This document shows positions 1 to 64,000 of a stretch of 64,000 nt of DNA, piece by piece. Below the pieces are notes generated by a model. The model was given only the letters and a program-made list of their open reading frames with translations, searched no databases and had not been told where the DNA came from. Positions within the stretch are counted from its first letter, which is position 1, and every line of letters starts with the position of its first letter. This DNA comes from a virus. Lineage: Duplodnaviria; Heunggongvirae; Uroviricota; Caudoviricetes. The position numbers and the translations under genes were made by a program. The stretch lies in IMG/VR virus record IMGVR_UViG_3300031998_000020; one strand, written 5' to 3'.

Positions 1-16
1 AAGGAAATTCAAGACC

Positions 17-922
17 TTGGCAGAGTTTCGTCATGCCGAGCCAAGGGCATGTTCCATTGCACACAATCACGGTTGGTTGAAGGATTTTACATGGCTGGAG
101 AGAAGGCCTTCTCTGCATTGGACTTATGAGATGTGCTATAAGGAGGCCCAGAAGTATACCACGTTCAAGGATTTCAACTTGAAGAGTTGTGCTGCATTCG
201 CTGCTGCATACCGTCATAAATGGCTGGATGATTTCACATGGCTTGTGAAGGCAAACCAGAAGGTATGGACGTATGAGGCATGTGTTGAGGAATCCAAGAA
301 GTACAAGACCAAGACTGATTTCTACAGGGGAAGCAAGGGTGCTTATTACTCTGCATGGAATAACGATTGGCTCAAGGACTTTGTGTGGTTTCAGAAGAAG
401 AGTGAATCCAAAGGCTACTGGAATCACGAGAGATGCGCAGAGGAATCCAAGAAATACCAGACCAGGGGTCAGTTTGCTAAAGGCAGTCCTGTAGCTTACC
501 GTAGTGCATGGTCTCACAGGTGGCTTGACGAGTTCACTTGGCTAAGACCAGCCGACACTTTTAAGGCATTAAGTGAGAGTGAATGCCGTGAAGAGGCAAG
601 GAAATACAAGACGAGGACCCAGTTCCAGATTGGTTCAAGACATGCTTACGTAACGGCCCTGAATAACGGTTGGCTGGATAACTACTCATGGCTATGTCCT
701 TCCACACTTAAATGGTCGAAGAGAGTATGCTATGACTTGGCAAAGTCATGTGAGTATCATTATGAATTCCGAAGGAAATATCTGTACGCTTATCGTGCAG
801 CATACAAGCATGGCTGGCTCAAGGACTATACCTGGTTGAAGAAAAAATACAGAGAACCATGGAAAAGGGAAAATGTGAGGAAATTGCAAGACAATACAAG
901 ACTTACAAGGAATTCATGGTGA
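17..922 (+). CDS. Tandem-repeat protein (about 45-aa repeats C..EE.KY.T..DF..GS..AY..A...GWLD.FTWL), 5'-partial; reading frame breaks near the A6 run at 842-847.
   Basis: At least 6 consecutive repeats visible in the translation. The ORF starts at TTG at the window edge, so it likely continues upstream. Its tail (REPWKRENVRK...) is out-of-frame junk. Confidence 0.6.
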   Translation: MAEFRHAEPRACSIAHNHGWLKDFTWLERRPSLHWTYEMCYKEAQKYTTFKDFNLKSCAAFAAAYRHKWLDDFTWLVKANQKVWTYEACVEESKKYKTKTDFYRGSKGAYYSAWNNDWLKDFVWFQKKSESKGYWNHERCAEESKKYQTRGQFAKGSPVAYRSAWSHRWLDEFTWLRPADTFKALSESECREEARKYKTRTQFQIGSRHAYVTALNNGWLDNYSWLCPSTLKWSKRVCYDLAKSCEYHYEFRRKYLYAYRAAYKHGWLKDYTWLKKKYREPWKRENVRKLQDNTRLTRNSW

Positions 923-1071
923 ATGACTATGCTGCGTATTTCGCTGCATATAGACATGGATGGCTCTACGAGTTTGATTGGCTAAAGCCGTTGCACAACC
1001 ACCATACCGTAGAGAGATTAAGGGCCAAGAAGTTAAAGGAAAAGGAAGCATACGTAGCATGGTATGCTTAA
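859..1071 (+). CDS. C-terminal continuation of the same repeat protein in the -1 frame (KCEEIARQYKTYKEF...GWLYEFDWL).
   Basis: The repeat consensus resumes in another frame immediately after the A-run. Repeat spacing is preserved if one A is removed. Confidence 0.5.
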   Translation: MEKGKCEEIARQYKTYKEFMVNDYAAYFAAYRHGWLYEFDWLKPLHNHHTVERLRAKKLKEKEAYVAWYA

Positions 1072-1120
1072 AAATTGTTAAAAAATTTTGTCATTTCAGT
1101 TTTTTTCAATACCTTTGTAG
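1070..1120 (+). promoter_or_regulatory. Bacteroidota sigma(AB)-type promoter (-33 TTTG at 1087, -7 TACCTTTG at 1110).
   Basis: Seen in sequence: ttgttaaaaaattttg ... TAccTTTG with 19-nt spacing, upstream of the 1149 CDS. Confidence 0.6.
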
Positions 1121-1148
1121 TGAAATCATTATTATATAATCAAGAATT

Positions 1149-1577
1149 ATGTGTTTAATTTTAGACCCAACCAGAAATAATGGGGATGAACCACTTGTAG
1201 CCAAGAAGGAAATCAAGTGTTACAAGTACCTTCGTCCGACAGAAAATGGAGGCATTGCTCCGTTTTACGAGTACAAGTATACGTTTGGTATAGAAAACCA
1301 TACACAAATGGAACTAGAAGGTGGATTTGTGATGCAAGGTTTCCATGCATTAGAAAGTAGATTCAAGGGATTGGAGATTGTATTGGTTCATCTCCCATAC
1401 GAGAAATACGGCTTATACAAATGCATCATTCCGAAAGGTGCCAAGTATTATTTTGGAAGGTATGGAGAGATAGTTTCGGATAGCATAATTGTACAGTCTA
1501 AGGAAAGAATCACATGGTTTGATAAAATTCTCCGCTTTGGAAAAAAAATAATAAGATTCATAAACCAAAAAAAATAA
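1149..1577 (+). CDS. Met-Cys-start paralog family, member A (invariant Cys2, GFHAL, IPKGAKYYFG).
   Basis: Shares the N-terminal MCLxL, K.YK, the His motif and the C-terminal IPKG..YY.G with 12 other ORFs in this window. Confidence 0.7.
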   Translation: MCLILDPTRNNGDEPLVAKKEIKCYKYLRPTENGGIAPFYEYKYTFGIENHTQMELEGGFVMQGFHALESRFKGLEIVLVHLPYEKYGLYKCIIPKGAKYYFGRYGEIVSDSIIVQSKERITWFDKILRFGKKIIRFINQKK

Positions 1578-1586
1578 AGGAAAATT

Positions 1587-2366
1587 ATGGCATACTATTA
1601 TGGCTCTATGGGGCACACACAGAAAATGCAGGACCTCTATGCAGAGGAAATCAAGCATTCAGTAGATAATTCAAAGACGTTCAGAACCGCCAAGACAGTG
1701 GATTCTTGTCAGCAGTCTCCGACCCTGAAAAAAATCGTTGTCGAGAAACTTACCACAACCGAGGCTATTCTCAAATACAAGGACTATGCTGCATTGAATT
1801 TTGCCTCATACAAGTATCCAGGCGGTTCTTTCGGTAGACCTGCTGTACACCTTGCACAGGAGGAATATCTATGCAAGGATTCATTCTTGTATAACGTGCT
1901 CAATGATGACAAGTTCCAGGAGGACTATGCTTGGAATAACAAGCACAATAATGATGAACTCTATACCAATTGGTGTATATTCTCCAAGGATGTTGGCTTT
2001 GTCAATGATGAGGATGAGCTGGTAGCAAAGGCAGATATTCTCACCTGTGCTGCTCCTAATGCTTCTGCTGCACGGTATAGGAGGAATGTACTCGCAATAG
2101 ATTTTGTGATGAATTCAAGAATCGGCTTCGTTCTTGCCGTTGCTGCACAGATGGGTGTCAAGAACCTCATACTTGGTGCTTTTGGATGTGGCGTATTCGG
2201 TAATAATCCAAGTAAGGTGGCAAGCATGTTCATGTCTTTTCTAAAGTCCCATGATTATGGCTTCGAGAATGTTATTTTTGCCATTCCTGGTGGCGAAAAT
2301 TATGATAAGTTCAGGGAAGTAGTTGAGGACCCATATTGGAACTGGCTGATTAGTGAGAATTCCTAA
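1587..2366 (+). CDS. Bacterial-type poly(ADP-ribose) glycohydrolase-like macro-domain protein (DUF2263/TIGR02452-like).
   Basis: PGGSFGRPAVHLAQEEYLCKDS fits the PARG signature GGG-x6-9-QEE. GAFGCGVFGNNP fits the macro catalytic loop G.G.(F/Y)G.P. Confidence 0.65.
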   Translation: MAYYYGSMGHTQKMQDLYAEEIKHSVDNSKTFRTAKTVDSCQQSPTLKKIVVEKLTTTEAILKYKDYAALNFASYKYPGGSFGRPAVHLAQEEYLCKDSFLYNVLNDDKFQEDYAWNNKHNNDELYTNWCIFSKDVGFVNDEDELVAKADILTCAAPNASAARYRRNVLAIDFVMNSRIGFVLAVAAQMGVKNLILGAFGCGVFGNNPSKVASMFMSFLKSHDYGFENVIFAIPGGENYDKFREVVEDPYWNWLISENS

Positions 2367-2393
2367 ATGGTTATGTAAACGAACAATAGTATT

Positions 2394-3320
2394 ATGAAAG
2401 AAAAGAAATACAAGCTTTCAGAAACTACCCTGGAATGGAATGGTCATATTCTACACAGAATAGTAAGTGTTAGCACTTTCAAACTGATAAATGGGGATAT
2501 AGTCAATGCAGGTGACGAAGGTGGATGGGTTGAGTCGGAAGGTAACCTATCCCAGGAATATAGTTGCTGGGTTGATTGTGATGCCAAGGTTTATGGCGAT
2601 GCCATGGTTTTTGAACATGCTCTAATATCCGACCATGCAGAGGTTTTTGATGATGCAAAAGTTCATTCTAGTGCACGTATTTATGGCAGTGCAGAAGTTT
2701 TCGGGGAAGCAGAGGTTAGGGATTATGCTATAATGACTGAGTCTGCACAGGTCTATGGTAAAGCTTTCATATATGAAAACGCACGAATCCGAGGGAACGC
2801 AGAGGTATTTGGACTATGTGCAATATCTGGTAATGCCATGATTGCAGGTCGGGCCAAAGTTTATGACGAGGCAACGGTGTATGGCAATGCACAGGTCTTT
2901 GGCGATGTATGCGTTTATGATGAGGCATGTATTCATGGGTATGCACAGATTTTCGGTGATGCACAGGTCTATGGTTCTGCAACGATTAGTAATTATGCCT
3001 ACATTTGTGGTAAAACTAAAATTCATGGCTGTTTGTGTATTGACGGTCCTGCCGATATTAAGGGTGATGCCGAAATAACCAGCAATGAAGACTTTATCGT
3101 TTTCAGGAACCATTTCTCATCAGGTAGATGGTTTACTTGGACACGTAGCAATGACAAGTGGAGAGTCGGCTGTTTCTACGGCACTGGTAAGGAACTCATA
3201 GAGAAGGCTTACAAGGATAGTGACTTAAAAGGTAAATACTATGAGTCCTACGTTCAATTGGTTGAGAAATTTAAAGAAATCGGGCATAATGAAGAAAAAA
3301 GAGAGGCTCTACAGGATTGA
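2394..3320 (+). CDS. Hexapeptide-repeat (left-handed beta-helix) protein, paralog 1.
   Basis: About 28 consecutive hexads of pattern A-x-(V/I)-(Y/F/H)-G-x. The N-terminal (GHILHRI..GD.GGWVES) and C-terminal (FSSGRWFTWTRSNDKWRVGCFYGTGKELI) modules are shared with the 14612 and 29345 genes. Confidence 0.8.
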   Translation: MKEKKYKLSETTLEWNGHILHRIVSVSTFKLINGDIVNAGDEGGWVESEGNLSQEYSCWVDCDAKVYGDAMVFEHALISDHAEVFDDAKVHSSARIYGSAEVFGEAEVRDYAIMTESAQVYGKAFIYENARIRGNAEVFGLCAISGNAMIAGRAKVYDEATVYGNAQVFGDVCVYDEACIHGYAQIFGDAQVYGSATISNYAYICGKTKIHGCLCIDGPADIKGDAEITSNEDFIVFRNHFSSGRWFTWTRSNDKWRVGCFYGTGKELIEKAYKDSDLKGKYYESYVQLVEKFKEIGHNEEKREALQD

Positions 3321-3723
3321 ATGCACAGAGAAGCAATTAAGATTAATTGCCAGTTGTGTTGAAGACTGTCATCGTTTTATGGGCGGTCAGGTTGGGCTAT
3401 GGAATATAACTTCCATGCTTGATACTTACCGTGAACTTAAGGATGAATTGGAAAAACTCAAACCATTGGTAACGCCTGACTTGCCATTGAATGCAAGTTA
3501 TGGCTGGACAGGTAGCAGTTGCCCTAATGAGTACCAAAGGAAGTTTATTGCAGAAACTTATCCTATTTACAGAGAGATATTACATTTTTTTGCTTGTCAA
3601 AGGGATGATAATGGCTATAACGTGTATAAGAGTGATACATTAACCTGTAAAGAGGGTGGTGAGCCTATACGAATTAAAGAAATTAAAAGAAGAAGTATTA
3701 AGCCAAGCAATGATTATGTTTAA
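3289..3723 (+). CDS. Hypothetical protein (start chosen at MKKKERLYRIE).
   Basis: Long ORF; the start is uncertain and it overlaps the end of the upstream gene. Confidence 0.4.
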   Translation: MKKKERLYRIECTEKQLRLIASCVEDCHRFMGGQVGLWNITSMLDTYRELKDELEKLKPLVTPDLPLNASYGWTGSSCPNEYQRKFIAETYPIYREILHFFACQRDDNGYNVYKSDTLTCKEGGEPIRIKEIKRRSIKPSNDYV

Positions 3724-4078
3724 AATGATTTTCTCCATAGTAGCTATCATTATCGTAGTGATAGGCATCCGTCTCATGTATCTGATGTATCAATTCGAGA
3801 AGATACTAAAACGCAGTTGTCCAGACGATGATGGCATGAAGGATTCGGAAATGTGGAGACAGAAGGAGCAGGAAATACTCAAGAGGGACAACTACAGATG
3901 TAAGTATTGTGGTGGTAACTATAAGCTGAAAGTATATAGGAAATGCCATGAATATTATACCAGTAGGTTGGTTAAATTCCCTTGGGAATATTCAGACGAT
4001 TCTTATGTAACCGTCTGTGAGGATTGCTATAAGCTATCCAAAGAGGTCAAGGCATGGCTTCCACATCCATTAATATAA
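3710..4078 (+). CDS. Membrane-anchored protein with a Cys-rich C-terminus (CKYCGG...C..H...CEDC).
   Basis: N-terminal hydrophobic helix (FSIVAIIIVVIGIRLMYLMY). Cys/His cluster suggests Zn binding. ATGATTATGTTTAA start/stop overlap with the upstream gene. Confidence 0.45.
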   Translation: MIMFKMIFSIVAIIIVVIGIRLMYLMYQFEKILKRSCPDDDGMKDSEMWRQKEQEILKRDNYRCKYCGGNYKLKVYRKCHEYYTSRLVKFPWEYSDDSYVTVCEDCYKLSKEVKAWLPHPLI

Positions 4079-4374
4079 AATTACATTGTTATGAGTAAAG
4101 ATATAGCTTTTCATGATTATCACGACATATATGATATGAGGTATCATATGGGTGACTGGGAGGTAATCAATATAGAGACACTTTCTAATGGTTATTTTCG
4201 TGTTTGGCATTATGTTGAAGATTAAATCAAAATATACCAAGAAGCAAGTATTCAACAAATTTTATGATACTTGCAAGTTTGTAATTGAACCAAGCAAGGA
4301 TGGCAAGGGAGAAGGGGTAATCTTCGCTCCTTTCCTATTGCAGGATTGTGATAAAAACAAATGATTGCTTAGTT

Positions 4375-4770
4375 ATGGAGATTAAAGAAGTATACGTATC
4401 TTACGATGTGGCGAAGCTTTTATATGAAAGAGGATTTTACGAGCCCTGTGATATGTACTACAAGATGTCGTGTAAAAGCGATGAGCCAGAAGAGGTGCTG
4501 TGGGAAGAATTGAACTATGGGCAAGAAAGATATATTAAGGCTCCGACACACCAAATGGCAACTGACTGGCTTAGAGTAAGGCATGGGATATTCATATGTA
4601 TTACTTATGAGCCTGAACCTGGTGATAAGTTCGAGTGGCATGCTCTGATACGCAAAGATGGTAAAACAATAAAGTTTACTGACGGAATAAGAATTTCAGA
4701 TTATCACAGGCTTCTTGACCATGCCATCCGAGATGTTGTCGAGGGATGTATAGCTGTAAACATTGAATAA
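4375..4770 (+). CDS. Hypothetical protein, distant SKKLAEIL-family-like N-terminus (AKLLYERGFYEPCDMYYK).
   Basis: ORF with the first in-frame ATG at 4375. Weak resemblance to SKKLAEIL...ADMYYRD. Confidence 0.4.
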   Translation: MEIKEVYVSYDVAKLLYERGFYEPCDMYYKMSCKSDEPEEVLWEELNYGQERYIKAPTHQMATDWLRVRHGIFICITYEPEPGDKFEWHALIRKDGKTIKFTDGIRISDYHRLLDHAIRDVVEGCIAVNIE

Positions 4771-4815
4771 TTGTTAAAATATTTGGTGTTTTCAAATATT
4801 ATTTGTACCTTTGCA
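4770..4815 (+). promoter_or_regulatory. Bacteroidota-type promoter (TTTG 4782, TACCTTTG 4806).
   Basis: ttgttaaaatatttggtg ... TAccTTTG cassette. Confidence 0.65.
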
Positions 4816-4841
4816 TCCGTAACATAAATTATAAACAGGAA

Positions 4842-5711
4842 ATGATAAAATCAGTTGAAATAACAGATAATAAAAAGGCTACTTTAACGTACCTCCATAA
4901 TATAGAGGCATTTGCCAATGGTGCAAAGTTCAAATTCAAGCCAGGTGTGAATATCATTGTCGGAGAGAACGGCAGTGGTAAATCTACGTTGATTAACCTT
5001 ATTAGGGATTACACTCTCTGTAAAGACAGTATGGAAACTCATGTTCCTAATGTGCGTGAGCAGTTTGGTGTCCTTAAATTCCCGAATCTGTGGGGTAATA
5101 AGAGGTTTAATGAATCCGAAGGCTTCAACGACGGAGTCAAGGTAAAGGCTGATTACAAGGGTAAAGTTTTCAGGTTGATGTTTGATGACATTCAAAGGAA
5201 TGGGCATACTTTTGAAGAGAAAATCGAGAATTACAGCCTTCTGATGGACATGTCCTCAGCTTCAACAGGAGAGAAAATGATTACTGCATTGAGCTATTTA
5301 TTCAACTTCATGTATGGCAGGACGGATTATTTCTTCCCCATCAAAGAACTGGAAAAAATCCAAGAAAGTTCAAATGACCTTTGGTCGGAAAGAATCAAAC
5401 AGCTTCTTGATTATTACAAGAAGAATAGTATCAAGATTTCAAAGAAGAACTATGAATATACCGTTCTTATGGATGAGCCAGACAGGAATCTTGACATATA
5501 CCACATAAAAGAGTTATACGGCATACTGAGTGAGCGAAAGAAGCAAACACAGTTGATTACTGTTATACATAATCCTTTGCTTATCTATAAGCTGACCAAG
5601 CTTCCGCAGAGCAAGAAGGTAAACTTCGTAGAATTAACACCCAACTATATTGATACCATTAAGGAGTTCTATAAGTGGGCTGACAACAAGAGAATTTACA
5701 CTAAAATATAA
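4842..5711 (+). CDS. Small ABC/AAA_21-type ATPase (Walker A GENGSGKST; D-loop LMDEPDRNLD).
   Basis: P-loop VNIIVGENGSGKSTLINLI and DEP...LD motif. The first ATG after the promoter is at 4842. Confidence 0.7.
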   Translation: MIKSVEITDNKKATLTYLHNIEAFANGAKFKFKPGVNIIVGENGSGKSTLINLIRDYTLCKDSMETHVPNVREQFGVLKFPNLWGNKRFNESEGFNDGVKVKADYKGKVFRLMFDDIQRNGHTFEEKIENYSLLMDMSSASTGEKMITALSYLFNFMYGRTDYFFPIKELEKIQESSNDLWSERIKQLLDYYKKNSIKISKKNYEYTVLMDEPDRNLDIYHIKELYGILSERKKQTQLITVIHNPLLIYKLTKLPQSKKVNFVELTPNYIDTIKEFYKWADNKRIYTKI

Positions 5712-5715
5712 AAAC

Positions 5716-6096
5716 ATGACAAAGAAAGATTTAGCAATAAAGGCATTCAAGAATCAACTAGAGTTGATTCTTGAACTGTATCCCGATGTCAGGGACATGA
5801 TGTATGAGAATGAGGAGTCAATTACGTTCCATAATGATATGAATGGTAGATTGACATTAAAATTCCTACCTTCTGGTAAGACAGAAGTCGAGTGTTTTTT
5901 GCAGACCAGTCCAGGCTTTGAAATCTTTACTGTCGATGAGGATTTTAATGTCTGTGAGGAGAAATACAAACAATATGAAGGATACGCTAAACGTCTAATT
6001 GTAAACGCCATGCTTGAATGGCATGAATGCCAAGACATAATAAAAAGGGTCTTTGATAGTTACCGTAGCCTTAAATACTTAGCAGAAGAAGAGTAA
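5716..6096 (+). CDS. Hypothetical protein.
   Basis: ORF immediately downstream of the ATPase; start MTKKDLAIKAF. Confidence 0.45.
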   Translation: MTKKDLAIKAFKNQLELILELYPDVRDMMYENEESITFHNDMNGRLTLKFLPSGKTEVECFLQTSPGFEIFTVDEDFNVCEEKYKQYEGYAKRLIVNAMLEWHECQDIIKRVFDSYRSLKYLAEEE

Positions 6097-6183
6097 TGAT
6101 AAGAGTGGCATTAGAGATAATTGGCTATTATCTCCTTTTTGGGGGCATAGCATATTGTATAATCTCATATTTTGACAAAGAAA

Positions 6184-6474
6184 ATGAATAAAACAATTTT
6201 AATATTACTCTCAATATTTGTATTGGGTTCTTGTACGAGAGTTAAAATTGATAACCCAGGGAATAAAGAAGAGATTGAAAATTTTAAACAACAAGTGCAG
6301 AGAGCCCAAGATAGGGGTGGCCTAAAATATGATGATTTAATTAAAGAATTTGAGTACAAAGGTCATCAATACATTTGGTTTGAACAGTCACTTCGACAGG
6401 GTTACGCTGGTTATGGATTTGCTGGTGTAGTTCACAATCCAGATTGTAAGTGTTTTAAAAAAGTGGAGGAATAA
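6184..6474 (+). CDS. Lipoprotein (signal peptide plus LGSC lipobox).
   Basis: MNKTILILLSIFVLGSC... Confidence 0.55.
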   Translation: MNKTILILLSIFVLGSCTRVKIDNPGNKEEIENFKQQVQRAQDRGGLKYDDLIKEFEYKGHQYIWFEQSLRQGYAGYGFAGVVHNPDCKCFKKVEE

Positions 6475-6477
6475 GTT

Positions 6478-6669
6478 ATGGAAAAGTACATTCACAGCAA
6501 AACAGGTAAGCCATACTCTTTGATAAGTGAGAAACTGCTGGTGAAACAGGACGGAGTGTGGAGCAATGAATTCGTGCTTTATAAGGCAGAATATCCTAAT
6601 GAGGATGGACCGTTCTTTGTAAGGACGAAGGATGATTTCTTTAATCACTTTGAAAAAGTAAAGGAGTAA
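6478..6669 (+). CDS. Hypothetical small protein.
   Basis: ORF with an AGGA sequence upstream. Confidence 0.4.
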   Translation: MEKYIHSKTGKPYSLISEKLLVKQDGVWSNEFVLYKAEYPNEDGPFFVRTKDDFFNHFEKVKE

Positions 6670-6672
6670 GTT

Positions 6673-6972
6673 ATGGTAAATTTATCAGATTTCCTTAAAG
6701 AAAATGAAGGTCCAAAGACCACTACTACAGAGAAGTACAAGTGGATAAAGACATCAACAAATCAAAGGCCTCCAGATGGCCATTGGGTTGTCGTGACTAG
6801 ACCTATTTTCAGTGTGTTCAGAATGTTGGTCGGTGCCTATTGTACTAAAAAAGACTGCCTTGTTATGGATGAGGGTACCGAGCCGATGATTATGACCAGT
6901 CATTTTATGCTTATCGATGAGGATGGCGAAGATTTTTCCCGAATAAATTTCGATTATTTAGATAAGACATGA
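6673..6972 (+). CDS. Hypothetical protein, KYKWIKT(S/E)xNxRPP family.
   Basis: Paralog of 7231..7785 (KYKWIKTSTNQRPPDGHWVVV vs KYRWIKTECNLRPPHLQWIIV). Confidence 0.55.
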   Translation: MVNLSDFLKENEGPKTTTTEKYKWIKTSTNQRPPDGHWVVVTRPIFSVFRMLVGAYCTKKDCLVMDEGTEPMIMTSHFMLIDEDGEDFSRINFDYLDKT

Positions 6973-7229
6973 CACGCACAGAAGAAATCATAAAAGCAGC
7001 CGACGAAGCTTCTGATAAGGAGGAGTATGTGGATGGTTGGGAAAGAAACCGTTGTTGGGAGTATTTCATCCAAGGTGCTGAATGGGCCGACAAGACCATG
7101 CTTGACAAAGTTGGTGACTACCTGTCAAAATTGAAACGTTGCAAGTTAACGTCAATGGCTGGTCTCTTCAACATGAAAGTGTTCTCAGAAGAAGACATCG
7201 AAAAACTTCGTAAATCAATGGAGAAATAA
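6969..7229 (+). CDS. Hypothetical protein, AEWADKTMLDK family.
   Basis: About 85% nt identity over roughly 150 bp with 58672-58822, and a similar protein tail (VFSEEDIEKLRK). Confidence 0.6.
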   Translation: MTRTEEIIKAADEASDKEEYVDGWERNRCWEYFIQGAEWADKTMLDKVGDYLSKLKRCKLTSMAGLFNMKVFSEEDIEKLRKSMEK

Positions 7230-7230
7230 T

Positions 7231-7785
7231 ATGAGTGATAAAACGTCAAACAATAAGCCTCAGAGGTTTTTAACCTACGAGAAATACAGGTGGATAAAGA
7301 CAGAGTGTAATCTACGGCCTCCTCATCTGCAATGGATAATAGTTTATCGGGACATTTACGATTTCAAGAAGATGGATATCGGCCTCTACCACCAGGAAGA
7401 TGACTGTTTCCGTTCAGACACCCTGGACGTACCAATGGACAGTATAACCGCTTTTATGGCTGTAGATGAGCCTGACAGGATATTGCTGAACATGGAGCAG
7501 TCACTTGGCTACGAAATCCCTGACCCTGTAACGATAAGCCGTAAGGAAGACGTTGTAGAGACTTCTATATATCCAAAGGACCCAAAGCTGGGAAATGATT
7601 TCAATTTGGGTGATTATATCGGTGACTATCTTAAGAAGCATCTATCAGTCCAGGTTTTATGGTGGGGCAATGAGGTTTCTGTAAAACTCAAACTTGACGG
7701 TGATATAATATCAGAAGATAAAGACTGTTTTGATGGTCGCATCTATTCTATGGTAAATCTTAACAATGTAAAATTAAAAGAATGA
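7231..7785 (+). CDS. Hypothetical protein, KYKWIKT family (longer paralog).
   Basis: Paralog of 6673..6972. Confidence 0.55.
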   Translation: MSDKTSNNKPQRFLTYEKYRWIKTECNLRPPHLQWIIVYRDIYDFKKMDIGLYHQEDDCFRSDTLDVPMDSITAFMAVDEPDRILLNMEQSLGYEIPDPVTISRKEDVVETSIYPKDPKLGNDFNLGDYIGDYLKKHLSVQVLWWGNEVSVKLKLDGDIISEDKDCFDGRIYSMVNLNNVKLKE

Positions 7786-7958
7786 CATACGACGAGTTTA
7801 TGAACACTCCGTTCAAAAATGACGGACAAGGCAATCCTGTAGCATTAAAAGATGTATTGCCAACGCTTACAAGGGCTCAGAGGAAGTATATCCAAAGTAG
7901 GCTCAAGAAAGGAAGAATTGTACACATTGAAGAAATATTTAATATCGGGGAGGGTTAA
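7782..7958 (+). CDS. Small hypothetical protein (58 aa).
   Basis: ATGA start/stop overlap with the upstream gene; otherwise unsupported. Confidence 0.3.
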   Translation: MTYDEFMNTPFKNDGQGNPVALKDVLPTLTRAQRKYIQSRLKKGRIVHIEEIFNIGEG

Positions 7959-8183
7959 GATATGACAGCGAATCAATTTGTAACGGAATGGTTTTTGCCT
8001 TGTTTTGCAATGGTATTGATGACAGGAGGTGCTGTTGGAGTGTTGGTGGCATTATACAAAATGGCTAAAGACACATGACACCTTATGATTTTCTGATACA
8101 GTGGTTTGGACCGATATTTGTTATGGTTCTATGTTGCTTCTTTTTGGTTTTTGTATTTAAAACAAGAAAGGAATGGTGGAAAA

Positions 8184-8456
8184 ATGATTAAATTTACAAT
8201 CAAGATAGTAACCCCTATGGATTTATGGTATAGATTCAAAGGGTGGCTAATGCAAGCAAGACAAGATGACTGTAAAGGCTATGTCACACAATATAGGGAG
8301 TTTATTAAGGAAGACTTCATAAACTCTCTGGAAAGTGATGCAAATCAGGATTTGTCAGAGTATAGAGAGAGGATTATCCAAATATTGGATATTTCCTTGA
8401 AGGATTCGGAACGAGATATCGAGAACATGATAATGAGAATTCAACCAAAAATATAG
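8184..8456 (+). CDS. Hypothetical protein (MIKFTIKIV...).
   Basis: First ATG of the ORF; AATGATTAA overlap with a short membrane ORF (8075..8191) upstream. Confidence 0.4.
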   Translation: MIKFTIKIVTPMDLWYRFKGWLMQARQDDCKGYVTQYREFIKEDFINSLESDANQDLSEYRERIIQILDISLKDSERDIENMIMRIQPKI

Positions 8457-8457
8457 T

Positions 8458-8495
8458 AAAAGAATCTTCCTGCAAAGAGTGGGAAGATTTTTTTG
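8458..8495 (+). terminator. Intrinsic terminator hairpin (AGAATCTTCC...GGAAGATT plus T-run), first copy of the conserved terminator-promoter module.
   Basis: Inverted repeat followed by TTTTTTT; same module as at 33616 and 44704. Confidence 0.65.
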
Positions 8496-8504
8496 TTAAT
8501 GAGT

Positions 8505-8548
8505 GTTAAAAAATTTGGAGGTTTCAAATAAACTTTGTATCTTTGCAA
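8505..8548 (+). promoter_or_regulatory. Bacteroidota-type promoter (TTTG 8513; TATCTTTG 8538).
   Basis: gttaaaaaatttgg ... TAtcTTTG. Confidence 0.65.
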
Positions 8549-8596
8549 ACAGAAATCAAGGCGTGGTGCTGAGATACAAATAAAAACAGAAATAAA

Positions 8597-9325
8597 ATGA
8601 ATTGTGCAAATGGAATCAGATTTGATAGTGGTGACAGTAACGAAACTTATGTATTCGTTAAGAAAGTCGGCAATCAAACTTGTGAAGATTGTGATTTCTA
8701 TGGCAAATGTAATGCATACCATACAGTGCAGAATCGCAAGTCACCATGCATAGAGGTATTAGGTAATCCAAATTATCTACTCAAAAAACTAAATGGTGTA
8801 TACGTAGACCATCATACACCCGATAATACAGAAAACGTAGTAGTAAAAAAGGAAACGACAAAGGACAAGACAGAGGACATGGCTAAAAGTGTTTATTGCG
8901 AAGGTAGCAAGAAGAATGGTATGGGTGTGATTCGTGCCCTTGAAAGGCATGGAGGTATAAACATGCACAACCATGATGGCAAAGAGGATGATGTACTATT
9001 CTACATTCATCCTACCACGGATGTTATTGAGGTAGCTCGTGATGGTTCACACATGGAATTGATTCGTGTTGTATTCGACAAGATTAATCCAATCAAAATG
9101 TCAGGAAGAGCTAAATGTGGAGGGGAATATTTTACGATATACACTGCTGACGGTCTTCTCAAAGTTTTGGCTCGTCTTGATGACAGGCATGCTAGAGATG
9201 ATTCGTTTTATGAAGTTGGCAATTATTTTAAGGATGAGAGTGTTGCTAAAAAGATATGCGATGACTTCAACGATATCATTAAGCAGAATCGTGAAAAGTT
9301 ACTTTCCCAAGAGACGGAAATGTAA
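8597..9325 (+). CDS. Hypothetical protein with a C-terminal GNYF module (FYEVGNYFKDESVAKKICDDF).
   Basis: Shares the E.GNYF(K/A)..E module with the 28350, 28819 and 36087 genes. Confidence 0.55.
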   Translation: MNCANGIRFDSGDSNETYVFVKKVGNQTCEDCDFYGKCNAYHTVQNRKSPCIEVLGNPNYLLKKLNGVYVDHHTPDNTENVVVKKETTKDKTEDMAKSVYCEGSKKNGMGVIRALERHGGINMHNHDGKEDDVLFYIHPTTDVIEVARDGSHMELIRVVFDKINPIKMSGRAKCGGEYFTIYTADGLLKVLARLDDRHARDDSFYEVGNYFKDESVAKKICDDFNDIIKQNREKLLSQETEM

Positions 9326-9366
9326 TATGTCATTCAAAATCATTTTTTAAAATAAAGTAAAACAAT

Positions 9367-9636
9367 ATGGAAATTGCATATGTAATGTGTGTTGTGAGCT
9401 GGCTGCTTCTTGGCTGTGTCGCACAAGATTTTATAGGGGATAAAGATGATAGTACCGAAATGATGCTTGGACGTGTTTTGTTCTGGCCAGTTTATCTTGC
9501 TATCGGAGTCGTAATAAGTGTGATTATTTTACTTATTTTGGCAACCCGTTTCTGTGGTAAGGTTCTATGGGAAACCTTAAAAGAGCTGAGAACAATGATT
9601 AAATTTGGTTACAACGAGATAAAAGACTGTTTTTAA
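9367..9636 (+). CDS. Small membrane protein (2 TM).
   Basis: Hydrophobic segments CVVSWLLLGCVA and VYLAIGVVISVIILLILA. Confidence 0.45.
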   Translation: MEIAYVMCVVSWLLLGCVAQDFIGDKDDSTEMMLGRVLFWPVYLAIGVVISVIILLILATRFCGKVLWETLKELRTMIKFGYNEIKDCF

Positions 9637-9647
9637 AAAGTGAGAAT

Positions 9648-10130
9648 ATGGAAAAAATAACATTATTTGCTACAGGTATTATCATAGGACTGTTATACCT
9701 GTCATTAGGCAGAATTATCACTCATTGGCATTATGTCAGGGGAAATACGACAAGCGGTGCTATCTGCACATGGTTTTGGCCGTTGGTTATTGTCTTGAGA
9801 GTTTCGGTAATGATATGGAGACTATTATGCAATGCTCTTCGTATATTATGGGCCATCCCTGAGATATTTTGGGAAGCTAATTTCTGTGCTTGTGATGCCT
9901 TTGTCGACAAATTCAAAAGTGGAATTGAAGTCTATAAGGAAAATAGGATTCCACTTAAAAAAGGTGATACGGTACGATGGAGACGATATAAGGACCAAGG
10001 TGACTATATCGTTGAAAAAATAGACAGAGATTTCTTCTGGGGAGACTGGTATTTCATAAACGGTGGCTATGGCACTGTAACGGCTAAGAGAGGGGAATTA
10101 ATAAAAGTCAACAAAACAAAATCAGTTTAA
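9648..10130 (+). CDS. Membrane protein.
   Basis: N-terminal hydrophobic helices. Confidence 0.45.
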   Translation: MEKITLFATGIIIGLLYLSLGRIITHWHYVRGNTTSGAICTWFWPLVIVLRVSVMIWRLLCNALRILWAIPEIFWEANFCACDAFVDKFKSGIEVYKENRIPLKKGDTVRWRRYKDQGDYIVEKIDRDFFWGDWYFINGGYGTVTAKRGELIKVNKTKSV

Positions 10131-10132
10131 AA

Positions 10133-10657
10133 ATGAATAAAGATATAATAAATCTTGGAAAAGAACTTGCTTTCTTGCTTCGTCATGACAAGGAAGCATT
10201 CAGTAAAGGTTTGATAGACCATAACGGATGGCGTAATGTATCTGAGCTATTGAGTCTTGGCTATACACAAGAGACACTTGACGAGATAGTTGAGACCAAT
10301 GACAAGAAACGCTATGAATACAATCAAGACAAAAGCAAGATTAGAGCCCGACAAGGCCATTCTATTCCTGTTGATGTAGAATTAAAGGAAACTGTTCCAC
10401 CAGACATTTTGTATCATGGAACTGCAACACGATTCCTCGATTCAATCAATAAAAGTGGACTATTGCCGAAAGACAGGCTTTATGTCCATCTATCACCAGA
10501 TTTCGAGACTGCTATAAAAGTCGGCTCAAGACATGGCAAGCCAACAGTGATAACAATCGACTGTCAAAAGATGGTTGCTGATGGGCACAAGTTCTATTTG
10601 TCAAACAACGGAGTTTGGCTTACGGGTCCAATCGAGCCAAAATATTTTATAAAATAA
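10133..10657 (+). CDS. kptA: RNA 2'-phosphotransferase Tpt1/KptA.
   Basis: Near motif-by-motif match to KptA: LAFLLRH, DKKRYEY, IRARQGHS, YHGTATRFLDSINKSGL, LYVHLSPDFETAIKVGSRHGKPTVITI, NNGVWLT. Confidence 0.9.
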   Translation: MNKDIINLGKELAFLLRHDKEAFSKGLIDHNGWRNVSELLSLGYTQETLDEIVETNDKKRYEYNQDKSKIRARQGHSIPVDVELKETVPPDILYHGTATRFLDSINKSGLLPKDRLYVHLSPDFETAIKVGSRHGKPTVITIDCQKMVADGHKFYLSNNGVWLTGPIEPKYFIK

Positions 10658-10664
10658 CAAGAAA

Positions 10665-10931
10665 ATGGATAATTTTATAGATGTTTCTGGAGCACCTTTG
10701 GCTATTGGTGACAAAGTTGCAACCCAATACCAACAGCTTTTCAGGATTGGTAGAATTGAAGGTTTCACCAAAAAGAAAGTGATTGTGGCATTCGATTTCA
10801 GCGCACGAGGTAATGAATCGCCTACGTCAATGGAATATGCCAAGATAGCACCCTGGAAAATCGCCAAGGTTGCAAATCAAGACTGTACCCTACAGACGTA
10901 CTTCGATGTAGCCAATATGTATAACCCTTAA
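10665..10931 (+). CDS. Hypothetical protein.
   Basis: ORF in the operon context. Confidence 0.45.
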   Translation: MDNFIDVSGAPLAIGDKVATQYQQLFRIGRIEGFTKKKVIVAFDFSARGNESPTSMEYAKIAPWKIAKVANQDCTLQTYFDVANMYNP

Positions 10932-10942
10932 CAAATTGTAAA

Positions 10943-11344
10943 ATGGCTTTATTTTTAGTAATAACGATAGTAGTTTGGATTGGTTGGGGAATCGCTTGCT
11001 GGTTTGCAGAATACAATGGCGAATCAAACAAGTTCTGGATATGCATTCTCATGGGTGGCTTCTTTATCTTTGGTGGAATATGGAAGTTCTTGCGAGCTTC
11101 AACCAATAGACATTTTTGGAGAGATTTCAAATATGCACTCAAGAATGCATTCACCACCTACGAAATCGGGGATTGTGTGATGGTGATAAGCGACAATAAA
11201 CAATATACCTACACAGGCGAAGCTTCGGACTGTTGGGGTAATGTCACAGTAACACTTAAGGATTCTTGTGGATTCCAGAGGCTTGTCAAGAAAAATGAAA
11301 TCACGAAAATAAGTTCAAGAAACAACAAATCCACAGAAGATTAA
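10943..11344 (+). CDS. Membrane protein (2 TM N-terminal).
   Basis: MALFLVITIVVWIGWGIACWF...ILMGGFFIFGGIW. Confidence 0.5.
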   Translation: MALFLVITIVVWIGWGIACWFAEYNGESNKFWICILMGGFFIFGGIWKFLRASTNRHFWRDFKYALKNAFTTYEIGDCVMVISDNKQYTYTGEASDCWGNVTVTLKDSCGFQRLVKKNEITKISSRNNKSTED

Positions 11345-11361
11345 AGTTGTAATAAAAAAAA

Positions 11362-11406
11362 TATAAGTTCGGCAATAGATTAACTTTACTGCCGAACTTA
11401 TATCGT
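11362..11406. terminator. Bidirectional intrinsic terminator (12-bp perfect inverted repeat ATAAGTTCGGCA/TGCCGAACTTAT).
   Basis: Lies between convergent genes, flanked by an A-run on the 5' side and T-rich sequence on the 3' side. Confidence 0.75.
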
Positions 11407-11610
11407 TTATTCATCCTCGTCAAACTCAAACTCTGCATCTCCAACCTCTTTGGAAAAATGAGGACCGTGAGGTGGTGGGGGTGGAAAGAATGGAAAGAAT
11501 GGTCCATGTGGATGATGTGGATAATGTGGCTCATAACCACTGGAAGGGCACATAATTACTGGCTCTACCTTTCTAGCCCTTAATGTTGGGGCTGAATAAA
11601 TTTTCTTCAT
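11407..11610 (-). CDS. Small His/Pro-rich protein with an acidic C-terminus (HYPHHPHGPFFPFFPPPPPHGPHF...EFEFDEDE).
   Basis: Minus-strand ORF between a minus-strand promoter-like motif and the bidirectional terminator. Confidence 0.5.
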   Translation of the reverse strand: MKKIYSAPTLRARKVEPVIMCPSSGYEPHYPHHPHGPFFPFFPPPPPHGPHFSKEVGDAEFEFDEDE

Positions 11611-11654
11611 CTTCTTGTATAAAACTTTTACTGATTATGTTAATAAATACGATG

Positions 11655-11690
11655 CAAAGGTACAAATTATTGGAAATATAGCCAAATATT
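11655..11690 (-). promoter_or_regulatory. Putative minus-strand Bacteroidota-type promoter (TTTG - 20 nt - TACCTTTG on the reverse complement).
   Basis: Reverse complement reads ...atatTTGGctatatttccaataatttgTAccTTTGcatcg. Confidence 0.4.
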
Positions 11691-11702
11691 TTTTCTAAAA
11701 AA

Positions 11703-11748
11703 ATGTTAATAAATTTGGTGGTATAAAAAATATTGTATACCTTTGCAA
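11703..11748 (+). promoter_or_regulatory. Bacteroidota-type promoter (TTTG 11714; TACCTTTG 11738).
   Basis: gttaataaatttggtgg ... TAccTTTG. Confidence 0.65.
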
Positions 11749-11776
11749 TGTAAAACAAATAAAAAACAAAATTATC

Positions 11777-12043
11777 ATGGTCAAATTTGAAACATATGAC
11801 ATTCTAAAGGAAACTTACGATACTGGTAAGTATGACATCTTCTATGAGAATGGTAAGATTAAGTATGAGGTAAAGCATATTGGCTCCACCATTCTTTGCT
11901 ATGACCCTGAGAGAAACCTCGGCATGGGTGCAGTAAACAACTTTGACATCAAATGCTTCTATGGCATTGAAAAGCCAGAGCCTGTTATTGAAGAGGTGGC
12001 TGAACCAGAAGAGAATAAGGAAAGAGAATACGAAACAGATTAA
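11777..12043 (+). CDS. Hypothetical protein.
   Basis: ORF downstream of the promoter. Confidence 0.5.
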   Translation: MVKFETYDILKETYDTGKYDIFYENGKIKYEVKHIGSTILCYDPERNLGMGAVNNFDIKCFYGIEKPEPVIEEVAEPEENKEREYETD

Positions 12044-12059
12044 TCAAAATTAAAAAAAT

Positions 12060-12524
12060 ATGAGAAAGTATAGAGGTTATTCAGAAGTTTTGCATGCATG
12101 GCTTTACGGCGATGCCGTGGCAGTTGCGGACAGTGTTGCTATTTGCAAACCAACCGACTTTGAATTTGATGGACACCATATCAGACAGATTGCTGATGGG
12201 CCATTGTATGTTAACGAATCGTCTGTAGGTGAATTTATCGGTAAGAAAGATATCAATGGCAAAGAGATTTACCTTGGTGATATTGTGGCACAGACTTATA
12301 AGGAGTACAATGGTCAGATAACACCTGACGTTGGCGAAGTTCGTTATGACGAAGTGAATGCAAGGTTTTACATTAGCAAAAACACGAAATACGGAGAGAA
12401 AAAGTATCCGTTTAGGGATAGTGTGATTAACAAAGATGGTAATGCCACTATTTGCCTGACACCTCAATACGAGGTTCTTGGCAATGTCTACGAAAACTCA
12501 GAAATATTAGAAACAATAAATTAA
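12060..12524 (+). CDS. YopX-domain protein.
   Basis: WLYGD...GEFIGKKDINGKEIYLGDIV matches the YopX core (TGLKDKNGKEIYEGDI). Confidence 0.7.
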   Translation: MRKYRGYSEVLHAWLYGDAVAVADSVAICKPTDFEFDGHHIRQIADGPLYVNESSVGEFIGKKDINGKEIYLGDIVAQTYKEYNGQITPDVGEVRYDEVNARFYISKNTKYGEKKYPFRDSVINKDGNATICLTPQYEVLGNVYENSEILETIN

Positions 12525-12540
12525 ATCAATTAAAATCATT

Positions 12541-13083
12541 ATGAAAGAATTTAGTTTTTTTATTAAGATTGGCGCAGCAGTGATTGCGTTTATCATTGCT
12601 CTTGTATGTGTTAACATGTATTTCAGTTACAACAACCGTGAGGTGACTCTTCGTGAGTTGGCCGAGGCTCAGCGTAGTGATATCGAAGCTGTGCATGATG
12701 CCATGTGGAAGATTATCTCCCAAAAGGCACAGATATCACAGGAGTATCGTGCAGGATTTGATTCCATCTACACACACATCATCGAAGGACGTTACTCTCA
12801 GGGTGATGGTGCTCTCATGAAATGGATAACAGAGTCTAATCCAAACTTCGATACAAGTCTTTACAAGGATGTCATGGATGCCGTTGAATCAGAACGTACT
12901 CATTTCCTGCATGCACAGGAGAAGATGATAGACATCAAAAGACAGCATAGTGTATTGTGTAAGACATATCCTGGACGTTGGTTTATCACCAATACCTCAG
13001 AGATTGAATATACAGTTATATCATCAACTCGTAGTAAGGAAGTCATGAAGACTGGCACCGACGATGATGTCAAGTTATATTAA
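12541..13083 (+). CDS. Membrane-anchored protein (N-terminal TM, soluble helical domain).
   Basis: IKIGAAVIAFIIALVCVNMYF, then hydrophilic sequence. Confidence 0.5.
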   Translation: MKEFSFFIKIGAAVIAFIIALVCVNMYFSYNNREVTLRELAEAQRSDIEAVHDAMWKIISQKAQISQEYRAGFDSIYTHIIEGRYSQGDGALMKWITESNPNFDTSLYKDVMDAVESERTHFLHAQEKMIDIKRQHSVLCKTYPGRWFITNTSEIEYTVISSTRSKEVMKTGTDDDVKLY

Positions 13084-13104
13084 AAACTAATTAACGGAAT
13101 TTAC

Positions 13105-14268
13105 ATGGAACTTTTTTGTTATATATTCCCATTTATAGCTGGTGGCATACTCTTTGCCTTGTGTTTTAATCGGGCAAAAGAGAGAGGTGTCCTATTGGGG
13201 CAGATAGGTGGGGTTATCCTCTTTTCTTGCTTAGCAACATTAGGCATTAAGTCCATAATGATACATAGCAACGAAAACGACACTGAATATCTTGGTGGCT
13301 ATATAACCAAAATCACTCATTACGACGAATGGGACGAATGGATAGAACAGACGTGTACCAGAGAAGTTCCTGATGGTGAGGACGAGGATGGCCATACTAA
13401 ATACCGTACTGAAACATATGATTGCTCCTATAGGGATGTCCATCCAGAACGTTGGAAATATACCAACAATCATGGTTATGAGGAATACTTTTGGAGCGAA
13501 AAAGAATTCTTGGATGCTATGCGTGAACTCGGAAATCCCCCAATGGTTTTCCGAGACATGCATAGAGATTACTACCGCATTGACGGTGATGCCCAAGATT
13601 ATTTCTATGACGGTAAAGTCGAACACGTAAGGGCATTAACAGATTCACACTCGTATAAGAATAAGCTAATCAATTCCAAGTCTATATTCAAATATGAGGA
13701 GATTAGCCCAGAAGAGGCCCGTAAGTTGGGATTGTTTGACTACCCTGAGATAAAGTCTTACGACCAAGAGGTTGTTTTGGGTATTGATGTGTCCTATATC
13801 ACGGGAAAGAAATTCAAATACATCAATGCCATCTATGGCTCGCCAAAACAATTCAGAGTATACATATTGGCCTTCAAGAATAAGCCATATAGTATCTCGG
13901 AAAAACAGAAGGCATATTGGCAAGGTGGAAACAAGAATGAGTTTGTTGTATGCCTGGGCTATGATGCCAAGACCAGAAAAATCAACTGGTGTAATGCATT
14001 CTCCTGGTCCGACAAACCTACGCTTGAAGTAGCAACAAAAAGGTTCTTTCGAGAGCATGCTCATGTGGCATATTTAGGGGATTATGCAGACTGGTTGCCC
14101 AAGCACTTAAATCTCTGGAAACGTAAAGAATTCAAAGATTTTGACTACATCGAAAACACCCTGAGCCCCATTCAGTCAATGTGGTTGGTAATCCTTACAA
14201 TTATAATAAATTGGGTGTTATGTGGCATTATTTTCGTTATGGCAACTGAGGATTATCGACGAAATTGA
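13105..14268 (+). CDS. Membrane protein (N-terminal 2 TM, C-terminal TM), unknown function.
   Basis: 387-aa ORF with hydrophobic termini. Confidence 0.55.
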   Translation: MELFCYIFPFIAGGILFALCFNRAKERGVLLGQIGGVILFSCLATLGIKSIMIHSNENDTEYLGGYITKITHYDEWDEWIEQTCTREVPDGEDEDGHTKYRTETYDCSYRDVHPERWKYTNNHGYEEYFWSEKEFLDAMRELGNPPMVFRDMHRDYYRIDGDAQDYFYDGKVEHVRALTDSHSYKNKLINSKSIFKYEEISPEEARKLGLFDYPEIKSYDQEVVLGIDVSYITGKKFKYINAIYGSPKQFRVYILAFKNKPYSISEKQKAYWQGGNKNEFVVCLGYDAKTRKINWCNAFSWSDKPTLEVATKRFFREHAHVAYLGDYADWLPKHLNLWKRKEFKDFDYIENTLSPIQSMWLVILTIIINWVLCGIIFVMATEDYRRN

Positions 14269-14308
14269 TACTAATTATCCTTGTAAATCAGGGAGAAATC
14301 GTATCGCA

Positions 14309-14340
14309 AAAACAGTGCAATTCTTGCATTTTTGCGTACA
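14309..14340 (+). terminator. Possible terminator-like hairpin (CGCAAAAA...TTTTTGCG with an inner TGCAA/TTGCA stem).
   Basis: Nested inverted repeat; no clean U-tract after it. Confidence 0.3.
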
Positions 14341-14537
14341 ATTCGTTCTACACCGCAATTGTGTTTAAAAAATGAGTAATTCTGACACTATTTTAGGCTA
14401 TTTTTAAGCTCTATGTGGCTCTTAATTAGTGTTTTGGTACAATAATACCATTCATGATTTTTAACGGGTAATAGGGCTGATTTCCTGGCCTATCGTCATT
14501 CAATACATTGCGTTGTAATAAATATACTTTTAACGTT

Positions 14538-14588
14538 AATTTTTGTTAAGAAATTTGGTACTTTAAAAATCTTTTCTTATCTTTGCAA
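14538..14588 (+). promoter_or_regulatory. Bacteroidota-type promoter (TTTG 14554; TATCTTTG 14578).
   Basis: ttgttaagaaatttggtac ... TAtcTTTG. Confidence 0.65.
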
Positions 14589-14611
14589 TCAGAATGTTAA
14601 ATAAGCAAACA

Positions 14612-15418
14612 ATGGAGTCAGTAAAGAAATACACACTCACGAATGAAACTTTTAAATTTGAGGGACATTTGCTTCACCGAATTCAAGCAGTGGCCAATTT
14701 TGGCGATGTCAAAGCTGGAGACCTTGGTGGGTGGATTGAATCACAGGTCAATCTTTCCCAATATGGTGATTGCTGGGTTTATAACGAAGCCAAGGTCTAT
14801 GGCCATGCTGTGGTCAGTGGTAATGCAAGGGTTAGTGGTGATGCGCAGGTCTATGAAAATGCAAGGGTCCATGGTGAGGCATACGTCTGTGATTGTTCAG
14901 AGGTCTTTGGAAATGCATGTGTCGCTGAGTATGCACGGGTATATAATAATGCTAAAGTCTTTGGGTATGCACTGATTTATGATAATGCACAAGTTCATGG
15001 TGATGCATGTGTCAGTGGTGGTTCAAGGATTTTTGGTGAGGCATCTGTCTATGATAATGCACAAATTTATGGTAGTGCCAATGTATGTGATGAAGTAGAT
15101 GTATATGGTAATGCAAAGGTTCATAATGATGTGCTTGTGTGGGGACGTGCAGACATATGTGGTGATGCCGAAGTACAAGCGATTGAGGATTATATTGTCT
15201 TCAAAAACAGCTTCTCATCTGGCCGATGGTTTACATGGACACGTAGTAACGACATGTGGAAGGTTGGCTGCTTCTATGGTACGGGCAAGGAACTTATAAA
15301 GAAGGCTTACGAAGATAGTGAGGAGAAAGGAGATTATTACAAACTTTTTGTCGAATTGGTTGAAAAAGACAAAGAAGTTCGTCGGAAATACGATAGAATA
15401 GACACATTAGCATTTTAA
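14612..15418 (+). CDS. Hexapeptide-repeat (left-handed beta-helix) protein, paralog 2.
   Basis: Same N-terminal and C-terminal modules as the 2394 gene, with a hexad array. Start set at MESVKKYTL by alignment with its paralogs and by promoter position. Confidence 0.8.
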   Translation: MESVKKYTLTNETFKFEGHLLHRIQAVANFGDVKAGDLGGWIESQVNLSQYGDCWVYNEAKVYGHAVVSGNARVSGDAQVYENARVHGEAYVCDCSEVFGNACVAEYARVYNNAKVFGYALIYDNAQVHGDACVSGGSRIFGEASVYDNAQIYGSANVCDEVDVYGNAKVHNDVLVWGRADICGDAEVQAIEDYIVFKNSFSSGRWFTWTRSNDMWKVGCFYGTGKELIKKAYEDSEEKGDYYKLFVELVEKDKEVRRKYDRIDTLAF

Positions 15419-15430
15419 AATGGTACGATT

Positions 15431-16759
15431 ATGGAAAAGTTGACATTTCAAGACATAAGAGATAGGGGTTTACTCTTATACGAATATATAAGGGGTTCTC
15501 AGGCTTATGGTATGGCTACTCCTACTTCCGACGAGGATAGGGGAGGTATCTTTATTGCCCCTCAAGAACAGCTTTTAGGCTTAGGCTTTGACTATCAGGA
15601 CGAGGTATCAGACGATAAGCATGATACCTGTTGGTGGGAGTTGGGTAAGTTCATGAATCTGGCCTTGAAGTGTAGCCCTATCGTATTGGAGGCGTTCTTT
15701 ATTCCAGAGGATAAGGTGTTGTACGTTCATCCTGTCTTTGCCGAGATACTAAAGCATAGGGAAGCATTCTTGACAAAGCAATGCTTTAAGCCGTTTAGCA
15801 ATTATGCTATTTCCCAGATTGAGAAGGCAAGGGGCCAGAACAAGAAGATAATGTGGGATATCAATGAGATGACAAGAAAGACTCCATTGGACTACACATA
15901 CACCTTCTGTAATCAAGGCAGCAAGAACATCCAGCCTTGGCTTGAGGAAAGAGGCCTTGACCAGAGGAACATTGGTCTGGTCAATATCCCTAACATGAAG
16001 GATGTCTATGGGGCTTATTATGACTTCGGACAGCATATCAGGCTTAGCGGAATCACAGAAGAATATTTTTGTAATCCAGAAGTCAGGGATGATAAATTCA
16101 TCAACTATTGTTGGGACCAGTTCAGTTATAAGTATAACACATCAACAGGTCGCTCATATGCTGATATAATGCATGAGATGTGGAATGATATTTCACACCC
16201 TAAAGGCGGTCATTGTGGTATTGTCTCCCCAAGTGAAGTCTCTAATGAAATACGATACAGCTCTCATGTAACCTTTTCGCCAGTACAGAAGGGTGATGCA
16301 CCTATATGTTGGGTAGTGTATAACCAGGGTGCATATGAGAACCATTGCAGGAAGTTCAAAGAATATGAGACGTGGAAGAAGAATCGAAACAAGGCACGTT
16401 ATGAGAACAACCTTGAAGGACTGGAAAAGGAGAACAAGGATAAGTTTTACGATTCTAAAAACTTCTCACATTGTTTCCGTCTTATCAATACTGCCATCGA
16501 GATTGCCAGGGGTGAGGGCATGAAGGTTTGCCGTAAGGGTATTGATGCTGATTTCTTGCTTGATGTAAGGAACAGGAAATACACCTATGACGAGCTTATC
16601 AAGCTGGTGGACGAGAAGAAGGTTGAGATGGATGAGGCAATGAAGAATTCAACATTGCCAGAGACCATTGATATAGACTTTGTCAATAACCTCCTGCTTA
16701 GAGCAAGGTCTGATTTTAAGTATGAAAACTTAAAGCTTACATATGGCAAAACCAGATAA
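15431..16759 (+). CDS. Nucleotidyltransferase-fold protein (pol-beta superfamily; GS...D.D motif).
   Basis: IRGSQAYGMATPTSDEDRGGIFIA fits hG[GS]-x9-13-[DE]h[DE]h. Confidence 0.6.
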   Translation: MEKLTFQDIRDRGLLLYEYIRGSQAYGMATPTSDEDRGGIFIAPQEQLLGLGFDYQDEVSDDKHDTCWWELGKFMNLALKCSPIVLEAFFIPEDKVLYVHPVFAEILKHREAFLTKQCFKPFSNYAISQIEKARGQNKKIMWDINEMTRKTPLDYTYTFCNQGSKNIQPWLEERGLDQRNIGLVNIPNMKDVYGAYYDFGQHIRLSGITEEYFCNPEVRDDKFINYCWDQFSYKYNTSTGRSYADIMHEMWNDISHPKGGHCGIVSPSEVSNEIRYSSHVTFSPVQKGDAPICWVVYNQGAYENHCRKFKEYETWKKNRNKARYENNLEGLEKENKDKFYDSKNFSHCFRLINTAIEIARGEGMKVCRKGIDADFLLDVRNRKYTYDELIKLVDEKKVEMDEAMKNSTLPETIDIDFVNNLLLRARSDFKYENLKLTYGKTR

Positions 16760-17090
16760 TTGTTATCCTGTATTTCAGGTGGACATATGCTTTGAATCAT
16801 ATTCTATGGATTATGTCTTGGTAGGTGCAATGTCTAAGAAGGATTTAATTGCACATATTAAAGATGTGTTTCCTGACAACCAATATACCTTGGATGAGTA
16901 TGATGTCAGTGAGGACGGTGACTATCCCGACAGGAAGGTTGGGGATGTGATTACTCAGCCACGGTTTACTGAAAAACAGTTGAAGGAAATCTGTAGACGA
17001 GACACACGTTTCTCAAGAATCAAGCAAATTAAGCACCTTTATACAGACAAACCCTACAAGGAATTGACAGGGTTCGGGTATTTTGAATAA
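16743..17090 (+). CDS. Hypothetical protein.
   Basis: ORF overlapping the upstream stop; an alternative start exists at 16806. Confidence 0.4.
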   Translation: MAKPDNCYPVFQVDICFESYSMDYVLVGAMSKKDLIAHIKDVFPDNQYTLDEYDVSEDGDYPDRKVGDVITQPRFTEKQLKEICRRDTRFSRIKQIKHLYTDKPYKELTGFGYFE

Positions 17091-17200
17091 ACTGTTATAA
17101 CCATACAAGACAAGGACTATCGGAACTCGAAGTACAAGAGCCAAATAAACAAATTAAATGCGGAATCCGTTAGTCGTGTCTTTTAATAAAAAAGTAGAAT

Positions 17201-17623
17201 ATGTGTTTGGTATTAGAAAAGGATTATAAGGCACAAGTTGCCAAAAAGGATATTGAATGCTACAAGATATTCAATATATTTTATGCGTATACTGGTAAGC
17301 TATATAAAAGTCTGTACCGAGGCACGGGATACGAATTGGGTAAAGAATATAACAGTGGGTTTACATTTTCAGAAATTGTCAAACATCCTTGTAATGAAGG
17401 TATTTTTCAGGAATTCGTTCCGACAGTTGAAATGGGATTACACTCTTATGCTGAAATGCCTTCGTATGGAGGATATAGTAAATTCATATTCCATTTGGCT
17501 TGTTGCAGATGTATCATACCAAAAGGTAGTACCTACTATGTAGGCAAGTTTGACAATGCGACATCCTATGCTTCTAATTGCATTAAAGTAATTGAGGAAG
17601 TTCACGGTGTCAAAGGTTGGTAA
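17201..17623 (+). CDS. Met-Cys-start family, member B.
   Basis: MCLVLEK...KKDIECYKIF...GLHSY...CIIPKGSTYYVG. Confidence 0.7.
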   Translation: MCLVLEKDYKAQVAKKDIECYKIFNIFYAYTGKLYKSLYRGTGYELGKEYNSGFTFSEIVKHPCNEGIFQEFVPTVEMGLHSYAEMPSYGGYSKFIFHLACCRCIIPKGSTYYVGKFDNATSYASNCIKVIEEVHGVKGW

Positions 17624-17672
17624 CACAACAAAAGACGTGTAACTCCACATCATGTAAAAACGTGTAATAGTC

Positions 17673-17966
17673 ATGAAGTTCAAAATAGTAGAAGGTACGG
17701 AAGTTCTTACAAGGAATCTGTATGGTAGAGTATTAACTAAGACAAAATACTATCATATAGATATGGTGAAATGGCATTTCCTCCATTTTTCTTTAAGATT
17801 CGAGAGGATGTCATTTAGCACGGCATCTCAATTGTTAACTCAGTGGCCTGTAAAGGTTGAGTTGAACCCTCTCTATCCAACTAAATTTGATAGTAAGGAC
17901 GATGCTCAAAAAGTCATTGATGACATTCAAGAGAATCCCGACAAGTATATTTGTGTTTTTTATTAA
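17673..17966 (+). CDS. Hypothetical protein.
   Basis: ORF. Confidence 0.4.
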   Translation: MKFKIVEGTEVLTRNLYGRVLTKTKYYHIDMVKWHFLHFSLRFERMSFSTASQLLTQWPVKVELNPLYPTKFDSKDDAQKVIDDIQENPDKYICVFY

Positions 17967-18011
17967 AAGCCAATAATGAGTACACAAAACATCAAATAAA
18001 ATTTAAATATT

Positions 18012-18350
18012 ATGAGTTTAAGAAGTAAAGAATCATTAGAGAAACTTTTCGCTGAGACAAGAGAACGTGTTGCAAAAAGGAAAATTGCAGAGGCAAAACA
18101 GCGTAAAAACGCAAAAGCATTCAGAGAAAAACGTATGGCAATAGAAGAAAGGCATGAAAAAAGGTGGGCAAAAAGTTTCTTAAATGCCATAAAAGATGAT
18201 TCTGAATGGCGTGAACATTGGAATGAGATGGACATTTGCGCCCATTCTATTGAAATCATTTCCATATTAAGCAACAAAAACGAATTGAACAGCAACGAAC
18301 AGAGTGTTCTTGAGTTTGCGTTTAATTTAACCTACCCAAATGGTGTGTAG
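18012..18350 (+). CDS. Hypothetical basic, helical protein.
   Basis: Lys/Arg/Glu-rich ORF. Confidence 0.45.
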   Translation: MSLRSKESLEKLFAETRERVAKRKIAEAKQRKNAKAFREKRMAIEERHEKRWAKSFLNAIKDDSEWREHWNEMDICAHSIEIISILSNKNELNSNEQSVLEFAFNLTYPNGV

Positions 18351-18427
18351 AGATTGTCCTGACAGATGTTGGGGTAAATAGTCAGTCGTGACAATATTGA
18401 AGTATTATTTTCGTACCTACAAGAATC

Positions 18428-18598
18428 ATGAGTACACAGAATATAATATCCGAAGCTCATAAAGAGCAGTTCGACCTTGTAGTAGCAAGGACGGAGGAAT
18501 TCTTATACAATGCCTTGGCTGATGAACACATGGAAGTCAAGGATATAAGAAAGTTGATAGAACTATATAGAAATAACATTCAAGAAGTCAGGTTATAA
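18428..18598 (+). CDS. Small hypothetical protein (56 aa).
   Basis: Below the ORF-track cutoff; MSTQNI N-terminus echoes a 7-aa ORF at 17976. Confidence 0.3.
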   Translation: MSTQNIISEAHKEQFDLVVARTEEFLYNALADEHMEVKDIRKLIELYRNNIQEVRL

Positions 18599-18619
18599 AT
18601 CATTTAACAGTATAAGATT

Positions 18620-19177
18620 ATGTGTTTACTATGCAAAAAAAGCGATAAGGTCAAAGTAGCTTTGGAGGACAAAAAATGCTATAAAGTCCTTGAACTTACA
18701 GAAGATGGAAAGTTGAAATCACCTTATTATGATTTTTTCTACGAAATCGGAAAGGTGTATGAAGGTGCTATCAATTTTGATTTGGCAACTTATAACTATT
18801 GTCCATCATTGGAAATTGTTTCTTTTGAAGAATATTGCAAACATCACAAAGGTTATGTTGATGGTGATGGTAATAAAAAAATAATATACCTTCCTTCTTA
18901 CGACAGCTATGTTGATGATAATGGTGTTGAAGTGTCAGAATATGCTATTGGCCAAGGTTTCCATAGTTGTGACTCCTTAGAAATCTGTAAGTCAATTTTT
19001 TACGCTGAGTTTCAAGGGATACTAAAAGGAACTGGTAACTTAGTGATTGCTGAATGTGTAATACCAAGAGGCAATTTCTATTATACGGGATATACGAATT
19101 ACAAAATATGTGCTCCATGCTATGCAAGCACTGCCCTGAAAATAGAAAAGATAGTGTTTAACTCTAAAGAACAATAA
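18620..19177 (+). CDS. Met-Cys-start family, member C.
   Basis: MCLLCKK...KKCYKVL...GQGFHSC...CVIPRGNFYYTG. Confidence 0.7.
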   Translation: MCLLCKKSDKVKVALEDKKCYKVLELTEDGKLKSPYYDFFYEIGKVYEGAINFDLATYNYCPSLEIVSFEEYCKHHKGYVDGDGNKKIIYLPSYDSYVDDNGVEVSEYAIGQGFHSCDSLEICKSIFYAEFQGILKGTGNLVIAECVIPRGNFYYTGYTNYKICAPCYASTALKIEKIVFNSKEQ

Positions 19178-19179
19178 TT

Positions 19180-19776
19180 ATGTGTTTAGTATTAAGAAGC
19201 GGAATAAGAGATTTTAAGTTTGCTCAAAAACCAGTGAAGTGTTACAAGATTCTCAAGGTTGAAGACGGACAATTGAAGGCACCCATGGCTAAATTCACCT
19301 ATCAGGTGGGTAAAACCTATGAGTGTCCTTTGAACAACGAAGTCAGTGAGCATACTTGGAGTCAGATATTCCCACGATTCGCCCAATTTCATAAGTGCTA
19401 TCATATACCAAATCAAGAAGAGAAGTTTTTGGTTGTAGAAAAATATTCAATAGGCCAGGGTTTCCATAGTTTCAAACACCTTGAAGCATGTTTATTTTTT
19501 CTGGAACATCGAAAGGCATGGGAAAATGGCGAATCTAGATATGCTGTGGCAGAATGTACAATCCCAAAGTATAGTGGATATTACGAGGGCCATCAGCCTA
19601 TAATGTTCAAGAACCATGACGGTTATGCCAGTGACACTTTTAGGATAGATAGGATTTTGGACAAAGAAACTCTTGACAAGTTGATGATAGTGCACGATGA
19701 ATACCGCAATCTCAATAAGGAAGATAAGCAGAGATTGTACGAAGAGTGTATTAATGATATGGAGGATAAGCAATGA
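19180..19776 (+). CDS. Met-Cys-start family, member D.
   Basis: MCLVLRS...VKCYKIL...GQGFHSF...CTIPKYSGYYEG. Confidence 0.7.
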   Translation: MCLVLRSGIRDFKFAQKPVKCYKILKVEDGQLKAPMAKFTYQVGKTYECPLNNEVSEHTWSQIFPRFAQFHKCYHIPNQEEKFLVVEKYSIGQGFHSFKHLEACLFFLEHRKAWENGESRYAVAECTIPKYSGYYEGHQPIMFKNHDGYASDTFRIDRILDKETLDKLMIVHDEYRNLNKEDKQRLYEECINDMEDKQ

Positions 19777-20129
19777 CACCGACCATGGATGTAGAGAAAA
19801 AATATGTCTGGCTAAAGAAGTCAGACTATATAGAGGAACTTAAGCCGTTCCACAAAGTGATGTATTATTTAGGTTGCCTTGAGTTTAAGCCTTGGAAAAA
19901 ATACAAAGGTAAACCTTATCAAATACATACTGGTGGCTTTTATCGGGCCAAAATAGGCTTTAGACTATGGAATCCGTTAGGCTTGATATTATGCATAGTG
20001 TTATTCCTCCTATTGTTCGGCTTATATTTGATTGAAGCTTTCGCAAATACATTCGAGAGGATTGTAGAAATCAACAATCAAGAGCTCTCTATTAACAAAA
20101 ATCTCGAAAAAAGAGAAAATGATAAGTAA
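19773..20129 (+). CDS. Membrane protein.
   Basis: TM segment LGLILCIVLFLLLFGLYLI. Confidence 0.45.
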   Translation: MTPTMDVEKKYVWLKKSDYIEELKPFHKVMYYLGCLEFKPWKKYKGKPYQIHTGGFYRAKIGFRLWNPLGLILCIVLFLLLFGLYLIEAFANTFERIVEINNQELSINKNLEKRENDK

Positions 20130-20150
20130 ATCATAAGAATTGGTAAAACT

Positions 20151-20453
20151 ATGCATGATTTTATATACTTTGAAGAATTTATAAAAACTCACAAGCCAAT
20201 TACATATTGGTGTTGGTTTCCTCGCCAGCATATGAGATACAAAGTTTATACTTGTTTAATGGCAATTCCATTTGGTAAAAAATGGAAAAAATACTGGAAA
20301 TGTAAAAGATGTCAATTTGTGCATAAGCCATTCGTAAAATATTGGAAGAAAACGAAGTCTATTGACTTTACTAAAATGGACTTGAGTTTTCCTGATTTTG
20401 AATGGGAGGTAATTCTGAATAATAGGCAAGAACGTACTAATACGTTAAATTAA
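20151..20453 (+). CDS. Hypothetical basic Cys-containing protein.
   Basis: ORF with CKRC and CLMAIPFGKKWKKYW. Confidence 0.45.
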   Translation: MHDFIYFEEFIKTHKPITYWCWFPRQHMRYKVYTCLMAIPFGKKWKKYWKCKRCQFVHKPFVKYWKKTKSIDFTKMDLSFPDFEWEVILNNRQERTNTLN

Positions 20454-20464
20454 GGAGATAAATT

Positions 20465-21070
20465 ATGTGGGAAGTAATAAGTAAACTCATTGATTCGATA
20501 TTAAGCGAATCAAAACGAAAGGATGCAAAGATTGAAGCCTTGGAGGAGAATTTAAGTCTTGCTGCTCAGAAAAACTTAGACATCCAAAGTAGCATCAAAC
20601 AATATCAGTCGAAACTAGAAAGTTCAGAGCAAGACAGGATAAAGCTGAATAAGCTGAAAAATCAGCTAGAAGATATGAAGAAGAACTACTGTCAGACAGT
20701 TCTCCTATATGGTAAGCCTTGTAATGACTCTATCAAAATCCAGGCACATGTTGCTGCATTGGAAGATGAACTTGAACAGATACATGATTCGAGAAAGGCA
20801 TACAATTTTCATATCAATGGTAGTGACACTACTGATTGCCATGAGGTCCAGCAATATATCGACAAACTTGAAGAACTGACCAGTTCCAAGGATTCAGAGG
20901 CAAACTTTGGATACACTATGCGTGGTACTCAGGTGAGTGACCATAATGAAGTTCAAAGGTATATAACTCTTCTGGAAAATTCCAATGATATACTCAGGAC
21001 CAGAGTCAAGGAGTTAGAAGTTAAATACGAAGTGTTGCCTCACAGAAGTGAAACAGGTTCAGGAATATAA
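20465..21070 (+). CDS. Coiled-coil protein.
   Basis: Heptad-rich, Q/E/K/L-rich sequence. Confidence 0.5.
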   Translation: MWEVISKLIDSILSESKRKDAKIEALEENLSLAAQKNLDIQSSIKQYQSKLESSEQDRIKLNKLKNQLEDMKKNYCQTVLLYGKPCNDSIKIQAHVAALEDELEQIHDSRKAYNFHINGSDTTDCHEVQQYIDKLEELTSSKDSEANFGYTMRGTQVSDHNEVQRYITLLENSNDILRTRVKELEVKYEVLPHRSETGSGI

Positions 21071-21078
21071 GATAAGTT

Positions 21079-21450
21079 ATGAGACAGAAGATTAAGACTA
21101 TATTATGCATATTGATATGTTCTTTGATGTTTTTTGCCTGTAATAATAAGGAGGCAAAACAGGAAAGTGATACATATCCAATTGCAGTGAGAAGTATAAC
21201 TGGCAGGACTATGGATGGTGATTCAATCCGAATGTATGGTGGTAAATTCAGATATAAGGACTGGTATAAGACCAAATCCATCGCACCCTTAAGAGACTGT
21301 CAAATAGAACAATGTGATGTTGTTTTTGAAAATGGTACTGTTGGTAAACTATATGGAGGCAAGGTAATAATAAACTATACTCATTGGGAACATAAATTCC
21401 TAAGCGCAGAAGTTATAAATGGTACTCTTGTAATACAGCCAACAAAATAA
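21079..21450 (+). CDS. Lipoprotein (FFAC lipobox).
   Basis: MRQKIKTILCILICSLMFFAC. Confidence 0.55.
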   Translation: MRQKIKTILCILICSLMFFACNNKEAKQESDTYPIAVRSITGRTMDGDSIRMYGGKFRYKDWYKTKSIAPLRDCQIEQCDVVFENGTVGKLYGGKVIINYTHWEHKFLSAEVINGTLVIQPTK

Positions 21451-21459
21451 TTTCTTAAA

Positions 21460-21507
21460 AAGTGTTAAGAAATTTGGTAGTTCAAAAAAATATTCGTACC
21501 TTTGCAC
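21460..21507 (+). promoter_or_regulatory. Bacteroidota-type promoter (TTTG 21473; TACCTTTG 21497).
   Basis: gtgttaagaaatttggtag ... TAccTTTG. Confidence 0.65.
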
Positions 21508-21542
21508 TCAGAAACAAAATAATAAACAAAAAAACATTAACA

Positions 21543-21989
21543 ATGGGAAAGATTAATTTCACACGTCAGCACTACGATAAGCTGAAAAGTCTTGCAACAG
21601 ATATGTTGTTCAAGAATGAGACTATCATGACTTCTATGGGTCAGGTTCTTAATATTACAGAACTCTTGCACACTCAGTCAATAGGTGTACTCAATAATAT
21701 CCGTATCTCACTTGACAAAAAGCTCGACAGTATCAGCAAGCAGGATGAATGGGTGGCTACAGATGCCCAGCAAGCCAAGTCTGAGAAGCTCAAGAACCAG
21801 AGAGAGTTGGTAAACCTTCTCATAGGTTATAAGAGATATACCATGGAGCAGAATGAGTTGAAGGCTCAGAAGGAAAAGCTTTCTGCACAGCTTGAGGAGC
21901 TTAAGGAGTCTCAGAAGACCCCAGAGGATAGAATTAAGGAGCTTGCAGATGCTATGGCTGCACTTCAAATCGACCCTGACTTTGAGTAA
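21543..21989 (+). CDS. Coiled-coil protein (start at MGKINF).
   Basis: First ATG after the promoter; helical, K/E/Q-rich. Confidence 0.5.
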   Translation: MGKINFTRQHYDKLKSLATDMLFKNETIMTSMGQVLNITELLHTQSIGVLNNIRISLDKKLDSISKQDEWVATDAQQAKSEKLKNQRELVNLLIGYKRYTMEQNELKAQKEKLSAQLEELKESQKTPEDRIKELADAMAALQIDPDFE

Positions 21990-22050
21990 ACTGCTCGTAG
22001 TTTTTTAAATCATTTTTATCGTTTAATTTTCAAATTTGTTACTTACAACA

Positions 22051-23859
22051 ATGGTAGAAGTAAAGCTTAACAACAGTAACAAGAATCATTTCTATGGTAT
22101 GAGGGAGTGTCTCTATCTCTTTCAGAACCTCAATACCAATATCACGGAAGCTATGCTTGACAGAGCATGGGCAGAAGTAAAGGATGACAAGCAGAAGAGG
22201 GAGCTCTTTTTCTCCCTTATCTTCTCTATAGGTGATATTACTGCACGTCAGCACAACATCTTCAAGGGTGTTAAGATGGATAATGGCGGTAATGCAAACA
22301 GAGATTCTTTCTGGACTATCTTTAATTGGATAAAGGACAGAAATTGGGCTCAGTTCGTAAAGTTCCTCCATGCAGGTCTCTTCAATGAGTATCAGTGTTT
22401 CGACACACTGTTCCGTTCACGAGTCAAGACATGTAGCGGTAGGGTAGTTAAGGTGTATGACATCTTTGCTGACCAGACATACCGTAATGAGCTTGCCAAC
22501 TACGTGTACTCTATTGTTAATGGTAATAATACCTTTAACAAGCACCTTGTGGCTAAGTTCTTGACACTTCCTCGTCCATCAAAGAGAACAGGTCATACCA
22601 AGATGCTTGATGAGACAATGGCCGTTATGAAGAATAAGGCCAAGTTCCTTACCAAGCTGTCAGACATGGTAGGTTGGGAGTATGATGGCTACAACTTCAT
22701 CGGCTATCGTAAGTGGAGAAAGGAATATAACACTAACCTTGAGTCCGTTCTTTTCTCATCAGGTGCTATTAATGGTTTTACTCAGGACCAGTTCTTCAAG
22801 TGGCTTGAGCAACTGCCATCACAGGCAAGGTTCAGAGTCAGGAACAAGGTATCCTTCTCTAAGAAGGAAGATGATACTCTCAAGTGGCCAGTTCTTAAGG
22901 AGTGGTATAACAAGTGGGAGAATCACAAGGAGGAAATGCAAGCTGAACAGAGAAAGCTTGAGGAGAAGGTTCGACAGGGTGGAGCCTCTGAGGAAGACCT
23001 CAAGAAGCTTGCCAAGGTCAAGAAGGAGGCCAAGATTAACACTGGTGCTACAAACTTCAAGGAAATCTATGAGTCCATCCTTAGCGGTAAGGCAGATGCT
23101 CTTGCAGTTGAAAGCTTTATCCAGAACAAGGTGAACCTTCCTTATAATAGCCTGGTTATTATTGACGATTCTGGCTCAATGCGTGGGGCACCATTCAACT
23201 TTGCCACATTCCTGGCAACTGTATGCTTGATGAAGAACCCTGATGACGAGGCACGAAACCTCGTAGGCTTCTTTGCTAACGATTCACATTGGCATGCTTA
23301 CATTGATTCAAAAAAGCAGCCAAGCCCAAATAGTATCGTTAGAACTGGAAACATCAAGTGTGAGGCAGAACCTCTCATAGACCCTACACTTAGCTTTATG
23401 GAGAACTATAAGCGATTTGATTCTTTTGCTCACTCTGTGTTCAGTTGTCGTGGTACACATATTGATTCAATCGCAAGAGGTCTGAATGAAGCTTGTAAGA
23501 GAAATCCTCAGATGCTTGATGCACTCAAGAACTATCCAGTTTGGACCATTGTATCAGATGGTGATTTTAACAATCTGTATAGTCCAGAAGCATCTTTGAA
23601 TGACCTCATGAGACAGTGCCAGGAGTACTTTGGCTTCAAGCCTTTTATCGTAGGTATCGCTGTTGATATGTATAATAGCACTCCTAAGTATGAAAGGTTT
23701 AGCGGTATAGAGAATTTCCTCTACATACCAGCCAACCCTACTCTCATTGAGCAGTTCCTTACAAATTTCAGGGATATGGACACATTCGATGTCTATGCAC
23801 CACTACAGGGTTTGTACAGGACTAACAGGTATGAACTGGTTCGCCAGAACGTGATTTAA
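22051..23859 (+). CDS. Large protein with a vWA/MIDAS motif (IIDDSGSM).
   Basis: LVIIDDSGSMRGAPF is a classic DxSxS MIDAS motif. About 600 aa, otherwise unknown. Confidence 0.65.
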   Translation: MVEVKLNNSNKNHFYGMRECLYLFQNLNTNITEAMLDRAWAEVKDDKQKRELFFSLIFSIGDITARQHNIFKGVKMDNGGNANRDSFWTIFNWIKDRNWAQFVKFLHAGLFNEYQCFDTLFRSRVKTCSGRVVKVYDIFADQTYRNELANYVYSIVNGNNTFNKHLVAKFLTLPRPSKRTGHTKMLDETMAVMKNKAKFLTKLSDMVGWEYDGYNFIGYRKWRKEYNTNLESVLFSSGAINGFTQDQFFKWLEQLPSQARFRVRNKVSFSKKEDDTLKWPVLKEWYNKWENHKEEMQAEQRKLEEKVRQGGASEEDLKKLAKVKKEAKINTGATNFKEIYESILSGKADALAVESFIQNKVNLPYNSLVIIDDSGSMRGAPFNFATFLATVCLMKNPDDEARNLVGFFANDSHWHAYIDSKKQPSPNSIVRTGNIKCEAEPLIDPTLSFMENYKRFDSFAHSVFSCRGTHIDSIARGLNEACKRNPQMLDALKNYPVWTIVSDGDFNNLYSPEASLNDLMRQCQEYFGFKPFIVGIAVDMYNSTPKYERFSGIENFLYIPANPTLIEQFLTNFRDMDTFDVYAPLQGLYRTNRYELVRQNVI

Positions 23860-23877
23860 ACTTTTTGTGGCCCATAG

Positions 23878-23912
23878 GAGGTGGGTTTATAAAAAAAATT
23901 CACCTCCTATAT
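23878..23912 (+). terminator. Possible terminator hairpin (GGAGGTG...CACCTCC).
   Basis: 7-bp inverted repeat after the 23859 stop; weak U-tract. Confidence 0.35.
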
Positions 23913-23917
23913 AAAAA

Positions 23918-23965
23918 AGTTACGAAAATATTTGGTAGTATCAGATTTTTTTAGTAACTTTGCAA
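23918..23965 (+). promoter_or_regulatory. Bacteroidota-type promoter driving the noncoding locus (TTTG 23931; TAACTTTG 23955).
   Basis: aaatatttggtag ... TAacTTTG. Confidence 0.6.
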
Positions 23966-24082
23966 ACGGAATTAAGATGTTTTTGTCGTATTCCATTTGA
24001 TGAAGAAGTCACTTACAATAAGTACTATCTAGAATTATCAGATTGGTTATCTATGCAAGTTCGAGCCTTGTCTTAGGCGTAA

Positions 24083-24126
24083 GCCTTTGTGGTGGAATTG
24101 GTAGACACAATAATGTAAGATGTAGT
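24083..24126 (+). ncRNA. tRNA-Leu-like 5' half (acceptor GCCTTTG, U8 G9, class II D-arm, anticodon-arm-like ATAAT/GTAAGAT/GTAGT); no matching 3' acceptor strand found.
   Basis: Resembles the 5' 44 nt of bacterial tRNA-Leu, but CAAAGGC is absent downstream. Confidence 0.3.
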
Positions 24127-24138
24127 GACTTAAACACT

Positions 24139-24252
24139 AAGGAGATGGTGTAATGGTAGCATGCGTTAGCTTAGTGACACTATGTCACTTACAATATCAA
24201 TGCTTTTTGATTTTGGGTATCCGTGGTGTGGGTTCGAATCCTGCTCTCCTTG
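24139..24252 (+). ncRNA. Atypical 114-nt tRNA-like element. It has a perfect 7-bp acceptor AAGGAGA/TCTCCTT, U8, a D-arm GTGT-AATGGTA-GCAT and a T-arm GTGGG-TTCGAAT-CCTGC. It carries about 38 nt more than a standard tRNA between the D-arm and the T-arm.
   Basis: Perfect acceptor complementarity flanking canonical D and T arms. An internal hairpin AGTGA-CACTATG-TCACT would present a CUA triplet in a 7-nt loop, but position 33 is A, not U. Confidence 0.4.
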
Positions 24253-24373
24253 CAAATAAAGACACTTACAAAAACAACAAGTTTTCTACGGTGGTTCAAA
24301 TCCATCATTGTTCGAGCATGAACGATTAGTGTAGCGGTTCACACAAAAACAGTTTAGTGTCTTTCCTCGCTTT

Positions 24374-24409
24374 GATGGCATTCTGAAAAGGATGCCATTT
24401 TTTTTTGTT
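24374..24409 (+). terminator. Intrinsic terminator (TGGCAT...ATGCCA plus T9).
   Basis: 6-bp stem followed by TTTTTTTTT. Confidence 0.75.
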
Positions 24410-24411
24410 AA

Positions 24412-24460
24412 ATACTGTTAATAAATTTGGCAATGTCAGATTTTATCCGTACCTTTGTAT
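24412..24460 (+). promoter_or_regulatory. Bacteroidota-type promoter (TTTG 24426; TACCTTTG 24450).
   Basis: ctgttaataaatttggcaa ... TAccTTTG. Confidence 0.65.
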
Positions 24461-24484
24461 CATAATTTAAAACTATATTATAGA

Positions 24485-24796
24485 ATGGAAAGACTTAAAA
24501 ATAAAGAACAACTAACGCCAGGAGGTAAATTTTACTATTATAGTGATGGTAAAGTAGAAGAATACAAGGTTCTATGCTTTGAGCCAGACAATCCAGAGAT
24601 AATCTACGCCGAAAATCTTGTCACTAATTGTATAGAACGTTTCACTATTAGTGAGCTTATAGAAAATTTAAGGTGGGATGAAAACTGGGAGGTTTATGTT
24701 GGTGATTATGATATAGATTTCTTCATCAAGAAGAAAATCGAGTATCATAAGGCAGCGATTCAGGACCTGGAGGCCTTATTAAACGCTAAAAAGTAA
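24485..24796 (+). CDS. Hypothetical protein.
   Basis: The first ATG after the promoter; the ORF-track start at 24455 is a TTG inside the -7 element. Confidence 0.45.
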   Translation: MERLKNKEQLTPGGKFYYYSDGKVEEYKVLCFEPDNPEIIYAENLVTNCIERFTISELIENLRWDENWEVYVGDYDIDFFIKKKIEYHKAAIQDLEALLNAKK

Positions 24797-24802
24797 AGTA
24801 CT

Positions 24803-25324
24803 ATGAGGAAATTAAAAGATATAAAATTCAGAGGTAAAACCACTTTCGATTTCACGTGGGTCTATGGTGACTTAATGTATGACAAATTCGATAGTGCTTA
24901 TATACACAAACCCAATTTTAATCAAAATGGGGTTGACCCTGACACGGTAGGTCAATTCACAGGCTTGTATGACAAGGACGGCAAAGAAATATATGAAGGT
25001 GACATCATAGAATTCTACGAAATCGAAAGTTATTGCATTAATCCTGATTGTGAACCTCACCTGATAGGTTATGGAAACCGTCTGGTTAAGCATGCATGTC
25101 AGGTTATGTTTGACAACGGAATGTTTTGTGTTGACCTAGAAGGTGATTGTAGAATTAGACCGCTTTTGTATTGTGGTTTACTGGAGGGTGATATAGAAGA
25201 CTTAAAAGATTGGGTAGAAAATGATGATTATTTTGACACTGATGGGTATGAAATAGACGAATCTATCCTCGGATTCAAAGTGGTCGGAAACATCTTCGAT
25301 AATCCCGACTTAGATTACGTGTAA
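24803..25324 (+). CDS. YopX-domain protein.
   Basis: WVYGDL...VGQFTGLYDKDGKEIYEGDIIEF. Confidence 0.8.
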   Translation: MRKLKDIKFRGKTTFDFTWVYGDLMYDKFDSAYIHKPNFNQNGVDPDTVGQFTGLYDKDGKEIYEGDIIEFYEIESYCINPDCEPHLIGYGNRLVKHACQVMFDNGMFCVDLEGDCRIRPLLYCGLLEGDIEDLKDWVENDDYFDTDGYEIDESILGFKVVGNIFDNPDLDYV

Positions 25325-25327
25325 ATT

Positions 25328-25729
25328 ATGGAAGCAGAGACAGTTACTATACCAAAGGCTCTTTATATGAAACTCCTTCAATACAAGAAGGATTTGATAG
25401 CATTGGAGAGGCGGTACATCTTCATGAAAATGGAACCTTTCAAGGATATTGATGATATTCCAGAGATTCCTCTTATTAAGGACAAGAAGGAATATGAAGA
25501 TGTTGTCGTTAAGAATCTGATTAGATGTGGTGCCATACCAAAAGACAAACTTGAAGTAGGTGCTACATATATCGGAACATGCCGTAATGCAAGCAAAGGA
25601 GTATGGAATGGCGAATTCTTTGAAATCGAGAGATATAAATTCGGTGACATATGGAATGATACTGTTGAGCATTTCCAAGATGACAAAGGTTACGACGTAT
25701 TTGTACCACTAAGAAAAGAGGAGAAATAA
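25328..25729 (+). CDS. Hypothetical protein.
   Basis: ORF in a tight operon. Confidence 0.45.
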   Translation: MEAETVTIPKALYMKLLQYKKDLIALERRYIFMKMEPFKDIDDIPEIPLIKDKKEYEDVVVKNLIRCGAIPKDKLEVGATYIGTCRNASKGVWNGEFFEIERYKFGDIWNDTVEHFQDDKGYDVFVPLRKEEK

Positions 25730-26011
25730 ATGGAACATAACATTATTGTAACAATAGATGGCATAAGTCATAAACTTGAACATGTGCCCCATGAGTTAGG
25801 CTGTAGATATTGTTCTCTTGAACATTTCTGTAGTTCGGAACAACGTACCAACTATGCTGGACTCTGTTATGCTTTCTTAGGGGATGATGCAATGGCCTAT
25901 CACTTTAACCAGATACAATCAACTGAAATCCCCTCTTTGCAGGATAGAAGTAAAAGTGATACAGGCTATAACGAAGGTATCAAGAAAACTCAAAACACAG
26001 GAGGAAATTGA
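25730..26011 (+). CDS. Hypothetical Cys-rich protein (CRYCSLEHFCSSE).
   Basis: ORF. Confidence 0.4.
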   Translation: MEHNIIVTIDGISHKLEHVPHELGCRYCSLEHFCSSEQRTNYAGLCYAFLGDDAMAYHFNQIQSTEIPSLQDRSKSDTGYNEGIKKTQNTGGN

Positions 26012-26245
26012 ATGGAAAATAAGTATGTTCTCAGGACAAAATTGGGGCAAGAGCTGGTTAAGCATAATTGCGACCCGAAGCTAATTGCAGCACTCAATAC
26101 TCTTTACGAAGCTGACTTGAAGAAATCTGTCAAATGCTTCTGTGAAACATATTCTGACCTATTGTCAGCGCAAGGGTATGACTTAAATAGTATTAACCAA
26201 GAGGTTGTCAGGTTGAAAACCAAATTAGAGGAGAAAATATTATGA
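26012..26245 (+). CDS. Hypothetical protein.
   Basis: ORF. Confidence 0.4.
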   Translation: MENKYVLRTKLGQELVKHNCDPKLIAALNTLYEADLKKSVKCFCETYSDLLSAQGYDLNSINQEVVRLKTKLEEKIL

Positions 26246-26439
26246 GAAAGTATTATTATGTATTGCAGTTTGTATCAGGTGATACAGCATTAGTGATGGG
26301 CATAGACGAAGTAGAAGCCATCAGGCTTATTCGTAATAGAGGCTGTACCCAAGAGATAGTTTCAAGTAAGCGGTTCAAGGACCACAATGAGGCTGTTATG
26401 TATCAAAGTGAATTAATTAACAATAAAGAATCGGTATGA
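26242..26439 (+). CDS. Hypothetical protein.
   Basis: ORF overlapping its neighbours by 4 nt. Confidence 0.4.
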   Translation: MRKYYYVLQFVSGDTALVMGIDEVEAIRLIRNRGCTQEIVSSKRFKDHNEAVMYQSELINNKESV

Positions 26440-26663
26440 AAAATAGACCAGAAAATTTAGAGGATTGTAGATTAGCAAATTTAGATGATTTGTTGCTGGA
26501 ACGTTGGCTCAGACAACGAGAGAGTAAGAAGATAATTTGGGAAACCAAAGACGGTCTCCGATTGCCCATACAGGAAATGACGGACAGTCATCTCAAGAAT
26601 GCTATTGAGTGTGCCAGGAGACGGATACTCGACGATGCAATAGCTGACAGTAATTGGGTATAG
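26436..26663 (+). CDS. Hypothetical protein.
   Basis: ORF. Confidence 0.4.
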   Translation: MKNRPENLEDCRLANLDDLLLERWLRQRESKKIIWETKDGLRLPIQEMTDSHLKNAIECARRRILDDAIADSNWV

Positions 26664-26685
26664 TCTAATAACAAATATACAAAAT

Positions 26686-27309
26686 ATGGATAGACAGCAA
26701 TTCATGCAGCAAGCTGCATTAAGGCTTATTACTGGTGGCTCATCTATGAGCCCAGAAGAAGTATACAAATATACTAAGGAATTGGGTAATTTGTTTTTCC
26801 CTGTTGAAAAAGTATCTAAACCAGATGAGGCAGTTGAAACACCATTCCATCCTGGGGATATTATCTGCTACATGTATCGTTCAATTATATTTTGCGATTC
26901 TATTCAAGACGATTGTGTGACAAGTAGGTTTGAATATGATATCAAAAATGATTCTTTAGAGGTGTATGATACAGCCAGGTTGTATCTCATGAATCTTTCT
27001 AAACCTGCCGATGTTAGCCAAAGGATAAAATTCATAGAGACTTTGTATAAGCATGGCCATTGTATTGACACTGATAACAATTCCATACGTCCATTTCCAC
27101 AAGAGGGGGACATTATCACAAAGAGGGGTACTCTTTATCCTGTGTTTCAGTTAGGTAAAAAAGCAGTGGGCTGGTATGATGGCTATATGTTCACGTGTTG
27201 TGACGATGTTGCCAACAGTGGTTTCTTGACTGATAGTGACATAAGAGAAAACTATGTATTGTTTAGGCCAAAAAAACTTGGTTCAGGAGACCCTTCGAAA
27301 GGTGCGTAA
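26686..27309 (+). CDS. Hypothetical protein.
   Basis: ORF. Confidence 0.45.
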   Translation: MDRQQFMQQAALRLITGGSSMSPEEVYKYTKELGNLFFPVEKVSKPDEAVETPFHPGDIICYMYRSIIFCDSIQDDCVTSRFEYDIKNDSLEVYDTARLYLMNLSKPADVSQRIKFIETLYKHGHCIDTDNNSIRPFPQEGDIITKRGTLYPVFQLGKKAVGWYDGYMFTCCDDVANSGFLTDSDIRENYVLFRPKKLGSGDPSKGA

Positions 27310-27313
27310 ACAG

Positions 27314-27356
27314 AAAAGAGACCATTGAGAGATTAATTCCCTTGATGGTCTCTTTT
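27314..27356. terminator. Bidirectional intrinsic terminator (AAAAGAGACCAT...ATGGTCTCTTTTT).
   Basis: 12-bp inverted repeat between convergent genes. Confidence 0.7.
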
Positions 27357-27359
27357 TGC

Positions 27360-27932
27360 TTAGAACTTGTGCTGTACAATAACATCAACAGCCTCTTCCA
27401 GTGACTTTACTCGTAAGATGTTAAGACTTTTGTCATCGATATACCTATTGTATGGCGTATCAACCATTATTTTCTTGGAATGGTCTGATTCATTGAGAAT
27501 GAATTCTGGGTTGTCATCAATCAGATAGTCACCATGAACCATCCATTTATCTTTCGTAAAGCAAATATCATCATAATAAAGGTGATGACGGTCAAAGAAA
27601 TCCAATGTGAACTCCTTGTTCTGTTTGTTGAATTGCCAGGTTACGATAACAACCTTGTAACCTTTCTTATGGAGAAGGTCAAGAGCTTGTTTAACGCCAT
27701 CGAAAGGCTTAGAAATACACCTAAAAACACCATCTGCATGGTCTTCAAAAAAGAACTGCCATGGTGTACAATTCAACTGTTCCTTGACCTTGGGGAATGA
27801 CTTGTTAATGTCATAGTCGGTGATTGATTCAGGGCTGATATGTTCCTTGAACTGCCATTGATAGATTTGGCACATTCCACCTATCATGTCCCTTATGACA
27901 CCATCCACATCTACTTTAACTATTTTACTCAT
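27360..27932 (-). CDS. 5'(3')-deoxyribonucleotidase-like HAD hydrolase (NT5C family).
   Basis: VKVDVDGVIRDMIGGM (HAD motif I DxDGV), GVKQALDLL and YLIDDNP align with NT5C-family motifs. Confidence 0.7.
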   Translation of the reverse strand: MSKIVKVDVDGVIRDMIGGMCQIYQWQFKEHISPESITDYDINKSFPKVKEQLNCTPWQFFFEDHADGVFRCISKPFDGVKQALDLLHKKGYKVVIVTWQFNKQNKEFTLDFFDRHHLYYDDICFTKDKWMVHGDYLIDDNPEFILNESDHSKKIMVDTPYNRYIDDKSLNILRVKSLEEAVDVIVQHKF

Positions 27933-28191
27933 AAGATTCTATATTATGCTTTTGACTTCTTTCTTTTTTATGGGAAAGTTTCTTTTTGGCTGCCTCCCAT
28001 TTTCTGGCTCCCTTGGTTAACATATTTCCGCTACCAATCTTTGCCTTAATCATTTTCTTAACATTGAACTCACTTGGATTACCAGGAGTCCAAAAATCGG
28101 CATAGCCCTCTTTGGCTCTCATTTCCTTGAGATAATCGACCAAGTTCTGTCTCAGCTTTTTCTTTTGGTAGAATTTCTGATTTCTTTGCAT
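27925..28191 (-). CDS. Small basic protein.
   Basis: Lys/Arg-rich ORF downstream of a minus-strand promoter motif. Confidence 0.45.
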   Translation of the reverse strand: MQRNQKFYQKKKLRQNLVDYLKEMRAKEGYADFWTPGNPSEFNVKKMIKAKIGSGNMLTKGARKWEAAKKKLSHKKERSQKHNIESYE

Positions 28192-28207
28192 GATTCTTTA
28201 TTTTTGT

Positions 28208-28250
28208 AGTGCAAAGATACTAAAAAAGAATTTAACAGGCAAAAAAATTA
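28208..28250 (-). promoter_or_regulatory. Putative minus-strand promoter (TTTG - 20 nt - TATCTTTG on the reverse complement).
   Basis: Reverse complement reads ...ttttTTGcctgttaaattcttttttagTAtcTTTGcactac. Confidence 0.45.
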
Positions 28251-28257
28251 TGTTAAT

Positions 28258-28303
28258 TTTTATTAATTAATTTGGTAGATTAAAATATTATCATTACTTT
28301 TGC
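28258..28303 (+). promoter_or_regulatory. Bacteroidota-type promoter (TTTG 28271; TACTTTTG 28295).
   Basis: ttaattaatttggtag ... TActTTTG. Confidence 0.55.
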
Positions 28304-28349
28304 AAACGGAAAGTTAAATCAAACAAACAAAATGTTTAATTAAAAGTTA

Positions 28350-28829
28350 ATGACTATGTCACAAAAAATAGACTATTTTTGCTACGGCACAGAGACAGGA
28401 GAAGGGGTAATTGCAGCCCTTAAGGACAAGGGTGCCCAAAACTTCGAATGTCATAAAGGCAAAGATTCAACAACTGGCCCAGTAATATACTATACCGAAT
28501 ATTTCGGGGAGACAGGTATGTGCATTAAGTGTTTGAGGGCGGTAGACAATCAACAACTCTTTGGGATAATAACCAAATATTACACCAAGCTTGAGCCCGT
28601 CCCTACACCTTCTTACAGAGTACCCCGTGGTGACCACTATTATTTTTTAAGTGGCTCATTCACTAAGATTCGCATCGTCGAAGACGTAGACCTAAGAACG
28701 GAGAATGATGATTTTCGTGCTCAAACAGGTAATTATTTTTATTCACAAGAAGAAGGCTTGAAGGCTAAAGAAGCTATTGGTCAAATATTTGCACAGAATA
28801 TAGCAAAGTTAATAAATTATGGAAAATAA
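28350..28829 (+). CDS. Hypothetical protein with a C-terminal GNYF module.
   Basis: Paralog of 28819..29325 (CYGTETGEGVIAAL / CWATLTGENVIHQL; GNYFYSQEEGLKAKEAIGQIF / GNYFATKEEAVECQKRIIDIF). Confidence 0.55.
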   Translation: MTMSQKIDYFCYGTETGEGVIAALKDKGAQNFECHKGKDSTTGPVIYYTEYFGETGMCIKCLRAVDNQQLFGIITKYYTKLEPVPTPSYRVPRGDHYYFLSGSFTKIRIVEDVDLRTENDDFRAQTGNYFYSQEEGLKAKEAIGQIFAQNIAKLINYGK

Positions 28830-29325
28830 GAAGAAAAATAAATTCGGTTATAACCCAGTCTATTGTTGGGCCACCTTAACAGGTGAGAATGTCATACATC
28901 AGCTTGAATTGTGTGGAGGAAAGAATGTTTGGCTTTATGACGGTAAACCAATACGGGTTGATGGCGAATGCCAGAGGACTCTCTACTACCTATTACCAGA
29001 CGGTACTATTGAATGCTTAACCAATGAATCCCAAGATGAGCCTAAGTACCAAATGATTATGGCTTTGTACACAGAAGTCCAGCCAAAAATAGCACGTTGG
29101 AGAGCAAAAATGTATGAGGAATATTACACAATTGCCATGGATTCGGAAAAATGTAAAATTAAGGTTGTGTGTATCAGGGATGAATATAAAGATTTCGATG
29201 ACAAACAGTACAAGTTTGGTAACTACTTTGCAACTAAGGAAGAGGCTGTTGAATGTCAAAAACGCATCATTGACATATTCACTCAACATGTTGTCAAAGA
29301 AGCACGAAAAGCCAAAGGCAAATAG
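28819..29325 (+). CDS. Hypothetical protein with a C-terminal GNYF module (paralog).
   Basis: See the 28350 gene. Confidence 0.55.
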   Translation: MENKKKNKFGYNPVYCWATLTGENVIHQLELCGGKNVWLYDGKPIRVDGECQRTLYYLLPDGTIECLTNESQDEPKYQMIMALYTEVQPKIARWRAKMYEEYYTIAMDSEKCKIKVVCIRDEYKDFDDKQYKFGNYFATKEEAVECQKRIIDIFTQHVVKEARKAKGK

Positions 29326-29344
29326 AAACATATAATTTCAAAAT

Positions 29345-30427
29345 ATGACAAAGAAAAAATACGAATTAACGGGTGAAGTCCTGAAACATGCTGGTCGTGT
29401 ACTTTATAGAATTAAGGCCGTGTCAAGTTTTGGTGATGTCAAAGAAGGGGACCTTGGCGGTTGGGTAGAGTCGGAAGACAATCTATCCCAAGAGGGCAAA
29501 TGCTGGCTCTATGGCGAATCCAAAGCCTATGAAAGGGCAATGGTTAGTGGTGATGCTGCCTTGTTTGGTGAAGCTGAGGTTTATAATCTTGCACAAGTAA
29601 ATGACCAGGCACGAGTTTTTGACAATGCAAAGGTCTATGGCTGCTCAAAGGTCTATGAAAATGCAAAAATTTGTGACTTTGCGGAGATATGTGACTATGC
29701 TCGTATATCTGGCGATGCAATGATTAGTGGTCATGCCAAAGTTTACCATTGGGCTCAGGTTTGGGAAAACGCACATGTTTATGGGGATGCCTCTGTTTAT
29801 GACGAGGCACGTGTACGAGGAGATGCAAGGATTTTTGGAAAGGCGAAAATTCATGAACATGCGTTTATATACGGCCAGGCAAATGTATATGGAGAGGCTG
29901 AGGTTTTAGGTTGTGCACAGGCGTTTGAAAATGCAGATGTATATGATAATGCACTGCTTGATAATGATGCCAAGGTCTATGGGAATGCAAAAATACGTGG
30001 TGAGAGCCGTATCTATGGGAAGGCTCGAATTGATGGTGATGCAGATGTTTGTGACAGTAATGTTTATGGACATGCATGCATAACCGACCATGCAGTCATT
30101 ATAGATTCCACAATTTATTTTTCTGTCAACATTAGTGGCCATGCACATATCACGAAAGCTGTTGTTCAAAGAGATTCCGATTATATGGTATTCCGTAATT
30201 CATGGAGTAGTGGAAGGTGGTTTACATGGACAAGAAGCAACAATATGTGGAATGTCGGCTGTTTCTTTGGTACTGGCAAGGAGTTAATAAAAAAGGCATA
30301 CAGGGATAACGCTCTTAAAGGACAGTGTTATGAGTCAGTTGTCAAGCTTGTTGACAAAATTGACTACCTGCAAAAGCCAAACAAGACCTGGTATGACCGT
30401 TTAATGTATTTTATAAGAAAATTATGA
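29345..30427 (+). CDS. Hexapeptide-repeat (left-handed beta-helix) protein, paralog 3 (longest).
   Basis: Same N-terminal and C-terminal modules as the 2394 gene, with about 35 hexads. Confidence 0.8.
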   Translation: MTKKKYELTGEVLKHAGRVLYRIKAVSSFGDVKEGDLGGWVESEDNLSQEGKCWLYGESKAYERAMVSGDAALFGEAEVYNLAQVNDQARVFDNAKVYGCSKVYENAKICDFAEICDYARISGDAMISGHAKVYHWAQVWENAHVYGDASVYDEARVRGDARIFGKAKIHEHAFIYGQANVYGEAEVLGCAQAFENADVYDNALLDNDAKVYGNAKIRGESRIYGKARIDGDADVCDSNVYGHACITDHAVIIDSTIYFSVNISGHAHITKAVVQRDSDYMVFRNSWSSGRWFTWTRSNNMWNVGCFFGTGKELIKKAYRDNALKGQCYESVVKLVDKIDYLQKPNKTWYDRLMYFIRKL

Positions 30428-30627
30428 AATCAGAAGCTATGCTAGGGACAATATTTGATGGCTTGGTAGTATTGGACCATTCTGAATCTCCATGTCCTAA
30501 TAGCGAAGACGTGCCAGAGATTAACCTTGCTCCAGCCAATCCAGAGAGTGTTGTGAGATTTTGGTTTGGTGGGATGCCTTCGGGTTATGATTGGATTCCA
30601 GATAAAAATCAAGGGGATAACAATTAG
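30424..30627 (+). CDS. Small hypothetical protein.
   Basis: ORF overlapping the upstream stop. Confidence 0.35.
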   Translation: MKSEAMLGTIFDGLVVLDHSESPCPNSEDVPEINLAPANPESVVRFWFGGMPSGYDWIPDKNQGDNN

Positions 30628-30642
30628 TTATCCTCTTTTTTG
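30613..30642 (+). terminator. Intrinsic terminator (GGGGATAAC...GTTATCCTC plus T6).
   Basis: Inverted repeat followed by a T-run. Confidence 0.65.
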
Positions 30643-30647
30643 TTAAA

Positions 30648-30695
30648 GAGTGTTAACAAATTTGGTGATACCAAATAAAATTTGTATCTTTGCAA
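30648..30695 (+). promoter_or_regulatory. Bacteroidota-type promoter (TTTG 30661; TATCTTTG 30685).
   Basis: gtgttaacaaatttggtga ... TAtcTTTG. Confidence 0.65.
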
Positions 30696-30730
30696 TCGAA
30701 AAATTAAAACAATTGACAAACAATACAGTT

Positions 30731-31231
30731 ATGTGTTTATACAAAGATAAAATAGTCAGTAATGGATGGTGGTATACAGAAATCCCTTCGGGGGATTATA
30801 TCACTTCCTACAAGGTATTGATAATTAACAAGAGGGATGGGGCACTCTTACCACCATACCAGAATAATGGTTTTCATTATAGAAAAGGAGAGCTTGCCAC
30901 CAGTCAAGTGGGGTTCACTGATTATTCCTGTCTGACTCGAAGATATGACATGGTGGGGGCAGGTTTACACTCTTACGAGAACAAAAAAGATGCTTACCAT
31001 CTCATGAGATTCTTAAGTAGAATGAATAAAGATGTACGCTACGGTGTATTCAAATGTAAAATACCTCACACTAAGACCTTCTTTAGAGGAAGATGTGGTG
31101 GGGGTAGCAATGACCCGATTGGCTATGTTTCAGACAAATTAATCGTAGTTAAGCAAGACAAGTGCTGGCTTTATGAGATTAAGAGAATTTATCAATCACT
31201 TAGAAAGTTCTTCAAAGAAGAAGAGATATAA
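30731..31231 (+). CDS. Met-Cys-start family, member E (start moved to MCLYKDK).
   Basis: The ATG at 30731 follows the promoter; MC..., YKVL, GAGLHSY, CKIPHTKTFFRG. Confidence 0.65.
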   Translation: MCLYKDKIVSNGWWYTEIPSGDYITSYKVLIINKRDGALLPPYQNNGFHYRKGELATSQVGFTDYSCLTRRYDMVGAGLHSYENKKDAYHLMRFLSRMNKDVRYGVFKCKIPHTKTFFRGRCGGGSNDPIGYVSDKLIVVKQDKCWLYEIKRIYQSLRKFFKEEEI

Positions 31232-31350
31232 AGGTTAAGCGCAGAGTCAGCGAATTCTGGGGCTATATCGAGAGTATTAAAAAATACAAGATTGATGAGT
31301 TTCACCATTGGATTAATAGAATTGATAAGTCTTGTTAAAAATACAATATT

Positions 31351-31548
31351 ATGGATAAACTTTCATACGAAATAGCAGTGAACGTTCTTGGCAAGTCGTA
31401 TCGGATTTGCAACAAGAAATATAGTGGTGCATCTATATGTGATGTTTGCGACCTTTCGGGTGTGTGTAACGAGCATATGTGGGAAGGCCAGGCTCCATGT
31501 AGACGTTTGAATCTTCATGGCGATGAACGCTTTGTTGAAGTAAAGTAG
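31351..31548 (+). CDS. Small Cys-rich protein.
   Basis: ORF; CDVCDLSGVCNEH...C. Confidence 0.4.
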   Translation: MDKLSYEIAVNVLGKSYRICNKKYSGASICDVCDLSGVCNEHMWEGQAPCRRLNLHGDERFVEVK

Positions 31549-31658
31549 TATGAGAACTTGCGATGATTGTAAATTTGCCATCTGGGATTACAGGGTCTTC
31601 TGTGACTACACGACTCCGAACTATACAAAGAAATAAAACCAATTAAATCAGAATAAAA

Positions 31659-31985
31659 ATGGAAATACAGGTAACAAGAACAACAAAGTACGATGTTGGT
31701 GATGTCGTATTTTACATGCATGAGAACAGTGTTAAGCAGGGAGTGGTATTGAAAGTTATATACAAGAAAGAATATAACTCACTATACCTGGACGATGAGG
31801 ATACATGTTTTCTATCAGCATTAGCGACGAAAAAAGCATATCAAACGCCTGATGAGAAAGTGGAATACGTTGTTTCCATGTGCGTAAACACAGGTGGTAA
31901 TGTGATATATCGCAGACAAAATCTGACAACATTATCTGAATCTCAGGTATTCAGCACTAAAGAAGACCTTTTGAAATCACTTTAA
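31659..31985 (+). CDS. Hypothetical protein.
   Basis: ORF. Confidence 0.45.
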   Translation: MEIQVTRTTKYDVGDVVFYMHENSVKQGVVLKVIYKKEYNSLYLDDEDTCFLSALATKKAYQTPDEKVEYVVSMCVNTGGNVIYRRQNLTTLSESQVFSTKEDLLKSL

Positions 31986-31997
31986 TCTTTTAATCAG

Positions 31998-32258
31998 ATG
32001 GATATATTAGAGTATAAGGCTGTTGAAAGAGTGAATGAGCTCTTGGCAGGTGAAATCATGTTTTTGGAGAATACCGAAGTGGTGGTTCTTTCAGATGCAG
32101 AGAGATGCTATATTCAAGGCTATAAGGATGCCATAGAAAAAGCTTGTAAAGCGATAAAACAAGAACTGCATGATACTAATGCCTTCGTGGAGTCATTGAA
32201 CCCCACAAAGCGCATAGAGGAAGTAGTGGAAGGTGTCCGTCACGAATTGGAGGGATAG
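31998..32258 (+). CDS. Hypothetical protein.
   Basis: ORF. Confidence 0.45.
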   Translation: MDILEYKAVERVNELLAGEIMFLENTEVVVLSDAERCYIQGYKDAIEKACKAIKQELHDTNAFVESLNPTKRIEEVVEGVRHELEG

Positions 32259-32403
32259 ACTATGGATGGTTTAACATTAGACACCATTCTGGATTATCTA
32301 TTAATAATCTGTGGTGTCCTTGGATTTGGGGCTATTGGCATATTCAACATATTGCTATGCATCTATCTTTACAAGGACACAATTAAAACAAACAAAATTA
32401 GCT

Positions 32404-32970
32404 ATGAAAGCAAAGGTTAAAGAAACAGGTGAGGTTGTTGAAGTGAAATGTACTCGCACTGCAATGTATTCAACAGTGGATATGTCTGGCGAGGGTGACA
32501 CTCAGAACTACGAAGAGACCGAACTTGAATTCATTGGGGAGGATTCGCACAGAAACGATATCACTCTTGCCAATGCCTATGATACCATTGAGAAGTTAAG
32601 GAATGAGCAAGCATTGGATGCCATGTACTTAGACAGTGTGAGGGATGATTGTAAGTTCTACAAAGCTCTGTTTAACTACCTCATTAATGATGCTGTCGGA
32701 GATAAACTGTCTGTAATAGAAACTCTTGAAAAGAATTGGTACAATCGGTTAGAAGGTAACGTCCAAGTTACCAAGTCTCTAAACGATAAACAAGAACTGA
32801 TTCTCGAATTCGCCGATAGTAAAGGTGACAAGTATAAAGCAAAATGGATGCCATCTGAGGGGTATGCTTCTTATCAGACTTGTGTTTGTGCAGAGGACGA
32901 TTATAGTGGTTATCTGCTATTCCCGACATATAAGGACAATGAATACTTCTGTGTGTATTATCAATGTTAA
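32404..32970 (+). CDS. Hypothetical protein, MKA(K/R)VKETGE family.
   Basis: Start aligned with its paralog at 32991 (MKAKVKETGEVVEVKC vs MKARVKETGEIIDVQC). Confidence 0.55.
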   Translation: MKAKVKETGEVVEVKCTRTAMYSTVDMSGEGDTQNYEETELEFIGEDSHRNDITLANAYDTIEKLRNEQALDAMYLDSVRDDCKFYKALFNYLINDAVGDKLSVIETLEKNWYNRLEGNVQVTKSLNDKQELILEFADSKGDKYKAKWMPSEGYASYQTCVCAEDDYSGYLLFPTYKDNEYFCVYYQC

Positions 32971-32990
32971 ACCATCAAAGATTATTAATT

Positions 32991-33260
32991 ATGAAAGCAA
33001 GAGTCAAAGAAACAGGTGAGATAATTGATGTACAGTGTTTGTACTCTGTAAGGTATTCCAGATTGGATGCCAATCATAAGATAATTGAAGAGTACGACGA
33101 GGATGAGCTTGAACTTCTCCCAATCGAACCAAAGAAGAAGATGGTCTCTCTTGACAAGGTATGTGAGTACTGGGAGCCAAGATTGACAGATTTGGCAGGT
33201 TACAATATGAGTGGGGAAATGTTAGCGAATTTTCGTAAGGACATGGAGGAAGAGGCATGA
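32991..33260 (+). CDS. Hypothetical protein, MKA(K/R)VKETGE family (short paralog).
   Basis: See the 32404 gene. Confidence 0.55.
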   Translation: MKARVKETGEIIDVQCLYSVRYSRLDANHKIIEEYDEDELELLPIEPKKKMVSLDKVCEYWEPRLTDLAGYNMSGEMLANFRKDMEEEA

Positions 33261-33586
33261 AGATAACTATCCCTACCTTAACAGATACAACAGTAAAACT
33301 GTTTGTAGATGGAAAATATGTTGGCGATGTCACTTCGGAACAATTCAATAAAATTAGAATTGACGTTGTACAATACATTGTTGATACTAGTGATACGTCT
33401 GTTCTTGACACGTTTTATGTGATTGGTCATAAAGATACCAATACAGAGATGGGTGAGGAAATTAAAATCACTATGGATGAATTTGGAAATCTTTCTGATT
33501 TGCCTTGGGAGATGGCTCATGTAAGAAGAGATATGTTCAAACTCATACAACTTGGCAAACAATTAAGACCGTCAACATTCAAATAA
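33257..33586 (+). CDS. Hypothetical protein, paralog of 51110..51424.
   Basis: KLFVDGKYVGDV...DTFYVIGHKDT vs KLYVNGQYKGEI...DTFYFVGHEDS. Confidence 0.55.
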   Translation: MKITIPTLTDTTVKLFVDGKYVGDVTSEQFNKIRIDVVQYIVDTSDTSVLDTFYVIGHKDTNTEMGEEIKITMDEFGNLSDLPWEMAHVRRDMFKLIQLGKQLRPSTFK

Positions 33587-33615
33587 ATCACTATGGCAGC
33601 AGCATAATGCATATA

Positions 33616-33653
33616 AAAGAATCTTTTCATCTAACAGGATGAGAAGATTTTTT
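33616..33653 (+). terminator. Intrinsic terminator, second copy of the conserved terminator-promoter module.
   Basis: GAATCTTTTCATC...GATGAGAAGATT plus T-run. Confidence 0.65.
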
Positions 33654-33659
33654 GTTAAT

Positions 33660-33706
33660 AATAGTTAATATATTTGGTAATATTGAATATTTGTTATATC
33701 TTTGCA
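33660..33706 (+). promoter_or_regulatory. Bacteroidota-type promoter (TTTG 33673; TATCTTTG 33697); likely drives the 11-kb operon 33732-44672.
   Basis: agttaatatatttggtaat ... TAtcTTTG. Confidence 0.65.
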
Positions 33707-33731
33707 TCAGAAATTCAAAAGAAACAAAAAT

Positions 33732-34151
33732 ATGGGAATAGAAATCACAAGCATTGAACAAAGCAGAAAACTGCTTGAAATGGGCATTTCGCCTGACACG
33801 GCAGATGTGTGGTATGATATCGTAACACCTGTGCCAAAAGCAGATTCAGATAGGCTATTGGACACTAAGCCTTATTGGGATATCTGTGTCAAAAAGCCAG
33901 CCCGTGTAAATACGGAGTCAGAAAGCCATGAAATCCTACCTGCCTGGAGTGTGGGAGGGTTGTTGAAATTGCTTGTCTATGATTTCAATAAGACAACAAA
34001 CATTGAAATCACCATGGAGAAAGATGGAAGTGGTTTTTTGGATGGGACAATAAGAGATGCCTGGGATGGTGAATTCTATAATAACCATGAATGCAAGTCA
34101 TTGATTGACTTGGCAGTGGAATTGGTTCTACACAGAGAAAGGAGGTACTAA
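33732..34151 (+). CDS. SKKLAEIL-family protein (divergent member).
   Basis: SIEQSRKLLEMGISPDTADVWYD...PAWSVGGLLKLL parallels TQSKKLAEILPLESADMYYRD...PCWSLAALLE. Confidence 0.5.
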   Translation: MGIEITSIEQSRKLLEMGISPDTADVWYDIVTPVPKADSDRLLDTKPYWDICVKKPARVNTESESHEILPAWSVGGLLKLLVYDFNKTTNIEITMEKDGSGFLDGTIRDAWDGEFYNNHECKSLIDLAVELVLHRERRY

Positions 34152-34324
34152 TGGAGAATATGGTCACTATATCCGAAGAGAGGTATAAACAGTTGCTGGC
34201 AATTGAGGAGGCTTACCTCGGTAAACGAAACGACATCCCTCAAATAGGTGAGGTTTCACAACCTTATATAGACACCGAAAACTATCGTTTAAAAGAACCC
34301 CCAAAACCTTGGGTTTGGGGATAA
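34151..34324 (+). CDS. Small hypothetical protein (57 aa).
   Basis: TAATG overlap with the upstream stop. Confidence 0.3.
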   Translation: MENMVTISEERYKQLLAIEEAYLGKRNDIPQIGEVSQPYIDTENYRLKEPPKPWVWG

Positions 34325-34340
34325 TAAAAAACAAAGACAC

Positions 34341-34724
34341 ATGAAAAGAAAAGAAGAAATATTACAAGCAGCAGAAAAAAGCGTATTGGGCTATCATCCT
34401 GCTATACAGAAGATGTGTACCGAATGTTTTATAGAAGGTGCCGAGTGGTCTGATGCTAATCCAGATAAAAAACACGTCTATACCAAGCGTGAACTGATGG
34501 ACATGAAATTCGCCTTCACTCTTAACGGTGACATCGTAACCCCAGAAGAGATGAGGAAGGACTTGCATCTCCTGATTAAGCATGAGAAAGAACAACAGCT
34601 TAAAAAGGTTATGAAATTGTTGGAAAACATTGCCTTTAAATATGTTGAAACATATGGCAGTGAATATGAAGGCTATGATACGCAAGGCTTGTTAGAAGAG
34701 CTCAAAAAAGGATTGGAGGAATAG
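34341..34724 (+). CDS. Hypothetical protein, AEW(A/S)D family relative.
   Basis: KEEILQAAEKS...FIEGAEWSDANPDKK resembles TEEIIKAADEAS...FIQGAEWADKTM. Confidence 0.5.
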   Translation: MKRKEEILQAAEKSVLGYHPAIQKMCTECFIEGAEWSDANPDKKHVYTKRELMDMKFAFTLNGDIVTPEEMRKDLHLLIKHEKEQQLKKVMKLLENIAFKYVETYGSEYEGYDTQGLLEELKKGLEE

Positions 34725-34726
34725 AT

Positions 34727-35044
34727 ATGGCGCAGAAAACACAAGAAGAATTGAAAAAGGAACTTGAGGCACTATATCCCAATATGACTAAGAGAGTAGT
34801 CTATACAAGCGAAAAAACGGTTGTTGACAATGTAGGTAGCGTACAATATTTTGAAATCACCCAAATACCTTATAGGGTTAAAGGAATGAGAGATTTCAAA
34901 TTTAGGAACTACACGGAATTTCCTAATGGTATAAGAAATGAACGCATAGGGGATATTACTATCCTTCAACTAAGAAATCTATTGGGGCTACTAAAGAAAA
35001 TGGAAGCTGATGGTTTTTTGGATGAAGTTTATGTAAAAGAATAG
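34727..35044 (+). CDS. Hypothetical protein.
   Basis: ORF with a GGAGGAATAG junction upstream. Confidence 0.45.
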   Translation: MAQKTQEELKKELEALYPNMTKRVVYTSEKTVVDNVGSVQYFEITQIPYRVKGMRDFKFRNYTEFPNGIRNERIGDITILQLRNLLGLLKKMEADGFLDEVYVKE

Positions 35045-35046
35045 GA

Positions 35047-35514
35047 ATGAATATGATTAAAGCAGCAGAACTTCAAATAGGCGATTGGGTAGTGTATAAC
35101 GGCAATAAGTACCAAGTTACTTATCTATACTGCCGTCCTCTACCTGATGGTACTCTCCCTGCCAACGAGGTGGGATTTACCCATAAAGAAGATTTTTGGG
35201 TTAACGGAGGAAGTGTAGAACCGATTCCTCTTACAGAGGATATATTAAAGCTGAATGGTTTTGTACTCGACGATGGCAACTATTATTGTTGTATCAATGG
35301 TGATGATTTTTGGGTGAGACTTCCAAAAGAGAACACCTTGTATCCTTATGTCGATATTACGTACTATTCTCTATTTTACATGCCAGAAGATGTAACAGAG
35401 GTATCTCACTCGAATGAGTTGCATTTCCCCCGAATGGCATACGTTCATCAACTCCAACAAGTGTTGCGAATTTGTGGTTTGGGTGATTTTGCAAATAACC
35501 TCAAAATACAATAA
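35047..35514 (+). CDS. GDWV/HELQHALR-family protein.
   Basis: ELQIGDWVVYNGN...EPIPLTEDILKLNGF...VHQLQQVLRICGLGDFANNLKIQ. Confidence 0.7.
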   Translation: MNMIKAAELQIGDWVVYNGNKYQVTYLYCRPLPDGTLPANEVGFTHKEDFWVNGGSVEPIPLTEDILKLNGFVLDDGNYYCCINGDDFWVRLPKENTLYPYVDITYYSLFYMPEDVTEVSHSNELHFPRMAYVHQLQQVLRICGLGDFANNLKIQ

Positions 35515-35518
35515 AATT

Positions 35519-35674
35519 ATGAATCAGTCAAATATGAATTTTAGGCAGCAGGTAGAATGCCTTAAGGAACGTTTACATGATATCTTAGATGGTGAAATGG
35601 GCCATTGGGATATTGATTGTGGAGTCTTTGAGACCGCTTTACGAGAGTTTGCCGATGAATTAGAAATCGAATAG
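35519..35674 (+). CDS. Small hypothetical protein (51 aa).
   Basis: First ATG; the upstream part of the track ORF overlaps the preceding gene. Confidence 0.35.
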   Translation: MNQSNMNFRQQVECLKERLHDILDGEMGHWDIDCGVFETALREFADELEIE

Positions 35675-35676
35675 GC

Positions 35677-35868
35677 ATGGATAAGAAACATCGTATCAAT
35701 AGTACATGGGAGGATATTGGCTTGCGTGAAGCGATAATCAACAAATTGAACGTCATTCACGAAGTCAGGCACCAATTCAACGGAATTGATTCTATTTCTC
35801 AGATAGAGGAAATGCTTTGGGGTAATCTGCATGAAGTTGAAAACAGAATAATAGAAAACATAAAATAA
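35677..35868 (+). CDS. Hypothetical small protein.
   Basis: ORF. Confidence 0.4.
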   Translation: MDKKHRINSTWEDIGLREAIINKLNVIHEVRHQFNGIDSISQIEEMLWGNLHEVENRIIENIK

Positions 35869-35869
35869 T

Positions 35870-36070
35870 ATGGCAAAGATTAAGCAATGCCCAGATAGTG
35901 ATTTATGGACCCCTCAGTGCAGAACATGCATTGATTGGTACGACTGTTATCGAGATGACGGTCCCAATCCAGAAGCAACGTCGTTTTGTCTTCGTAGTGA
36001 TTGTGAGCATATACGCCACAAGCATTCTCTGGGTGAGGATGTTACATGCCGTTGGTTTATGGAACTTTAA
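35870..36070 (+). CDS. Small Cys-rich protein (putative Zn-binding).
   Basis: CPDSDLWTPQCRTCIDWYDC...CLRSDCEH...C. Confidence 0.45.
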   Translation: MAKIKQCPDSDLWTPQCRTCIDWYDCYRDDGPNPEATSFCLRSDCEHIRHKHSLGEDVTCRWFMEL

Positions 36071-36086
36071 TTGCAACAAGTAAAAT

Positions 36087-36329
36087 ATGGCGGTAAAGCG
36101 TTGGAGGGCTGATATTGGAAAATCCTATTATTGTTTAGCCGACACATCATCAGGTGTTAGGATTGTTGAAGTGAAAGACGTTCGTAGTAGGCTTGATGAT
36201 AATAGATATGAGCTTGGTAATTACTTCAAGGATAAGAATCCACCGATATGTTTACACGCATATCCGATTTTGCAATTATTGAAGGAAGGTTACGACGTGT
36301 ATGCTTTTAACGAAAAAATGGAGGAATAG
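36087..36329 (+). CDS. Hypothetical protein with a GNYF module.
   Basis: RYELGNYFKDKNPPI. Confidence 0.5.
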   Translation: MAVKRWRADIGKSYYCLADTSSGVRIVEVKDVRSRLDDNRYELGNYFKDKNPPICLHAYPILQLLKEGYDVYAFNEKMEE

Positions 36330-36332
36330 GCT

Positions 36333-36833
36333 ATGACACAAAAAGAAAGAGAAATCTTATTCAAAGACCTTAGTGGTAGATTGCCGTATGGTGTAATCGT
36401 AGATTACAAGGAGAACGAGTATGATTCCCGTGATTGGAAGATTTCTACATTACACGCTCCTGCATATAGTCAGAGTGGTAGTCTGATAAGCACAGACTAT
36501 GATGGTTGGATTGAATATGAAGAGTATCACGGATGCGGTATGTCAACAGGTTCAAGAACATTTAAGATTGAACAACATAAGCCGTACCTAAGACCCTTGT
36601 CAAGCATGACAGAAAAGGAGAAGAAAAAATTCCTTGATGCTGACATGGATGACTTGAAGATTTGTAGTGAAGCTATGCTAAAGAAGCTACAAATGAACAG
36701 TAACGAAGAAACAATATATGGTATGTATCATCATATCGATTGGTTAGACAAGTACATGTTTGACTATAGAGGTTTAATCCCAATGGGCCTTGCGCTAGAG
36801 GCTCCAGAAGGAATGTATCAAATGGAGGAATAA
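36333..36833 (+). CDS. KPYLRP-family protein.
   Basis: MTQKEREILFKDLSGRLPYG...HKPYLRPLSSMTEKEKKKF...FDYRGLIPMGLALEAPEGMY. Confidence 0.75.
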   Translation: MTQKEREILFKDLSGRLPYGVIVDYKENEYDSRDWKISTLHAPAYSQSGSLISTDYDGWIEYEEYHGCGMSTGSRTFKIEQHKPYLRPLSSMTEKEKKKFLDADMDDLKICSEAMLKKLQMNSNEETIYGMYHHIDWLDKYMFDYRGLIPMGLALEAPEGMYQMEE

Positions 36834-36835
36834 AG

Positions 36836-37084
36836 ATGTTATTCAAAGCTATATTCTATGGAAAAGAGCACCGCAAGCCGTATAGTAATAGGTGTCTCAG
36901 GAAAAATGGTTGGTACTGTCTTTGTGATTTTAGTCACAACCCAGATACCCAAGACCCATTAGTGAAGAGTGATAGGTTGCACAGCAATCGTAAGAGAGAA
37001 GTCGCTTCCTATTACGATGTCCGAGAATATGGCTATGTGAAATCGTCGTTCAGAATAAAGAATGTCAATTTAATGGAGGAATAA
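36836..37084 (+). CDS. Hypothetical small protein.
   Basis: ORF between GGAGGAATAA junctions. Confidence 0.4.
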   Translation: MLFKAIFYGKEHRKPYSNRCLRKNGWYCLCDFSHNPDTQDPLVKSDRLHSNRKREVASYYDVREYGYVKSSFRIKNVNLMEE

Positions 37085-37087
37085 ACA

Positions 37088-37342
37088 ATGAAGAATATTA
37101 TGTTATTAATACTCACAACCTTGATAATGGTTGGGTGTATTGATGAAGAAGAAAGAGAAGAGGCAGAAAGATTGGAGGGCTTTAATATTGTCGTTATTGA
37201 TAGTTGTGAGTATCTAAAAAGGGACGATGCAATGGGATATCAAGGTTATGGATATTTTGCTCACAAAGGCAACTGTCGTTTCTGTCAAGAACGTAAGCAA
37301 AAAGAATTGGAAAAGTTAAAAATAGAATTAAAAGAGAAATAA
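37088..37342 (+). CDS. Small lipoprotein (MVGC lipobox).
   Basis: MKNIMLLILTTLIMVGC. Confidence 0.5.
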   Translation: MKNIMLLILTTLIMVGCIDEEEREEAERLEGFNIVVIDSCEYLKRDDAMGYQGYGYFAHKGNCRFCQERKQKELEKLKIELKEK

Positions 37343-37344
37343 TT

Positions 37345-38229
37345 ATGGACTACGAACAGAAATATAAGGAAGCTCTTGATAGGGCAAAGAAATGGCGTAA
37401 CGCACCAAACTCTGATAAAATCCCTACTTATGCTAATAGAGTTATCGAGGAAATTTTTCCAGAACTCAAAGAGAGTGAGGACGAAAAGATTAGGAAAGCA
37501 ATTATATTGTTCTTTGAACTTCAAGATGACAACACTACTTATTCTTTTGTACCCAAGAAAGATATTCTTGCCTGGCTTGAAAAGCAAGGTGAGCAGAAGT
37601 CTGTTTCTATTACAGATGAATGGATTGATGATTACTGGCAACATCATAAAGTGATTAATCCTGACTCCTACAATAAAGGTGAAGAGATTCAATTTGACTA
37701 TCAAGGTTTCGTAAGTTTCTGCAAATATATTACAAGACTTGCTTGTCTTGAAAAGCAAGGTGAGAAGTCACAAAGTGAATCATCACTTGAAACAATCAAC
37801 GAAGAAAAGCTTGAATCAAAGTTTAATGTTGGTGATTGGGTAGTATATTGTGGTAAAACTTGTAAAATTACAGGATTACATAATGGTGTTTTCACGATAA
37901 CAAACCAAGACGGCAGTTATTTCTTCAATCAAGTTGAATCTACAACTGAACCAGTTTTTCATCTCTGGACCATCGATGATGCAAAGGACGGTGATGTTCT
38001 TTGTGCAAACTATGGTGGAGCAAAGCCTTTTATATTCAGTGAAAACAATTATTGTTCTGCATATTGTGCCCTCAATTCATTTGGTGAATTTATATTGGAA
38101 CCTGCTGAATGGTTAGTTAAAGCAGGTGTATCTCCTGCAACCAAAGAACAACGTGATACTCTGTTCCAAAGGATGAAAGAAGCAGGTTATGAGTGGGATG
38201 AAAATAAAAAGGAGCTAATAAAGTTATAA
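37345..38229 (+). CDS. LAWLEKQGE-repeat-family protein (paralog 1 of 3).
   Basis: Shared N-terminus (KYKEALDRAKKW...IFPELKE.EDE(K/R)IRK), two copies of LAWLEKQGE / LACLEKQGE, a GDW(V/I/L) core, and a C-terminus PATKEQRDTLFQRMKEAGYEWDENKKEL. Confidence 0.75.
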   Translation: MDYEQKYKEALDRAKKWRNAPNSDKIPTYANRVIEEIFPELKESEDEKIRKAIILFFELQDDNTTYSFVPKKDILAWLEKQGEQKSVSITDEWIDDYWQHHKVINPDSYNKGEEIQFDYQGFVSFCKYITRLACLEKQGEKSQSESSLETINEEKLESKFNVGDWVVYCGKTCKITGLHNGVFTITNQDGSYFFNQVESTTEPVFHLWTIDDAKDGDVLCANYGGAKPFIFSENNYCSAYCALNSFGEFILEPAEWLVKAGVSPATKEQRDTLFQRMKEAGYEWDENKKELIKL

Positions 38230-38232
38230 GAT

Positions 38233-39672
38233 ATGAAAGAACTTAGTATAGAACAGAAAGCCAAACGCTATGATGAGGCACTTGCAAGGGCAAGAGAAAT
38301 ACACAGTGAAGGTAAAGCACAGTGCCATAACGTTATGACAAAGGTTTTCCCCGAAATCAAAGAGATTGAGGATGAAAGAATTAGGAGACTAATTATCAAG
38401 CACTTCAAGGAGATTGCTAACAGCAATGAGCAGTCTTGGAAAAACCTTGACATCCCATATATTCTTGCCTGGCTTGAAAAGCAAGGTGAAACAAATATCA
38501 AAAATAATAATCCAGTTAAAATAGAATCTGATAAATTCTACTTCTGCATCAAAGATTATTTTGCAGGCGGTTGTTGTCGTTCCAAAAATGGCGATGTGGT
38601 TTTGGCTAAAAACGGTATGAATATGATGGGGCTTTCTCCAAAAGAAGCATCAGAATATTTTATACCAATCAACCCTTTCAATGAATATGTTGTTGCCTGG
38701 CTTGAAAAGCAAGGTGAACCCATTGACAAGATAGTAAAAAGGGCTATGAATGAAAAACAAAGAGTCCTTCTCACTGAAACAAATGGTGATGCAAATATAG
38801 ATTGGGATACTCGTAGCCTTCAAGATGTAAAATCACTGTTGGAGTATGGCTTAGATTACATTAAGAAACTCGAAAAACAGGATAAGCAAAACATTGATGA
38901 TAAGGTTGAATTAAAGTATAAAGATGGTGATTGGATTGTATATGACAATAATGTCTATAAAATAGTCAATATACCGCATGGTAAATATTATGAATGTCTT
39001 GGGATTGATAATACAATTCGTGTGTATAATCATCTTATTGATAATAAATCCCATCTTTGGGCAATCGAAGATGCAACGGAGGGTGATGTGCTTACTGTTG
39101 ATTGGTATCAGGGTGATGATTCTTGGGAAAAAATCATAATTTTCAAGAAATATCATAATAAAGGCATAGAAGGATTGATTAATGCATCATGTGTTGAAGG
39201 GTATGGTAATACATTCAAAAATAGAAAAATGGCATTTGTCGAAGAAGTACCATATTATTCTAAAACATGGACAGACAATTTACATCCAGCAACTAAAGAA
39301 CAGCGTAATCTTTTGTTTCAAAGAATGAAAGAAGCAGGTTATGAGTGGGATGCCGAGCAAAAAGAGTTGAAAAAGATTCAACAGAAGCCTACTTGGAGTG
39401 AAGAGGATGAAAATTCCCTTTTGGATGTACTATGGTGTTGTAAAAAGGTTGCAAGCATTGCAAAAGATGAAAATGAAATGGGTACTGTCTGGTGTGCAGA
39501 ACGATGGCTCAATTCTCTCAAAGAGAGATACACTTGGAAGCCTACTGAAAAGCAAATTAACGCAATAAGGCTTGCAAGAAGTTTCGTGACAGATGATTTT
39601 GGTAATAATCCAACTCTATCAGAAACACTTCTCGACTTGGAAAAACAATTAAAGAAAATAATGGAGGTATAA
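38233..39672 (+). CDS. LAWLEKQGE-repeat-family protein (paralog 2, longest; two AWLEKQGE copies plus an extra C-terminal domain).
   Basis: See the 37345 gene. Confidence 0.75.
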   Translation: MKELSIEQKAKRYDEALARAREIHSEGKAQCHNVMTKVFPEIKEIEDERIRRLIIKHFKEIANSNEQSWKNLDIPYILAWLEKQGETNIKNNNPVKIESDKFYFCIKDYFAGGCCRSKNGDVVLAKNGMNMMGLSPKEASEYFIPINPFNEYVVAWLEKQGEPIDKIVKRAMNEKQRVLLTETNGDANIDWDTRSLQDVKSLLEYGLDYIKKLEKQDKQNIDDKVELKYKDGDWIVYDNNVYKIVNIPHGKYYECLGIDNTIRVYNHLIDNKSHLWAIEDATEGDVLTVDWYQGDDSWEKIIIFKKYHNKGIEGLINASCVEGYGNTFKNRKMAFVEEVPYYSKTWTDNLHPATKEQRNLLFQRMKEAGYEWDAEQKELKKIQQKPTWSEEDENSLLDVLWCCKKVASIAKDENEMGTVWCAERWLNSLKERYTWKPTEKQINAIRLARSFVTDDFGNNPTLSETLLDLEKQLKKIMEV

Positions 39673-39675
39673 AGT

Positions 39676-40533
39676 ATGAAAGAACTATCAATAGAAGAGA
39701 AATCCAAACGTTATGAAAAAGCTTTAGATGAGGCTAAAGCAATTCATAAAGCTATAAGAAAAGATTTAAAGCCAGTTATCGAACAAATCTTTCCCGAACT
39801 CATAGAAACTGAGGATGAAAGGATAAGGAAAGAGATAACAGACTTTATAAGAAGGAAATTTGAAAACTCATGTTCACCAACACCATCCAAAACTACATTG
39901 GCTAATTGGATTACTTGGCTTGAACAGCAAGGCGAGAAGAAGCCAGGAGAAGATTCTCTAACTCTTGAAGAGTTTGAAAATGCTTTTATTACTAAAGCAA
40001 AACAATATGATATAGACCTCCCTAATCGTAGTTGGGATATTCATGCCTTATGCAAAGAATTATACTCACTAAAGCATAAGCCAAAGCAAGGTGAGCAGAA
40101 TCCTGCTGATAAGGTTGAACCAAAGTTTCATGAAGGAGATTGGCTTGTTACTGATAAAGGTGATACAGTCCAAATTGGGATAGTCAACAACGACTATTAC
40201 ACCATAGGTAATGGAATGCTTTTTAACATGTCTTATGTAGATACATGTTGGCATTTGTGGACTATCGAAGATGCAAAGGACGGTGATGTGCTTCGTCTTG
40301 GCTATGTAATTGCAATATTCAAAAAATATATTGGTCAAAATAATTGTATATGCTATTGTTCTTATGTTAAAGGTGTAGGTTTTGAAGTTCCAATTAAAAA
40401 TGGAGAAGATAATGTCTATGGTTGTAGAAATACTACTCCAGCCTCCAAAGAAGAGCGTGACCTCTTATTCCAAAAAATGAAAGAAGCAGACTATGAATGG
40501 GATGCTAACAAAAAAGAACTAAAAAAGTTATAA
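39676..40533 (+). CDS. LAWLEKQGE-repeat-family protein (paralog 3).
   Basis: See the 37345 gene; ITWLEQQGE and KPKQGEQ repeats. Confidence 0.75.
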   Translation: MKELSIEEKSKRYEKALDEAKAIHKAIRKDLKPVIEQIFPELIETEDERIRKEITDFIRRKFENSCSPTPSKTTLANWITWLEQQGEKKPGEDSLTLEEFENAFITKAKQYDIDLPNRSWDIHALCKELYSLKHKPKQGEQNPADKVEPKFHEGDWLVTDKGDTVQIGIVNNDYYTIGNGMLFNMSYVDTCWHLWTIEDAKDGDVLRLGYVIAIFKKYIGQNNCICYCSYVKGVGFEVPIKNGEDNVYGCRNTTPASKEERDLLFQKMKEADYEWDANKKELKKL

Positions 40534-40536
40534 GAT

Positions 40537-40857
40537 ATGAAAGCATATACAGACTTGACACAAAGCAAGAAACTTGCTGAGATACTGCCGCTTGAGAGTG
40601 CGGATATGTATTATCGTGATTGGAAAAGAATGACAAAATATATTCACATTGCTCATGTTGGAAGTGCTGATGAGAAGGATTTGCCTTGTTGGTCTTTAGC
40701 AGCGTTGCTTGAAGTATATCCTATGTGCGTAGGCAGGGATTTAGGAATGTATTGCTGTTGGGTAAACACTAAAAGTATGTGTTTAAGGCATTTTGACAAT
40801 CCTGTCGATGCTTGCGTAGATATGGTATTTGCATTGAAAGAAAGGAATATAATATGA
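40537..40857 (+). CDS. SKKLAEIL-family protein.
   Basis: MKAYTDLTQSKKLAEILPLESADMYYRD...CWSLAALLE...NPVDACVDMVFALKERNI. Confidence 0.7.
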   Translation: MKAYTDLTQSKKLAEILPLESADMYYRDWKRMTKYIHIAHVGSADEKDLPCWSLAALLEVYPMCVGRDLGMYCCWVNTKSMCLRHFDNPVDACVDMVFALKERNII

Positions 40858-41285
40858 AAACAACAGAACTTCAAATATTCGATTGGGTTAAAATCAATCA
40901 TAATCAGAAAAAAGTAAAAGTAAAGGCTGTTTATGAAAATCTGATAGAAACCACTTCTGTTAGTCCTCTTATGGGAGACGAAGTAAGTCCTATCCCTCTC
41001 ACATTTGAAATTCTTGAAAAAAATGGATTTGAGTTAAATGGAGAACTGCCTTTTCGTAAAGAGTTTCGACTTTGTATCAATAAAGATACAGAAGATGAAC
41101 GTTATCTTTTTGTAGATTTCCATCACAAGAGAGATTTTATTATATTGACTTATCAATCCTATACAGGACATGATAATGGCACCAATGGAATAGTTATTAA
41201 CCATTGCGGTGTACATCAATTCCAACATGCTCTTAGAATATGTGGCTTGGATGAACTTGCAGATAATCTCAAATTGGAGGAATGA
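40854..41285 (+). CDS. GDWV/HELQHALR-family protein (start at MKTTELQIFDWV).
   Basis: ATGA start/stop overlap; SPIPLTFEILEKNGF...VHQFQHALRICGLDELADNLKLEE. Confidence 0.7.
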   Translation: MKTTELQIFDWVKINHNQKKVKVKAVYENLIETTSVSPLMGDEVSPIPLTFEILEKNGFELNGELPFRKEFRLCINKDTEDERYLFVDFHHKRDFIILTYQSYTGHDNGTNGIVINHCGVHQFQHALRICGLDELADNLKLEE

Positions 41286-41512
41286 ATATGAAAGCATACA
41301 AAGCATGGGTAGCACGAGATAAAGATGGGTTCTTAATGATATATAATCGTTGCCCCACAAAAAACAATGAAACTGGGTTATGGGAAATAAAGAGTCCCTT
41401 GAGTCCTTTTTACTCTATGGGTTTTATTGAAAACGCATTACCCGATGGTATCGACCCAAAATGGGAGGATGAAGAACCTATTGAAGTTGAACTTAAAATA
41501 GAGAAACTATGA
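41282..41512 (+). CDS. Hypothetical small protein.
   Basis: ORF. Confidence 0.4.
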   Translation: MNMKAYKAWVARDKDGFLMIYNRCPTKNNETGLWEIKSPLSPFYSMGFIENALPDGIDPKWEDEEPIEVELKIEKL

Positions 41513-41829
41513 AATCGTATACAGACATAGAACAATCCAAAAAGTTGGCAGAGATACTGCCATTAGAGAGTGCGGATATGTTTTACCGTGACAATGGAAT
41601 AGATGTAAAACTTATATGGGAACATATTGCTCAAAAAGTAACAAATCCTTGTTGGAGTCTTGCAGCATTGCTTGATGCCCTACCAAAAATATATAATTTA
41701 AAACCAATATTAGACTTAGAAGAAAATTCTATTCTATATAGTGGTATTGACATTTATGTACATGCAGACAATCCTATTGATGCTTGCGTAGACATGATTT
41801 TTAAACTCAAAGAAAAGAATTTATTATGA
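41509..41829 (+). CDS. SKKLAEIL-family protein.
   Basis: MKSYTDIEQSKKLAEILPLESADMFYRD...CWSLAALLD...NPIDACVDMIFKLKEKNL. Confidence 0.7.
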   Translation: MKSYTDIEQSKKLAEILPLESADMFYRDNGIDVKLIWEHIAQKVTNPCWSLAALLDALPKIYNLKPILDLEENSILYSGIDIYVHADNPIDACVDMIFKLKEKNLL

Positions 41830-42275
41830 AACAAGAAGATAAAGACTTGCTGTTAAGGTACCTGTGTATGGCATTGCCGTATGGATTGATTTGTTCAATC
41901 TATCGAATAGATGATTGGAATGTCGGTTGGAGGGACGAAAATTTAACTGGCTATTTCGATAATGGGACGGCATATGAATTTTATTTTGGTAAATCTCCCA
42001 TTTCTATTGATAATGACATTTCTAAAATTAAGCCATATCTCCGTCCAATGTCTTCAATGACTGAAAAAGAAAAGAAAGAGTATAGAAGAACCCAAATTAT
42101 AAAATGGGTTAAAAGTGTTGATTGCACAGGTGGAGGATATTATGAATATAAAGACACTCTTAAAACATATGATTGGCTTAAGAAACATCATTTTGATTTC
42201 ATGGGATTAATCCCAAGAAATTTGGCTATCGAAGTTACAGAAAAAAATAATCCATACAACTTAACGGAGGAATAA
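41826..42275 (+). CDS. KPYLRP-family protein.
   Basis: MKQEDKDLLLRYLCMALPYG...IKPYLRPMSSMTEKEKKEY...FDFMGLIPRNLAIEVTEKNNPY. Confidence 0.75.
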   Translation: MKQEDKDLLLRYLCMALPYGLICSIYRIDDWNVGWRDENLTGYFDNGTAYEFYFGKSPISIDNDISKIKPYLRPMSSMTEKEKKEYRRTQIIKWVKSVDCTGGGYYEYKDTLKTYDWLKKHHFDFMGLIPRNLAIEVTEKNNPYNLTEE

Positions 42276-42277
42276 TT

Positions 42278-42655
42278 ATGATACAGTACATAGACAAAGA
42301 TGCGTTAATAGCGGAGATAAACAAACGTATAATAGATGCACCAATAAATTACGTTGGGCATCAGCGAGTTTGGGCTTATAATGATGTTAAAGACATTCTC
42401 AACACCCTTGAAGTAATAGACCCATATGCATTGTGTATACAATATCCAAGTATAGAAGATGGCATTAAATCTCATGCCGAAGTATATTCTTTCAACATAG
42501 AAAGCAAGTTATTCAATCAATTAACGAAAGAACAGCAAGTATTGTGGAGAAAGGAAATAGAACAGGCTTGTATTAGTGGTGGCGAGGCTGGTGTTGAACT
42601 TGCAAGAGACCCTCGTTACAAGGAAAACCTCGAAGTGAAAGAAATGGAGGAATAA
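42278..42655 (+). CDS. Hypothetical protein.
   Basis: ORF ending ...EMEE with a GGAGGAATAA junction. Confidence 0.45.
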   Translation: MIQYIDKDALIAEINKRIIDAPINYVGHQRVWAYNDVKDILNTLEVIDPYALCIQYPSIEDGIKSHAEVYSFNIESKLFNQLTKEQQVLWRKEIEQACISGGEAGVELARDPRYKENLEVKEMEE

Positions 42656-42657
42656 AT

Positions 42658-42807
42658 ATGGGGTATTTTGTTTGCCAACACTGTGGAGCACACCTTCACG
42701 ACAGTAAAGTAAAGGATTTATATCAATGGGATGACAAAGACTCAATAGGATGGTCTTATGTATGCCCTCGTTGTGGTGAAGAAAATTATAAAGAAATCAA
42801 GATATAA
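42658..42807 (+). CDS. Small zinc-ribbon protein (CxxC...CxxC, 49 aa).
   Basis: MGYFVCQHCGAH...VCPRCGEE; fills the gap between two GGAGGAATA junctions. Confidence 0.4.
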   Translation: MGYFVCQHCGAHLHDSKVKDLYQWDDKDSIGWSYVCPRCGEENYKEIKI

Positions 42808-42812
42808 TAGAT

Positions 42813-43196
42813 ATGAAACAAGAAGATAAAGAGTTGCTATTAAGGTACCTGTGTATGGCATTGCCTTATAAAGTAAAAGTCTGTCTCTATGAACAAGAGA
42901 CATGCATTTTATTGGGTATTGATGGCTGTGACGTGTATTTAGATGTTGATTCTGACCCATTTCGTATAGAAAGTATAAAGCCATACCTTCGCCCAATGTC
43001 AAGTATGACAGAGGAAGAGGAAGAAGAGTTTGTTTCATTTACAGATACAATGTTTAGATATGGTAAAGATAATAACCTTTGTTGTTTGCCATTAGATGCT
43101 ATTCATTGGCTTCTTGAACACCATTTCGACTTCATGGGCCTCATCCCAAAAGGTCTTGTATTGGAAGTTACAGAAAAAAATAACCCTTATAAATAA
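42813..43196 (+). CDS. KPYLRP-family protein.
   Basis: MKQEDKELLLRYLCMALPYKVKV...IKPYLRPMSSMTEEEEEEF...FDFMGLIPKGLVLEVTEKNNPY. Confidence 0.75.
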   Translation: MKQEDKELLLRYLCMALPYKVKVCLYEQETCILLGIDGCDVYLDVDSDPFRIESIKPYLRPMSSMTEEEEEEFVSFTDTMFRYGKDNNLCCLPLDAIHWLLEHHFDFMGLIPKGLVLEVTEKNNPYK

Positions 43197-43214
43197 AATA
43201 ACGGAGGAATAGAT

Positions 43215-43475
43215 ATGATACCACCAAGTAATTGCCCTTATAAAGATTTGGCAAGCCTTCCTTGTTGGACATGCCAATGGCATAATGCAGACATGGACAC
43301 TTGTAATCTTTCGCTAGGCCATACAGCCTCAAGCATAGGAACGGCTGCAACAATTGCCCAAAGCCAATCTTTTGAAGACAGGCTTAGAGCCTATGAAAAT
43401 GAACGCAAAAAGCTACTTGCGTTATCGAAAGAGGAATTAGTGAATCTAATCATCCATCGTCCTACGTTATATTAA
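43215..43475 (+). CDS. Hypothetical protein.
   Basis: ORF. Confidence 0.4.
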   Translation: MIPPSNCPYKDLASLPCWTCQWHNADMDTCNLSLGHTASSIGTAATIAQSQSFEDRLRAYENERKKLLALSKEELVNLIIHRPTLY

Positions 43476-43488
43476 AAACATTAGAACT

Positions 43489-43986
43489 ATGAATAAAAGT
43501 AAATTAAAATCAACGGATTTCATGGTTGGTGATTGGGTTCGATGGAAGGATAAATACGTTCAGATTGCTGCAATTAGCGGTATCGTGTATTCCTTCGGAC
43601 ACATAGATGTAGAACTTGCACATTGCGGTAGCGGACTCATCGAGAGACATGACCTCAAGAGCATTTCACCTATTCCACTTACGCCTGAGATATTGAAGGC
43701 TAATGGGTTTAAGGAATATGAAGAAGATAATCATAATGAATATGTTTATGAAAAGTGCGATGGCACAAGTTACTATGAAATAGTGATTAGTTGGAGGGAT
43801 TCATACGACAATGGTGCATTAGATGCGTTCAATCATGTTCAATGGGATGAATGTTGGAAAATAAACATTGAAAGCGAAGGTAGCTACAATAAGGGGTGGT
43901 GTAAGACTATCTACTTTCATGAACTTCAACATGCACTTCGTCTCTGCGGACTTCACGAGTTGGCTGATAACTTTAAAGTAGAATAA
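43489..43986 (+). CDS. GDWV/HELQHALR-family protein.
   Basis: FMVGDWVRWKDKY...SPIPLTPEILKANGF...FHELQHALRLCGLHELADNFKVE. Confidence 0.7.
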   Translation: MNKSKLKSTDFMVGDWVRWKDKYVQIAAISGIVYSFGHIDVELAHCGSGLIERHDLKSISPIPLTPEILKANGFKEYEEDNHNEYVYEKCDGTSYYEIVISWRDSYDNGALDAFNHVQWDECWKINIESEGSYNKGWCKTIYFHELQHALRLCGLHELADNFKVE

Positions 43987-43988
43987 TT

Positions 43989-44411
43989 ATGACACAGGAA
44001 GAAAAAGAACTATTAAAAGACCTCAGTGCAAGGTGGCTGTATGGTACAATTGTATCTGTTACTGACGGAACTATCAAATTTAACGCTTATATTGAATCTG
44101 TTAGCCATAAAAGTATACAAGTTTCACCTGTTAGTGATTCTAATTTTACTGCATATACTTTTTATAAAATAAGTGAAGTTAAGCCATATCTTCGTCCTTT
44201 GTCAGCAATGACAGAGGAAGAACTCATAAACTTGAATTGTATTTGTTATCACAATATCAGTATTCAAGACGATATGCTGTGTGGCTATATATGCTGTGGA
44301 GAGTTGGAGGATGTATTTGATTACCTTAACTCAATCCATGTAGATTATCGAGGATTAATTCCAAAAGGCCTTGCTTTGGAGGCTCCAGAAGACATGTATA
44401 AATTTGAATAA
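43989..44411 (+). CDS. KPYLRP-family protein.
   Basis: MTQEEKELLKDLSARWLYG...VKPYLRPLSAMTEEELINL...VDYRGLIPKGLALEAPEDMY. Confidence 0.75.
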   Translation: MTQEEKELLKDLSARWLYGTIVSVTDGTIKFNAYIESVSHKSIQVSPVSDSNFTAYTFYKISEVKPYLRPLSAMTEEELINLNCICYHNISIQDDMLCGYICCGELEDVFDYLNSIHVDYRGLIPKGLALEAPEDMYKFE

Positions 44412-44420
44412 ACAAGAAAT

Positions 44421-44672
44421 ATGATTAAGATAGAAATTCCAACATCATTCCAAGATATAAAGAATCTCTGGAATGCAAAAGTCAGTATCAGGCATAGACA
44501 TAACAGCCAAGAGGTTGAAAAATTAACTGCATTTTTTGTAGAGTCAATCCTTAGTGGCAGGTGGAGTGAGGTGTCGGATGGTGAGGTCGTTAAGTGGACC
44601 GAAAAAGACAAGAAACAATTCACCGAAGAAATGAAGAAAGAGATGTATAAGTGTATATGCCGACTTAAATAA
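44421..44672 (+). CDS. Hypothetical protein.
   Basis: Last ORF of the operon, before the terminator. Confidence 0.4.
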   Translation: MIKIEIPTSFQDIKNLWNAKVSIRHRHNSQEVEKLTAFFVESILSGRWSEVSDGEVVKWTEKDKKQFTEEMKKEMYKCICRLK

Positions 44673-44703
44673 ATCATTATGCTTTGGCATGGATTAACAT
44701 ATA

Positions 44704-44741
44704 GAAGAATCTTTCCATCTAATAAGGTGGGAAGATTTTTT
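44704..44741 (+). terminator. Intrinsic terminator, third copy of the conserved terminator-promoter module.
   Basis: GAAGAATCTTTCCATC...GTGGGAAGATT plus T-run. Confidence 0.65.
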
Positions 44742-44747
44742 GTTAAT

Positions 44748-44795
44748 TAGTGTTAATAAATTTGGTGGTCTGAAATATATTGTCTATCTTTGCAT
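44748..44795 (+). promoter_or_regulatory. Bacteroidota-type promoter (TTTG 44761; TATCTTTG 44785).
   Basis: gtgttaataaatttggtgg ... TAtcTTTG. Confidence 0.65.
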
Positions 44796-44830
44796 CAGAA
44801 ACAAAATAATAAACAAAAAAAACATTAACA

Positions 44831-45253
44831 ATGGGAAATCTATATAATCTCTTAAACGGAGTAAACCCAGCTACATTTTTTATTCTTCCAATGCTGGGTA
44901 AGCACCCTGACGAGTATCCACGTTTCCGTGATTGTTTTGTTAACAAGGACAATCAGATAGTGGTTTATACCAGGGTAGGTGGTGGCAACCGTAATAGTGG
45001 CTATGGCGAGGAAGAGCTATATAAGCATCCAGACTTTGTTAGGACGTATGATGATGACTTTGACAATACCTATGGGTATTATGTCTTCAACGTGCCAGAA
45101 AAGTGGAAAGAGGACTTTGACAAGTTCTTCAAGAAGCAGAAGCCTTCCGAGGAATACATAGAGCATGTTTGTTCTATCTATCCAAAGATTACAGGTGAAA
45201 TAAAAGAAATATTTAGCCGATTCGGGGAAAACGACAACAACAAACAGTCATAA
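44831..45253 (+). CDS. Hypothetical protein.
   Basis: First ORF after the promoter. Confidence 0.5.
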   Translation: MGNLYNLLNGVNPATFFILPMLGKHPDEYPRFRDCFVNKDNQIVVYTRVGGGNRNSGYGEEELYKHPDFVRTYDDDFDNTYGYYVFNVPEKWKEDFDKFFKKQKPSEEYIEHVCSIYPKITGEIKEIFSRFGENDNNKQS

Positions 45254-45267
45254 AAGCAAGAATAACT

Positions 45268-45477
45268 ATGGTAAATAAACTATCCGAGAGACATGCTGGT
45301 CAAGTTGAAGATGGCTATAAGTATATTGTTGTCTGCCCCTGTTGTGGGACACTCCTTAATTTCAGCCAAGTTGATGTCTACAAAAGCAAGGACAGTGGCT
45401 TAATCACCCAAGAGTACATCGACTGTCCTGAATGTAATGAGAGTATTCAATTGGATGAGAATTATTATTTCAGCTAA
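45268..45477 (+). CDS. Small zinc-ribbon protein.
   Basis: CPCCG...CPEC. Confidence 0.45.
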   Translation: MVNKLSERHAGQVEDGYKYIVVCPCCGTLLNFSQVDVYKSKDSGLITQEYIDCPECNESIQLDENYYFS

Positions 45478-45492
45478 AAAGGAGGAATAGAT

Positions 45493-45750
45493 ATGAGACT
45501 AAGCGAAATTAGCAAATACCACATATCCATACAAAGGAAAAAATACTGGAATAGAGTGAATAAACGCTATAAAGAGGAAGACTACTTTGTGTGGAAGGAA
45601 GGATGGGATGCAGCAATCCGATTCCTAAGCAAAATGGAGGACAAAGACACATTCTGTTGTCATTGCGGTAAGGCTATTGCACTCGAAGAGATGGAATGGT
45701 TCGGAGAAGACGTGTTCTGTAAAAAGTGTTTCAGGAAATTATATAAGTAG
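45493..45750 (+). CDS. Small zinc-ribbon protein.
   Basis: CCHCG...CKKC. Confidence 0.45.
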   Translation: MRLSEISKYHISIQRKKYWNRVNKRYKEEDYFVWKEGWDAAIRFLSKMEDKDTFCCHCGKAIALEEMEWFGEDVFCKKCFRKLYK

Positions 45751-45771
45751 TCAAGCAATGGAGGACTAGAT

Positions 45772-45906
45772 ATGACACAAAAAGAAAGAGAAATATTGTG
45801 GTCTTGTATTGATGACATAGTCAATTCTGATGAGCAAACAGATGCTTTGGTTTCATTATTCAATGAAGTAAAGAGGATGATTCATTATAAACACAAAGAG
45901 GGATAG
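45772..45906 (+). CDS. Short ORF carrying only the KPYLRP-family N-terminal signature (MTQKEREIL); possible gene remnant.
   Basis: 44 aa; GGAGGACTAGATATG junction. Confidence 0.3.
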   Translation: MTQKEREILWSCIDDIVNSDEQTDALVSLFNEVKRMIHYKHKEG

Positions 45907-45964
45907 ATATGACAAGTGACAGATGTAAGGGAATGTATAACTTTAATCATTAATCATAACATCA

Positions 45965-46891
45965 ATGGAAATATTTTCAAACAATAATATAGCATTGTTC
46001 TATGCAATAGGCTGTCTGTGGACGTTACTGACAATTATTGCTGACAGGAAGTATGATAGGGGTAATTGTACTTTCGGCAAGACAAAGACACAATTTGTGA
46101 TATCATCCATTATCTTTATCCTTCTTTCATGGACTTTTTTCTTACCGCTATGGATAAAGCACCGTTGGATACCTGACAATAAGAATGAGTTTAAGCAAAT
46201 AAAGGAAGAGCTAAAAAGAATTCCAGGCATACCGTTCTTACTTAGATTGGTAAACCCTTCATATTCTTATTGTGAGATTTGTGGATTGCCTTGGAATCAC
46301 ACAGAGAATCACACTGTGCAATTGAGCAAATCTGTGGGTTGTTTTGCCGTATGTGAATATTGTCATCAACACTCATCTAAGGGACGATTGATGGATGCCT
46401 ATAAAAGTGCATACAAGAAGTATTGGAGAGATGCTGATAGCAAACACTCATGGATATATTATGAACAGGCTATTGAAAAGGATATATCAAATAGAAATCT
46501 GGCACGGGAAGGTAAGGAGTTAATCTTGCGAGACATAAGCGCAAGGCTCCCATATAAGGTTAAGGTACAAGTAGAATATAGCGAAGAGCATGCATCTTCT
46601 TTTAGGGATAAATTCTGTAAAAGAGGATTGAATACCTTAACCACAGAGATATACCAACTTTTTCAAAAAGACGAAATAACACTCAAGCCATATTTCCGTC
46701 AGTATGAAGATATGACAGAAGATGAAAGCCATACGTATTATTTTCTACAGCAGCATTATCCTACTCCTTTTGGGGATGTGCACGTAGATACTGTTGCATC
46801 TATTGATTATCTGAATAAATGCCATATTGATTATCGAGGCATGATTGAACAGGATTTGGCTTTAAAGGCCACAAAAGACATGTATATATAG
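45965..46891 (+). CDS. Chimeric membrane / Cys-His / KPYLRP-family C-terminal-domain protein.
   Basis: N-terminal 2 TM, a CEICGLPWNH...CHQH cluster, then LILRDISARLPYKVKV...LKPYFRQYEDMTEDE...IDYRGMIEQDLALKATKDMY. Confidence 0.6.
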   Translation: MEIFSNNNIALFYAIGCLWTLLTIIADRKYDRGNCTFGKTKTQFVISSIIFILLSWTFFLPLWIKHRWIPDNKNEFKQIKEELKRIPGIPFLLRLVNPSYSYCEICGLPWNHTENHTVQLSKSVGCFAVCEYCHQHSSKGRLMDAYKSAYKKYWRDADSKHSWIYYEQAIEKDISNRNLAREGKELILRDISARLPYKVKVQVEYSEEHASSFRDKFCKRGLNTLTTEIYQLFQKDEITLKPYFRQYEDMTEDESHTYYFLQQHYPTPFGDVHVDTVASIDYLNKCHIDYRGMIEQDLALKATKDMYI

Positions 46892-46903
46892 CAATATTAA
46901 CAT

Positions 46904-47356
46904 ATGATTACAAGAGATAAAATTCAAAAGGAGATTTTTCTGTATTCGGAATCTCTGAACTGTCACCCAATTGAACAGCAAGCAGCTAACATATACATCA
47001 AGTGGCTGCAAGAGCATCCTAACTACTCAATGGATACAGTACAAATGCGCATTGCCTTTCAGGAGCGTGATGAAGATGCCCATGGTAACGGCGGTGGCTA
47101 TGATAAGTACGTCCGTATCTATCAGACAAGAGAAGAAACCGAAGAGGAATACAATGCCAGAATCGCTCAAGAGGAAAACATTCTTCTTGAAGGCTTCCAC
47201 AAAAAGTTACGAAGTTCCCTACAAAAGCTCGTTGAAGATTTGAACATCTATTCAGTTCTTGATTCACGTCAGAAAGTGACAGAGTATTTGGATAGCATGG
47301 ATGAAGCAATAATGAGAACACTAACAGAAAAAATCCACCAAACAACAAAAGAATAA
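46904..47356 (+). CDS. Hypothetical protein.
   Basis: ORF. Confidence 0.45.
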   Translation: MITRDKIQKEIFLYSESLNCHPIEQQAANIYIKWLQEHPNYSMDTVQMRIAFQERDEDAHGNGGGYDKYVRIYQTREETEEEYNARIAQEENILLEGFHKKLRSSLQKLVEDLNIYSVLDSRQKVTEYLDSMDEAIMRTLTEKIHQTTKE

Positions 47357-47358
47357 TT

Positions 47359-47484
47359 ATGATAAGTTACGATGATTACACATTCAGCGAATTGAATGAT
47401 TGGAGAGCTAGGAATCCAAAGGCTAAAATTATTAGCATTGAGACAAGAAACTCTTATTATAGAGTGTGGTATGAACATTTGTAA
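47359..47484 (+). CDS. Small hypothetical protein (41 aa).
   Basis: Fills a gap; weak support. Confidence 0.25.
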   Translation: MISYDDYTFSELNDWRARNPKAKIISIETRNSYYRVWYEHL

Positions 47485-47498
47485 ACCAAAGAGTAACT

Positions 47499-47918
47499 AT
47501 GAATAAAATAGAAGAAACAGCTATGCTTTTTGACTGGTTCTCAGACCGAGGTCAACCATTCCAGGTTCAAGGCATCGATGTAGATAACGGAGGCAGACAT
47601 CACCTCTGTAGCTCAATATATGGCTGGGAGAATAATGCAGATGTTGCACCCATGCCACTCAGCAAGGAAGTCATGGAGATAAACGGCTTTACACAGTGGG
47701 TAACTGAGCCTCAAGTGTGTTATATGCTGCCTAACCTCCCAGATGTCGTGTTCAGTATCAATGATGAAAACGAAAGCAATACATGCTCAATAACAACACT
47801 TGTTGACTATAACGGTATTATGCACGTTCTCATAACGGTAACTTATATTCATGAACTCCAGAGGGCTCTCCGTCAGTGTGGACTTTATGAATTCGCCAAT
47901 CAACTCAAAATCAAGTAA
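47499..47918 (+). CDS. GDWV/HELQHALR-family protein (divergent member).
   Basis: APMPLSKEVMEINGF...IHELQRALRQCGLYEFANQLKIK. Confidence 0.65.
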   Translation: MNKIEETAMLFDWFSDRGQPFQVQGIDVDNGGRHHLCSSIYGWENNADVAPMPLSKEVMEINGFTQWVTEPQVCYMLPNLPDVVFSINDENESNTCSITTLVDYNGIMHVLITVTYIHELQRALRQCGLYEFANQLKIK

Positions 47919-47920
47919 TC

Positions 47921-48154
47921 ATGGAGAAAAAACTTACAAAGGAAGAGAAGGCACAGGCATATGCCCAAGAACTTACAGAAAAGGCTCATTGTGGAACTGA
48001 ATTTACCACGGAAGAAATCGCACAAGCGTATCTGAAAGGGTATAATGAAGGTCATAATGATGCTTATGGCAAAGGTTTTAGTCAAGGCCATAAGGTAGGT
48101 TATAAGAAAGGCATTTATGAAGGTATACTAGACTGTAGTGACTACCATCTTTAA
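47921..48154 (+). CDS. Hypothetical small protein.
   Basis: ORF. Confidence 0.4.
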   Translation: MEKKLTKEEKAQAYAQELTEKAHCGTEFTTEEIAQAYLKGYNEGHNDAYGKGFSQGHKVGYKKGIYEGILDCSDYHL

Positions 48155-48166
48155 GTTAATAGAGTT

Positions 48167-48364
48167 ATGACATTATTTGAGCTAAAAAATAAAATAGACA
48201 AGATTCTGGAAGAACATCCATCATGGGGTGAAGTGAGCAGAATCGGTATTGTAACCAATACAGAGGAGGATGGTTGGAAGGAAATGACGTATCTGGAAGA
48301 CTTCCGAGCCATTTGTTGTGACGGCCAGGGAATGGTTGCCTTTGAGATGGTAATGGAGGAATAG
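48167..48364 (+). CDS. Hypothetical small protein (ends ...MVMEE).
   Basis: ORF. Confidence 0.4.
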   Translation: MTLFELKNKIDKILEEHPSWGEVSRIGIVTNTEEDGWKEMTYLEDFRAICCDGQGMVAFEMVMEE

Positions 48365-48385
48365 AACATATAGAACAAACTAGCA

Positions 48386-48428
48386 TAAAAAAAAGGACAC
48401 TCCTTGATAGGGGTGCCCTTTCTCTTTG
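48386..48428. terminator. Bidirectional intrinsic terminator (AAGGACAC...GGTGCCCTT, A-run on one side and T-run on the other).
   Basis: Lies between the convergent 48167(+) and 48430(-) genes. Confidence 0.65.
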
Positions 48429-48429
48429 T

Positions 48430-50982
48430 TTACCAATCCGTTATAATCGTCGCATTACTTGCTCCCCATTTATTAGATGGAACTGTACCCTTAAAATATA
48501 TCTTTGTCAAATTAGGACATTGATAGAAAATAGCTTTCTGGGCATTACCTGATGTAATCATGCTTATATTGGGGTTTTCAATCACAATAGAAGCAAGTGA
48601 AGGGCAATTTTTAAAAGCAGCAGTGTTCACTGTTTGTACCGAACTTGGTATCACCATAGCCGTTAGGCCTGAACATCCTTCAAAAGCATTCTCTCCTATA
48701 ATTTCCAAAGAACCTGGTAATTCGACGGTAGTCAAGGAATGACAGTCAAGAAAAGCCCCATTGTCAAGTAATTCCAAAGAATTACCTAATGTAACAGATG
48801 ACAAATTGATACACCAAAAGAATACGTTTTCACCTATACGTGTAACAGAATCAGGGATTGTTATGGAAGTAAGGCTTTCACAGTACATGAATGCACCGTC
48901 ATCAATTTCACTTACGGAATTACCTAAAGTAATAGCAGAAAGTTCAGTACAATCACAAAACGCACTTTCATCAATAAATTCTACTGTGTCAGGTATTGTT
49001 ATATTAGTTATTCCTGTACATCCAGAAAAGGCGTAATATCCAATACTTGTCACAGATGCGCCAAAGGTTATCCCCGTTAAGGACGTACATCCAGCAAACA
49101 TATCTCTTGGAAGTTCAGGAAGAGAATCACCGATAGTTACAGAAGTCAATTTTTTACAGTAAGTAAAATTGCCTGTGCTATTGTATGGCTCTGGCAAAAC
49201 AGTCACATTATCACCTATCACAAGATGTGTTATATTGGTAAAATGGCTAAATTCTATATTAGATGCGTTTGTTACAGAATCGCCAATAATCAATAGCCCA
49301 ACACCTGTCGTATTACCTAAAGTTCGAAAGTTGATATTCGCCGAAGAAGTGTCTACTGTAAGTGTAGTTACGTTAGTACAGCCTGAGAAAGCACCACCCT
49401 CAATTGACGTTACTCCGCTTCCGATATTCAGAGAACTAATACTCGAACAATTAAGGAATGCACATGGGCCAATACTTGTAACTGACTCTGGAATTGACAA
49501 AGTAGTTATTCCCACACAATTAGCAAATACATAGCCACTCAAAGATGTTATGCCATTTGGGATGTTGATAGACGTAACACTTGTACAACCAGAGAATGCA
49601 CCTACTCCGATAGAGGCTACGGTATCTGGAATGGTTATAGCTGACAAACCTGAACATTCAGCAAAAGCACCTTTACCAATATATGTCACAGTATCTGGGC
49701 AAAGCAATTGTGTCAGACTTTCACAATCAAAGAAAGTCATATCACCAATACGTCGTAATTCATTGCCCATTGTCACAGAAGCGAGGTTAGAACAACCTTG
49801 GAATGTTCCCGTCAGACTACTAACTGTGGTTGGTAGAACTATTGAAGTGATACTCGTACAACCAGAGAATGCACCTGTTCCGATATATGTTACTGATTCA
49901 GAAAGATTGATTGACTCCAAACCTGTACAACCACCGAAAGCATAATTACCAAGATATGTGATAGAACTTCCGAGAGTTATACTAGTCAGACTATCACACC
50001 CACAGAAAGCGTTATTCTCTATGTATGTAACACTATCAGGAATTGTAATACTGGATAGGCTAGTGCAATCTGCGAACATTCTATCACTGATATATTCAAG
50101 TTTCTCAGGCATATAAACCTCATTCAGTGCTGAACAGCCAGCAAGCATACTGTTAGGGACATACGTTACTGCACGGCTAAATGACACTTTTGTAATGCCT
50201 GGGTCACGATTGAAAGTGTAGTTTCCAGTAAAGCTGTATTTGGCACCTGCTGGCGAGTTATATGTAACATAACTATCTTCACCTATCTTGGTGAAATTGT
50301 CATGAAAATAATTCATATCGTAATAAACGTTGCCGTTCTCATCGCAAAAATTGCAATCATCCCCATTTACGGCAAGCCCTCTGACTTCTTCTATTGTATC
50401 TAGAAGAGAACCTAAGCCTAGATTGTCCTCTTGTAAAAGGAAACCAAATTCTTCATTATCATTCTCATTAATAAGGAACTTAGCTATCTTCATTTCGGTT
50501 GGTTCATCGACAGTGAGATAATAAAGAACCACGCCATAATATGCGGCATTCTTTGCCCTGTCATAATAGCAGATGCTATATGGGTTTATGGCACGGACTA
50601 TAATGACTGAGACCTCATATTCCGCAAAATCTTCGGCAGTATAATCTTCTGCACTACTTCTTGCCTCTGCTTCATCGTCTGAAATTGGCATCTCGCCATA
50701 CTCTTCGTCATAATATTTATAGAATTCCAAACCGTTCAAGTCATAGTTTGAATCCCTATACCACCAACCACCAGGACCCGTATAGACATTAGTAGGTAAT
50801 ATCCCGTGGAAGTCACCATTCAGTACGATTTTACCTTCACCCCATATTCGGCAAAAAGGCTCTCGATAATATTGTACCGTACTGTCCCCTTTATCATACA
50901 TGACATTATCCTTTGCTTCTGGATAATTGGCACTATCAGAGTACAATCCGTTTTTCAGAGAAAATTTTCTTAACTGTATCAT
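48430..50982 (-). CDS. BspA-type leucine-rich-repeat (LRR_5) surface-protein-like protein, 850 aa.
   Basis: More than 15 tandem units of about 23 aa (I.IPDSVT.IG..AF.GC..L.SI). This is the only large minus-strand gene in the window. Confidence 0.8.
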   Translation of the reverse strand: MIQLRKFSLKNGLYSDSANYPEAKDNVMYDKGDSTVQYYREPFCRIWGEGKIVLNGDFHGILPTNVYTGPGGWWYRDSNYDLNGLEFYKYYDEEYGEMPISDDEAEARSSAEDYTAEDFAEYEVSVIIVRAINPYSICYYDRAKNAAYYGVVLYYLTVDEPTEMKIAKFLINENDNEEFGFLLQEDNLGLGSLLDTIEEVRGLAVNGDDCNFCDENGNVYYDMNYFHDNFTKIGEDSYVTYNSPAGAKYSFTGNYTFNRDPGITKVSFSRAVTYVPNSMLAGCSALNEVYMPEKLEYISDRMFADCTSLSSITIPDSVTYIENNAFCGCDSLTSITLGSSITYLGNYAFGGCTGLESINLSESVTYIGTGAFSGCTSITSIVLPTTVSSLTGTFQGCSNLASVTMGNELRRIGDMTFFDCESLTQLLCPDTVTYIGKGAFAECSGLSAITIPDTVASIGVGAFSGCTSVTSINIPNGITSLSGYVFANCVGITTLSIPESVTSIGPCAFLNCSSISSLNIGSGVTSIEGGAFSGCTNVTTLTVDTSSANINFRTLGNTTGVGLLIIGDSVTNASNIEFSHFTNITHLVIGDNVTVLPEPYNSTGNFTYCKKLTSVTIGDSLPELPRDMFAGCTSLTGITFGASVTSIGYYAFSGCTGITNITIPDTVEFIDESAFCDCTELSAITLGNSVSEIDDGAFMYCESLTSITIPDSVTRIGENVFFWCINLSSVTLGNSLELLDNGAFLDCHSLTTVELPGSLEIIGENAFEGCSGLTAMVIPSSVQTVNTAAFKNCPSLASIVIENPNISMITSGNAQKAIFYQCPNLTKIYFKGTVPSNKWGASNATIITDW

Positions 50983-50989
50983 AATTCAA

Positions 50990-51035
50990 TTATTAGCTTT
51001 ACATTTAACATAAATACCAAATAAATGGTTAATTA
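50990..51035 (-). promoter_or_regulatory. Possible degenerate minus-strand promoter for the LRR gene.
   Basis: Reverse complement reads ...tatTTGGtatttatgttaaatgtaaagcTAatAATTG (one mismatch to TAnnTTTG). Confidence 0.3.
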
Positions 51036-51039
51036 TTGT

Positions 51040-51090
51040 TAATAATCGGTTATAGATTTGGTAATGTCATATTAAATGTTTACCTTTGCA
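51040..51090 (+). promoter_or_regulatory. Bacteroidota-type promoter (TTTG 51057; TACCTTTG 51081).
   Basis: ttgttaataatcggttatagatttggtaat ... TAccTTTG. Confidence 0.6.
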
Positions 51091-51109
51091 AGCAAAATCA
51101 AAATAACAT

Positions 51110-51424
51110 ATGGAAAAAGAGAATTTCAAGATTGATGTTCCTGTTATAGAGAACAGCACGGCCAAATTGTATGTCAACGGCCAATATAAAGGAGAGATTA
51201 ACGAAATTCAGTTATTCAAACTCAAATTACAGGTTTTGGACTATCTCAAGGAGACCAAGGATGAATCTATTCTTGATACATTCTATTTTGTCGGGCATGA
51301 AGACTCACCGTCTGACGAAATGCCAGAAAAGATAATCAAGACTACAATGGATAAGCATGGCTACCTAGTGGAGGAACTATGGGAACTTAACCATAGTATC
51401 AGAGCTTTACTAAAACTAATCTAA
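51110..51424 (+). CDS. Hypothetical protein, paralog of 33257..33586.
   Basis: See the 33257 gene. Confidence 0.55.
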   Translation: MEKENFKIDVPVIENSTAKLYVNGQYKGEINEIQLFKLKLQVLDYLKETKDESILDTFYFVGHEDSPSDEMPEKIIKTTMDKHGYLVEELWELNHSIRALLKLI

Positions 51425-51439
51425 TAAAATATAAGCTAT

Positions 51440-51673
51440 ATGAAACCAAATTTTTTTGATACGCCCTTTTTTGGTGCACTAGTATGTGTTATGATACTAG
51501 TCGTAGTTTCCCTTCTAGTTGTGTCAATAATAAAGGTGTTTAAAAGCCTCAAGGAACGTGATTGGGAGTTTGTTTTTAAGTATCTATTGCTGGTATTTTG
51601 GGCCATACTCCTTTTAGGTTGTATTGGTTTGCTCATTCCAAATGACATTTTAAAAATCACATTTTTATCTTAA
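51440..51673 (+). CDS. Small membrane protein (2 TM).
   Basis: Hydrophobic helices. Confidence 0.4.
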   Translation: MKPNFFDTPFFGALVCVMILVVVSLLVVSIIKVFKSLKERDWEFVFKYLLLVFWAILLLGCIGLLIPNDILKITFLS

Positions 51674-51690
51674 TTTAATTCACAATTTTT

Positions 51691-52512
51691 ATGAAAAAAT
51701 TTCTATTAATTTTATCTCTAACGATGACACTTGTCTCGTTGACAAGTTGTCATAGTGTCTCGCCAGATGCGGACGAAGAGGCAGTATTAATCTACAAGCC
51801 ATGGTTTTTTGGGCATGGTGGAGTTGATGACGAGGCCGTTACAAGTGGCCTAACATGGTGTTGGTGGTCAACACATTCAGAGTACTTTAAAATCATCCCA
51901 GTGAAACATCAGGTAAACATGGATGATTTGTTCTCTGATGATAACACACCGTTGGATTTCCATACGATTATCATCACCCAAATCGAGGCAGGTAAGTCTC
52001 CTATCCTACTCAAGAACTATGGTAAGGACTGGTTCAACACTAACATCTATAACTACTATTGTAACCTTGTCCGAGACCATATCTCACAGCATACTCCATT
52101 CGACCTTATGAGCAACCGAGCAATATTGAATGAGATTGACGAAAAGGTGCTAAACCAAATGAAGGAGCACATAGCAAAGTTGTCAAAGGAAAAGGAGTTT
52201 CCAGTATCAATCAAGCAGGTTACTATCGGTAAGGCAACTCCAAACCAAGAGCAGCTTGCAGAGATGAACAAGACCGCAAAGGCTGTTCAGGCGAAGCAGA
52301 CCCAAGAGCGAGAGGCTGAGGTTCAGATGGCCAGGGAAAAAGCTGAAAAACAGAGGGCAAAGGCTGACAAGGCATATCGAGAGTACCTGGGTTTGTCAAT
52401 TCCAGAATTCATCGAGCTACGTAAGTGGGAGGTCATCGAGAAGAAGTCAGGTGCCAATATCGACGTAATCGTTGGCGGTAGCTCTGCATCTATGATGTAT
52501 CCAGTCAAGTAA
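51691..52512 (+). CDS. Lipoprotein with a C-terminal charged coiled-coil.
   Basis: MKKFLLILSLTMTLVSLTSC lipobox; the C-terminus is QEREAEVQMAREKAEKQRAKADKA. Confidence 0.6.
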   Translation: MKKFLLILSLTMTLVSLTSCHSVSPDADEEAVLIYKPWFFGHGGVDDEAVTSGLTWCWWSTHSEYFKIIPVKHQVNMDDLFSDDNTPLDFHTIIITQIEAGKSPILLKNYGKDWFNTNIYNYYCNLVRDHISQHTPFDLMSNRAILNEIDEKVLNQMKEHIAKLSKEKEFPVSIKQVTIGKATPNQEQLAEMNKTAKAVQAKQTQEREAEVQMAREKAEKQRAKADKAYREYLGLSIPEFIELRKWEVIEKKSGANIDVIVGGSSASMMYPVK

Positions 52513-52558
52513 ATTATACTCAAAAGATAAATTCAAATTATTCAATTATACTCAAAAA

Positions 52559-52597
52559 ATCCCCGACAGTAATGTTGGGGATTTTCCTTTTTATTTA
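52559..52597 (+). terminator. Intrinsic terminator (CCCCGAC...GTTGGGG plus T-rich tract).
   Basis: Inverted repeat followed by attttcctttttat. Confidence 0.6.
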
Positions 52598-52611
52598 GTA
52601 TTTTTAAGTGA

Positions 52612-52660
52612 AAAAATGTTAAAAGATTTGGTTATATCGTATATTATTAGTATCTTTGCA
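52612..52660 (+). promoter_or_regulatory. Bacteroidota-type promoter (TTTG 52627; TATCTTTG 52651).
   Basis: atgttaaaagatttggtta ... TAtcTTTG. Confidence 0.65.
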
Positions 52661-52692
52661 TCAAAATCATAGAAAATTTCAACTACATAACT

Positions 52693-53145
52693 ATGTGTAC
52701 ATACTTAAAGGAAATTGAGCTAAAAACAGCAACCCACGACATAAAAGTGTACAAATTGGTCAAATGGGAAGATGGCAAATTCTTTGCGCCATACAGAAAT
52801 GTAGAATACCCTTCTAACACTCTCCACACAGAACTTGGCAAGGTTGTCACTAATCCGTATTGCTCATCCTATATAATGCAAACAGGTTCATGCTCATTCA
52901 TGTGTAAACATTCAATAAACATAGGATTACACTCATTCAAAAGCAAGTTACACGCCAAGCAAGCACTTAAAAATAAGCCTTGGGAGCCTCATTTCAGGTG
53001 GCTAGTGATAAAGGCAGTCATCCCAAAGGGTAGCCAATACTATGAGGGCTTTAGTGATTATCATGTAGGTGGTTATCTAATAAAGCCTGTCTATGTTTCT
53101 GATAATCTCATATTATATCCAGAAGAGATTATTGCTCAAATGTAA
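52693..53145 (+). CDS. Met-Cys-start family, member F.
   Basis: MCTYLKE...HDIKVYKLV...DGKFFAPYRNVEY...GLHSF...AVIPKGSQYYEG...VSDNLIL. Confidence 0.75.
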   Translation: MCTYLKEIELKTATHDIKVYKLVKWEDGKFFAPYRNVEYPSNTLHTELGKVVTNPYCSSYIMQTGSCSFMCKHSINIGLHSFKSKLHAKQALKNKPWEPHFRWLVIKAVIPKGSQYYEGFSDYHVGGYLIKPVYVSDNLILYPEEIIAQM

Positions 53146-53163
53146 TTAATAAAAGTAAACAAT

Positions 53164-53589
53164 ATGTGTACATTCCTAACAACTCGAAAAAGATATACAG
53201 CCAAAAAGAATATGGTTGTTTATAAAATCCTACGAAAAAAAGATGGTGAGTATTTCGCCCCTTACTACGGCACTTCCTACTCTAGCCACCAGTTGTCTAC
53301 TACTACACTTGGTAATCCACGATTCTATAACAACCCCAGTGTGAGAATGAACTATGGTATATGCCAAGGAATACATTCTTTCAGAACAATTCGGGCAGCA
53401 AAAGATTATTTCAACTCATCAGTCTTAGTGTTCCATGAAGACTTGTTTATCGTCAAGGCAATCGTCCCTAAAGGTTCAAACTACTATCCTGGCTATTATG
53501 ATTCAAAGTCAAGTCTCAAGCCAAATTCAATAGTATCCGATTCTATCCAATTAACCAATGAGGAGATTAAACTATGTGTGCATTCTTAA
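53164..53589 (+). CDS. Met-Cys-start family, member G.
   Basis: MCTFLTT...VVYKIL...DGEYFAPYYGTSY...GIHSF...AIVPKGSNYYPG. Confidence 0.75.
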   Translation: MCTFLTTRKRYTAKKNMVVYKILRKKDGEYFAPYYGTSYSSHQLSTTTLGNPRFYNNPSVRMNYGICQGIHSFRTIRAAKDYFNSSVLVFHEDLFIVKAIVPKGSNYYPGYYDSKSSLKPNSIVSDSIQLTNEEIKLCVHS

Positions 53590-54011
53590 TAGACAACAAA
53601 CCCCATGTTGCCGACAAAGACATAGAAGTCTATAAAATGGTCCTGGAACACAACGGTAAATTCTATGCCCCAATACGTGGAACCTTATACGAATCCAACG
53701 ACCTGTCTTCGGAGTTTGGTGAGGTATACGAGTCAGATTATCGTCAACCAATGAACAATACACCTTTGTTTTGTATAGACAAAGGACTATATTCATACTC
53801 AATGCTTGAAGATGCCAACAGACTCCTTTATGATTTTCAGATTATGGGTGGGTCATGCATAAAATACCGTATAATAAAGGCTATCATCCCGAAAGGTACG
53901 GAATATTATGCAGGGTTCGAGAGCTTCGGTTGTAATAGCCCTCTACTTGTCTCAAAGAGACTGATAATGGACTTTGAGAATATCGTGATTATCAAAGCAT
54001 CCTTGCCTTAA
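53574..54011 (+). CDS. Met-Cys-start family, member H.
   Basis: MCAFLID...DIEVYKMV...GKFYAPIRGTLYES...AIIPKGTEYYAG. Confidence 0.75.
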   Translation: MCAFLIDNKPHVADKDIEVYKMVLEHNGKFYAPIRGTLYESNDLSSEFGEVYESDYRQPMNNTPLFCIDKGLYSYSMLEDANRLLYDFQIMGGSCIKYRIIKAIIPKGTEYYAGFESFGCNSPLLVSKRLIMDFENIVIIKASLP

Positions 54012-54073
54012 GAGGCCAGTGATGTTTTAACATAAATAATTATTAACTCAATTAAAACAAATCATCAATAACA

Positions 54074-54529
54074 ATGTGCACAGTAATACATAATCTCACA
54101 AGAAAGACTGCCCAAGAAGACATCGAAGTATATAAGATTGTCATTATTGTTAATCTGTTTGGCAATTCGCAGATTGTAGCACCATATCGGTACACAGTAT
54201 ACGAATCTAACGATGTACACTCAGAACTCGAAGTGCCAACACCACATGTCGTTGAAACTGGCTGCGCTGGAGAAATGAACACGCATAAAATCGAAATAGG
54301 GCTACATTCCATTAAGAATTTGGACGATGCCAAGAGTATGTTTTTTTGGAGATTTAACAACAGAGGAACTTCACAGTTTAAGCTAATTAAAGCTACCATA
54401 CCAAAGGGAAGTGAATACTATGAGGGCTTCGACTTTATTAATGCCCTTGGTGACTATACATGGCCAATGCTTGTCTCTGACAGACTTATACTACACACCG
54501 ACGAAGTGATAGAATCTTCAAGAATATGA
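54074..54529 (+). CDS. Met-Cys-start family, member I.
   Basis: MCTVIHN...DIEVYKIV...APYRYTVYES...GLHSI...ATIPKGSEYYEG...VSDRLIL. Confidence 0.75.
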   Translation: MCTVIHNLTRKTAQEDIEVYKIVIIVNLFGNSQIVAPYRYTVYESNDVHSELEVPTPHVVETGCAGEMNTHKIEIGLHSIKNLDDAKSMFFWRFNNRGTSQFKLIKATIPKGSEYYEGFDFINALGDYTWPMLVSDRLILHTDEVIESSRI

Positions 54530-54557
54530 TTCATAAGGCCAAGCAATTGGCCTTTTT
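54530..54557 (+). terminator. Intrinsic terminator (GGCCAA-gcaa-TTGGCC plus T6).
   Basis: Perfect 6-bp stem, GNRA-type loop, T-run. Confidence 0.7.
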
Positions 54558-54602
54558 TGTTAAAAATACTTAATAAATTTGGCGATTAGGAATATTATCG
54601 TT
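54552..54602 (+). promoter_or_regulatory. Bacteroidota-type promoter (TTTG 54568; TATCTTTG 54592).
   Basis: ttgttaaaaatacttaataaatttggcg ... TAtcTTTG. Confidence 0.6.
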
Positions 54603-54644
54603 ATCTTTGCAACAAATTAAAATATATTACATTAAAATAGAGAT

Positions 54645-54950
54645 ATGAATATGATATATTATTTAGCAAAAGATTGCGACAAGGAAGGTAGGATATGCCT
54701 CTTTCAGACTGAGCCTGACAAGATAGGCGATTTGTGGTTTGCACATTCAGCAGGTGACGGATTCATTGATGTCACGGAGTCTTTCTTACCTCAAAAAGGC
54801 AAAGAAGCTTTCCTTAAGGAAATCGAGGTGAAACCTGTTCGTGTTGAAATAAAACTCACGCAGGACATGGTATGCTACTTAAACCTATTACAAACAGTAA
54901 AGGATGCAACAGGGATTAATATTCCCACAAAAGATAAAGCCTCAGAATGA
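54645..54950 (+). CDS. Hypothetical protein.
   Basis: ORF after the promoter. Confidence 0.45.
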   Translation: MNMIYYLAKDCDKEGRICLFQTEPDKIGDLWFAHSAGDGFIDVTESFLPQKGKEAFLKEIEVKPVRVEIKLTQDMVCYLNLLQTVKDATGINIPTKDKASE

Positions 54951-55150
54951 GTATGACACAAGCAAAGTTAGAACTAGGGCATACACTAGCAGAAATTGAC
55001 AATGGTATGCCTAATGGTATGCTTACAGATTGCGAGGCATACGGAATGTGTGGCGGTTGTGATGAATATTGCCCTGTTCTCAGAGCAGGAAAATGTGAGT
55101 TACAAGATACAGACAATGCAGAACTTTACAAAAAATCAATGGAGGGATAA
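54947..55150 (+). CDS. Small Cys-rich protein.
   Basis: CEAYGMCGGCDEYCPVLRAGKC. Confidence 0.4.
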   Translation: MSMTQAKLELGHTLAEIDNGMPNGMLTDCEAYGMCGGCDEYCPVLRAGKCELQDTDNAELYKKSMEG

Positions 55151-55153
55151 ATT

Positions 55154-55558
55154 ATGAATTGGACAAATTTAGAACAAAGTAAGAAATTTTTAGCTTTGGG
55201 AGTAAATCCCCAAAGCGCAGATATGGGTATCTGTGTATGTGTCGATGATACGGAAAGGTATTTGCCGATAGATGATTGGGACTTGCCCAAGAATGGCGAA
55301 GATGGCACGAAATTTTATCCAAGTTGGAGTGTTGGCGCATTAATTGACTTAATGCCACTATGCATAGGAGAATCTGCACCATTTTTTTTGCATGTAACAA
55401 ATTCATATGTAGAATATGCTAATGCAATAAAAGGCGTAGGAATTTATTATTCAGCAGGAACAAACGGATTGATTGATGCTTGCTTTAAGATGGTGGTATG
55501 GCTGATTGAAAACAAATACATCAAAGTAAAGGAGCAGAATGTCGAAACGGAGGAGTAA
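55154..55558 (+). CDS. SKKLAEIL-family protein (divergent member).
   Basis: NLEQSKKFLALGVNPQSADMGI...PSWSVGALIDLMP...GLIDACFKMVVWLIEN. Confidence 0.6.
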   Translation: MNWTNLEQSKKFLALGVNPQSADMGICVCVDDTERYLPIDDWDLPKNGEDGTKFYPSWSVGALIDLMPLCIGESAPFFLHVTNSYVEYANAIKGVGIYYSAGTNGLIDACFKMVVWLIENKYIKVKEQNVETEE

Positions 55559-55560
55559 AT

Positions 55561-56088
55561 ATGAGTAAGACAGACAGCTTGCACTATCAACTATGCTGTG
55601 AAGGAGCCAAGTGGTTACGCAGACAGAAAAAGAATAACGAGCGTTGTCGGAAGAAATCATGCTTTCGCACAGAGGCTTGCGGTTGCTGCTTCAAGTACAA
55701 GTATGTAGCCGTAGAATTATGCACATGGAATAGCGAGAATACCGATGTTTGGGGGTTAGGCAATTTCAGTGACAGTGTCGTAATTGAGGTAAAGACATCT
55801 CACTCTGACTTCCTTGCAGATAGAAAGAAGTGGTGTAGGAGCGAATATGCCGAGACCTCTGGTCTGCAAGCTGGCAGGTTACGGTGGTATCTATGTCCAG
55901 AAGGTGTCATCAGTAAGGATGAATTACCTGATAGATGGGGTCTTCTGTATTGGGACGGGAAGAAAGTCTATCCTGTTGTGGCTCCGAAGAAGTTCGAGAA
56001 TACAGGTTGGGCAGATATAGATATACTCACAAGTATCTTGAGACGTGAAGGCTTCAAGGAGGGAATTTTCAACTATAGACAAAAATAA
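55561..56088 (+). CDS. Cys-rich protein with a possible PD-(D/E)xK-like nuclease motif (SDSVVIEVK).
   Basis: D...EVK triad seen, with short spacing; assignment is speculative. Confidence 0.45.
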   Translation: MSKTDSLHYQLCCEGAKWLRRQKKNNERCRKKSCFRTEACGCCFKYKYVAVELCTWNSENTDVWGLGNFSDSVVIEVKTSHSDFLADRKKWCRSEYAETSGLQAGRLRWYLCPEGVISKDELPDRWGLLYWDGKKVYPVVAPKKFENTGWADIDILTSILRREGFKEGIFNYRQK

Positions 56089-56094
56089 ATAAGT

Positions 56095-56505
56095 ATGAAA
56101 GCGACAGAATCACAAATAGGCGATTGGGTAACTGGTAAAAAATGGAAAGAAAAACCATTCCAGATTACTCGTATTAATGATAATGGGAAATTTTATTATG
56201 GTGTTACGGCAAAAGGGACATTGGTTGGACCTTTTCTTGTTGAAGATTTAGAGACTATCCCTCTCACGTCTGAAATACTTGAAAAGAACGGATTTGAATT
56301 GCGTGATGGTTTCTTATTCCATAGGATAGATGACAAACCACATCATTATGATTTCAAGTTAAAAAATAGCGGTGTTTATTCCTCTGAGGGTTATACATTA
56401 GAATGTGGTATATATCTTCTGACTATCAGTTATGTGCATGAACTCCAACATGCACTCAGGCTATGTGGCCTGTTTGAGTTGGCTGACAATTTAAAACTAG
56501 AATAG
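56095..56505 (+). CDS. GDWV/HELQHALR-family protein.
   Basis: SQIGDWVTGKKW...ETIPLTSEILEKNGF...VHELQHALRLCGLFELADNLKLE. Confidence 0.7.
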   Translation: MKATESQIGDWVTGKKWKEKPFQITRINDNGKFYYGVTAKGTLVGPFLVEDLETIPLTSEILEKNGFELRDGFLFHRIDDKPHHYDFKLKNSGVYSSEGYTLECGIYLLTISYVHELQHALRLCGLFELADNLKLE

Positions 56506-56507
56506 TT

Positions 56508-56927
56508 ATGACACAGGAAGATAAAAAGTTAGTACTGCAAGACCTTTGTGCTCGTTTGCCGTATGGGGTAAAAGTTAAAATCAGAAGCAACGATATACGC
56601 ACAGTAAGAACAATAAATATCGAGGAAGAAATTGTGACTTTTTTTGAAATAGACACGATTTCTCTGTTTGGCTCGCATATTGAAAACACTCTAACTCTTA
56701 GACAACAAGTTAAGCCATACCTTCGTCCAATGTCAAGCATGACTGAGGAAGAAATGGAACGCTTGACAGATACACATAGCTTACTATCGGCAAATGGAAT
56801 ACCCAATAATGTTTGCTGTACGGTTGAGGGCATGGATTATCTCAATTCAATCCATGTTGATTACCGAGGATTAATCCCGATGGGTCTTGCTCTAGAGGCT
56901 CCAGAGGGTATGTATAACATTGAATAA
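56508..56927 (+). CDS. KPYLRP-family protein.
   Basis: MTQEDKKLVLQDLCARLPYGVKV...VKPYLRPMSSMTEEEMERL...VDYRGLIPMGLALEAPEGMY. Confidence 0.75.
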   Translation: MTQEDKKLVLQDLCARLPYGVKVKIRSNDIRTVRTINIEEEIVTFFEIDTISLFGSHIENTLTLRQQVKPYLRPMSSMTEEEMERLTDTHSLLSANGIPNNVCCTVEGMDYLNSIHVDYRGLIPMGLALEAPEGMYNIE

Positions 56928-56933
56928 ACCACT

Positions 56934-57290
56934 ATGACCCAGGAAGAAAAAAATATATTAGTACAAGACATTTGTGGAAGACTCACTTATGGAGTGATAC
57001 TTAGAATAGCTGGCCATAATGTTAAAATGACTACCAATAATACTTGGGTATATTTTGGTGCCAGTGATGAAGCTAAAGAATATATCAAGCCTTATTTACG
57101 TCCAATGTCAAGCATGACAGAGGACGAGAAAGTAGAATATAAACACTTAGTTTCTTTTAGCGGTAGTTCTAACGGAGCATTGGACTTTGTTAATTGGCTC
57201 AATGCACACCATCTTGACTACAGAGGCTTAATCCCAATGGACCTTGCTCTAGAGGCTCCAGAAGATATGTATAATTCACAAAAGGAATAA
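56934..57290 (+). CDS. KPYLRP-family protein.
   Basis: MTQEEKNILVQDICGRLTYG...IKPYLRPMSSMTEDEKVEY...LDYRGLIPMDLALEAPEDMY. Confidence 0.75.
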   Translation: MTQEEKNILVQDICGRLTYGVILRIAGHNVKMTTNNTWVYFGASDEAKEYIKPYLRPMSSMTEDEKVEYKHLVSFSGSSNGALDFVNWLNAHHLDYRGLIPMDLALEAPEDMYNSQKE

Positions 57291-57293
57291 ACT

Positions 57294-57791
57294 ATGGAAG
57301 CATGGATAACATATGAAAAAGGCAAGTTTTATTTGTGCAAAAATATAATACTTGCTAAAAAAGGTTGGGAAGGTGAGGGTGTAATGGCTGTTTTGTCCGA
57401 AGAAGACCTTCCAGAAGGTTACACCCCTCAAGAAGAGCCTGTTGCAGTTGAATTTCATCTTCAACCAAGAGGAAGAAAAGAATTGATAAAATACGACCCC
57501 TCACATGTAGATTATAATCCTTATGAGCCAAATCCAAAGCCATATAAATATACTGCTAAAAGCTTAGCTGATATAATTCCTTTTGGAAAATATAAAGGCA
57601 AAAGCCTTAAAGAAGTTTTGGATAAAGGTCAGTGGAGGTATATCCATTGGTTAAATAGTGAAAATATTGTATATTACCCTCGCTCTCTAGAAAATGATAT
57701 ACACGCTGCTTCATATGTAATAGCAAACTACCACTGGCCAGACCCTGATTATTTTGACTATGAATATAATGTTGATGCTTCATATAGTTAG
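57294..57791 (+). CDS. DUF3820-like protein (FGKYKGK.L.EV......YI.WL motif).
   Basis: IIPFGKYKGKSLKEVLDKGQWRYIHWL. Confidence 0.5.
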   Translation: MEAWITYEKGKFYLCKNIILAKKGWEGEGVMAVLSEEDLPEGYTPQEEPVAVEFHLQPRGRKELIKYDPSHVDYNPYEPNPKPYKYTAKSLADIIPFGKYKGKSLKEVLDKGQWRYIHWLNSENIVYYPRSLENDIHAASYVIANYHWPDPDYFDYEYNVDASYS

Positions 57792-57811
57792 TATTTGATA
57801 CCAAAAGGTCT

Positions 57812-57852
57812 TGCTATTAAAGCAGTCACCAAGTAAATGTGATTGCTTTTTT
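57812..57852 (+). terminator. Intrinsic terminator (GCAGTCAC...GTGATTGC plus T7).
   Basis: 8-bp stem with one GU, followed by a T-run. Confidence 0.6.
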
Positions 57853-57857
57853 TGTTA

Positions 57858-57905
57858 AATATTGTTAAGAAATTTGGTAATCTGAAACAATTTCATTACC
57901 TTTGC
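57858..57905 (+). promoter_or_regulatory. Bacteroidota-type promoter (TTTG 57873; TACCTTTG 57896).
   Basis: attgttaagaaatttggtaat ... TAccTTTG. Confidence 0.65.
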
Positions 57906-57935
57906 AACAAAACCAAAATAATAGCAAAATAACAT

Positions 57936-58340
57936 ATGACACAGGAAGAACAAAAAATATTACTGCAAGACCTTTGCGCACGTCTGCCACACGATGTGAA
58001 TGTATGGGTGAAAACTCATCATGGCCAAATCATTGAATCTGATATTTTGACCTTATGCAATGGTGGGGGATATTATTCCACGTTAACCTATGAGGGAATT
58101 ATGAATGATTCTGTGGTTAAGCCATACCTCAGACCATTCTCAGAAATGACAGAGGAAGAGAAGAAAGAATACAAAGACTTACTCTATTGTGTTAAGTATG
58201 CAGATGATACAGTCTTAGCAGTTAATATGCTTACTGATTGGCTCAATGCACATCACTTTGATTATCGTGGCCTAATCCCAATGGGTCTTGCACTAAAGGC
58301 TCCAGAGGGAATGTATAATGTGGTAAACGAAAGTGAGTAG
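57936..58340 (+). CDS. KPYLRP-family protein.
   Basis: MTQEEQKILLQDLCARLPHD...VKPYLRPFSEMTEEEKKEY...FDYRGLIPMGLALKAPEGMY. Confidence 0.75.
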   Translation: MTQEEQKILLQDLCARLPHDVNVWVKTHHGQIIESDILTLCNGGGYYSTLTYEGIMNDSVVKPYLRPFSEMTEEEKKEYKDLLYCVKYADDTVLAVNMLTDWLNAHHFDYRGLIPMGLALKAPEGMYNVVNESE

Positions 58341-58370
58341 TAACAGACTATAATACACTAACAGAAAATT

Positions 58371-58550
58371 ATGCTAAAAAGAACAAACATGCCACCGTTG
58401 GGAGTAAAGCCAAGATGGATAATAGAGGAAGAAAGGATAAAGGAATTGCAAGATGCTATTAAGAGGTTTCTTGATGCAAACTGGCCGATTCCTGATGAAG
58501 TATTCAAGGAGTACAATGCCTTGACACAACGTTTAGAGATAGAGGAATAA
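58371..58550 (+). CDS. Small hypothetical protein (59 aa).
   Basis: Fills a gap; ends ...IEE with a GAGGAATAAATATG junction. Confidence 0.3.
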   Translation: MLKRTNMPPLGVKPRWIIEEERIKELQDAIKRFLDANWPIPDEVFKEYNALTQRLEIEE

Positions 58551-58552
58551 AT

Positions 58553-59041
58553 ATGACCAGAAAAGAAGAAATACAACATAAAGCAGACGAAATATTCAGA
58601 AAAGGTGATTTTGGTTTATTGTCTGATTATGAAGTAGCCACACACGTTGCAACTGAAACAGCAGAGTGGGCAGACAAGACCATGCTTGACAAAGTTTGTG
58701 ACTATCTGTCAAAATTGAAATTTTGCAAGCTATCGTCAATAGCTAGTGTCTCCAATATGCCAGTATTCTCAGAAGAGGACATCGAAAAACTGCGCAAAGC
58801 AATGGAGGAAATCGATATTCCTATGGTATCCCCCTCTGCAATGGATTTGCAAACATATCTCAATAATTCTGCACCTTGTAGTCATTGCATATTTTTCAAA
58901 GACTTGAAATGTACATTTCCTGAGAATAAAAAGAAAGAATGCAGTCAGGAACTGGGTACTATTAAAGGCTGGAATACCAAAGAATACCAAAGAATACCAA
59001 AGGATATCGACGTAAATCTTATTAAGGAACAGTTATGCTAA
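58553..59041 (+). CDS. AEWADKTMLDK-family protein (longer paralog of 6969..7229).
   Basis: About 85% nt identity with 7075-7225. Confidence 0.6.
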   Translation: MTRKEEIQHKADEIFRKGDFGLLSDYEVATHVATETAEWADKTMLDKVCDYLSKLKFCKLSSIASVSNMPVFSEEDIEKLRKAMEEIDIPMVSPSAMDLQTYLNNSAPCSHCIFFKDLKCTFPENKKKECSQELGTIKGWNTKEYQRIPKDIDVNLIKEQLC

Positions 59042-59199
59042 CATTAACAAAAAAATGGAGTAATGAGCACATAGGCTTTAAAATCCTCCTTAATGACAGT
59101 GTTCTATTCACTGTGGAAGATAATGACGTGCTTAGGCATGTAGGTGAGTGTTTAATAAAACTTAGTGAAACCGAAGGAAATGATTCATTGTCTGTTTGA
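59035..59199 (+). CDS. Small hypothetical protein (54 aa).
   Basis: ATGCTAA overlap with the upstream stop; weak support. Confidence 0.25.
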   Translation: MLTLTKKWSNEHIGFKILLNDSVLFTVEDNDVLRHVGECLIKLSETEGNDSLSV

Positions 59200-59249
59200 G
59201 AATAGGATGTGCTTGAATAAGGAATATATAACTTTAATTAACAAAAAGT

Positions 59250-59681
59250 ATGCTTACAGTACAAGACTTAATGATGGGTGATTGGGTACGAATCACCATT
59301 GAAGGACATAGGTACCCAGCTTACGTAAATTTTCTCAAATACTACACAGAAGAAATAGGTGTAGCATATCTCGCTGCCCCAGGAGATTGGGAGGATGGTG
59401 ATGGATATGACGATATTGAACCCATACCACTCACTCCTGAGATACTGGAGTTGAATGGGTTTAAAGGTACGGCAGGACGGACTGTCTGGGAAATGGAGAT
59501 AAACAAAAAGTATATTAACATTTGGGGTACGCATGCGCTTTCTTTTTCGATGAATGTCCCATACCTTCTTGGGTATAAATGGATAATACAAGATTTACCG
59601 ATTAATTACGTTCATGAGTTGCAACATCTATTGAGACAATGTGGCTTCACCGAACTGGCAAATGACTTCAAAGTAGAATAA
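59250..59681 (+). CDS. GDWV/HELQHALR-family protein.
   Basis: LMMGDWVRITIEG...EPIPLTPEILELNGF...VHELQHLLRQCGFTELANDFKVE. Confidence 0.7.
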   Translation: MLTVQDLMMGDWVRITIEGHRYPAYVNFLKYYTEEIGVAYLAAPGDWEDGDGYDDIEPIPLTPEILELNGFKGTAGRTVWEMEINKKYINIWGTHALSFSMNVPYLLGYKWIIQDLPINYVHELQHLLRQCGFTELANDFKVE

Positions 59682-59683
59682 CT

Positions 59684-60010
59684 ATGCACACAAATGACAA
59701 GGAAATACTTCAAAGCAAGATTAATGACAGGTCAATTACTTCTGACGATTTAATGTTTGGAAGAAAGATGCCTTTCGGTAAATATAAAGGGCAATTTATC
59801 TATTGGCTTGTTGTTAAGCATCCCTATTATGTGAATTGGATAATCAACCACACCAAATTCACATTCACAGACACGGAAATATGGCTTCATAAAGAATGTC
59901 TGGACGAATTATGGTTAGGGAATTTGAATGGTCTTATATATGACCTTTCTAAGCAAGTCCAAAAACTTGGTTCCTTGCCAGAAAGTAACCCTCATTATAT
60001 AGTAGAATAG
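59684..60010 (+). CDS. DUF3820-like protein.
   Basis: KMPFGKYKGQFIYWLVVKHPYYVNWI. Confidence 0.5.
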   Translation: MHTNDKEILQSKINDRSITSDDLMFGRKMPFGKYKGQFIYWLVVKHPYYVNWIINHTKFTFTDTEIWLHKECLDELWLGNLNGLIYDLSKQVQKLGSLPESNPHYIVE

Positions 60011-60012
60011 AT

Positions 60013-60237
60013 ATGGTTAAAATTAAATTTGAACTTATCGACGAACTCAAAACAGCAGTGAAGAATACTGCTAGTGAAGCTGCGGTGGAATACTATAGAC
60101 AAAATGGTATTCTAAATACACCTGCTCCTTGGTATGAAAAGGGAAAGGCTGCTTTGTCAAGAGAGTTAGAGCGTAAAATGCTAATAGCAATCAATAATGC
60201 AATCGCTGATGTATTCGAGGACTTGAATGTGGGCTAA
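60013..60237 (+). CDS. Hypothetical small protein.
   Basis: ORF. Confidence 0.4.
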   Translation: MVKIKFELIDELKTAVKNTASEAAVEYYRQNGILNTPAPWYEKGKAALSRELERKMLIAINNAIADVFEDLNVG

Positions 60238-60273
60238 TCCTTAAAGAAAAAATCAATTCAAATAAAAAACATC

Positions 60274-60537
60274 ATGAAGAAATTCTTTATAATAATCCTT
60301 TGTTCTCTTCTATGCATGTCATGTGAAGAAAAGAAGAACGAGAAGTGTGAATTGGTATATACCATCTATTGGCCAGGCAATACCAAAACATATACAAAAA
60401 TTGTTGAAGGTGATGTGTATCTAATCTCACATAGAGGTACTAACCGTCTGAAAGTGGGCGGTATATGTATTGAACAAACCACCGCACCTATCGAAATCGT
60501 CTCATATAAGAAGATAGCAACCCAACATAATGAGTAA
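60274..60537 (+). CDS. Small lipoprotein (CMSC lipobox).
   Basis: MKKFFIIILCSLLCMSC. Confidence 0.5.
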   Translation: MKKFFIIILCSLLCMSCEEKKNEKCELVYTIYWPGNTKTYTKIVEGDVYLISHRGTNRLKVGGICIEQTTAPIEIVSYKKIATQHNE

Positions 60538-60556
60538 ATAACAAGAAATAAACGAT

Positions 60557-60823
60557 ATGGTACCAACAATAATTATTTTCTCTATGTTACTCATCGTCCT
60601 TGTAGGATTGGTGTACGCTTTCAAGGCAACAACCTTCACTGTGAAGGATGCTTACGATATTAAATACGATGGCAAGTACCTCACTTTCAAAACCAAAAGC
60701 AGAAAGAAAGTACACTCTTGGAAATTCAAGGGCGAATGTACAGTCTGGCACTACGAAAGTGGCGAAAGATGTGACACACTACTTGAATGTGTCTTATGTG
60801 ATATCTGGCAACAAACACAATAG
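60557..60823 (+). CDS. Small membrane-anchored protein.
   Basis: MVPTIIIFSMLLIVLVGLVYAF. Confidence 0.45.
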   Translation: MVPTIIIFSMLLIVLVGLVYAFKATTFTVKDAYDIKYDGKYLTFKTKSRKKVHSWKFKGECTVWHYESGERCDTLLECVLCDIWQQTQ

Positions 60824-60828
60824 CAATT

Positions 60829-61293
60829 ATGAGTAAAACCCACAATACCAAGCATGAGTACTTGGAGAGAATGAAGGTTGAATTTCCGAATGGTTTACCT
60901 GCTGAGACTCACAAATGCTTCAATGATGAGACAATAGTAACTCGTAAGGAAATCAAACCTGGAGAAACTGACACTACTGATTGGTCTCATTCAGTATGGG
61001 AAAAAGGCGATTGGAGAAAAGCGGAGAAGGAAGCTCAGATGGCCACTTCAAGGCATCCGAATGGTAAAAGGAAAAAGTCATCCTTAACCAAGGAATATAA
61101 GGGCAAAAAGTACTTCACAATCAATAAGAGAACCATAAACAGGTTCGGCCCTCACAATAGAACATCCAAATGCCATAACAACCGAAATACTAAACGAGGT
61201 GTGTCACGAACCATTCGTTGCACTCAAAGGGAAATGGTTAGAAAAATCATTGATGATGGCATAAACGAAATAAACGAAAATAACAAAAAATAA
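60829..61293 (+). CDS. Highly basic hypothetical protein.
   Basis: K/R/N-rich C-terminal half. Confidence 0.45.
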   Translation: MSKTHNTKHEYLERMKVEFPNGLPAETHKCFNDETIVTRKEIKPGETDTTDWSHSVWEKGDWRKAEKEAQMATSRHPNGKRKKSSLTKEYKGKKYFTINKRTINRFGPHNRTSKCHNNRNTKRGVSRTIRCTQREMVRKIIDDGINEINENNKK

Positions 61294-61298
61294 TCACT

Positions 61299-61694
61299 AT
61301 GTGTACATTCGTAATAGACCGTAAACTTAAAACGGCAGAAGAAGACATAAAGGTGTACAAGGTAATACAAGTCAAAAGCGATGGATTCTACGCACCCTAT
61401 CAGGGGGTAAAATATTCCTCCAACGAAATAACATCAGAAGACAGTCTTAAGTTAGAAACTATTGTCATGGAATCATACGGAGAATCACACTGTATAATTG
61501 AGCAAGGAATACATTCGTATGCACATCTTGAAGATGCCTGTGTTTATCTACCTTGGGATTGGATTACGGTAGAAGCAACTATCCCAAAGGGTACAAAATA
61601 CTATAAAGGATATGACCGAATCGACAACAAAAGAGAAACCTATGTCTCAGAGAAGCTGATTATCCACCCTGACAAAGTAAGAACATTAGATTAA
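61299..61694 (+). CDS. Met-Cys-start family, member J.
   Basis: MCTFVID...DIKVYKVI...DGFYAPYQGVKYSS...GIHSY...ATIPKGTKYYKG...VSEKLII. Confidence 0.75.
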   Translation: MCTFVIDRKLKTAEEDIKVYKVIQVKSDGFYAPYQGVKYSSNEITSEDSLKLETIVMESYGESHCIIEQGIHSYAHLEDACVYLPWDWITVEATIPKGTKYYKGYDRIDNKRETYVSEKLIIHPDKVRTLD

Positions 61695-61711
61695 TTAAAT
61701 CATAAACTATT

Positions 61712-62209
61712 ATGTGCTGCTATTTCACTACCCCAAAGTTACAAAAGTCTGATAAAGACATTACGGTATATAAGCTGGTCTACAAATCTAAGGACGGCCA
61801 GCTTTATGCACCATTCCGACGTACAAGATATAGTTTGTCAGACAGCCTCTATTCAAAACTTGGCAGACCTCATAAGATAGACGTGTATACATGTGACAAT
61901 CCTACTAAGCTATTCAGGTGCTTTAAAGTATCACTAGGATTACACACATTCAAATTCAAGGGTGATGCTATAAGGTGGATGGATAAAAACTTTATGCTAT
62001 CCCAAGAGCACCAAATTATAAAGGCTACCATACCCAAGGGGACTATGTATTATGAAGGCTTCTGGGACTATGATGGTAAAAAGCTCAAAACAAGGACATT
62101 TGTCTCAGAAAAACTCATATTACATCCTGAAAAGGTGGTAATGGATAGGCCAATCAAACATCTCGAAGTGAATACCAAACTTTGGGCATTCAACTCAAGT
62201 AATATATAA
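61712..62209 (+). CDS. Met-Cys-start family, member K.
   Basis: MCCYFTT...DITVYKLV...DGQLYAPFRRTRYS...GLHTF...ATIPKGTMYYEG...VSEKLIL. Confidence 0.75.
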   Translation: MCCYFTTPKLQKSDKDITVYKLVYKSKDGQLYAPFRRTRYSLSDSLYSKLGRPHKIDVYTCDNPTKLFRCFKVSLGLHTFKFKGDAIRWMDKNFMLSQEHQIIKATIPKGTMYYEGFWDYDGKKLKTRTFVSEKLILHPEKVVMDRPIKHLEVNTKLWAFNSSNI

Positions 62210-62219
62210 TAAGAACATC

Positions 62220-62921
62220 ATGTGTACATATTTAACAGACTATATCCAGAAAAGGGCAAGTGAGGATGTTAAAGCCTACAAGGTGGTAATGATAAAAGAC
62301 GGGAAATACTATGCCCCGTACAGGAGAACCGTATACTCATCCAATGTCATAACAGCATCCATAGGCGTAGAAAAAATACCTTATGGGAAAAGAGTCGTTC
62401 AAGAGGGAATACATACGTTCAAATACCTCGAAGATGCAGTCAGCACTGCTGCATTGCTTAAATCCGAAGAAGTCAAGAGCGACTTTCATGTCATAGAATG
62501 CATAATACCAGAAGGTGCATACTATTACTGGGGATATCAGACATGTCTATACAAGACACGTACATACGTAGCAGACAAGGTTGTGATGGATTATAGCCGT
62601 CACCTTGACAATCTGGCTGAATACGACGAATTATGGCAAGAGATGAACCGTCTGTATCAAAATGACACGAAATATAAGGGAATTCCTATCATCATAGTAC
62701 AACCTGTACTATATAAGCTTGCCAGCAGGAACATTAAACCAGAACCGAGAGAATTATTGGATATGGTAATACCACTCACAACGCAATATGATTGCTTGAT
62801 AAGGTGGATTGGTGATGATAGTGAATTTGAACACTACACCATAAACAAATCATTTGAAAACAAACTATGGCAAGAGTATTTGACAAAATACAATATCCAT
62901 CCACAGGAAATATATAATTAA
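62220..62921 (+). CDS. Met-Cys-start family, member L (with a C-terminal extension).
   Basis: MCTYLTD...DVKAYKVV...DGKYYAPYRRTVYSS...GIHTF...CIIPEGAYYYWG. Confidence 0.75.
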   Translation: MCTYLTDYIQKRASEDVKAYKVVMIKDGKYYAPYRRTVYSSNVITASIGVEKIPYGKRVVQEGIHTFKYLEDAVSTAALLKSEEVKSDFHVIECIIPEGAYYYWGYQTCLYKTRTYVADKVVMDYSRHLDNLAEYDELWQEMNRLYQNDTKYKGIPIIIVQPVLYKLASRNIKPEPRELLDMVIPLTTQYDCLIRWIGDDSEFEHYTINKSFENKLWQEYLTKYNIHPQEIYN

Positions 62922-62933
62922 AATAAAATCATC

Positions 62934-63623
62934 ATGTGCGCAATAATAGAACATAACAACAAAATCCAAACAGCTCAGAACGACATAGAGGTATATAAAG
63001 TAGTTTGGGTAAAAGACAATGGATACTATGCGCCCTATCAGGGCACACCATACCAATCAGAAAAGGTCACTGCACAGTTAGGTAAACTGTTTACATGCAC
63101 AGCAGGAAAAGGGATAGATGAGGGTCTCCATAGCTTTATGAAACTCGTAGATGCCATGGAATGTGCCTTTGCCTTTAATAAGGCAGCTATCCAGCCAAAT
63201 CTTATAGTAAGTGAGGACTATGAAGTTTCACTATTCAATCGGAACTATCATGTCGTAAAGGCCATCATACCAAAAGGAAGCCATTATTACGAAGCTGTAA
63301 CAGGTTCATCATACAAACCGACATATGTCTCCGACCAACTGGTAATGGACTTCAATTCATATCTCAACAAAGACCTGCCAGAAATCTATATAGGACAAAC
63401 CCCATATAGCGACCGAATGTCTTCCAACTTCGACTACAAGACATTCACAGGAAATGTGTACAAGCTCACAGAACTCGGTATTAAAAGACTAGTAAGAGAA
63501 CTAGTTTGTATTGGTTCTGATATACTGGATAAAGATGTCTACCTCAACCCAGACAATCATCTGGCATACCCAGTGAATATCTCCAACTCACAATACGGAA
63601 CAACATATCATATATATGATTAA
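62934..63623 (+). CDS. Met-Cys-start family, member M (with a C-terminal extension).
   Basis: MCAIIEH...DIEVYKVV...NGYYAPYQGTPYQS...GLHSF...AIIPKGSHYYEA...VSDQLVM. Confidence 0.75.
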   Translation: MCAIIEHNNKIQTAQNDIEVYKVVWVKDNGYYAPYQGTPYQSEKVTAQLGKLFTCTAGKGIDEGLHSFMKLVDAMECAFAFNKAAIQPNLIVSEDYEVSLFNRNYHVVKAIIPKGSHYYEAVTGSSYKPTYVSDQLVMDFNSYLNKDLPEIYIGQTPYSDRMSSNFDYKTFTGNVYKLTELGIKRLVRELVCIGSDILDKDVYLNPDNHLAYPVNISNSQYGTTYHIYD

Positions 63624-63656
63624 ACAAGCTCTCATAGGGGCTAAAACATAGGAAAA

Positions 63657-64000
63657 ATGTCACAAGAATCAAAGTCAATATCACAAGCAAAGAGACTTGT
63701 CATGAAGAGACTAGGCTTTTCCGAGGAAAGAGCCAATACGTTCGTAAGAAATGAGTTGAGACATGATATCCCTGCTCTCAGGTCCAAGAAAGCATCAAAG
63801 TTTATTCTTGGCACTACAAGAATGTTCTGTGATAAACAAATCACAAATTCAAATACAGTCCTTGAACTTAATGCCACCCTGAAACTCATAGTGGATGGAG
63901 GACACGACAACGAATATGACAGGAACCTTAACGGTCTCTCAGCACAAGACCTTATTGACAGGTTCTCGACAAGCAGACAATACCTTTCTTATAAAGAAAA
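63657..64000 (+). CDS. Hypothetical protein, 3'-partial (runs off the window end).
   Basis: Open + strand frame from ATG 63657 to the window end with no stop. Preferred over the antisense 63641..63910 ORF because the local genes are all on the + strand. Confidence 0.45.
   Translation, partial: MSQESKSISQAKRLVMKRLGFSEERANTFVRNELRHDIPALRSKKASKFILGTTRMFCDKQITNSNTVLELNATLKLIVDGGHDNEYDRNLNGLSAQDLIDRFSTSRQYLSYKE

Follow-up and report, generated by a model that had tools for sequence, protein, structure and literature searches.

Does a phage that encodes one enzyme able to attach ADP-ribose and another able to remove it use the two in a common task, and if so, in which? The question is raised by four genes within a 64-kb stretch of viral DNA (the whole stretch analysed, hereafter the window), which a sequence-only reading had grouped as one ADP-ribose/NAD-linked set serving either counter-defense or RNA/tRNA repair. 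The window is an accessory region rich in orphan ORFs within the genome, about 350-410 kb, of a gut or rumen jumbo phage whose host probably belongs to the Bacteroidales. ORFs were found for all four genes, with exact agreement in coordinates and strands:

1587..2366, plus strand: bacterial-type PARG (DUF2263/TIGR02452) macro-domain protein, 259 aa (profiles, structures and motifs)
10133..10657, plus strand: NAD+-dependent RNA 2'-phosphotransferase Tpt1/KptA, 174 aa (PF01885, phrog_5470 and 7kw8)
15431..16759, plus strand: RlaP-family (PF10127) Pol-beta nucleotidyltransferase, 442 aa (PF10127 and phrog_388)
27360..27932, minus strand: NT5C-type HAD 5'(3')-deoxyribonucleotidase, 190 aa (PF06941 and HAD_2)

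The first of these had been called a PARG-like macro protein from a GGS-x9-QEE signature and a macro loop, both of which are present, and profile comparison places it inside the DUF2263/PARG family, with matches to Pfam PF10021 (PARG_cat_microb; E 5.8e-21, 75.8 bits, cut-off 23.5) and NCBIfam TIGR02452 (167 bits, cut-off 50). The catalytic loop, P78-G79-G80-S81-x9-Q91-E92-E93, carries the signature at residues 79-93 (QEE codons at 1857-1865), and the diphosphate loop GAFGCGVFGN, preceded by L196, occupies residues 197-206. Across 44 homologues, eleven residues of these loops show no variation: G79, G80, Q91, E92, E93, G197, G200, C201, G202, V203 and F204. The protein was matched by phmmer to the PARGs of D. 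radiodurans (5zdf, E 3e-24) and T. curvata (3sig, E 3.6e-21). The best PDB matches of its AlphaFold model (pLDDT 92.9) in Foldseek were 5zdf and 3sih (TM 0.74-0.79, E about 1e-18), bacterial PARGs ranking first and the remaining macro domains far behind.

The assignment of the second gene to Tpt1/KptA was likewise borne out by PF01885 (E 1.6e-43) and phrog_5470 (E 1.6e-57), and by an end-to-end alignment with Runella Tpt1 (7kw8, E 1.3e-41, residues 5-173 on 4-176). The catalytic tetrad R17-H18-R60-R115 is intact, all four residues being invariant in 42 homologues. A chromosomal Tpt1 of Muribaculaceae, encoded in a cluster of AAA_33 kinase, Thg1 and Tpt1, is 70% identical to that of the window.

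The third gene had been described as a nucleotidyltransferase with a GS...DxD motif. The motif was confirmed (G22-S23...D34-E35-D36, its residues invariant among homologues), D65 probably being a further residue of the core, and the family is RlaP: PF10127 was matched with E 4.5e-20, the profile match being limited to residues 15-134, and phrog_388 with E 2.4e-49 over residues 15-432. No other Pfam nucleotidyltransferase family matched at E<=0.01; the protein is neither a CD-NTase nor an antibiotic nucleotidyltransferase. Besides the N-terminal nucleotidyltransferase core, it has a helical domain at its C terminus and, at about residues 265-284, an insert that is poorly modelled. The model (pLDDT 81) matched phage nucleotidyltransferases in BFVD at E about 1e-13 and Pol-beta structures in PDB, all of the latter weakly. 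Homologues with 56-71% identity were found on metagenomic contigs, several of which are 280-400 kb long.

For the fourth gene, the NT5C-type identity holds (PF06941, E 1.1e-23, with HAD_2 also matched; HAD motif I, D8-V-D10), but its membership in the set does not, as it has no tie to NAD or ADP-ribose. It most likely serves deoxynucleotide-pool metabolism and stands outside the ADP-ribose/RNA set. It is encoded on the other strand, and 21 ORFs spread over 10.6 kb separate it from RlaP. Of 80 IMG/VR Tpt1 loci, 5 have an NT5C homologue no more than 10 kb from Tpt1, and these five belong to relatives of the window phage.

The match scores of all four genes lie far above what chance would give, but a physical set of the four was not borne out. 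They make up no operon, being 4.8-10.6 kb apart with 8-21 mostly orphan ORFs between neighbors: 7,767 nt and 17 ORFs separate PARG from Tpt1, 4,774 nt and 8 ORFs separate Tpt1 from RlaP, and 10,601 nt and 21 ORFs separate RlaP from NT5C. Bacteroidota-type TAnnTTTG promoter motifs and one terminator-like hairpin lie between the PARG, Tpt1 and RlaP genes, which are probably transcribed separately. Among the 69 window ORFs subjected to the Pfam scan, representing nearly all ORFs of at least 125 aa, no match was detected for RNA ligase, as had been noted from the sequence, nor for 2H phosphoesterase, Pnkp, CCA-adding enzyme, Thg1 or sirtuin. Neither an ADP-ribosyltransferase nor a tRNA gene was found within the 64 kb.

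In other phages the RNA/ADP-ribose families at times come together. On IMG/VR contig 3300045988_142974, the genes for Tpt1, RlaP (PF10127, 1.2e-13), a CCA-adding enzyme with an HD domain and SIR2 abut on the same strand, and a PARG gene (PF10021, 1.1e-26) follows 3.4 kb beyond, the whole stretch being within 8 kb; variants of this island exist in many contigs. At locus L059 a 698-aa PARG fusion is encoded immediately upstream of Tpt1, and at L106 a PARG-like gene lies 600 nt upstream of an RlaP gene whose product is 50% identical to that of the window. PIF1 helicase and Thg1 are recurrent neighbors of RlaP in the relatives, Thg1 being located 3.5-7.7 kb upstream of RlaP in those of 370-400 kb; Thg1 is also found near Tpt1 and near PARG at other loci, recurring around all three families. 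In a test of the 80 best loci of each family against a conservative null, the lineages not being independent, Tpt1-RlaP was the only pair whose proximity exceeded chance (5 of 15 Tpt1 lineages, P=0.03); PARG-Tpt1 stayed at chance level (1/16 and 2/15 lineages), and PARG-CCA and PARG-RlaP each reached 5 of 16 lineages (P=0.11).

The arrangement is nevertheless not a conserved module. The gene order around each of the four genes is kept only in the approximately 90% relative L005. In a relative with a 67%-identical PARG, genes for RecA, DnaB and a methylase follow downstream, the neighbors differ from those of the window, and there is no Tpt1. Lak phages carry no Tpt1, and in Lak-A1 the PARG and RlaP genes are about 229 kb apart and share no neighbors.

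We infer that Tpt1, RlaP and PARG most likely serve one task, the restoration of tRNAs and other RNAs cut or modified by host ribotoxins. At the expense of NAD+, Tpt1 would remove 2'-phosphates remaining at, or close to, RNA ends that have been broken or rejoined, yielding nicotinamide and ADP-ribose-1'',2''-cyclic phosphate; RlaP would re-add one or two nucleotides missing from the RNA 3' end; and the PARG-type macro enzyme would free nucleic acids of ADP-ribose that has become attached to them. Its targets would include the 5'-phospho-ADP-ribose caps left by a side reaction of Tpt1, which would block ligation, and may include 2'-O-ADP-ribose placed on RNA by host toxins. For a ligase, a cyclic phosphodiesterase and CCA-adding or Thg1 enzymes, the phage would draw on genes outside the window or on its host. 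This reading, in which the window holds the scattered members of an NAD+-dependent kit for mending RNA (tRNA) ends with PARG as the ADP-ribose clean-up enzyme, is given about an even chance. It is favored because of the known biochemistry and the tight clusters with CCA-adding enzyme, SIR2 or Thg1: RlaP extends an RNA 3'-OH by 1-2 NMP and rescues tRNA that has been over-damaged (PMC12776372); bacterial-type PARGs take off the 5'-P-ADPr that Tpt1/KptA attaches to RNA and DNA, SCO0909 and DRB0099 stripping this mark and the 2'-O-ADPr made by RhsP2 from RNA (PMC11833690); and jumbo-phage RNA repair has been described with KptA alongside 2H and Macro, and with RlaP alongside ligases (PMC7824862, PMC9503650). 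The sequence-only interpretation is partly supported: the identifications are right and the repair option is the one favored, while the link to NT5C and a conserved module do not hold. The option of counter-defense against DarT, CmdTAC or Thoeris is neither favored nor contradicted by the computed results.

PARG could instead act alone in counter-defense, functionally unconnected with Tpt1 and RlaP, by removing ADP-ribose that a host defense or toxin attaches to RNA, DNA or protein, whether of the phage or of the host, such as RhsP2-like 2'-O-ADPr on RNA, DarT-like DNA modification or PARP/PART-like polymers. Bacterial PARGs are protective against RhsP2, a toxin that targets RNA (PMC11833690), and phage orphan antitoxin-like hydrolases directed against DarT provide a precedent (PMC11825919). 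IMG/VR phages contain at least 313 PARG stretches, most of them without Tpt1 nearby, and Lak phages retain PARG without Tpt1. The most frequent conserved neighbors of phage PARGs elsewhere are DNA methyltransferases (C5, N4/N6 and Dam), typical of anti-restriction islands, which hints at a counter-defense island. However, PARG abuts Tpt1 (L059) or RlaP (L106) and lies near CCA-adding, RlaP, SIR2 or Thg1 genes in several phage lineages. Reversal of base-linked DNA ADP-ribosylation has been shown for DarG or NADAR types, which are distinct from the PARG-type macro domains to which the fold ranking points, and for phages of Bacteroidales no target among host ADP-ribosyltransferases is known. We consider a stand-alone role rather unlikely.

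It is still less probable that the four are independent accessory genes, grouped only for being among the few recognizable ones. A dozen or so of about 130 ORFs are recognizable at all, Pfam matches above the family cut-off being obtained for 17 of the 69 scanned; the dispersal, the inverted NT5C gene, the loss of gene order beyond L005 and the mostly chance-level pairings agree with such a view. Against it stand the tight clusters in independent lineages (3300045988_142974, L059 and L106), the Tpt1-RlaP proximity, the direct biochemical relation by which a Tpt1 product is a substrate of bacterial PARG (PMC11833690), and the identity of Tpt1 (65-77%) and RlaP (56-71%) across the phage clade, much above the conservation of neighboring genes. 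Very improbable is a capping/decapping pair, in which Tpt1 deliberately ADP-ribosylates 5'-phosphate RNA or DNA ends of phage or host, the cap being protective or inhibitory, and PARG uncaps them when needed. In vitro, Tpt1/KptA does ADP-ribosylate 5'-phosphorylated RNA and DNA, a modification that PARGs undo (PMC11833690, PMC8120803), but this activity may be a side reaction of unknown physiological relevance (PMC11833690), PARG-Tpt1 co-localization is at chance level, and Tpt1 recurrently occurs with RNA-end repair enzymes and, in one lineage, with genes of NAD+ salvage.

Among known systems, the phage orphan DarG/NADAR-type hydrolases acting against DarTG (PMC11825919) resemble the window enzyme as phage-borne ADP-ribose removers without a cognate toxin. 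The window enzyme belongs to a different macro clade, the PARG type, whose known substrates are ribose-ribose or phosphate-linked ADP-ribose and not thymidine- or guanosine-linked DNA adducts. The DRB0100-DRB0099-DRB0098 operon of D. radiodurans (ligase, bacterial-type PARG and HD-Pnk; PMC11833690) places such a PARG, matched by that of the window (E 3e-24 and TM about 0.75 against DRB0099 structures), among nucleic-acid end-healing enzymes, but the window PARG has no ligase or polynucleotide kinase nearby, its partners Tpt1 and RlaP being several kb off. The window RlaP shares PF10127 membership, the GS...DxD core and the helical C-terminal domain with RlaP of the RtcB-RlaP-RtcA operons (P. 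fluorescens and P. aeruginosa) and T4 NrdC.11 (PMC12776372); it is set apart by its 442 aa, which include an insert of some 100 residues or more, by fitting the Pfam profile in the N-terminal half only, and by having no adjoining ligase. The NAD+-dependent KptA-2H-Macro wing of jumbo-phage RNA repair (Iyer et al. 2021, PMC7824862; 2022, PMC9503650; with Aravind) differs in that the window genes are dispersed rather than neighbors, that neither 2H phosphoesterase nor RNA ligase is present in the 64 kb, and that the window's macro protein belongs to the bacterial PARG type and not to the Appr-1''-p-processing MacroD type. Common to both are an active-site-intact KptA/Tpt1, a macro-superfamily ADP-ribose hydrolase encoded in the same region, an RlaP nucleotidyltransferase and the jumbo-phage setting. 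Three of the four genes fit this NAD-using RNA-mending tool kit already described in phages, and the finding is real and mostly ordinary.

Four open reading frames (ORFs), grouped in the sequence-only reading as an ADP-ribose/NAD-linked enzyme set for counter-defence or RNA/tRNA repair, were all found at the exact coordinates and strands proposed:

1587-2366, plus strand: bacterial-type PARG, 259 aa (PF10021, TIGR02452)
10133-10657, plus strand: Tpt1/KptA RNA 2'-phosphotransferase, 174 aa (PF01885)
15431-16759, plus strand: RlaP nucleotidyltransferase, 442 aa (PF10127, phrog_388)
27360-27932, minus strand: NT5C-type HAD 5'(3')-deoxyribonucleotidase (PF06941)

The enzyme assignments of all four genes were confirmed by family searches. 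The PARG-like macro protein matched PF10021 with 75.8 bits (E 5.8e-21) against a cut-off of 23.5, and the NCBIfam model TIGR02452 with 167 bits against a cut-off of 50. Among solved PARGs, 5zdf of Deinococcus radiodurans was matched by sequence with E 3e-24 and 3sig of Thermomonospora curvata with E 3.6e-21; the catalytic QEE motif and the diphosphate loop were aligned, GAFGCGVFGN of the phage protein with GAWGCGVFRN of 5zdf. The AlphaFold model (pLDDT 92.9, with 44 homologues in the alignment) superposes on 5zdf and 3sih with a TM of 0.74-0.79, supporting the macro/PARG fold, and other macro domains reached a TM of only 0.5 or less in the fold search. The signature of the phage protein, G79-G80-S81-x9-Q91-E92-E93, departs from the textbook GGG-X6-8-QEE in having Ser at the third Gly position and a spacer of 9 residues, two longer than in D. 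radiodurans PARG; G79, G80, Q91, E92 and E93 are invariant within its clade.

For Tpt1/KptA, PF01885 gave 149.3 bits (E 1.6e-43, cut-off 26), and residues 5-173 aligned with full-length Runella Tpt1 (7kw8) over both lobes (E 1.3e-41); the NCBIfam equivalog NF002014 scored 194.5 bits, under its strict naming cut-off of 239. The catalytic Arg-His-Arg-Arg tetrad, with positions counted from the alignment to 7kw8, is R17, H18, R60 and R115 and is invariant in 42 homologues. In the numbering of the Shuman laboratory, these residues align with R16, H17, R64 and R119 of Runella Tpt1. Tpt1 transfers the RNA 2'-phosphate to NAD+, yielding ADP-ribose-1'',2''-cyclic phosphate, and also ADP-ribosylates 5'-phosphates of RNA and DNA (PMC8120803, PMC11833690). 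The NT5C-type gene matched PF06941 with 84.5 bits (E 1.1e-23, cut-off 24.8) and carries HAD motif I as D8-V-D10-G-V (pattern DxDxV/T).

The nucleotidyltransferase at 15431-16759 matched PF10127 (72.8 bits, E 4.5e-20, cut-off 23), the only Pfam family to do so at E<=0.01, and phrog_388 over its whole length (E 2.4e-49). The GS...DxD motif is present as G22-S23 and D34-x-D36, and these residues are invariant. D65, where strand 66-70 begins, is the probable third carboxylate, but E58, E70 and E87 are likewise invariant. Since PF10127 alone among the Pfam nucleotidyltransferase families matches, phrog_388 matches at full length and the GS and DxD residues are invariant, assignment as a CD-NTase/SMODS or antibiotic nucleotidyltransferase was rejected. 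Fold matches to kanamycin nucleotidyltransferase and MNT were insignificant (E 0.03 or worse); predicted structures of phage nucleotidyltransferases, including gp218 of phage G, matched the RlaP model with E of about 1e-13. RlaP extends RNA 3' ends by one or two nucleotides and returns over-trimmed tRNA to function (PMC12776372).

The four genes do not form a physical set. Between PARG and Tpt1 lie 7.8 kb with 17 ORFs, and between Tpt1 and RlaP 4.8 kb with 8 ORFs; NT5C lies 10.6 kb beyond RlaP on the opposite strand. The window is composed of about 130 short ORFs, mostly on the same strand. The Bacteroidota -7 promoter motif TAnnTTTG occurs at 2.06/kb in plus-strand intergenic gaps against 0.73/kb overall, a 2.8-fold enrichment, with examples at 8538, 11710, 11738, 14578, 23955 and 24422. 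Among the three plus-strand genes lie candidate promoters (8538, 11710/11738, 14578) and, at 11574-11594, a terminator-like hairpin, suggesting that PARG, Tpt1 and RlaP may belong to separate transcription units. Against shuffled controls, neither sigma-70 promoter-like sites (71 versus 57.1 ± 7.9) nor terminator-like sites (12 versus 9.5 ± 3.2) were clearly in excess.

Partner enzymes were sought within the window. The Pfam scan of 69 ORFs, 17 of which matched above family cut-off, detected no RNA ligase, as the sequence-only reading had noticed and even though association with RNA ligase gives RlaP its name; nor did it detect any 2H phosphoesterase, polynucleotide kinase, CCA-adding enzyme, Thg1, sirtuin or ADP-ribosyltransferase. 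No partner enzyme was found in the window by tblastn with the proteins of L091, a 173-kb IMG/VR contig described below, no 2H protein by a paired HxT/S motif screen of the 64 kb, and no tRNA gene. Among GenBank phages, the Prevotella Lak megaphages match PARG and RlaP best (42-43% identity), and recoding was therefore tested; readthrough of TAG, TGA or TAA merged no relevant ORFs, all three being used as stops.

Relatives much closer than the Lak phages occur in metagenomes and point to the source of the window. RlaP homologues of 56-71% and Tpt1 homologues of 65-77% identity reside on contigs of 280-413 kb that also encode phage sheath and tail-tube genes, and a Muribaculaceae chromosome carries a Tpt1 70% identical to that of the window, clustered with an AAA_33 kinase and Thg1. 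From these relatives, together with the TAnnTTTG enrichment, we conclude that the window is part of a jumbo phage of about 350-410 kb, which probably infects Bacteroidales.

Synteny around the genes decays quickly among relatives. Logan contig SRR33917149_8234 (23,883 bp), which carries the PARG-Tpt1 segment, aligns collinearly to window positions 17-13083, its proteins being about 90% identical. A relative with a 67% identical PARG has RecA, DnaB and Dam methylase downstream and is without Tpt1. In Lak-A1, PARG lies about 229 kb from RlaP, no other common genes are nearby, and no Tpt1 was detected in Lak phages at E<=1e-5. The ORFs that directly flank PARG and Tpt1 in the window (1149-1577, 9648-10130 and 10665-10931) showed no homology to the corresponding neighbours in other lineages. 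In Lak-B phages (e.g. MK250021.1, 544084-546303), the RlaP homologue, a gene of some 1.26 kb, matched as two pieces spread over 2.2 kb, which suggests that about 0.9 kb (intron or homing element) has been inserted there and is lacking in Lak-A and Lak-C.

Several other genes of the window were noted. Between PARG and Tpt1, a 302-aa SMC_N/ABC-type ATPase (4803-5711) has weak similarity to RecF, Rad50, ABC-F and PtuA, and contains the sole nucleotide-level match of the window in GenBank phages (56 nt, 89%, to a crAss-like AAA ATPase gene). The 242-aa ORF at 8597-9325, immediately preceding the Tpt1 block, differs by an indel or cassette from the 99-aa ORF of L005, a relative at about 90%, in which the first 76 residues alone are conserved. 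The 607-aa protein at 22036-23859 has a C-terminal vWA domain with an invariant MIDAS (D377-S379-S381...T474...D508) and weakly matches phrog_850 ('RNA-binding protein'); its 53-homologue profile matched Ro60/TROVE structures weakly and over the vWA/MIDAS segment only (E 0.04-0.1). It may be an RNA-binding protein of the Ro type. The 850-aa BspA-type leucine-rich-repeat protein at 48430-50982 (minus strand) lies where the GC skew changes sign. An SPFH/Band_7 protein is encoded at 51691-52512; in L016, a relative of 397 kb, RlaP is followed 6 kb further on by a homologue 53% identical to it.

Two paralogous families were also observed. Proteins of 140-200 aa are encoded at 1149-1577, 17201-17623, 18620-19177, 19180-19776, 53164-53589, 53574-54011 and 61712-62209; at least the copies at 1149, 18620 and 19180 start with MCL and have KCYK and GFH motifs in common, and that at 19180-19776 faintly matches DUF7666. 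The copy at 1149-1577 is directly upstream of PARG, and in relatives with a 67% identical PARG (L006-L008) that gene lies between copies of the family. Three beta-solenoid paralogues (YdcK-repeat/bactofilin-like; 41-47% identical to the L005 copy) are located directly after PARG (2394-3320), directly before RlaP (14594-15418) and 1.4 kb from NT5C (29345-30427).

Closer association of the same families was found in other phages. Scanning of IMG/VR with alignments of the PARG, Tpt1 and RlaP families detected at least 218 stretches with Tpt1 and at least 313 with PARG, from which the best 80 of each, plus 16 with RlaP, were fetched; for 350-400 kb ENA contigs, the 10-kb flanks were covered. In L091 (IMGVR_UViG_3300045988_142974, 9974-17974), Tpt1, RlaP, a CCA-adding enzyme with an HD domain and SIR2 abut or overlap on one strand, followed on that strand within 4 kb after SIR2 by a C5 methylase gene and then a PARG of the bacterial type. 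This island stands downstream of a conserved hypothetical protein of 751 aa, and the ORFs adjoining its PARG gave no solved-structure relatives. Reordered islands of this type (RlaP-CCA-SIR2-methylase-PARG; Tpt1-CCA-SIR2) occur in dozens of gut-phage contigs. In another phage locus (L059, 7700-9796), a 698-aa fusion with a PARG domain is encoded directly upstream of Tpt1; its N-terminal domain has the motif FVFGSN..GxHGGGAA, the PARG domain (bacterial type, motifs GGGVMLGAGAQEE and GAFGCGAYRN) is central, and a further domain forms the C terminus. In a further locus (L106), a PARG-like gene is 600 nt upstream of an RlaP 50% identical to that of the window.

In further loci, the tRNA-end enzyme Thg1 is close to Tpt1, and follows PARG at a distance of about 0.5 kb. 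In 370-400 kb relatives it lies 3.5-7.7 kb upstream of RlaP; the genes associated with RlaP are Thg1 in two such relatives (L014 and L016) and the CCA-adding enzyme and Tpt1 in L091; no RNA ligase was found within 10 kb of RlaP in L014 or L016. In these two loci (L014 1538-2338, L016 4747-5553 and neighbours), Thg1 and a PIF1-type helicase are upstream of RlaP, and NUDIX, thymidine kinase and sugar epimerase genes are near it in one or the other; none of these five is present in the window. Bacillus phage G (L013) encodes PARG-like gp114 (5740-6570) 3.4 kb from the macro protein gp122 (9936-10415, Appr-1-p processing domain), with GMP reductase, thymidylate synthase and DHFR adjoining, and also encodes RlaP-like gp218.

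A different setting of Tpt1 was observed in 32 loci of a single Tpt1 lineage on IMG/VR gut-phage contigs, in the order NAMPT, a 157-aa ORF, Tpt1, two small ORFs and NadE (NAD synthase), as in L064 (8042-12582) and L099 (8054-13881). This NAD+ salvage cluster is like the NAD+-reconstitution pathways of phages and links phage Tpt1 to NAD+ supply. In L063 and L064, an RlaP-like gene follows 3.5 kb downstream. Around the Tpt1 genes of phiCD211 and Dickeya AD1, and at three IMG/VR loci, the neighbours were uninformative orphans.

For co-localisation statistics, loci were grouped into lineages at 70% identity, a pair was counted when within 10 kb, and the deliberately conservative null placed one copy of each gene uniformly per genome. 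The statistics are weak and the lineages compared non-independent: Tpt1-RlaP were paired in 5 of 15 lineages (P 0.03), PARG-CCA and PARG-RlaP each in 5 of 16 (P 0.11), and PARG-Tpt1 at chance (1 of 16 and 2 of 15).

The most economical reading, to which we give an even chance, is that the window phage carries a dispersed RNA-repair armoury, a scattered version of that of jumbo phages, in which the PARG-type macro enzyme would perform the ADP-ribose clean-up step, NT5C being an unrelated nucleotide-pool enzyme. Of the functions suggested earlier, repair is the one favoured, while the inclusion of NT5C and the notion of a module are dropped. The main rival, that PARG is an independent counter-defence hydrolase, is doubtful but deserves serious weight; DNA-methylase neighbours, frequent beside phage PARGs, point to it, and it is compatible with repair. 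Less probable than this rival, and unlikely, is that the four-gene grouping is purely an artefact of selection. That Tpt1 and PARG form a deliberate cap/decap pair also ranks below the counter-defence rival and is very unlikely.

A broader proposal is that PARG may belong to a recurrent, ligase-independent island of gut phages for tRNA-end repair and de-ADP-ribosylation, of which the window would be a loosened copy. Such an island would combine NAD+-consuming enzymes (Tpt1/SIR2), tRNA-end polymerases (CCA-adding enzyme, RlaP, Thg1) and a PARG removing ribose- or phosphate-linked ADP-ribose from RNA, and would counter host toxins acting on tRNA ends by trimming, phosphorylation or ADP-ribosylation. 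This proposal is speculative and rather improbable. The tight Tpt1-RlaP-CCA-SIR2...PARG island is a better experimental entry point than the window, whose locus alone is the expected sort of accessory content in a jumbo phage; bacterial-type PARG and Tpt1 are widespread in gut phages. If PARG, Tpt1 and RlaP do cooperate, two activities known in vitro only, the ADP-ribosylation of nucleic-acid 5'-phosphates by Tpt1 and its reversal by bacterial-type PARGs, would gain a natural setting.

Bacterial-type PARGs strip Tpt1-made 5'-phospho-ADP-ribose, and RhsP2-made 2'-O-ADP-ribose, from RNA; their physiological role in bacteria has been called enigmatic, and one of them belongs to a ligase/PARG/HD-Pnk operon (PMC11833690). 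In the RNA-repair armoury of jumbo phages described by Iyer, Aravind and colleagues, 2H and Macro accompany KptA, while RlaP is accompanied by ligases, CCA-adding enzymes and Thg1 (PMC7824862, PMC9503650). Of the KptA-2H-Macro system, the 64 kb contain KptA and a macro protein, the latter of PARG type; neither 2H nor RNA ligase was found there. Published work already covers the gene families, their occurrence in jumbo phages and the logic of the pathway; the PARG-type macro enzyme in the company of Tpt1 and RlaP is modestly new and, if the cooperation is true, would join the schemes of NAD+-dependent RNA repair that have been put forward for these phages.

Follow-up and report, generated by a model that had tools for sequence, protein, structure and literature searches.

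The analysed stretch of phage DNA (64,000 nucleotides in total, hereafter the window), which derives from a large phage of Bacteroidota-type bacteria, contains three genes encoding related proteins with arrays of hexapeptide repeats placed between conserved terminal modules. The locus raises the question of what kind of protein such genes encode, an enzyme, a polymer-forming or virion protein or something else, and what three versions of it may do in a single phage.

Three paralogous proteins of common architecture

ORF mapping and translation placed three ORFs on the plus strand, exactly at the positions predicted originally: paralog A (2394..3320, 308 aa), paralog B (14612..15418, 268 aa) and paralog C (29345..30427, 360 aa). 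Segmentation of the proteins supported the proposal that the same N- and C-terminal modules surround each array, and the three-part plan is common to all the copies. Paralog A consists of an N-terminal cap (2394-2555), a solenoid of 29 hexads (2556-3089) and a C-terminal module (C-module, 3090-3317); the corresponding parts of paralog B are 14612-14761, 14762-15187 (23 hexads) and 15188-15415; in paralog C, they are 29492-30178 for the solenoid of about 37 hexads, preceded by the cap (29345-29491) and followed by the C-module with an additional amphipathic, basic tail (30179-30424). The arrays are indeed uninterrupted, but the number of hexads given originally (28-35) was wrong and is corrected here to 29, 23 and about 37 for A, B and C, respectively; the solenoid of copy C contains a one-residue register slip, and its final few hexads are degenerate.

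The hexad consensus in the three proteins is [YFH]-[GDE]-[DNE]-A-x-[VI], the N-terminal module terminates in NLSQ, and the C-module follows the consensus DYxVF(K/R)NxxSSGRWFTWTRSN(D/N)xWxVGCF(Y/F)GTGKELIxKAY. A tblastn search showed a mutual identity of 40-47% across the full length and found no fourth copy of the hexad-solenoid gene in the 64-kb window. The end modules are better conserved between the copies than the solenoid, with identities of 72-77% for the C-module, 59-63% for the N-terminal module and 43-49% for the solenoid. Paralog B exactly matches P0001 on a JGI contig of 129,947 bp; an alternative start exists at 14594, and both the gene called by JGI and the location of the promoter speak for 14612. 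In orthologs of B, the hexads number 23, 23, 20 and 18, and Logan contigs encode a protein identical to A, flanked by the same genes. The antisense ORFs inside these genes had been regarded as artefacts of repeat composition, and this agrees with the density of nested ORFs (at least 60 aa, in other frames or strands), which, on small numbers, is about twice that of other long ORFs (3.2 vs 1.7 per kb); nested ORFs of this kind are annotated in public records, e.g., orf129 within orf229 of phage Sfi19.

Relationship to YdcK and to catalogued phage proteins

Sequence searches clearly indicate that A, B and C are diverged members of one catalogued phage protein family, PHROG 7964/5070. The matches to PHROG 7964 are full-length (E-values of 1e-107, 6e-92 and 3e-108 for A, B and C), those to PHROG 5070 have E-values from 1e-68 to 2e-85, and both groups are labelled "unknown function"; sub-families PHROG 20149 and 20532 correspond to the N-terminal cap and the C-module, respectively. 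The architecture is, thus, already known, the N-terminal module and solenoid being those of the YdcK family (PDB codes 2F9C and 2PIG) and the whole protein that of PHROG 7964/5070. A phmmer search against the PDB aligned B with YdcK 2F9C from the cap through the solenoid (E-value 7e-24), and the YdcK solenoid repeat PF18836 scored 48.3 bits in A and 36.4 bits in B, above the cut-off of 30, and 29.2 bits, just under it, in C. The YdcK equivalog NF040481 reached 91.5, 106.8 and 121.5 bits vs the 350 required, with only about positions 2-212 of the 326-position model matched.

Database searching gives 5,792 homologs for the family at E ≤ 1e-10, and its members are spread across phyla, including Streptococcus, Enterococcus, Clostridia and many Bacteroidales prophages and phages. 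The labels given in public records conflict, among them 'glycerol kinase', 'acyltransferase' and 'polymer-forming cytoskeletal protein', and extend to a spurious CRISPR array. A literature search found neither an experiment on any family member nor a paper on YdcK.

Predicted structure and conservation

AlphaFold 2 modelling of B (pLDDT 95.4, pTM 0.89) is in line with the beta-helix expected originally: two-residue strands recur every six residues over residues 55-190, the strand pattern is unbroken and without loop insertions, and both ends of the helix are covered by conserved globular caps. These end modules cap the helix and gave no match to an acetyltransferase domain, as had been anticipated. 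A, B and C would each be a single-chain rod of the YdcK type, presumably left-handed, with idealised lengths of approximately 3.7, 4.6 and 6 nm for 23, 29 and 37 hexads. A Foldseek search with the B model returned YdcK (2PIG/2F9C) as the best solved match (E-value 1.5e-9), followed by LpxD, LpxA and GlmU, with a globally poor superposition on YdcK (TM-score 0.26-0.29).

In an alignment of 38 sequences, the invariant or nearly invariant columns of the solenoid are only Ala, Trp and Val core positions, and no conserved His, Asp or Glu was found there; the conserved polar residues (D193, N199, S202, S203, R205, T208, T210, R211, S212, N213 and C220) are all located in the caps. Comparison among homologs supported the suggestion that only the number of hexads varies, since the solenoid length is 6n+4 residues in 143 of 168 members; it ranges from 16 to 288 residues (2 to 47 hexads), quantised in whole hexads, and all three rotational phases of the 6n+4 solenoids are in use (82, 43 and 18). 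The solenoids of A, B and C carry a net charge of -12 to -15 (-15 in A) and the caps are near neutral; across the family, the mean solenoid charge is -0.34 per hexad, and 93% of the members are net negative.

The C-module, an orphan alpha/beta domain represented by 423 clusters, is phage-specific and highly conserved. A weak fold resemblance to the APSES/KilA-N DNA-binding domain (Mbp1, PDB code 1BM8) received no support from profile comparison, and this assignment was rejected. The cluster of invariant polar residues in the C-module might just as well form a catalytic or a small-ligand site.

Genomic context in the window and in other phages

The original prediction placed each copy behind a different enzyme gene, and this is correct for A only. 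A microbial-type PARG-like gene (1587..2366, plus strand; PF10021, E-value 5.8e-21) ends 27 nt upstream of A, in the same order as on the Logan contigs; any functional link between these neighbours would be hypothetical. The gene said to precede B was of the YopX family; the ORF actually found upstream (13105-14268) has no Pfam match, and 343 bp of intergenic DNA (14269-14611) lie between it and B; the YopX genes are at 12060-12524 and 24803-25324. Likewise, neither of the two ORFs preceding C matches a family, and the 'GNYF' of the supposed GNYF-family genes is only a local sequence string. The nucleotidyltransferase reported immediately after B was recovered 13 nt downstream as an RlaP-type pol-beta nucleotidyltransferase of 442 aa (15431..16759, plus strand; PF10127, E-value 4.5e-20; PHROG 388, E-value 2e-49). 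The adjacency is kept in a syntenic 162-kb contig (L015), and the gene is probably co-transcribed with B.

The motif TTTG-N20-TAtcTTTG was found at 18 sites of the window vs 0.64 expected, and we take it to be the Bacteroides -33/-7 promoter consensus. On the plus strand, one copy (14554..14585) lies in the intergenic region 26 nt upstream of the B start, and another (28271..28302) heads a unit composed of 28350-28829, 28819-29325 and paralog C. The genes around the copies include accessory ones (PARG, Tpt1 and RlaP), and a scan of 26 ORFs of the window yielded no recognisable structural gene.

In temperate phages of Firmicutes, the homolog follows cro and lies ahead of Gam, Erf, Rad52 or Sak4 genes. 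Orf229 of phage Sfi19 is found just after cro and before Gam/Sak4, the homologs of Javan318 and MissD adjoin Erf, that of phiRM10 precedes Gam/Rad52 and that of L032 adjoins Rad52. The homolog of LfeInf, a large phage, adjoins the terminal repeat. In phages of S. thermophilus, the genes that follow cro are early ones (PMC13575424).

Possible functions

We tentatively favour, at somewhat less than even chances, the interpretation of A, B and C as non-enzymatic, early accessory binding proteins. The proteins would be made from host-type promoters (B and C lie behind the motifs), probably early in infection, a timing suggested for this phage by the promoter motifs and by analogy with other phages. 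The conserved C-module, and perhaps also the N-terminal cap, would bind a conserved partner, with the acidic solenoid serving as a rigid body free to evolve in length and surface, and the three copies might represent three variants of one tool. In temperate phages, the genes directly downstream of the homologs encode Gam and single-strand-annealing recombinases, and for this reason the partner would most likely belong to host or phage processing of DNA ends or nucleic acids, or to a host defence acting on it. Against this interpretation, no one neighbour gene is conserved across lineages, PADLOC gave no match, and no anti-defence homology is known. The left-handed beta-helix superfamily consists mostly of trimeric acyltransferases with active sites between subunits; residues of such sites would escape a monomer-centred reading of conservation, and this counts against a non-enzymatic role.

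The proteins might, then, be genuine hexapeptide-repeat acyl- or acetyltransferases, trimers holding acyl-CoA in inter-subunit grooves, with the C-module supplying acceptor or catalytic residues for modification of a host or phage molecule. This is unlikely, even with weak matches to LpxA, LpxD, GlmU and NeuD models, TM-scores of up to 0.42 to LpxD and LpxA in Foldseek, an LpxD-like domain order (N-domain, helix, C-terminal helix), invariant Ser-Ser-Gly-Arg, Thr-Arg-Ser-Asn and Cys in the C-module and homologs named 'putative acyltransferase' in some public records. The hexapeptide model PF00132 remains under its cut-off of 27 in all copies (20.0, 16.1 and 26.5 bits for A, B and C), all NCBIfam enzyme models score less than 45 bits vs cut-offs of 160-718, the solenoid lacks both conserved His, Asp or Glu and loop insertions, and YdcK itself is without demonstrated activity; a hexad number of 2-47 in any rotational phase is also hard to fit with a fixed inter-subunit active site. 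A further, rather improbable suggestion is an unrecognised class of early counter-defence or host-takeover proteins, in which the length-variable, acidic rod would act as a decoy, either steric or resembling a nucleic acid, docked by its conserved C-terminal head onto a host DNA-end-processing or defence nuclease, such as a RecBCD/AddAB-like or restriction-type enzyme, the three copies having three specificities. Such a role would make sense of why the homologs recur beside Gam and recombinase genes, why repeat number and surface evolve freely and why large phages hold several copies.

Similarity to bactofilin-like polymers had also been proposed, and end-to-end cytoskeletal filaments in the infected cell would be compatible with the PF04519 score of A (33.8 bits, above the cut-off of 27.9) and with the label 'polymer-forming cytoskeletal protein' that NCBI pipelines attach to several phage homologs. 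B (20.2 bits) and C (24.4 bits) fall below that cut-off, though, and the match of A can be ascribed to the common repeat composition of 18 residues per turn; the sequence homology is instead to the YdcK crystal structure, no bactofilin appeared among the top 50 Foldseek PDB matches (YdcK and left-handed-helix enzymes), and both ends are capped in the B model, so that they would not be free for head-to-tail polymerisation. Such filaments are, therefore, very improbable. Beta-helices are common in phage fibres, and the likeness to fibres noted originally would make these proteins fibre, spike or baseplate accessory rods of differing length, with which very weak matches of A to the PHROG categories 'baseplate wedge subunit' and 'structural protein' (E-values from 6e-4 to 1e-2) agree. 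These matches span repeat stretches only, the predicted helix is a single-chain one of the YdcK type and not a triple-stranded fibre helix, and the genes are located amid small early or accessory genes, with the temperate homologs in the cro/recombination/replication module and not in the tail module; a virion role seems extremely unlikely.

The family sits in early or accessory regions, the usual place of anti-defence and host-takeover genes. The gain is a clean domain definition (YdcK cap, hexad-quantised solenoid and orphan conserved C-module) together with the identification of genetically tractable homologs, above all orf229 of the S. thermophilus phage, and the two make the question of function open to experiment. 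The window itself adds a three-copy example and no new principle.

Comparison with known systems

Pentapeptide-repeat DNA mimics (MfpA and Qnr) are capped, acidic, rod-shaped beta-solenoids of approximately duplex-like width, which act by binding without catalysis. The phage proteins resemble them as capped acidic rod-shaped beta-solenoids, an analogy that is functional only; the repeat and the presumed handedness differ, and the charge is only about -1 per turn here. LpxD, LpxA and GlmU belong to the same fold class, and the domain order of LpxD is similar, but the phage proteins have no family-level sequence match to these enzymes, show neither conserved catalytic residues nor loop insertions and vary in repeat number.

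YdcK of Salmonella and E. coli (2F9C, 2PIG, PF18836 and NF040481) has a homologous N-terminal cap (residues 18-55 of B correspond to YdcK 23-60, the alignment including GGW...NLSQ..CW.Y) and the same type of hexad solenoid, and it is likewise without known function. In contrast, the match of the phage proteins is confined to the N-terminal two-thirds of the YdcK model, and they possess another, phage-specific C-module and a widely varying number of hexads. The members of PHROG 7964/5070, such as Streptococcus phage Sfi19 orf229 and Lactobacillus phage LfeInf_002, all annotated as hypothetical, share the same architecture with 42-52% identity, and 21 records of isolated phages contain the C-module at 54-70% identity. 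The hosts of these examples are Streptococcus or Lactobacillus rather than Bacteroidota, and the isolated phages have one copy with the C-module, whereas the phage described here has three within 28 kb.

Architecture and divergence of the three genes

The open reading frames of the three beta-helix proteins, designated copies A (2394-3320, 308 aa), B (14612-15418, 268 aa) and C (29345-30427, 360 aa), lie on the plus strand at the coordinates of the original prediction, and their translations are as it described. A self-tblastn search of the 64-kb window indicated that they are mutually similar at 40-47% over the full length and found no further copy in the window. The modular plan proposed for these proteins is evident in all three, which consist of the same parts: an N-terminal module (N-module) of 49-54 residues with NLSQ at its end, a solenoid of hexads and a C-terminal module (C-module) of 76-82 residues, starting with D[YF]xVF(K/R)N. 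The hexad consensus in register is [YFH]-[GDE]-[DNE]-A-x-[VI] (83 hexads tallied). Counted by the family-wide rule that solenoid length equals 6n+4, there are 29 hexads in A, 23 in B and about 37 in C, so that the range of 28-35 proposed earlier is only approximate; the solenoid of C slips out of register once and is degenerate at its end.

Identity between the copies is the highest in the C-module (72-77%), followed by the N-module (59-63%) and the solenoid (43-49%). Tandem Repeats Finder (TRF) gave only short, degenerate period-18 arrays with 63-77% matches in the solenoid DNA, which rules out a recent tandem amplification of the hexads and indicates that the repeats are old. The three proteins have diverged from one another (60-64% in the caps) as much as from homologs in unrelated phages, and they are therefore either old paralogs or separate acquisitions; probably, they differ in specificity.

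The C-terminal tail of copy C (window 30374-30424), KTWYDRLMYFIRKL, is amphipathic and basic. Among 222 homologs, two have transmembrane-like tails and two have strongly amphipathic basic ends, the tail of copy C being ambiguous; membrane targeting was rejected as a family trait, since such tails and ends occur in few of these homologs. In a few database proteins (P0014, P0152, P0183 and P0254), the presence of a transmembrane segment or of a basic, strongly amphipathic end hints that a minority of family members may be membrane-associated. Two other database proteins, P0003 (407 aa) and P0212 (531 aa), contain two complete cap–solenoid–C-module units fused in tandem in one polypeptide.

Predicted fold and relationship to YdcK

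AlphaFold2 modelling of copy B, using an alignment of 38 sequences, yielded a model with a mean pLDDT of 95.4 and a pTM of 0.89, in which two-residue strands recur at six-residue intervals from residue 55 to 190, in a coil without loop insertions. The N-terminal cap is composed of beta hairpins, and in the C-module four short strands lead into helices 225-235 and 237-267. A Foldseek search of the PDB with this model ranked Salmonella YdcK first (PDB codes 2PIG and 2F9C, E 1.5e-9), followed by the left-handed beta-helix proteins LpxD, LpxA and GlmU. The original prediction had recognised the fold correctly; from these matches we infer the left-handedness and the surfaces of the modelled helix. 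The global TM-scores with YdcK are low (0.26-0.29), and the match is therefore a local one that does not extend to a rigid superposition of the full chains. A phmmer search against the PDB aligned the N-cap and solenoid of copy B to YdcK with an E-value of 7e-24.

Profile searches placed A and B over the Pfam threshold of the YdcK solenoid repeat (PF18836) and C marginally under it, while all three were under the threshold of Hexapep. The NCBIfam YdcK equivalog model was matched only in its N-terminal two-thirds, with a score far under the cut-off. All three proteins are assigned to phrog_7964 and phrog_5070, neither of which has a known function; additional matches were phrog_20149 for the N-cap and phrog_20532 for the C-module. 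A large protein database contains 5,792 homologs at E<=1e-10, and 83 records of isolated phages contain relatives by tblastn, among them phages of Streptococcus, Lactobacillus phage LfeInf, SPO1-like Bacillus phages and phages of Liberibacter, Xanthomonas and Vibrio. The public names of the phage homologs are contradictory (glycerol kinase, acyltransferase, polymer-forming cytoskeletal protein), and a literature search found no functional study of YdcK or of the PF18836, phrog_7964 and phrog_5070 families. The finding thus amounts to a new, three-copy member of a phage family that is already catalogued and functionally uncharacterised, and the original prediction had not recognised its proteins as belonging to this YdcK/PHROG 7964 family.

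In Vibrio phage 1.139.B (MG592511.1), a YdcK-like solenoid gene is annotated as two CDS and contains six annotated "CRISPR spacers" (1655-1996). Their regular spacing fits the 18-nt repeat period, and this CRISPR array is almost certainly false.

The C-terminal module

Searches with the C-module alone returned nothing meaningful from Pfam (E up to 10) or, by profile, from the PDB; the original prediction had correctly recognised the end modules as not being those of acyltransferases. The module profile recovered only 423 clusters, at 50% identity, in a set of 1.84 billion representatives. Nearly always, the module follows the solenoid at the C-terminus, with occasional tandem fusions and extra tails. 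It was found in 21 isolated phage records (19 of Streptococcus and two of LfeInf), once per genome, and in 33 loci of bacterial genomes belonging to Streptococcus, Enterococcus, Clostridia, many Bacteroidales (Prevotella, Bacteroides, Alistipes and Paludibacteraceae) and MAGs of Lentisphaerae and Kiritimatiellae. In BFVD, end modules of similar structure follow solenoids in LfeInf, and weaker matches include proteins of Listeria, Bacillus and Staphylococcus Herelleviridae. A profile–profile comparison with a KilA-N alignment, built from homologs of P1 KilA, gave a probability of 0.15%, and a KilA-N-like domain was rejected; the C-module is an orphan domain, and any resemblance to APSES/KilA-N is confined to the fold.

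Neighbourhood and promoters in the window

A PARG-like gene (1587-2366, PF10021) ends 27 nt upstream of copy A, and a pol-beta nucleotidyltransferase of the RlaP type (15431-16759, 442 aa; PF10127, phrog_388) begins 13 nt downstream of copy B, both as proposed. A syntenic metagenomic contig of 162 kb has kept the latter pair, its ortholog of B having 18 hexads. The other neighbours proposed earlier were not confirmed: instead of a YopX-family gene, copy B is preceded, at 343 bp, by an ORF without a Pfam family (phrog_2087, unknown function), the YopX genes being located at 12060-12524 and 24803-25324, and the ORFs before copy C, assigned to the GNYF family, had no family match. The window also encodes an AAA_23/SMC_N-like ATPase (4803-5711) and a Tpt1/KptA RNA 2'-phosphotransferase (10133-10657); with the PARG-like, YopX and RlaP genes, these make up a cluster of accessory genes related to nucleic acids and ADP-ribose, of the kind usual in toolkits for counter-defence or RNA repair. 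PADLOC reported nothing for A, B, C, the nucleotidyltransferase, the PARG-like gene or the upstream ORF.

A scan of 26 ORFs against Pfam or PHROGs gave no match to a structural or replication family, and most large ORFs (e.g., 22036-23859 and 38233-39672) have no PHROG match; the window is thus very dark accessory DNA, belonging to a phage whose genome measures 130 kb or more. A nucleotide search of 50,697 isolated phage records with the segment 14000-17000 found nothing, and no close relative of this phage was found in IMG/VR.

The composite motif TTTG-N20-TAnnTTTG, often as TTTGGT...TAyCTTTG, occurs at 18 sites in the window (4782-57904) against 0.64 expected. Sixteen of them are on the plus strand, mostly a short distance before the start of an ORF; further examples are 23931-23962 and 24426-24457. 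The site at 14554-14585 lies 26 nt upstream of the start of copy B (14612), and that at 28271-28302 heads a three-gene unit with copy C as the last gene. We take this motif to be the Bacteroides -33/-7 promoter consensus, which points to a Bacteroidota host whose RNA polymerase would transcribe many units; the Bacteroidales loci of the C-module agree with such a host.

A tRNA-like gene (24139-24252, plus strand), with a promoter motif about 180 nt upstream, scores 36.5 bits on Rfam RF00005 and was not called by ARAGORN. Its acceptor, D and T arms are normal, but 56 nt occupy the centre of the anticodon arm in place of the usual 13 positions; it may be a tRNA with an intron or one that is aberrant in some other way.

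Enzyme, polymer or rod

In the 38-sequence alignment, the only conserved solenoid columns are the inward Ala, the inward Val/Ile and one Trp, and all invariant polar residues are in the caps, chiefly in the C-module (D193, N199, S202, S203, T208, T210, S212, N213 and C220, with R205 and R211 nearly invariant). The proposed comparison of hexad number among relatives was made for the 168 homologs whose two caps could be placed: their solenoids are 16 to 288 residues long, with a length of 6n+4 in 143 of the 168, and each of the three rotational phases occurs (82, 43 and 18). Whole hexads are freely gained and lost, and the angle between the two caps is not conserved. Orthologs of copy B have 23, 23, 20 and 18 hexads, at identities of 80%, 63% and 57%. 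The resemblance to LpxD, LpxA and GlmU notwithstanding, it is unlikely that A, B and C are true, trimeric acyltransferases, as a fixed inter-subunit active site fits poorly with varying hexad number and cap angle; the core-only conservation and the coil without insertions also speak against it, and all NCBIfam enzyme models scored far under their cut-offs. On these grounds, a structural rod fits better. The threshold of the Bactofilin model of Pfam is exceeded by copy A only, and no bactofilin is among the top 50 Foldseek PDB matches of copy B; a bactofilin-like polymer appears very improbable. A virion fibre is hardly to be expected.

The solenoids of A, B and C have a net charge of -12 to -15, with nearly neutral caps; across the family, the hexads average -0.34, and the net charge is negative in 93% of the members. 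This acidity argues only weakly for a DNA mimic, since its charge density is well under that of DNA. The reading with most support, a tentative one, is that of a non-enzymatic accessory binding protein: a rigid, acidic rod of variable length would bear the conserved C-terminal head and the YdcK-type N-cap, would be expressed from host-type promoters and may act on a conserved partner, which most plausibly has a part in the processing of DNA ends or nucleic acids, or in a defence against it. That the solenoid-based proteins constitute a new class of counter-defence proteins seems improbable.

Genomic context of homologs in other phages

The homolog of Streptococcus thermophilus phage Sfi19, orf229, follows the cro-like gene as the first gene of appreciable size and lies upstream of Gam, Sak4, helicase and SSB; genes downstream of cro are early in S. 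thermophilus phages (PMC13575424). The homolog abuts Erf in Streptococcus phages Javan318 and MissD, precedes Gam and Rad52 in Ruminococcus phage phiRM10 and abuts Rad52 in a Clostridia MAG contig. When 49 loci were screened by tblastn for Gam, recombinase and SSB genes, nine of them, mostly of Firmicutes, had such genes nearby; besides the Clostridia contig, these are eight loci with Gam, Erf or SSB genes within a few kb. The homolog of the large phage LfeInf adjoins the terminal repeat, and three extra contexts contain only small unknown genes, near replication functions. A universally conserved neighbour was rejected on the basis of these three contexts and the 9 of 49 loci. Overall, without a universal partner gene, the homolog is an early or accessory gene that repeatedly heads recombination and replication modules.

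What the first reader, a model, noticed from the sequence alone, without database searches (positions are those of the whole stretch)
23918..24409. Promoter- and terminator-bounded noncoding locus packed with tRNA-like motifs, including an atypical 114-nt tRNA-like element and a hairpin presenting a CUA triplet
A 595-bp gene-free gap carries a consensus promoter (23918-23965) and a canonical terminator (24374-24409). Between them lie four tRNA-like pieces.

First, a class II tRNA-Leu-like 5' half (24083-24126): acceptor GCCTTTG, U8/G9, D-arm GTG-GAATTGGTAGA-CAC. It has no matching 3' acceptor strand.

Second, a 114-nt element (24139-24252). It has a perfect 7-bp acceptor AAGGAGA/TCTCCTT, a D-arm with A14, G18G19 and A21, and a T-arm GTGGG-TTCGAAT-CCTGC. 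It carries about 38 extra nt between the D-arm and the T-arm. That stretch contains a 5-bp stem with the 7-nt loop CACTATG (anticodon-like CUA, which would read the UAG stop if functional) and a second hairpin ATCAA...TTGAT.

Third, another T-arm GGTGG-TTCAAAT-CCATC (24290-24306), also without a matching 5' acceptor.

Fourth, 8-bp direct repeats GTTCGAGC at 24059 and 24311 bracket the region.

Possible readings are an intron- or insert-containing suppressor-type tRNA, a tRNA-like regulatory or decoy RNA, or tRNA-gene remnants related to attachment sites. Large Bacteroidota phages are known to carry suppressor tRNAs tied to stop-codon reassignment, so this is worth resolving.
Basis: seen in the sequence. 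Interest (0 to 1): 0.68.

Follow-up and report, generated by a model that had tools for sequence, protein, structure and literature searches.

The report
Three tRNA-shaped RNAs beside Ro-like gene
The gap holds three complete tRNA-shaped non-coding RNAs, not broken tRNA pieces or a stop-codon suppressor; two have their halves in swapped order, all carry a conserved tag, and they probably pair with the Ro60-like protein encoded next door in a crAss-like gut phage.

Summary
A Bacteroidota-type promoter (23931-23962) and an intrinsic terminator (24374-24409) bound one transcript. It carries three tandem tRNA-like RNAs, none with an anticodon arm.

- **Units A (24006-24131) and C (24258-24364)** are circularly permuted: T-arm, loop-capped acceptor stem, then D-arm. 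This is the topology of bacterial YrlA Y RNAs.
- **Unit B (24139-24252)** has normal order and matches Rfam tRNA at 36.5 bits.

All three carry one conserved module: a 5-bp helix GNYAC/GURNC followed by single-stranded UUACAAW. The "CUA hairpin" is the cap of this helix. Its loop is not conserved, and TAG is an ordinary stop here, so there is no suppressor tRNA.

The module brackets or interrupts well over a hundred tRNA-like elements in related Crassvirales contigs, with strong covariation. It also encloses the start codon of the upstream 602-aa gene in 42 of 46 loci. That protein's three best structural matches are the Ro60 structures.

Best reading (about 0.6): a divergent phage Ro60/Y-RNA-like ribonucleoprotein with a new recognition motif and translational autoregulation. 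This is a new variant of a known kind, not described in the literature searched.

The parts
22051..23859 (+). Gene for a 602-aa Ro60-like protein: helical N-domain plus vWA domain with MIDAS motif DDSGSM (residues 372-377). Proposed protein partner of the RNAs.
22035..22083 (+). Copy of the module around the start codon of the Ro-like gene: TTTGTTAC-TTACAAC-A-ATG...A-GTAACAAG. Proposed translational operator.
   Evidence: An equivalent paired module encloses or precedes the start codon in 42 of 46 loci. Outer pairs covary (UGUUAC/GUAACA, CGUUAC/GUAACG, AGGACAC/GUGUCCU). It is also present in a 30%-identical homologue.
23931..23962 (+). Bacteroidota-type promoter (-33 TTTG, -7 TAACTTTG) of the RNA locus.
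   Evidence: There are 22 matches in the window against 3.9 expected, nearly all in front of genes, most with the same 32-nt span.
24006..24131 (+). Unit A, a permuted tRNA-like RNA. In order: module 5' strand AAGTCAC + TTACAAT (24006-24019); T-arm 24055-24071; acceptor 3' strand 24072-24078; GTAA cap 24079-24082; acceptor 5' strand 24083-24089; D-arm 24092-24108; module 3' strand GTGACTT (24125-24131). No anticodon arm.
   Evidence: Covariance model R1, built without the window, scores 31.7 bits, E 2e-4. Sequence read.
24139..24252 (+). Unit B, a tRNA-like RNA in normal order. Acceptor 24139-24145 / 24245-24251; D-arm 24148-24162; capped module GTGACA-CTA-TGTCAC + TTACAAT (24174-24195) where the anticodon arm would be; T-arm 24228-24244.
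   Evidence: Rfam tRNA at 36.5 bits. Covariation in 17 relatives. Pair 1:72 changes from A-U to G-C in the closest relative.
24258..24364 (+). Unit C, a permuted tRNA-like RNA. In order: module 5' strand AAAGACAC + TTACAAA (24258-24272); T-arm 24290-24306; acceptor 3' strand 24307-24313; cap GAGCAT 24314-24319; acceptor 5' strand 24320-24326; D-arm 24329-24342; module 3' strand GTGTCTTT (24357-24364). No anticodon arm.
   Evidence: R1 scores 65.2 bits, E 7e-12.
24374..24409 (+). Intrinsic terminator ending the RNA transcript.
   Evidence: 11-bp stem, 4-nt loop and T-run; the only terminator-like site in 23500-24800.

Best explanation
The locus is a small operon of non-coding RNA. One transcript of about 435 nt runs from the promoter at 23931-23962 to the terminator at 24374-24409. 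It carries three tRNA-shaped domains, each with an acceptor stem, D-arm and T-arm but no anticodon arm.

Each domain is fused to the same module: a 5-bp helix GNYAC/GURNC, an unpaired A, and a single-stranded UUACAAW. In units A and C the RNA ends lie in the module and the acceptor stem is closed by a loop. This is the YrlA Y-RNA topology. In unit B the acceptor stem is open and the module is closed by a loop.

Inferred: the module is the binding site of the Ro60-like protein encoded just upstream. That protein also binds the copy of the module around its own start codon, so free protein would repress its own translation and the RNAs would titrate it. The tRNA-shaped part would then present a tRNA look-alike to some tRNA-binding host or phage factor, as Y RNAs tether Ro60 to effectors such as PNPase.

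Shown: the RNA structures, their conservation, the module, its position at the gene start, and the gene-RNA co-occurrence. Inferred: the physical binding, the autoregulation, and the effector.
For: **RNA structure**
- R1, built from 26 permuted units of other phages, hits only 24261-24361 and 24008-24129 in the 64 kb.
- Those 26 units pair in 94.8% of cells, and 21 of 26 pairs show double changes. 0 of 500 shuffles reach this; slid controls pair at 35-43%. The acceptor, D and anticodon helices were not used to select the units.
- Unit B's frame covaries.

**Module**
- 73% of all ACTTACAA sites in the loci have the exact complement of their own upstream 5-mer within +25..+140. With stems swapped between units the figure is 10.6% (maximum 16.3% in 1000 trials).
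- There are 232 sites on the gene strand and 6 on the other.
- Consensus G-N-Y-A-C-U-U-A-C-A-A-W-A and A-G-U-R-N-C.

**Link to the protein**
- The module sits at the gene start in 42 of 46 loci.
- In a protein-independent DNA scan of IMG/VR, 25 of 32 stretches with at least 2 paired modules carry the gene, against 3 of 88 without (Fisher p 2e-16).
- In the window, paired modules occur only at the gene start and in this locus.
- A 30%-identical homologue keeps UUACAA modules at its start codon and in an adjacent tRNA-like array.

**Ro60 likeness**.

**Precedent**
- YrlA has the order T-arm, capped acceptor, D-arm, and is encoded next to Ro60 in bacteria and phages (PMC4201824).
- Thermus phage phiLo Ro60 binds two adjacent Y-like RNAs (PMC12135203).
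Against: - No Pfam TROVE match, even at E 10.
- The YrlA Ro-binding motif GNCGAAN0-1G is absent. No Y RNA family appeared in the Rfam scan at E<=10.
- No PNPase, RtcB or other known Ro partner lies beside the gene.
- In other phages the same module flanks or interrupts tRNAs with intact anticodon arms. A role in tRNA processing would fit that equally well.
- There are no expression or binding data.
- Two homologues at about 25% identity show no module.
Confidence: 0.6

Rival explanations
1. The module is a processing or splicing signal, a functional analogue of the archaeal bulge-helix-bulge motif. An endonuclease and a ligase would remove it to mature intron-bearing, permuted or leader/trailer-paired tRNA genes. 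The Ro-like gene merely shares the signal.
For: - In other loci the module flanks ARAGORN-called tRNAs.
- It sits in the D-loop of tRNAs with good acceptor and anticodon arms: L004 5624 (GGU), L012 4814 (CAU), L023 6044 (GUU).
- It sits at the variable-loop position of permuted tRNAs with 7-nt anticodon loops.
- This spread of positions parallels archaeal and algal introns, split tRNAs and permuted tRNAs (established knowledge).
- An RlaP-type nucleotidyltransferase is encoded at 15431-16759.
Against: - The three window units, and L006, L016 and L017, have no anticodon arm, so removing the module cannot give a decoding tRNA.
- Anticodons differ between 85-95%-identical orthologues.
- The motif is one 7-nt single-stranded stretch, not two 3-nt bulges 4 bp apart.
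- No endonuclease or ligase gene was found nearby.
- A cleavage signal around the start codon of a conserved gene in 42 of 46 loci would destroy its mRNA.
Confidence: 0.17
2. The RNAs are real module-bearing tRNA mimics, but the module is read by a different factor (host or phage). The Ro-like protein is only a co-regulated neighbour.
For: All evidence for the protein-RNA pairing is by association: adjacency, co-occurrence and the operator-like copy. The protein's RNA-binding surface was not tested.
Against: - The co-occurrence is tight over a few kb (25 of 32 against 3 of 88).
- The module persists at the start codon down to 30% protein identity.
- The fold is that of a known RNA-binding ring protein whose partner RNAs are encoded next to it.
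Confidence: 0.17
3. Unit B is an insert-containing amber-suppressor tRNA (anticodon CUA).
For: A CUA triplet lies in a hairpin loop at 24180-24182 inside an element that passes the Rfam tRNA threshold.
Against: - The hairpin is the cap of the conserved module, and its loop is not conserved.
- There is no U33 or 7-nt anticodon loop, and ARAGORN is negative.
- TAG is a normal stop in this window.
Confidence: 0.01
4. The pieces are decaying tRNA genes or attachment-site remnants.
Against: - Every 'half' has its partner in permuted order.
- Covariation is strong.
- In the 97%-identical relative, changes inside the RNAs lie in loops or are compensatory.
- The locus has its own promoter and terminator.
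- No integrase turned up among the 20 larger ORFs scanned against Pfam.
Confidence: 0.02

Closest known systems
YrlA-type bacterial and phage Y RNAs with Ro60/Rsr (Chen et al. 2014, PMC4201824; Wang et al. 2018, bioRxiv 10.1101/312249)
   Same: - Permuted tRNA-like domain in the order T-arm, loop-capped acceptor stem, D-arm.
- No decoding anticodon.
- The 5' and 3' ends form the protein-binding stem, whose recognisable motif lies mainly on the 5' strand.
- Several copies sit in tandem next to the gene of a Ro-type protein.
- Also found in phages.
   Different: - The motif is GNYAC-UUACAAW, not GNCGAAN0-1G.
- The protein is not recognised as TROVE by sequence.
- The module is also found capped inside normally ordered tRNA-like RNAs (unit B). 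In relatives it occurs at the acceptor end, D-loop or variable loop of tRNAs that keep an anticodon arm.
- A copy lies over the protein's own start codon.
Thermus phage phiLo Ro60 with Yrl1/Yrl2 (PMC12135203)
   Different: - The phiLo RNAs were identified through the CGAA motif and lie upstream of the gene.
- No tRNA permutation series or operator copy is reported there.
- Sequence identity to the crAss-like protein is 13%.
Permuted and split tRNA genes with bulge-helix-bulge junctions (Cyanidioschyzon merolae, Archaea; established knowledge, not read here)
   Same: The 3' half of a tRNA is encoded upstream of the 5' half. A conserved helix formed by the transcript ends appears at several alternative positions of the tRNA.
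   Different: - There is no 3-4-3 bulge-helix-bulge geometry.
- The window units lack anticodon arms.
- The organism is a bacteriophage of Bacteroidota.
- No splicing endonuclease was seen.
Autoregulatory RNA mimicry (for example E. coli ThrRS operator, T4 RegA/gp32; established knowledge)
   Same: A copy of the protein's RNA ligand is placed over its own translation start.
   Different: Here it is only inferred from sequence. The protein family is unrelated.
DUF2828/DUF7788 vWA proteins of phages and giant viruses
   Same: Best full-length fold matches in BFVD (E 4e-11 to 8e-10, TM 0.55-0.66). One remote family member gives a weak DUF7788 hit.
   Different: I know of no function or RNA partner described for those families. 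That rests on memory, and my literature search turned up nothing.

Membership tests
tRNA (Rfam RF00005) | Acceptor stem, D-arm and T-arm scoring above the family's gathering threshold | tested here: met
   Unit B scores 36.5 bits against a gathering score of 29. Units A and C do not match in linear order.
tRNA (Rfam RF00005) | Anticodon arm: 5-bp stem and 7-nt loop with U33 | tested here: not met
   In unit B, 56 nt replace the 13 central positions. In units A and C the arm is deleted in the R1 alignment. ARAGORN finds 0 genes.
Amber suppressor tRNA | Conserved CUA at positions 34-36 of an anticodon loop, and TAG read as sense in the genome | tested here: not met
   The loop varies among homologues. 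TAG ends 17 of 110 ORFs, and treating it as sense gives no ORF extension.
YrlA-type Y RNA | tRNA-like domain in the order T-arm, capped acceptor stem-loop, D-arm, with the RNA ends forming a stem | tested here: met
   Units A and C. The family structure has covariation support. The definition comes from PMC4201824.
YrlA-type Y RNA | Ro60-binding motif GNCGAAN0-1G on the 5' strand | tested here: not met
   The 5' strands read AAGTCACTTACAAT and AAAGACACTTACAAA. The consensus is GNYACUUACAAWA.
YrlA-type Y RNA | Encoded next to a Ro60 (TROVE) orthologue | tested here: inconclusive
   The RNAs lie 147 nt downstream of a gene whose product is Ro60-like by fold. It has no TROVE hit by sequence.
YrlA-type Y RNA | Bound by Ro60 in vivo; tRNA-type modifications (TruB, DusA) | not testable with these tools
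   Needs immunoprecipitation and modification mapping.
Ro60 / TROVE proteins | C-terminal vWA domain with MIDAS motif | tested here: met
   DDSGSM at residues 372-377; D372, S374, S376 and D503 are invariant in 63 sequences. vWA folds are matched. The profile hits the Ro60 MIDAS segments.
Ro60 / TROVE proteins | N-terminal HEAT-like helical ring (TROVE domain) | tested here: inconclusive
Permuted tRNA genes processed through bulge-helix-bulge | 3' half upstream of 5' half | tested here: met
   Units A and C.
Permuted tRNA genes processed through bulge-helix-bulge | Bulge-helix-bulge (3-4-3) at the junction, and a mature decoding tRNA after processing | tested here: not met
   The junction has one single-stranded UUACAAW and one unpaired A. 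The window units have no anticodon arm.

The most novel reading that the evidence does not exclude
The GNYAC-UUACAAW module is a portable tag that crAss-like phages graft onto tRNA scaffolds at any sterically free position: the acceptor end, D-loop, anticodon stem or variable loop, in permuted or normal order. This would create a phage-private pool of tRNA look-alikes held by a Ro-like ring protein.

The anticodon triplets of these RNAs change between near-identical orthologues, or the arm is lost altogether. The pool would therefore act as an evolving set of decoys or shields against host anticodon nucleases and other tRNA-targeting defences. In some phages it could supply two-piece or tagged functional tRNAs, including UGA or UAG readers, that standard tRNA finders cannot see.
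Probability: 0.2. Interest if true: 0.9.

Novelty: new variant of a known kind. Interest (0 to 1): 0.76.

Why it matters
Crassvirales are among the most abundant viruses of the human gut, yet nearly all their early-region genes and intergenic RNAs are uncharacterised.

- **A concrete RNP to test.** The locus defines an RNA family with strong covariation support and a conserved 13-nt recognition module. It also supplies a candidate protein partner and a candidate autoregulatory operator. All three can be tested directly with gel shifts and reporter fusions.
- **A wider Ro60/Y-RNA paradigm.** The protein clade involved is invisible to Pfam's TROVE model. The tRNA-like body and the protein-binding module turn out to be separable parts that can be joined in at least four topologies.
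- **A practical annotation gap.** Many tRNA-like genes of these phages are missed or mis-split by ARAGORN and by linear covariance models. This applies to permuted units, D-loop-interrupted units and units with the anticodon arm replaced. It bears on reports of recoded crAss-like phages 'without a detectable suppressor tRNA' (for example bioRxiv 10.64898/2026.08.21.746148).

Tried and rejected
- **DNA similarity.** blastn of the locus against 50,697 phage records found nothing. tblastn of the protein also found nothing, so no cultured relative is available for annotation transfer.
- **Sequence-family searches for the protein.** Pfam at E<=10, NCBIfam and single-sequence PDB searches gave nothing useful.
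- **First structure model.** It used a shallow alignment and reached only pTM 0.46, so it was suggestive only. I repeated it with 63 diverse sequences.
- **AFDB Foldseek.** The library was unavailable.
- **RNA-repair partners near the gene.** I looked for RtcB, ligase and PNPase. Only an RlaP-type nucleotidyltransferase turned up, 5 kb upstream. Nothing appeared in a related 96-kb contig.
- **A proximal helix next to the module.** No fixed-register helix emerged from the pair-fraction matrix.
- **Leader-trailer pairing.** I asked whether handle-flanked 'standard' tRNAs have leader-trailer pairing beyond the acceptor stem that would block RNase P or RNase Z. The result was noisy, and I make no claim.
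- **'CUUACAA' as a tRNA-Val-like anticodon loop.** Rejected, because the flanking bases do not pair locally and covariation supports the distal GURNC partner.
- **Promoter or terminal-inverted-repeat readings of the motif.** Rejected, because the two helix strands covary and the spacing between them varies from 25 to 140 nt.
- **MFE folding of unit B alone.** Uninformative, z = -1.27.

Full report
**Context.** The window is a stretch of a crAss-like phage genome.
- It consists of densely packed small plus-strand genes, including YopX, an RlaP-type nucleotidyltransferase and a BspA-type LRR protein.
- Homologues of the gene next to the finding lie on contigs of 95-105 kb and 170-185 kb. One carries the public name 'Crassvirales sp.'.
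- Bacteroidota-type promoters TTTG-N(17-23)-TAnnTTTG occur 22 times against 3.9 expected.
- The code is standard. TAG ends 17 of 110 plus-strand ORFs, and treating TAG as sense lengthens nothing.

**Checking the observation.** The gene-free gap, the terminator and a promoter (23931-23962) are all there.
- Rfam's tRNA model hits 24139-24252 at 36.5 bits (gathering score 29). It is the only Rfam hit in the 64 kb, and 56 nt stand in for the core of the anticodon arm.
- ARAGORN finds no tRNA in the window.
- The other 'fragments' are also present at the stated coordinates.

**What the pieces are.** Reading the sequence against a homologous locus (L001) showed a repeated motif, (G/A)NCAC-TTACAA, at 24009, 24184 and 24261. 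It also showed that the 'fragments' join up if the gene order is circularly permuted.
- *Unit A (24006-24131).* In order: AAGUCAC-UUACAAU, a linker, T-arm GCAAG-UUCGAGC-CUUGU, acceptor 3' strand CUUAGGC, GUAA loop, acceptor 5' strand GCCUUUG, U8 G9, D-arm, a linker, then UA-GUGACUU pairing back to the 5' end.
- *Unit C (24258-24364).* It has the same plan, with a perfect 7-bp acceptor (AUUGUUC/GAACGAU) capped by GAGCAU.
- *Unit B (24139-24252).* It has normal order, with the same helix as a capped hairpin (GUGACA-CUA-UGUCAC) followed by UUACAAU where the anticodon arm should be.

**Test with independent sequences.** I fetched 43 loci around homologues of the upstream gene.
- Twenty-six permuted units from other phages were aligned (A2).
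- The structure comprises the module helix, T-arm, capped acceptor, D-arm and anticodon arm. It pairs in 94.8% of cells, and 21 of 26 pairs change on both sides. 0 of 500 shuffles reach the observed values, and slid controls pair at 35-43%.
- The module helix, and partly the T-arm, were used to pick the units. The acceptor, D and anticodon helices were not. All 7 acceptor pairs and all 5 anticodon-stem pairs covary.
- A covariance model from A2 (R1) finds exactly two hits in the window: 24261-24361 (65.2 bits, E 7e-12) and 24008-24129 (31.7 bits, E 2e-4). In both, the anticodon arm is deleted.
- Unit B's acceptor, D and T helices pair in 97.4% of cells across 17 relatives, and all 7 acceptor pairs covary.
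- The closest relative (97% identical locus) differs inside the RNAs only in loops, plus one compensatory A-U to G-C change at pair 1:72 of unit B.

**The module.**
- With no pre-selection for pairing, 170 of 233 ACTTACAA sites in the loci have the exact reverse complement of their own upstream 5-mer within +25..+140. With stems swapped between units the figure is 10.6% (maximum 16.3% in 1000 trials).
- The motif is on the gene strand 232 times and on the other strand 6 times.
- The consensus is 5'-G-N-Y-A-C-U-U-A-C-A-A-W-A and 5'-A-G-U-R-N-C. That is a 5-bp helix with two free pairs, an unpaired A, and a single-stranded UUACAAW.
- Across the loci the module is attached to tRNA scaffolds in four ways:
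  - open, around ARAGORN-called tRNAs (Thr, Lys, Asn, Pro, Ile, Leu, Gln);
  - open, at the variable-loop or anticodon-stem position of permuted units with capped acceptors;
  - capped, replacing the anticodon arm (unit B type);
  - capped, inside the D-loop of tRNAs with good anticodon arms.
- The capping loop is not conserved.

**The neighbour gene.** The 602-aa product (22051-23859) has no Pfam family. It does hit phrog_850 'RNA-binding protein', and it has a MIDAS motif.
- With a 63-sequence alignment (A3) the model reached pLDDT 87.9 and pTM 0.79.
- Everything else is an isolated vWA domain with 134-196 aa aligned.
- The A3 profile has only 7 PDB sequence hits at E<=10, and 4 of them are Ro60 proteins.
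- BFVD gives full-length matches to viral vWA/DUF7788 proteins and to a 'TROVE domain-containing protein' of a crAss-like phage.
- I call the protein Ro60-like. This is supported but not proven, because the margin over vWA-only hits is modest.

**Linking RNA and protein.** Three lines of association support the link.
1. The module also encloses or precedes the start codon of this gene in 42 of 46 loci. In the window it reads UUUGUUAC-UUACAAC-A-AUG...A-GUAACAAG at 22035-22083. Pairs covary between lineages.
2. In the 64-kb window, paired modules occur only there and in the RNA locus.
3. A DNA-pattern scan of IMG/VR that did not use the protein returned 120 stretches, many of them chance matches. 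Of 32 with at least 2 Watson-Crick-paired modules, 25 carry the gene within the few kb held. Of the other 88, 3 do (Fisher p 2e-16).

In addition, a 30%-identical homologue (L168) keeps a UUACAA module over its start codon and in an adjacent tRNA-like array, although its helix sequences differ. Two homologues at about 25% identity show none.

**Comparison with what is known.** Chen et al. 2014 (PMC4201824) describe YrlA Y RNAs.
- The 5' strand carries the Ro60 motif. Then come a variable region, a T-arm, a capped 'acceptor' stem-loop and a D-arm.
- They are encoded next to Ro60 in more than 250 bacteria and phages.
- The M. smegmatis RNA has a 7-bp acceptor stem that RNase P cuts and that receives CCA.
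- PMC12135203 shows that a phage Ro60 binds adjacent Y-like RNAs and can recruit host PNPase.

Units A and C share the YrlA topology and gene neighbourhood but not its GNCGAAN0-1G motif. The protein shares the Ro60 fold class but not a detectable TROVE signature. I found no paper in the library linking Crassvirales to Ro60, Y RNAs or permuted tRNAs.

**Mechanism.** I favour a divergent Ro60/Y-RNA-like ribonucleoprotein (about 0.6). The protein would bind the module, the operator copy would give translational feedback, and the tRNA-shaped body would engage a tRNA-binding factor.
- Binding, feedback and the effector are all inferred.
- The main rival (about 0.17) is that the module is a processing or splicing signal for unusual tRNA genes. 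It is attractive for relatives with intact anticodon arms. It fits this locus poorly because no unit here could decode, and a cleavage signal over the gene's own start codon would be odd.
- A second rival (about 0.17) keeps the RNAs but assigns the module to another factor.
- The suppressor-tRNA and pseudogene/att-site readings are contradicted.

**Verdict.** The finding is real and richer than described. It is a new variant of a known kind (phage Ro60/Y-RNA-like system) with a new motif, several topologies, and a large undescribed RNA family in abundant gut and oral phages.

Noticed in passing
L013 4922-5030, L014 4974-5088, L015 4871-4982, L020 4986-5092, L034 5028-5137 (alignment A2): Orthologous permuted tRNA-like units that are 85-95% identical elsewhere keep C32, U33, A37 and A38. 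They carry five different anticodons: GUU, UUU, GAU, GUC and UCA. L013 and L034 are 95% identical outside the anticodon and differ at all three anticodon bases. In L006, L016, L017 and the window, the arm is deleted. This suggests rapid anticodon turnover or dispensability.
   Followed up: partly
L034 5028-5137: One permuted unit has a canonical 7-nt loop CUUCAAA, with anticodon UCA, which would read UGA. Standard tRNA finders do not see it. This may matter for recoded crAss-like phages reported to lack a suppressor tRNA.
   Followed up: no
L004 5624-5746, L012 4814-4934, L021 5299-5426, L023 6044-6167: These tRNAs have GC-rich 7-bp acceptors and normal anticodon arms (GGU, CAU, GCU, GUU). Each carries an insertion of about 55 nt with the capped module inside the D-loop. 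ARAGORN does not call them.
   Followed up: partly
L009 4488-4563 and 5284-5358; L010 4708-4783; L016 4761-4834; L034 4802-4877: ARAGORN reports module-flanked tRNAs with 8-nt anticodon loops (four-base 'anticodons' uucu, uugg, uuug). They may be degenerate mimics or frameshift-type tRNAs.
   Followed up: no
window 23874-23910: A 10-bp hairpin, ATAGGAGGTG...CACCTCCTAT, lies directly after the stop codon of the Ro-like gene. It is followed by an A-rich rather than T-rich tract, and the closest relative keeps it. Its role is unknown: a possible atypical terminator or a processing site.
   Followed up: no
window, 22 sites (e.g. 4782, 8514, 11714, 14554, 21473, 23931, 24426, 28271, 30661, 33673, 44761, 51057, 52627, 54578, 57873): A strongly stereotyped promoter-like element of fixed 32-nt span, TTTGGTnnTnT...TAyCTTTG, sits in front of many gene blocks. 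It is far more uniform than the generic Bacteroidota consensus requires, and may define one temporal class of phage promoters.
   Followed up: partly
window 15431-16759: A 442-aa nucleotidyltransferase (Pfam RlaP, 'RNA repair pathway DNA polymerase beta family'; phrog_388) lies about 5 kb upstream of the Ro-like gene. A link to the tRNA-like RNAs, such as 3'-end addition, is possible.
   Followed up: no
window 48430-50982 (minus strand): An 850-aa BspA-type leucine-rich-repeat protein is one of the few minus-strand genes in the window. The local GC skew changes around 48-54 kb.
   Followed up: no
window 12060-12524 and 24803-25324: Two YopX-family paralogues. One sits two genes downstream of the RNA locus, and the closest relative keeps it there (L166).
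   Followed up: no
L168 5480-6700: The 30%-identical homologue has a 1.5-kb gene-free array of tRNA-like units. Its modules keep UUACAA, but the helix no longer ends in AC/GU (for example AACAAG/CUUGUU, AUAGG/CUUAU). UUACAA therefore looks like the invariant determinant.
   Followed up: partly
L009 792-1179; L031 1189-1699; L167 146-218: ARAGORN calls tmRNA-like genes and a tRNA-SeC(tca) upstream of the Ro-like gene in some relatives. These could be further unusual tRNA-like RNAs or false calls.
   Followed up: no
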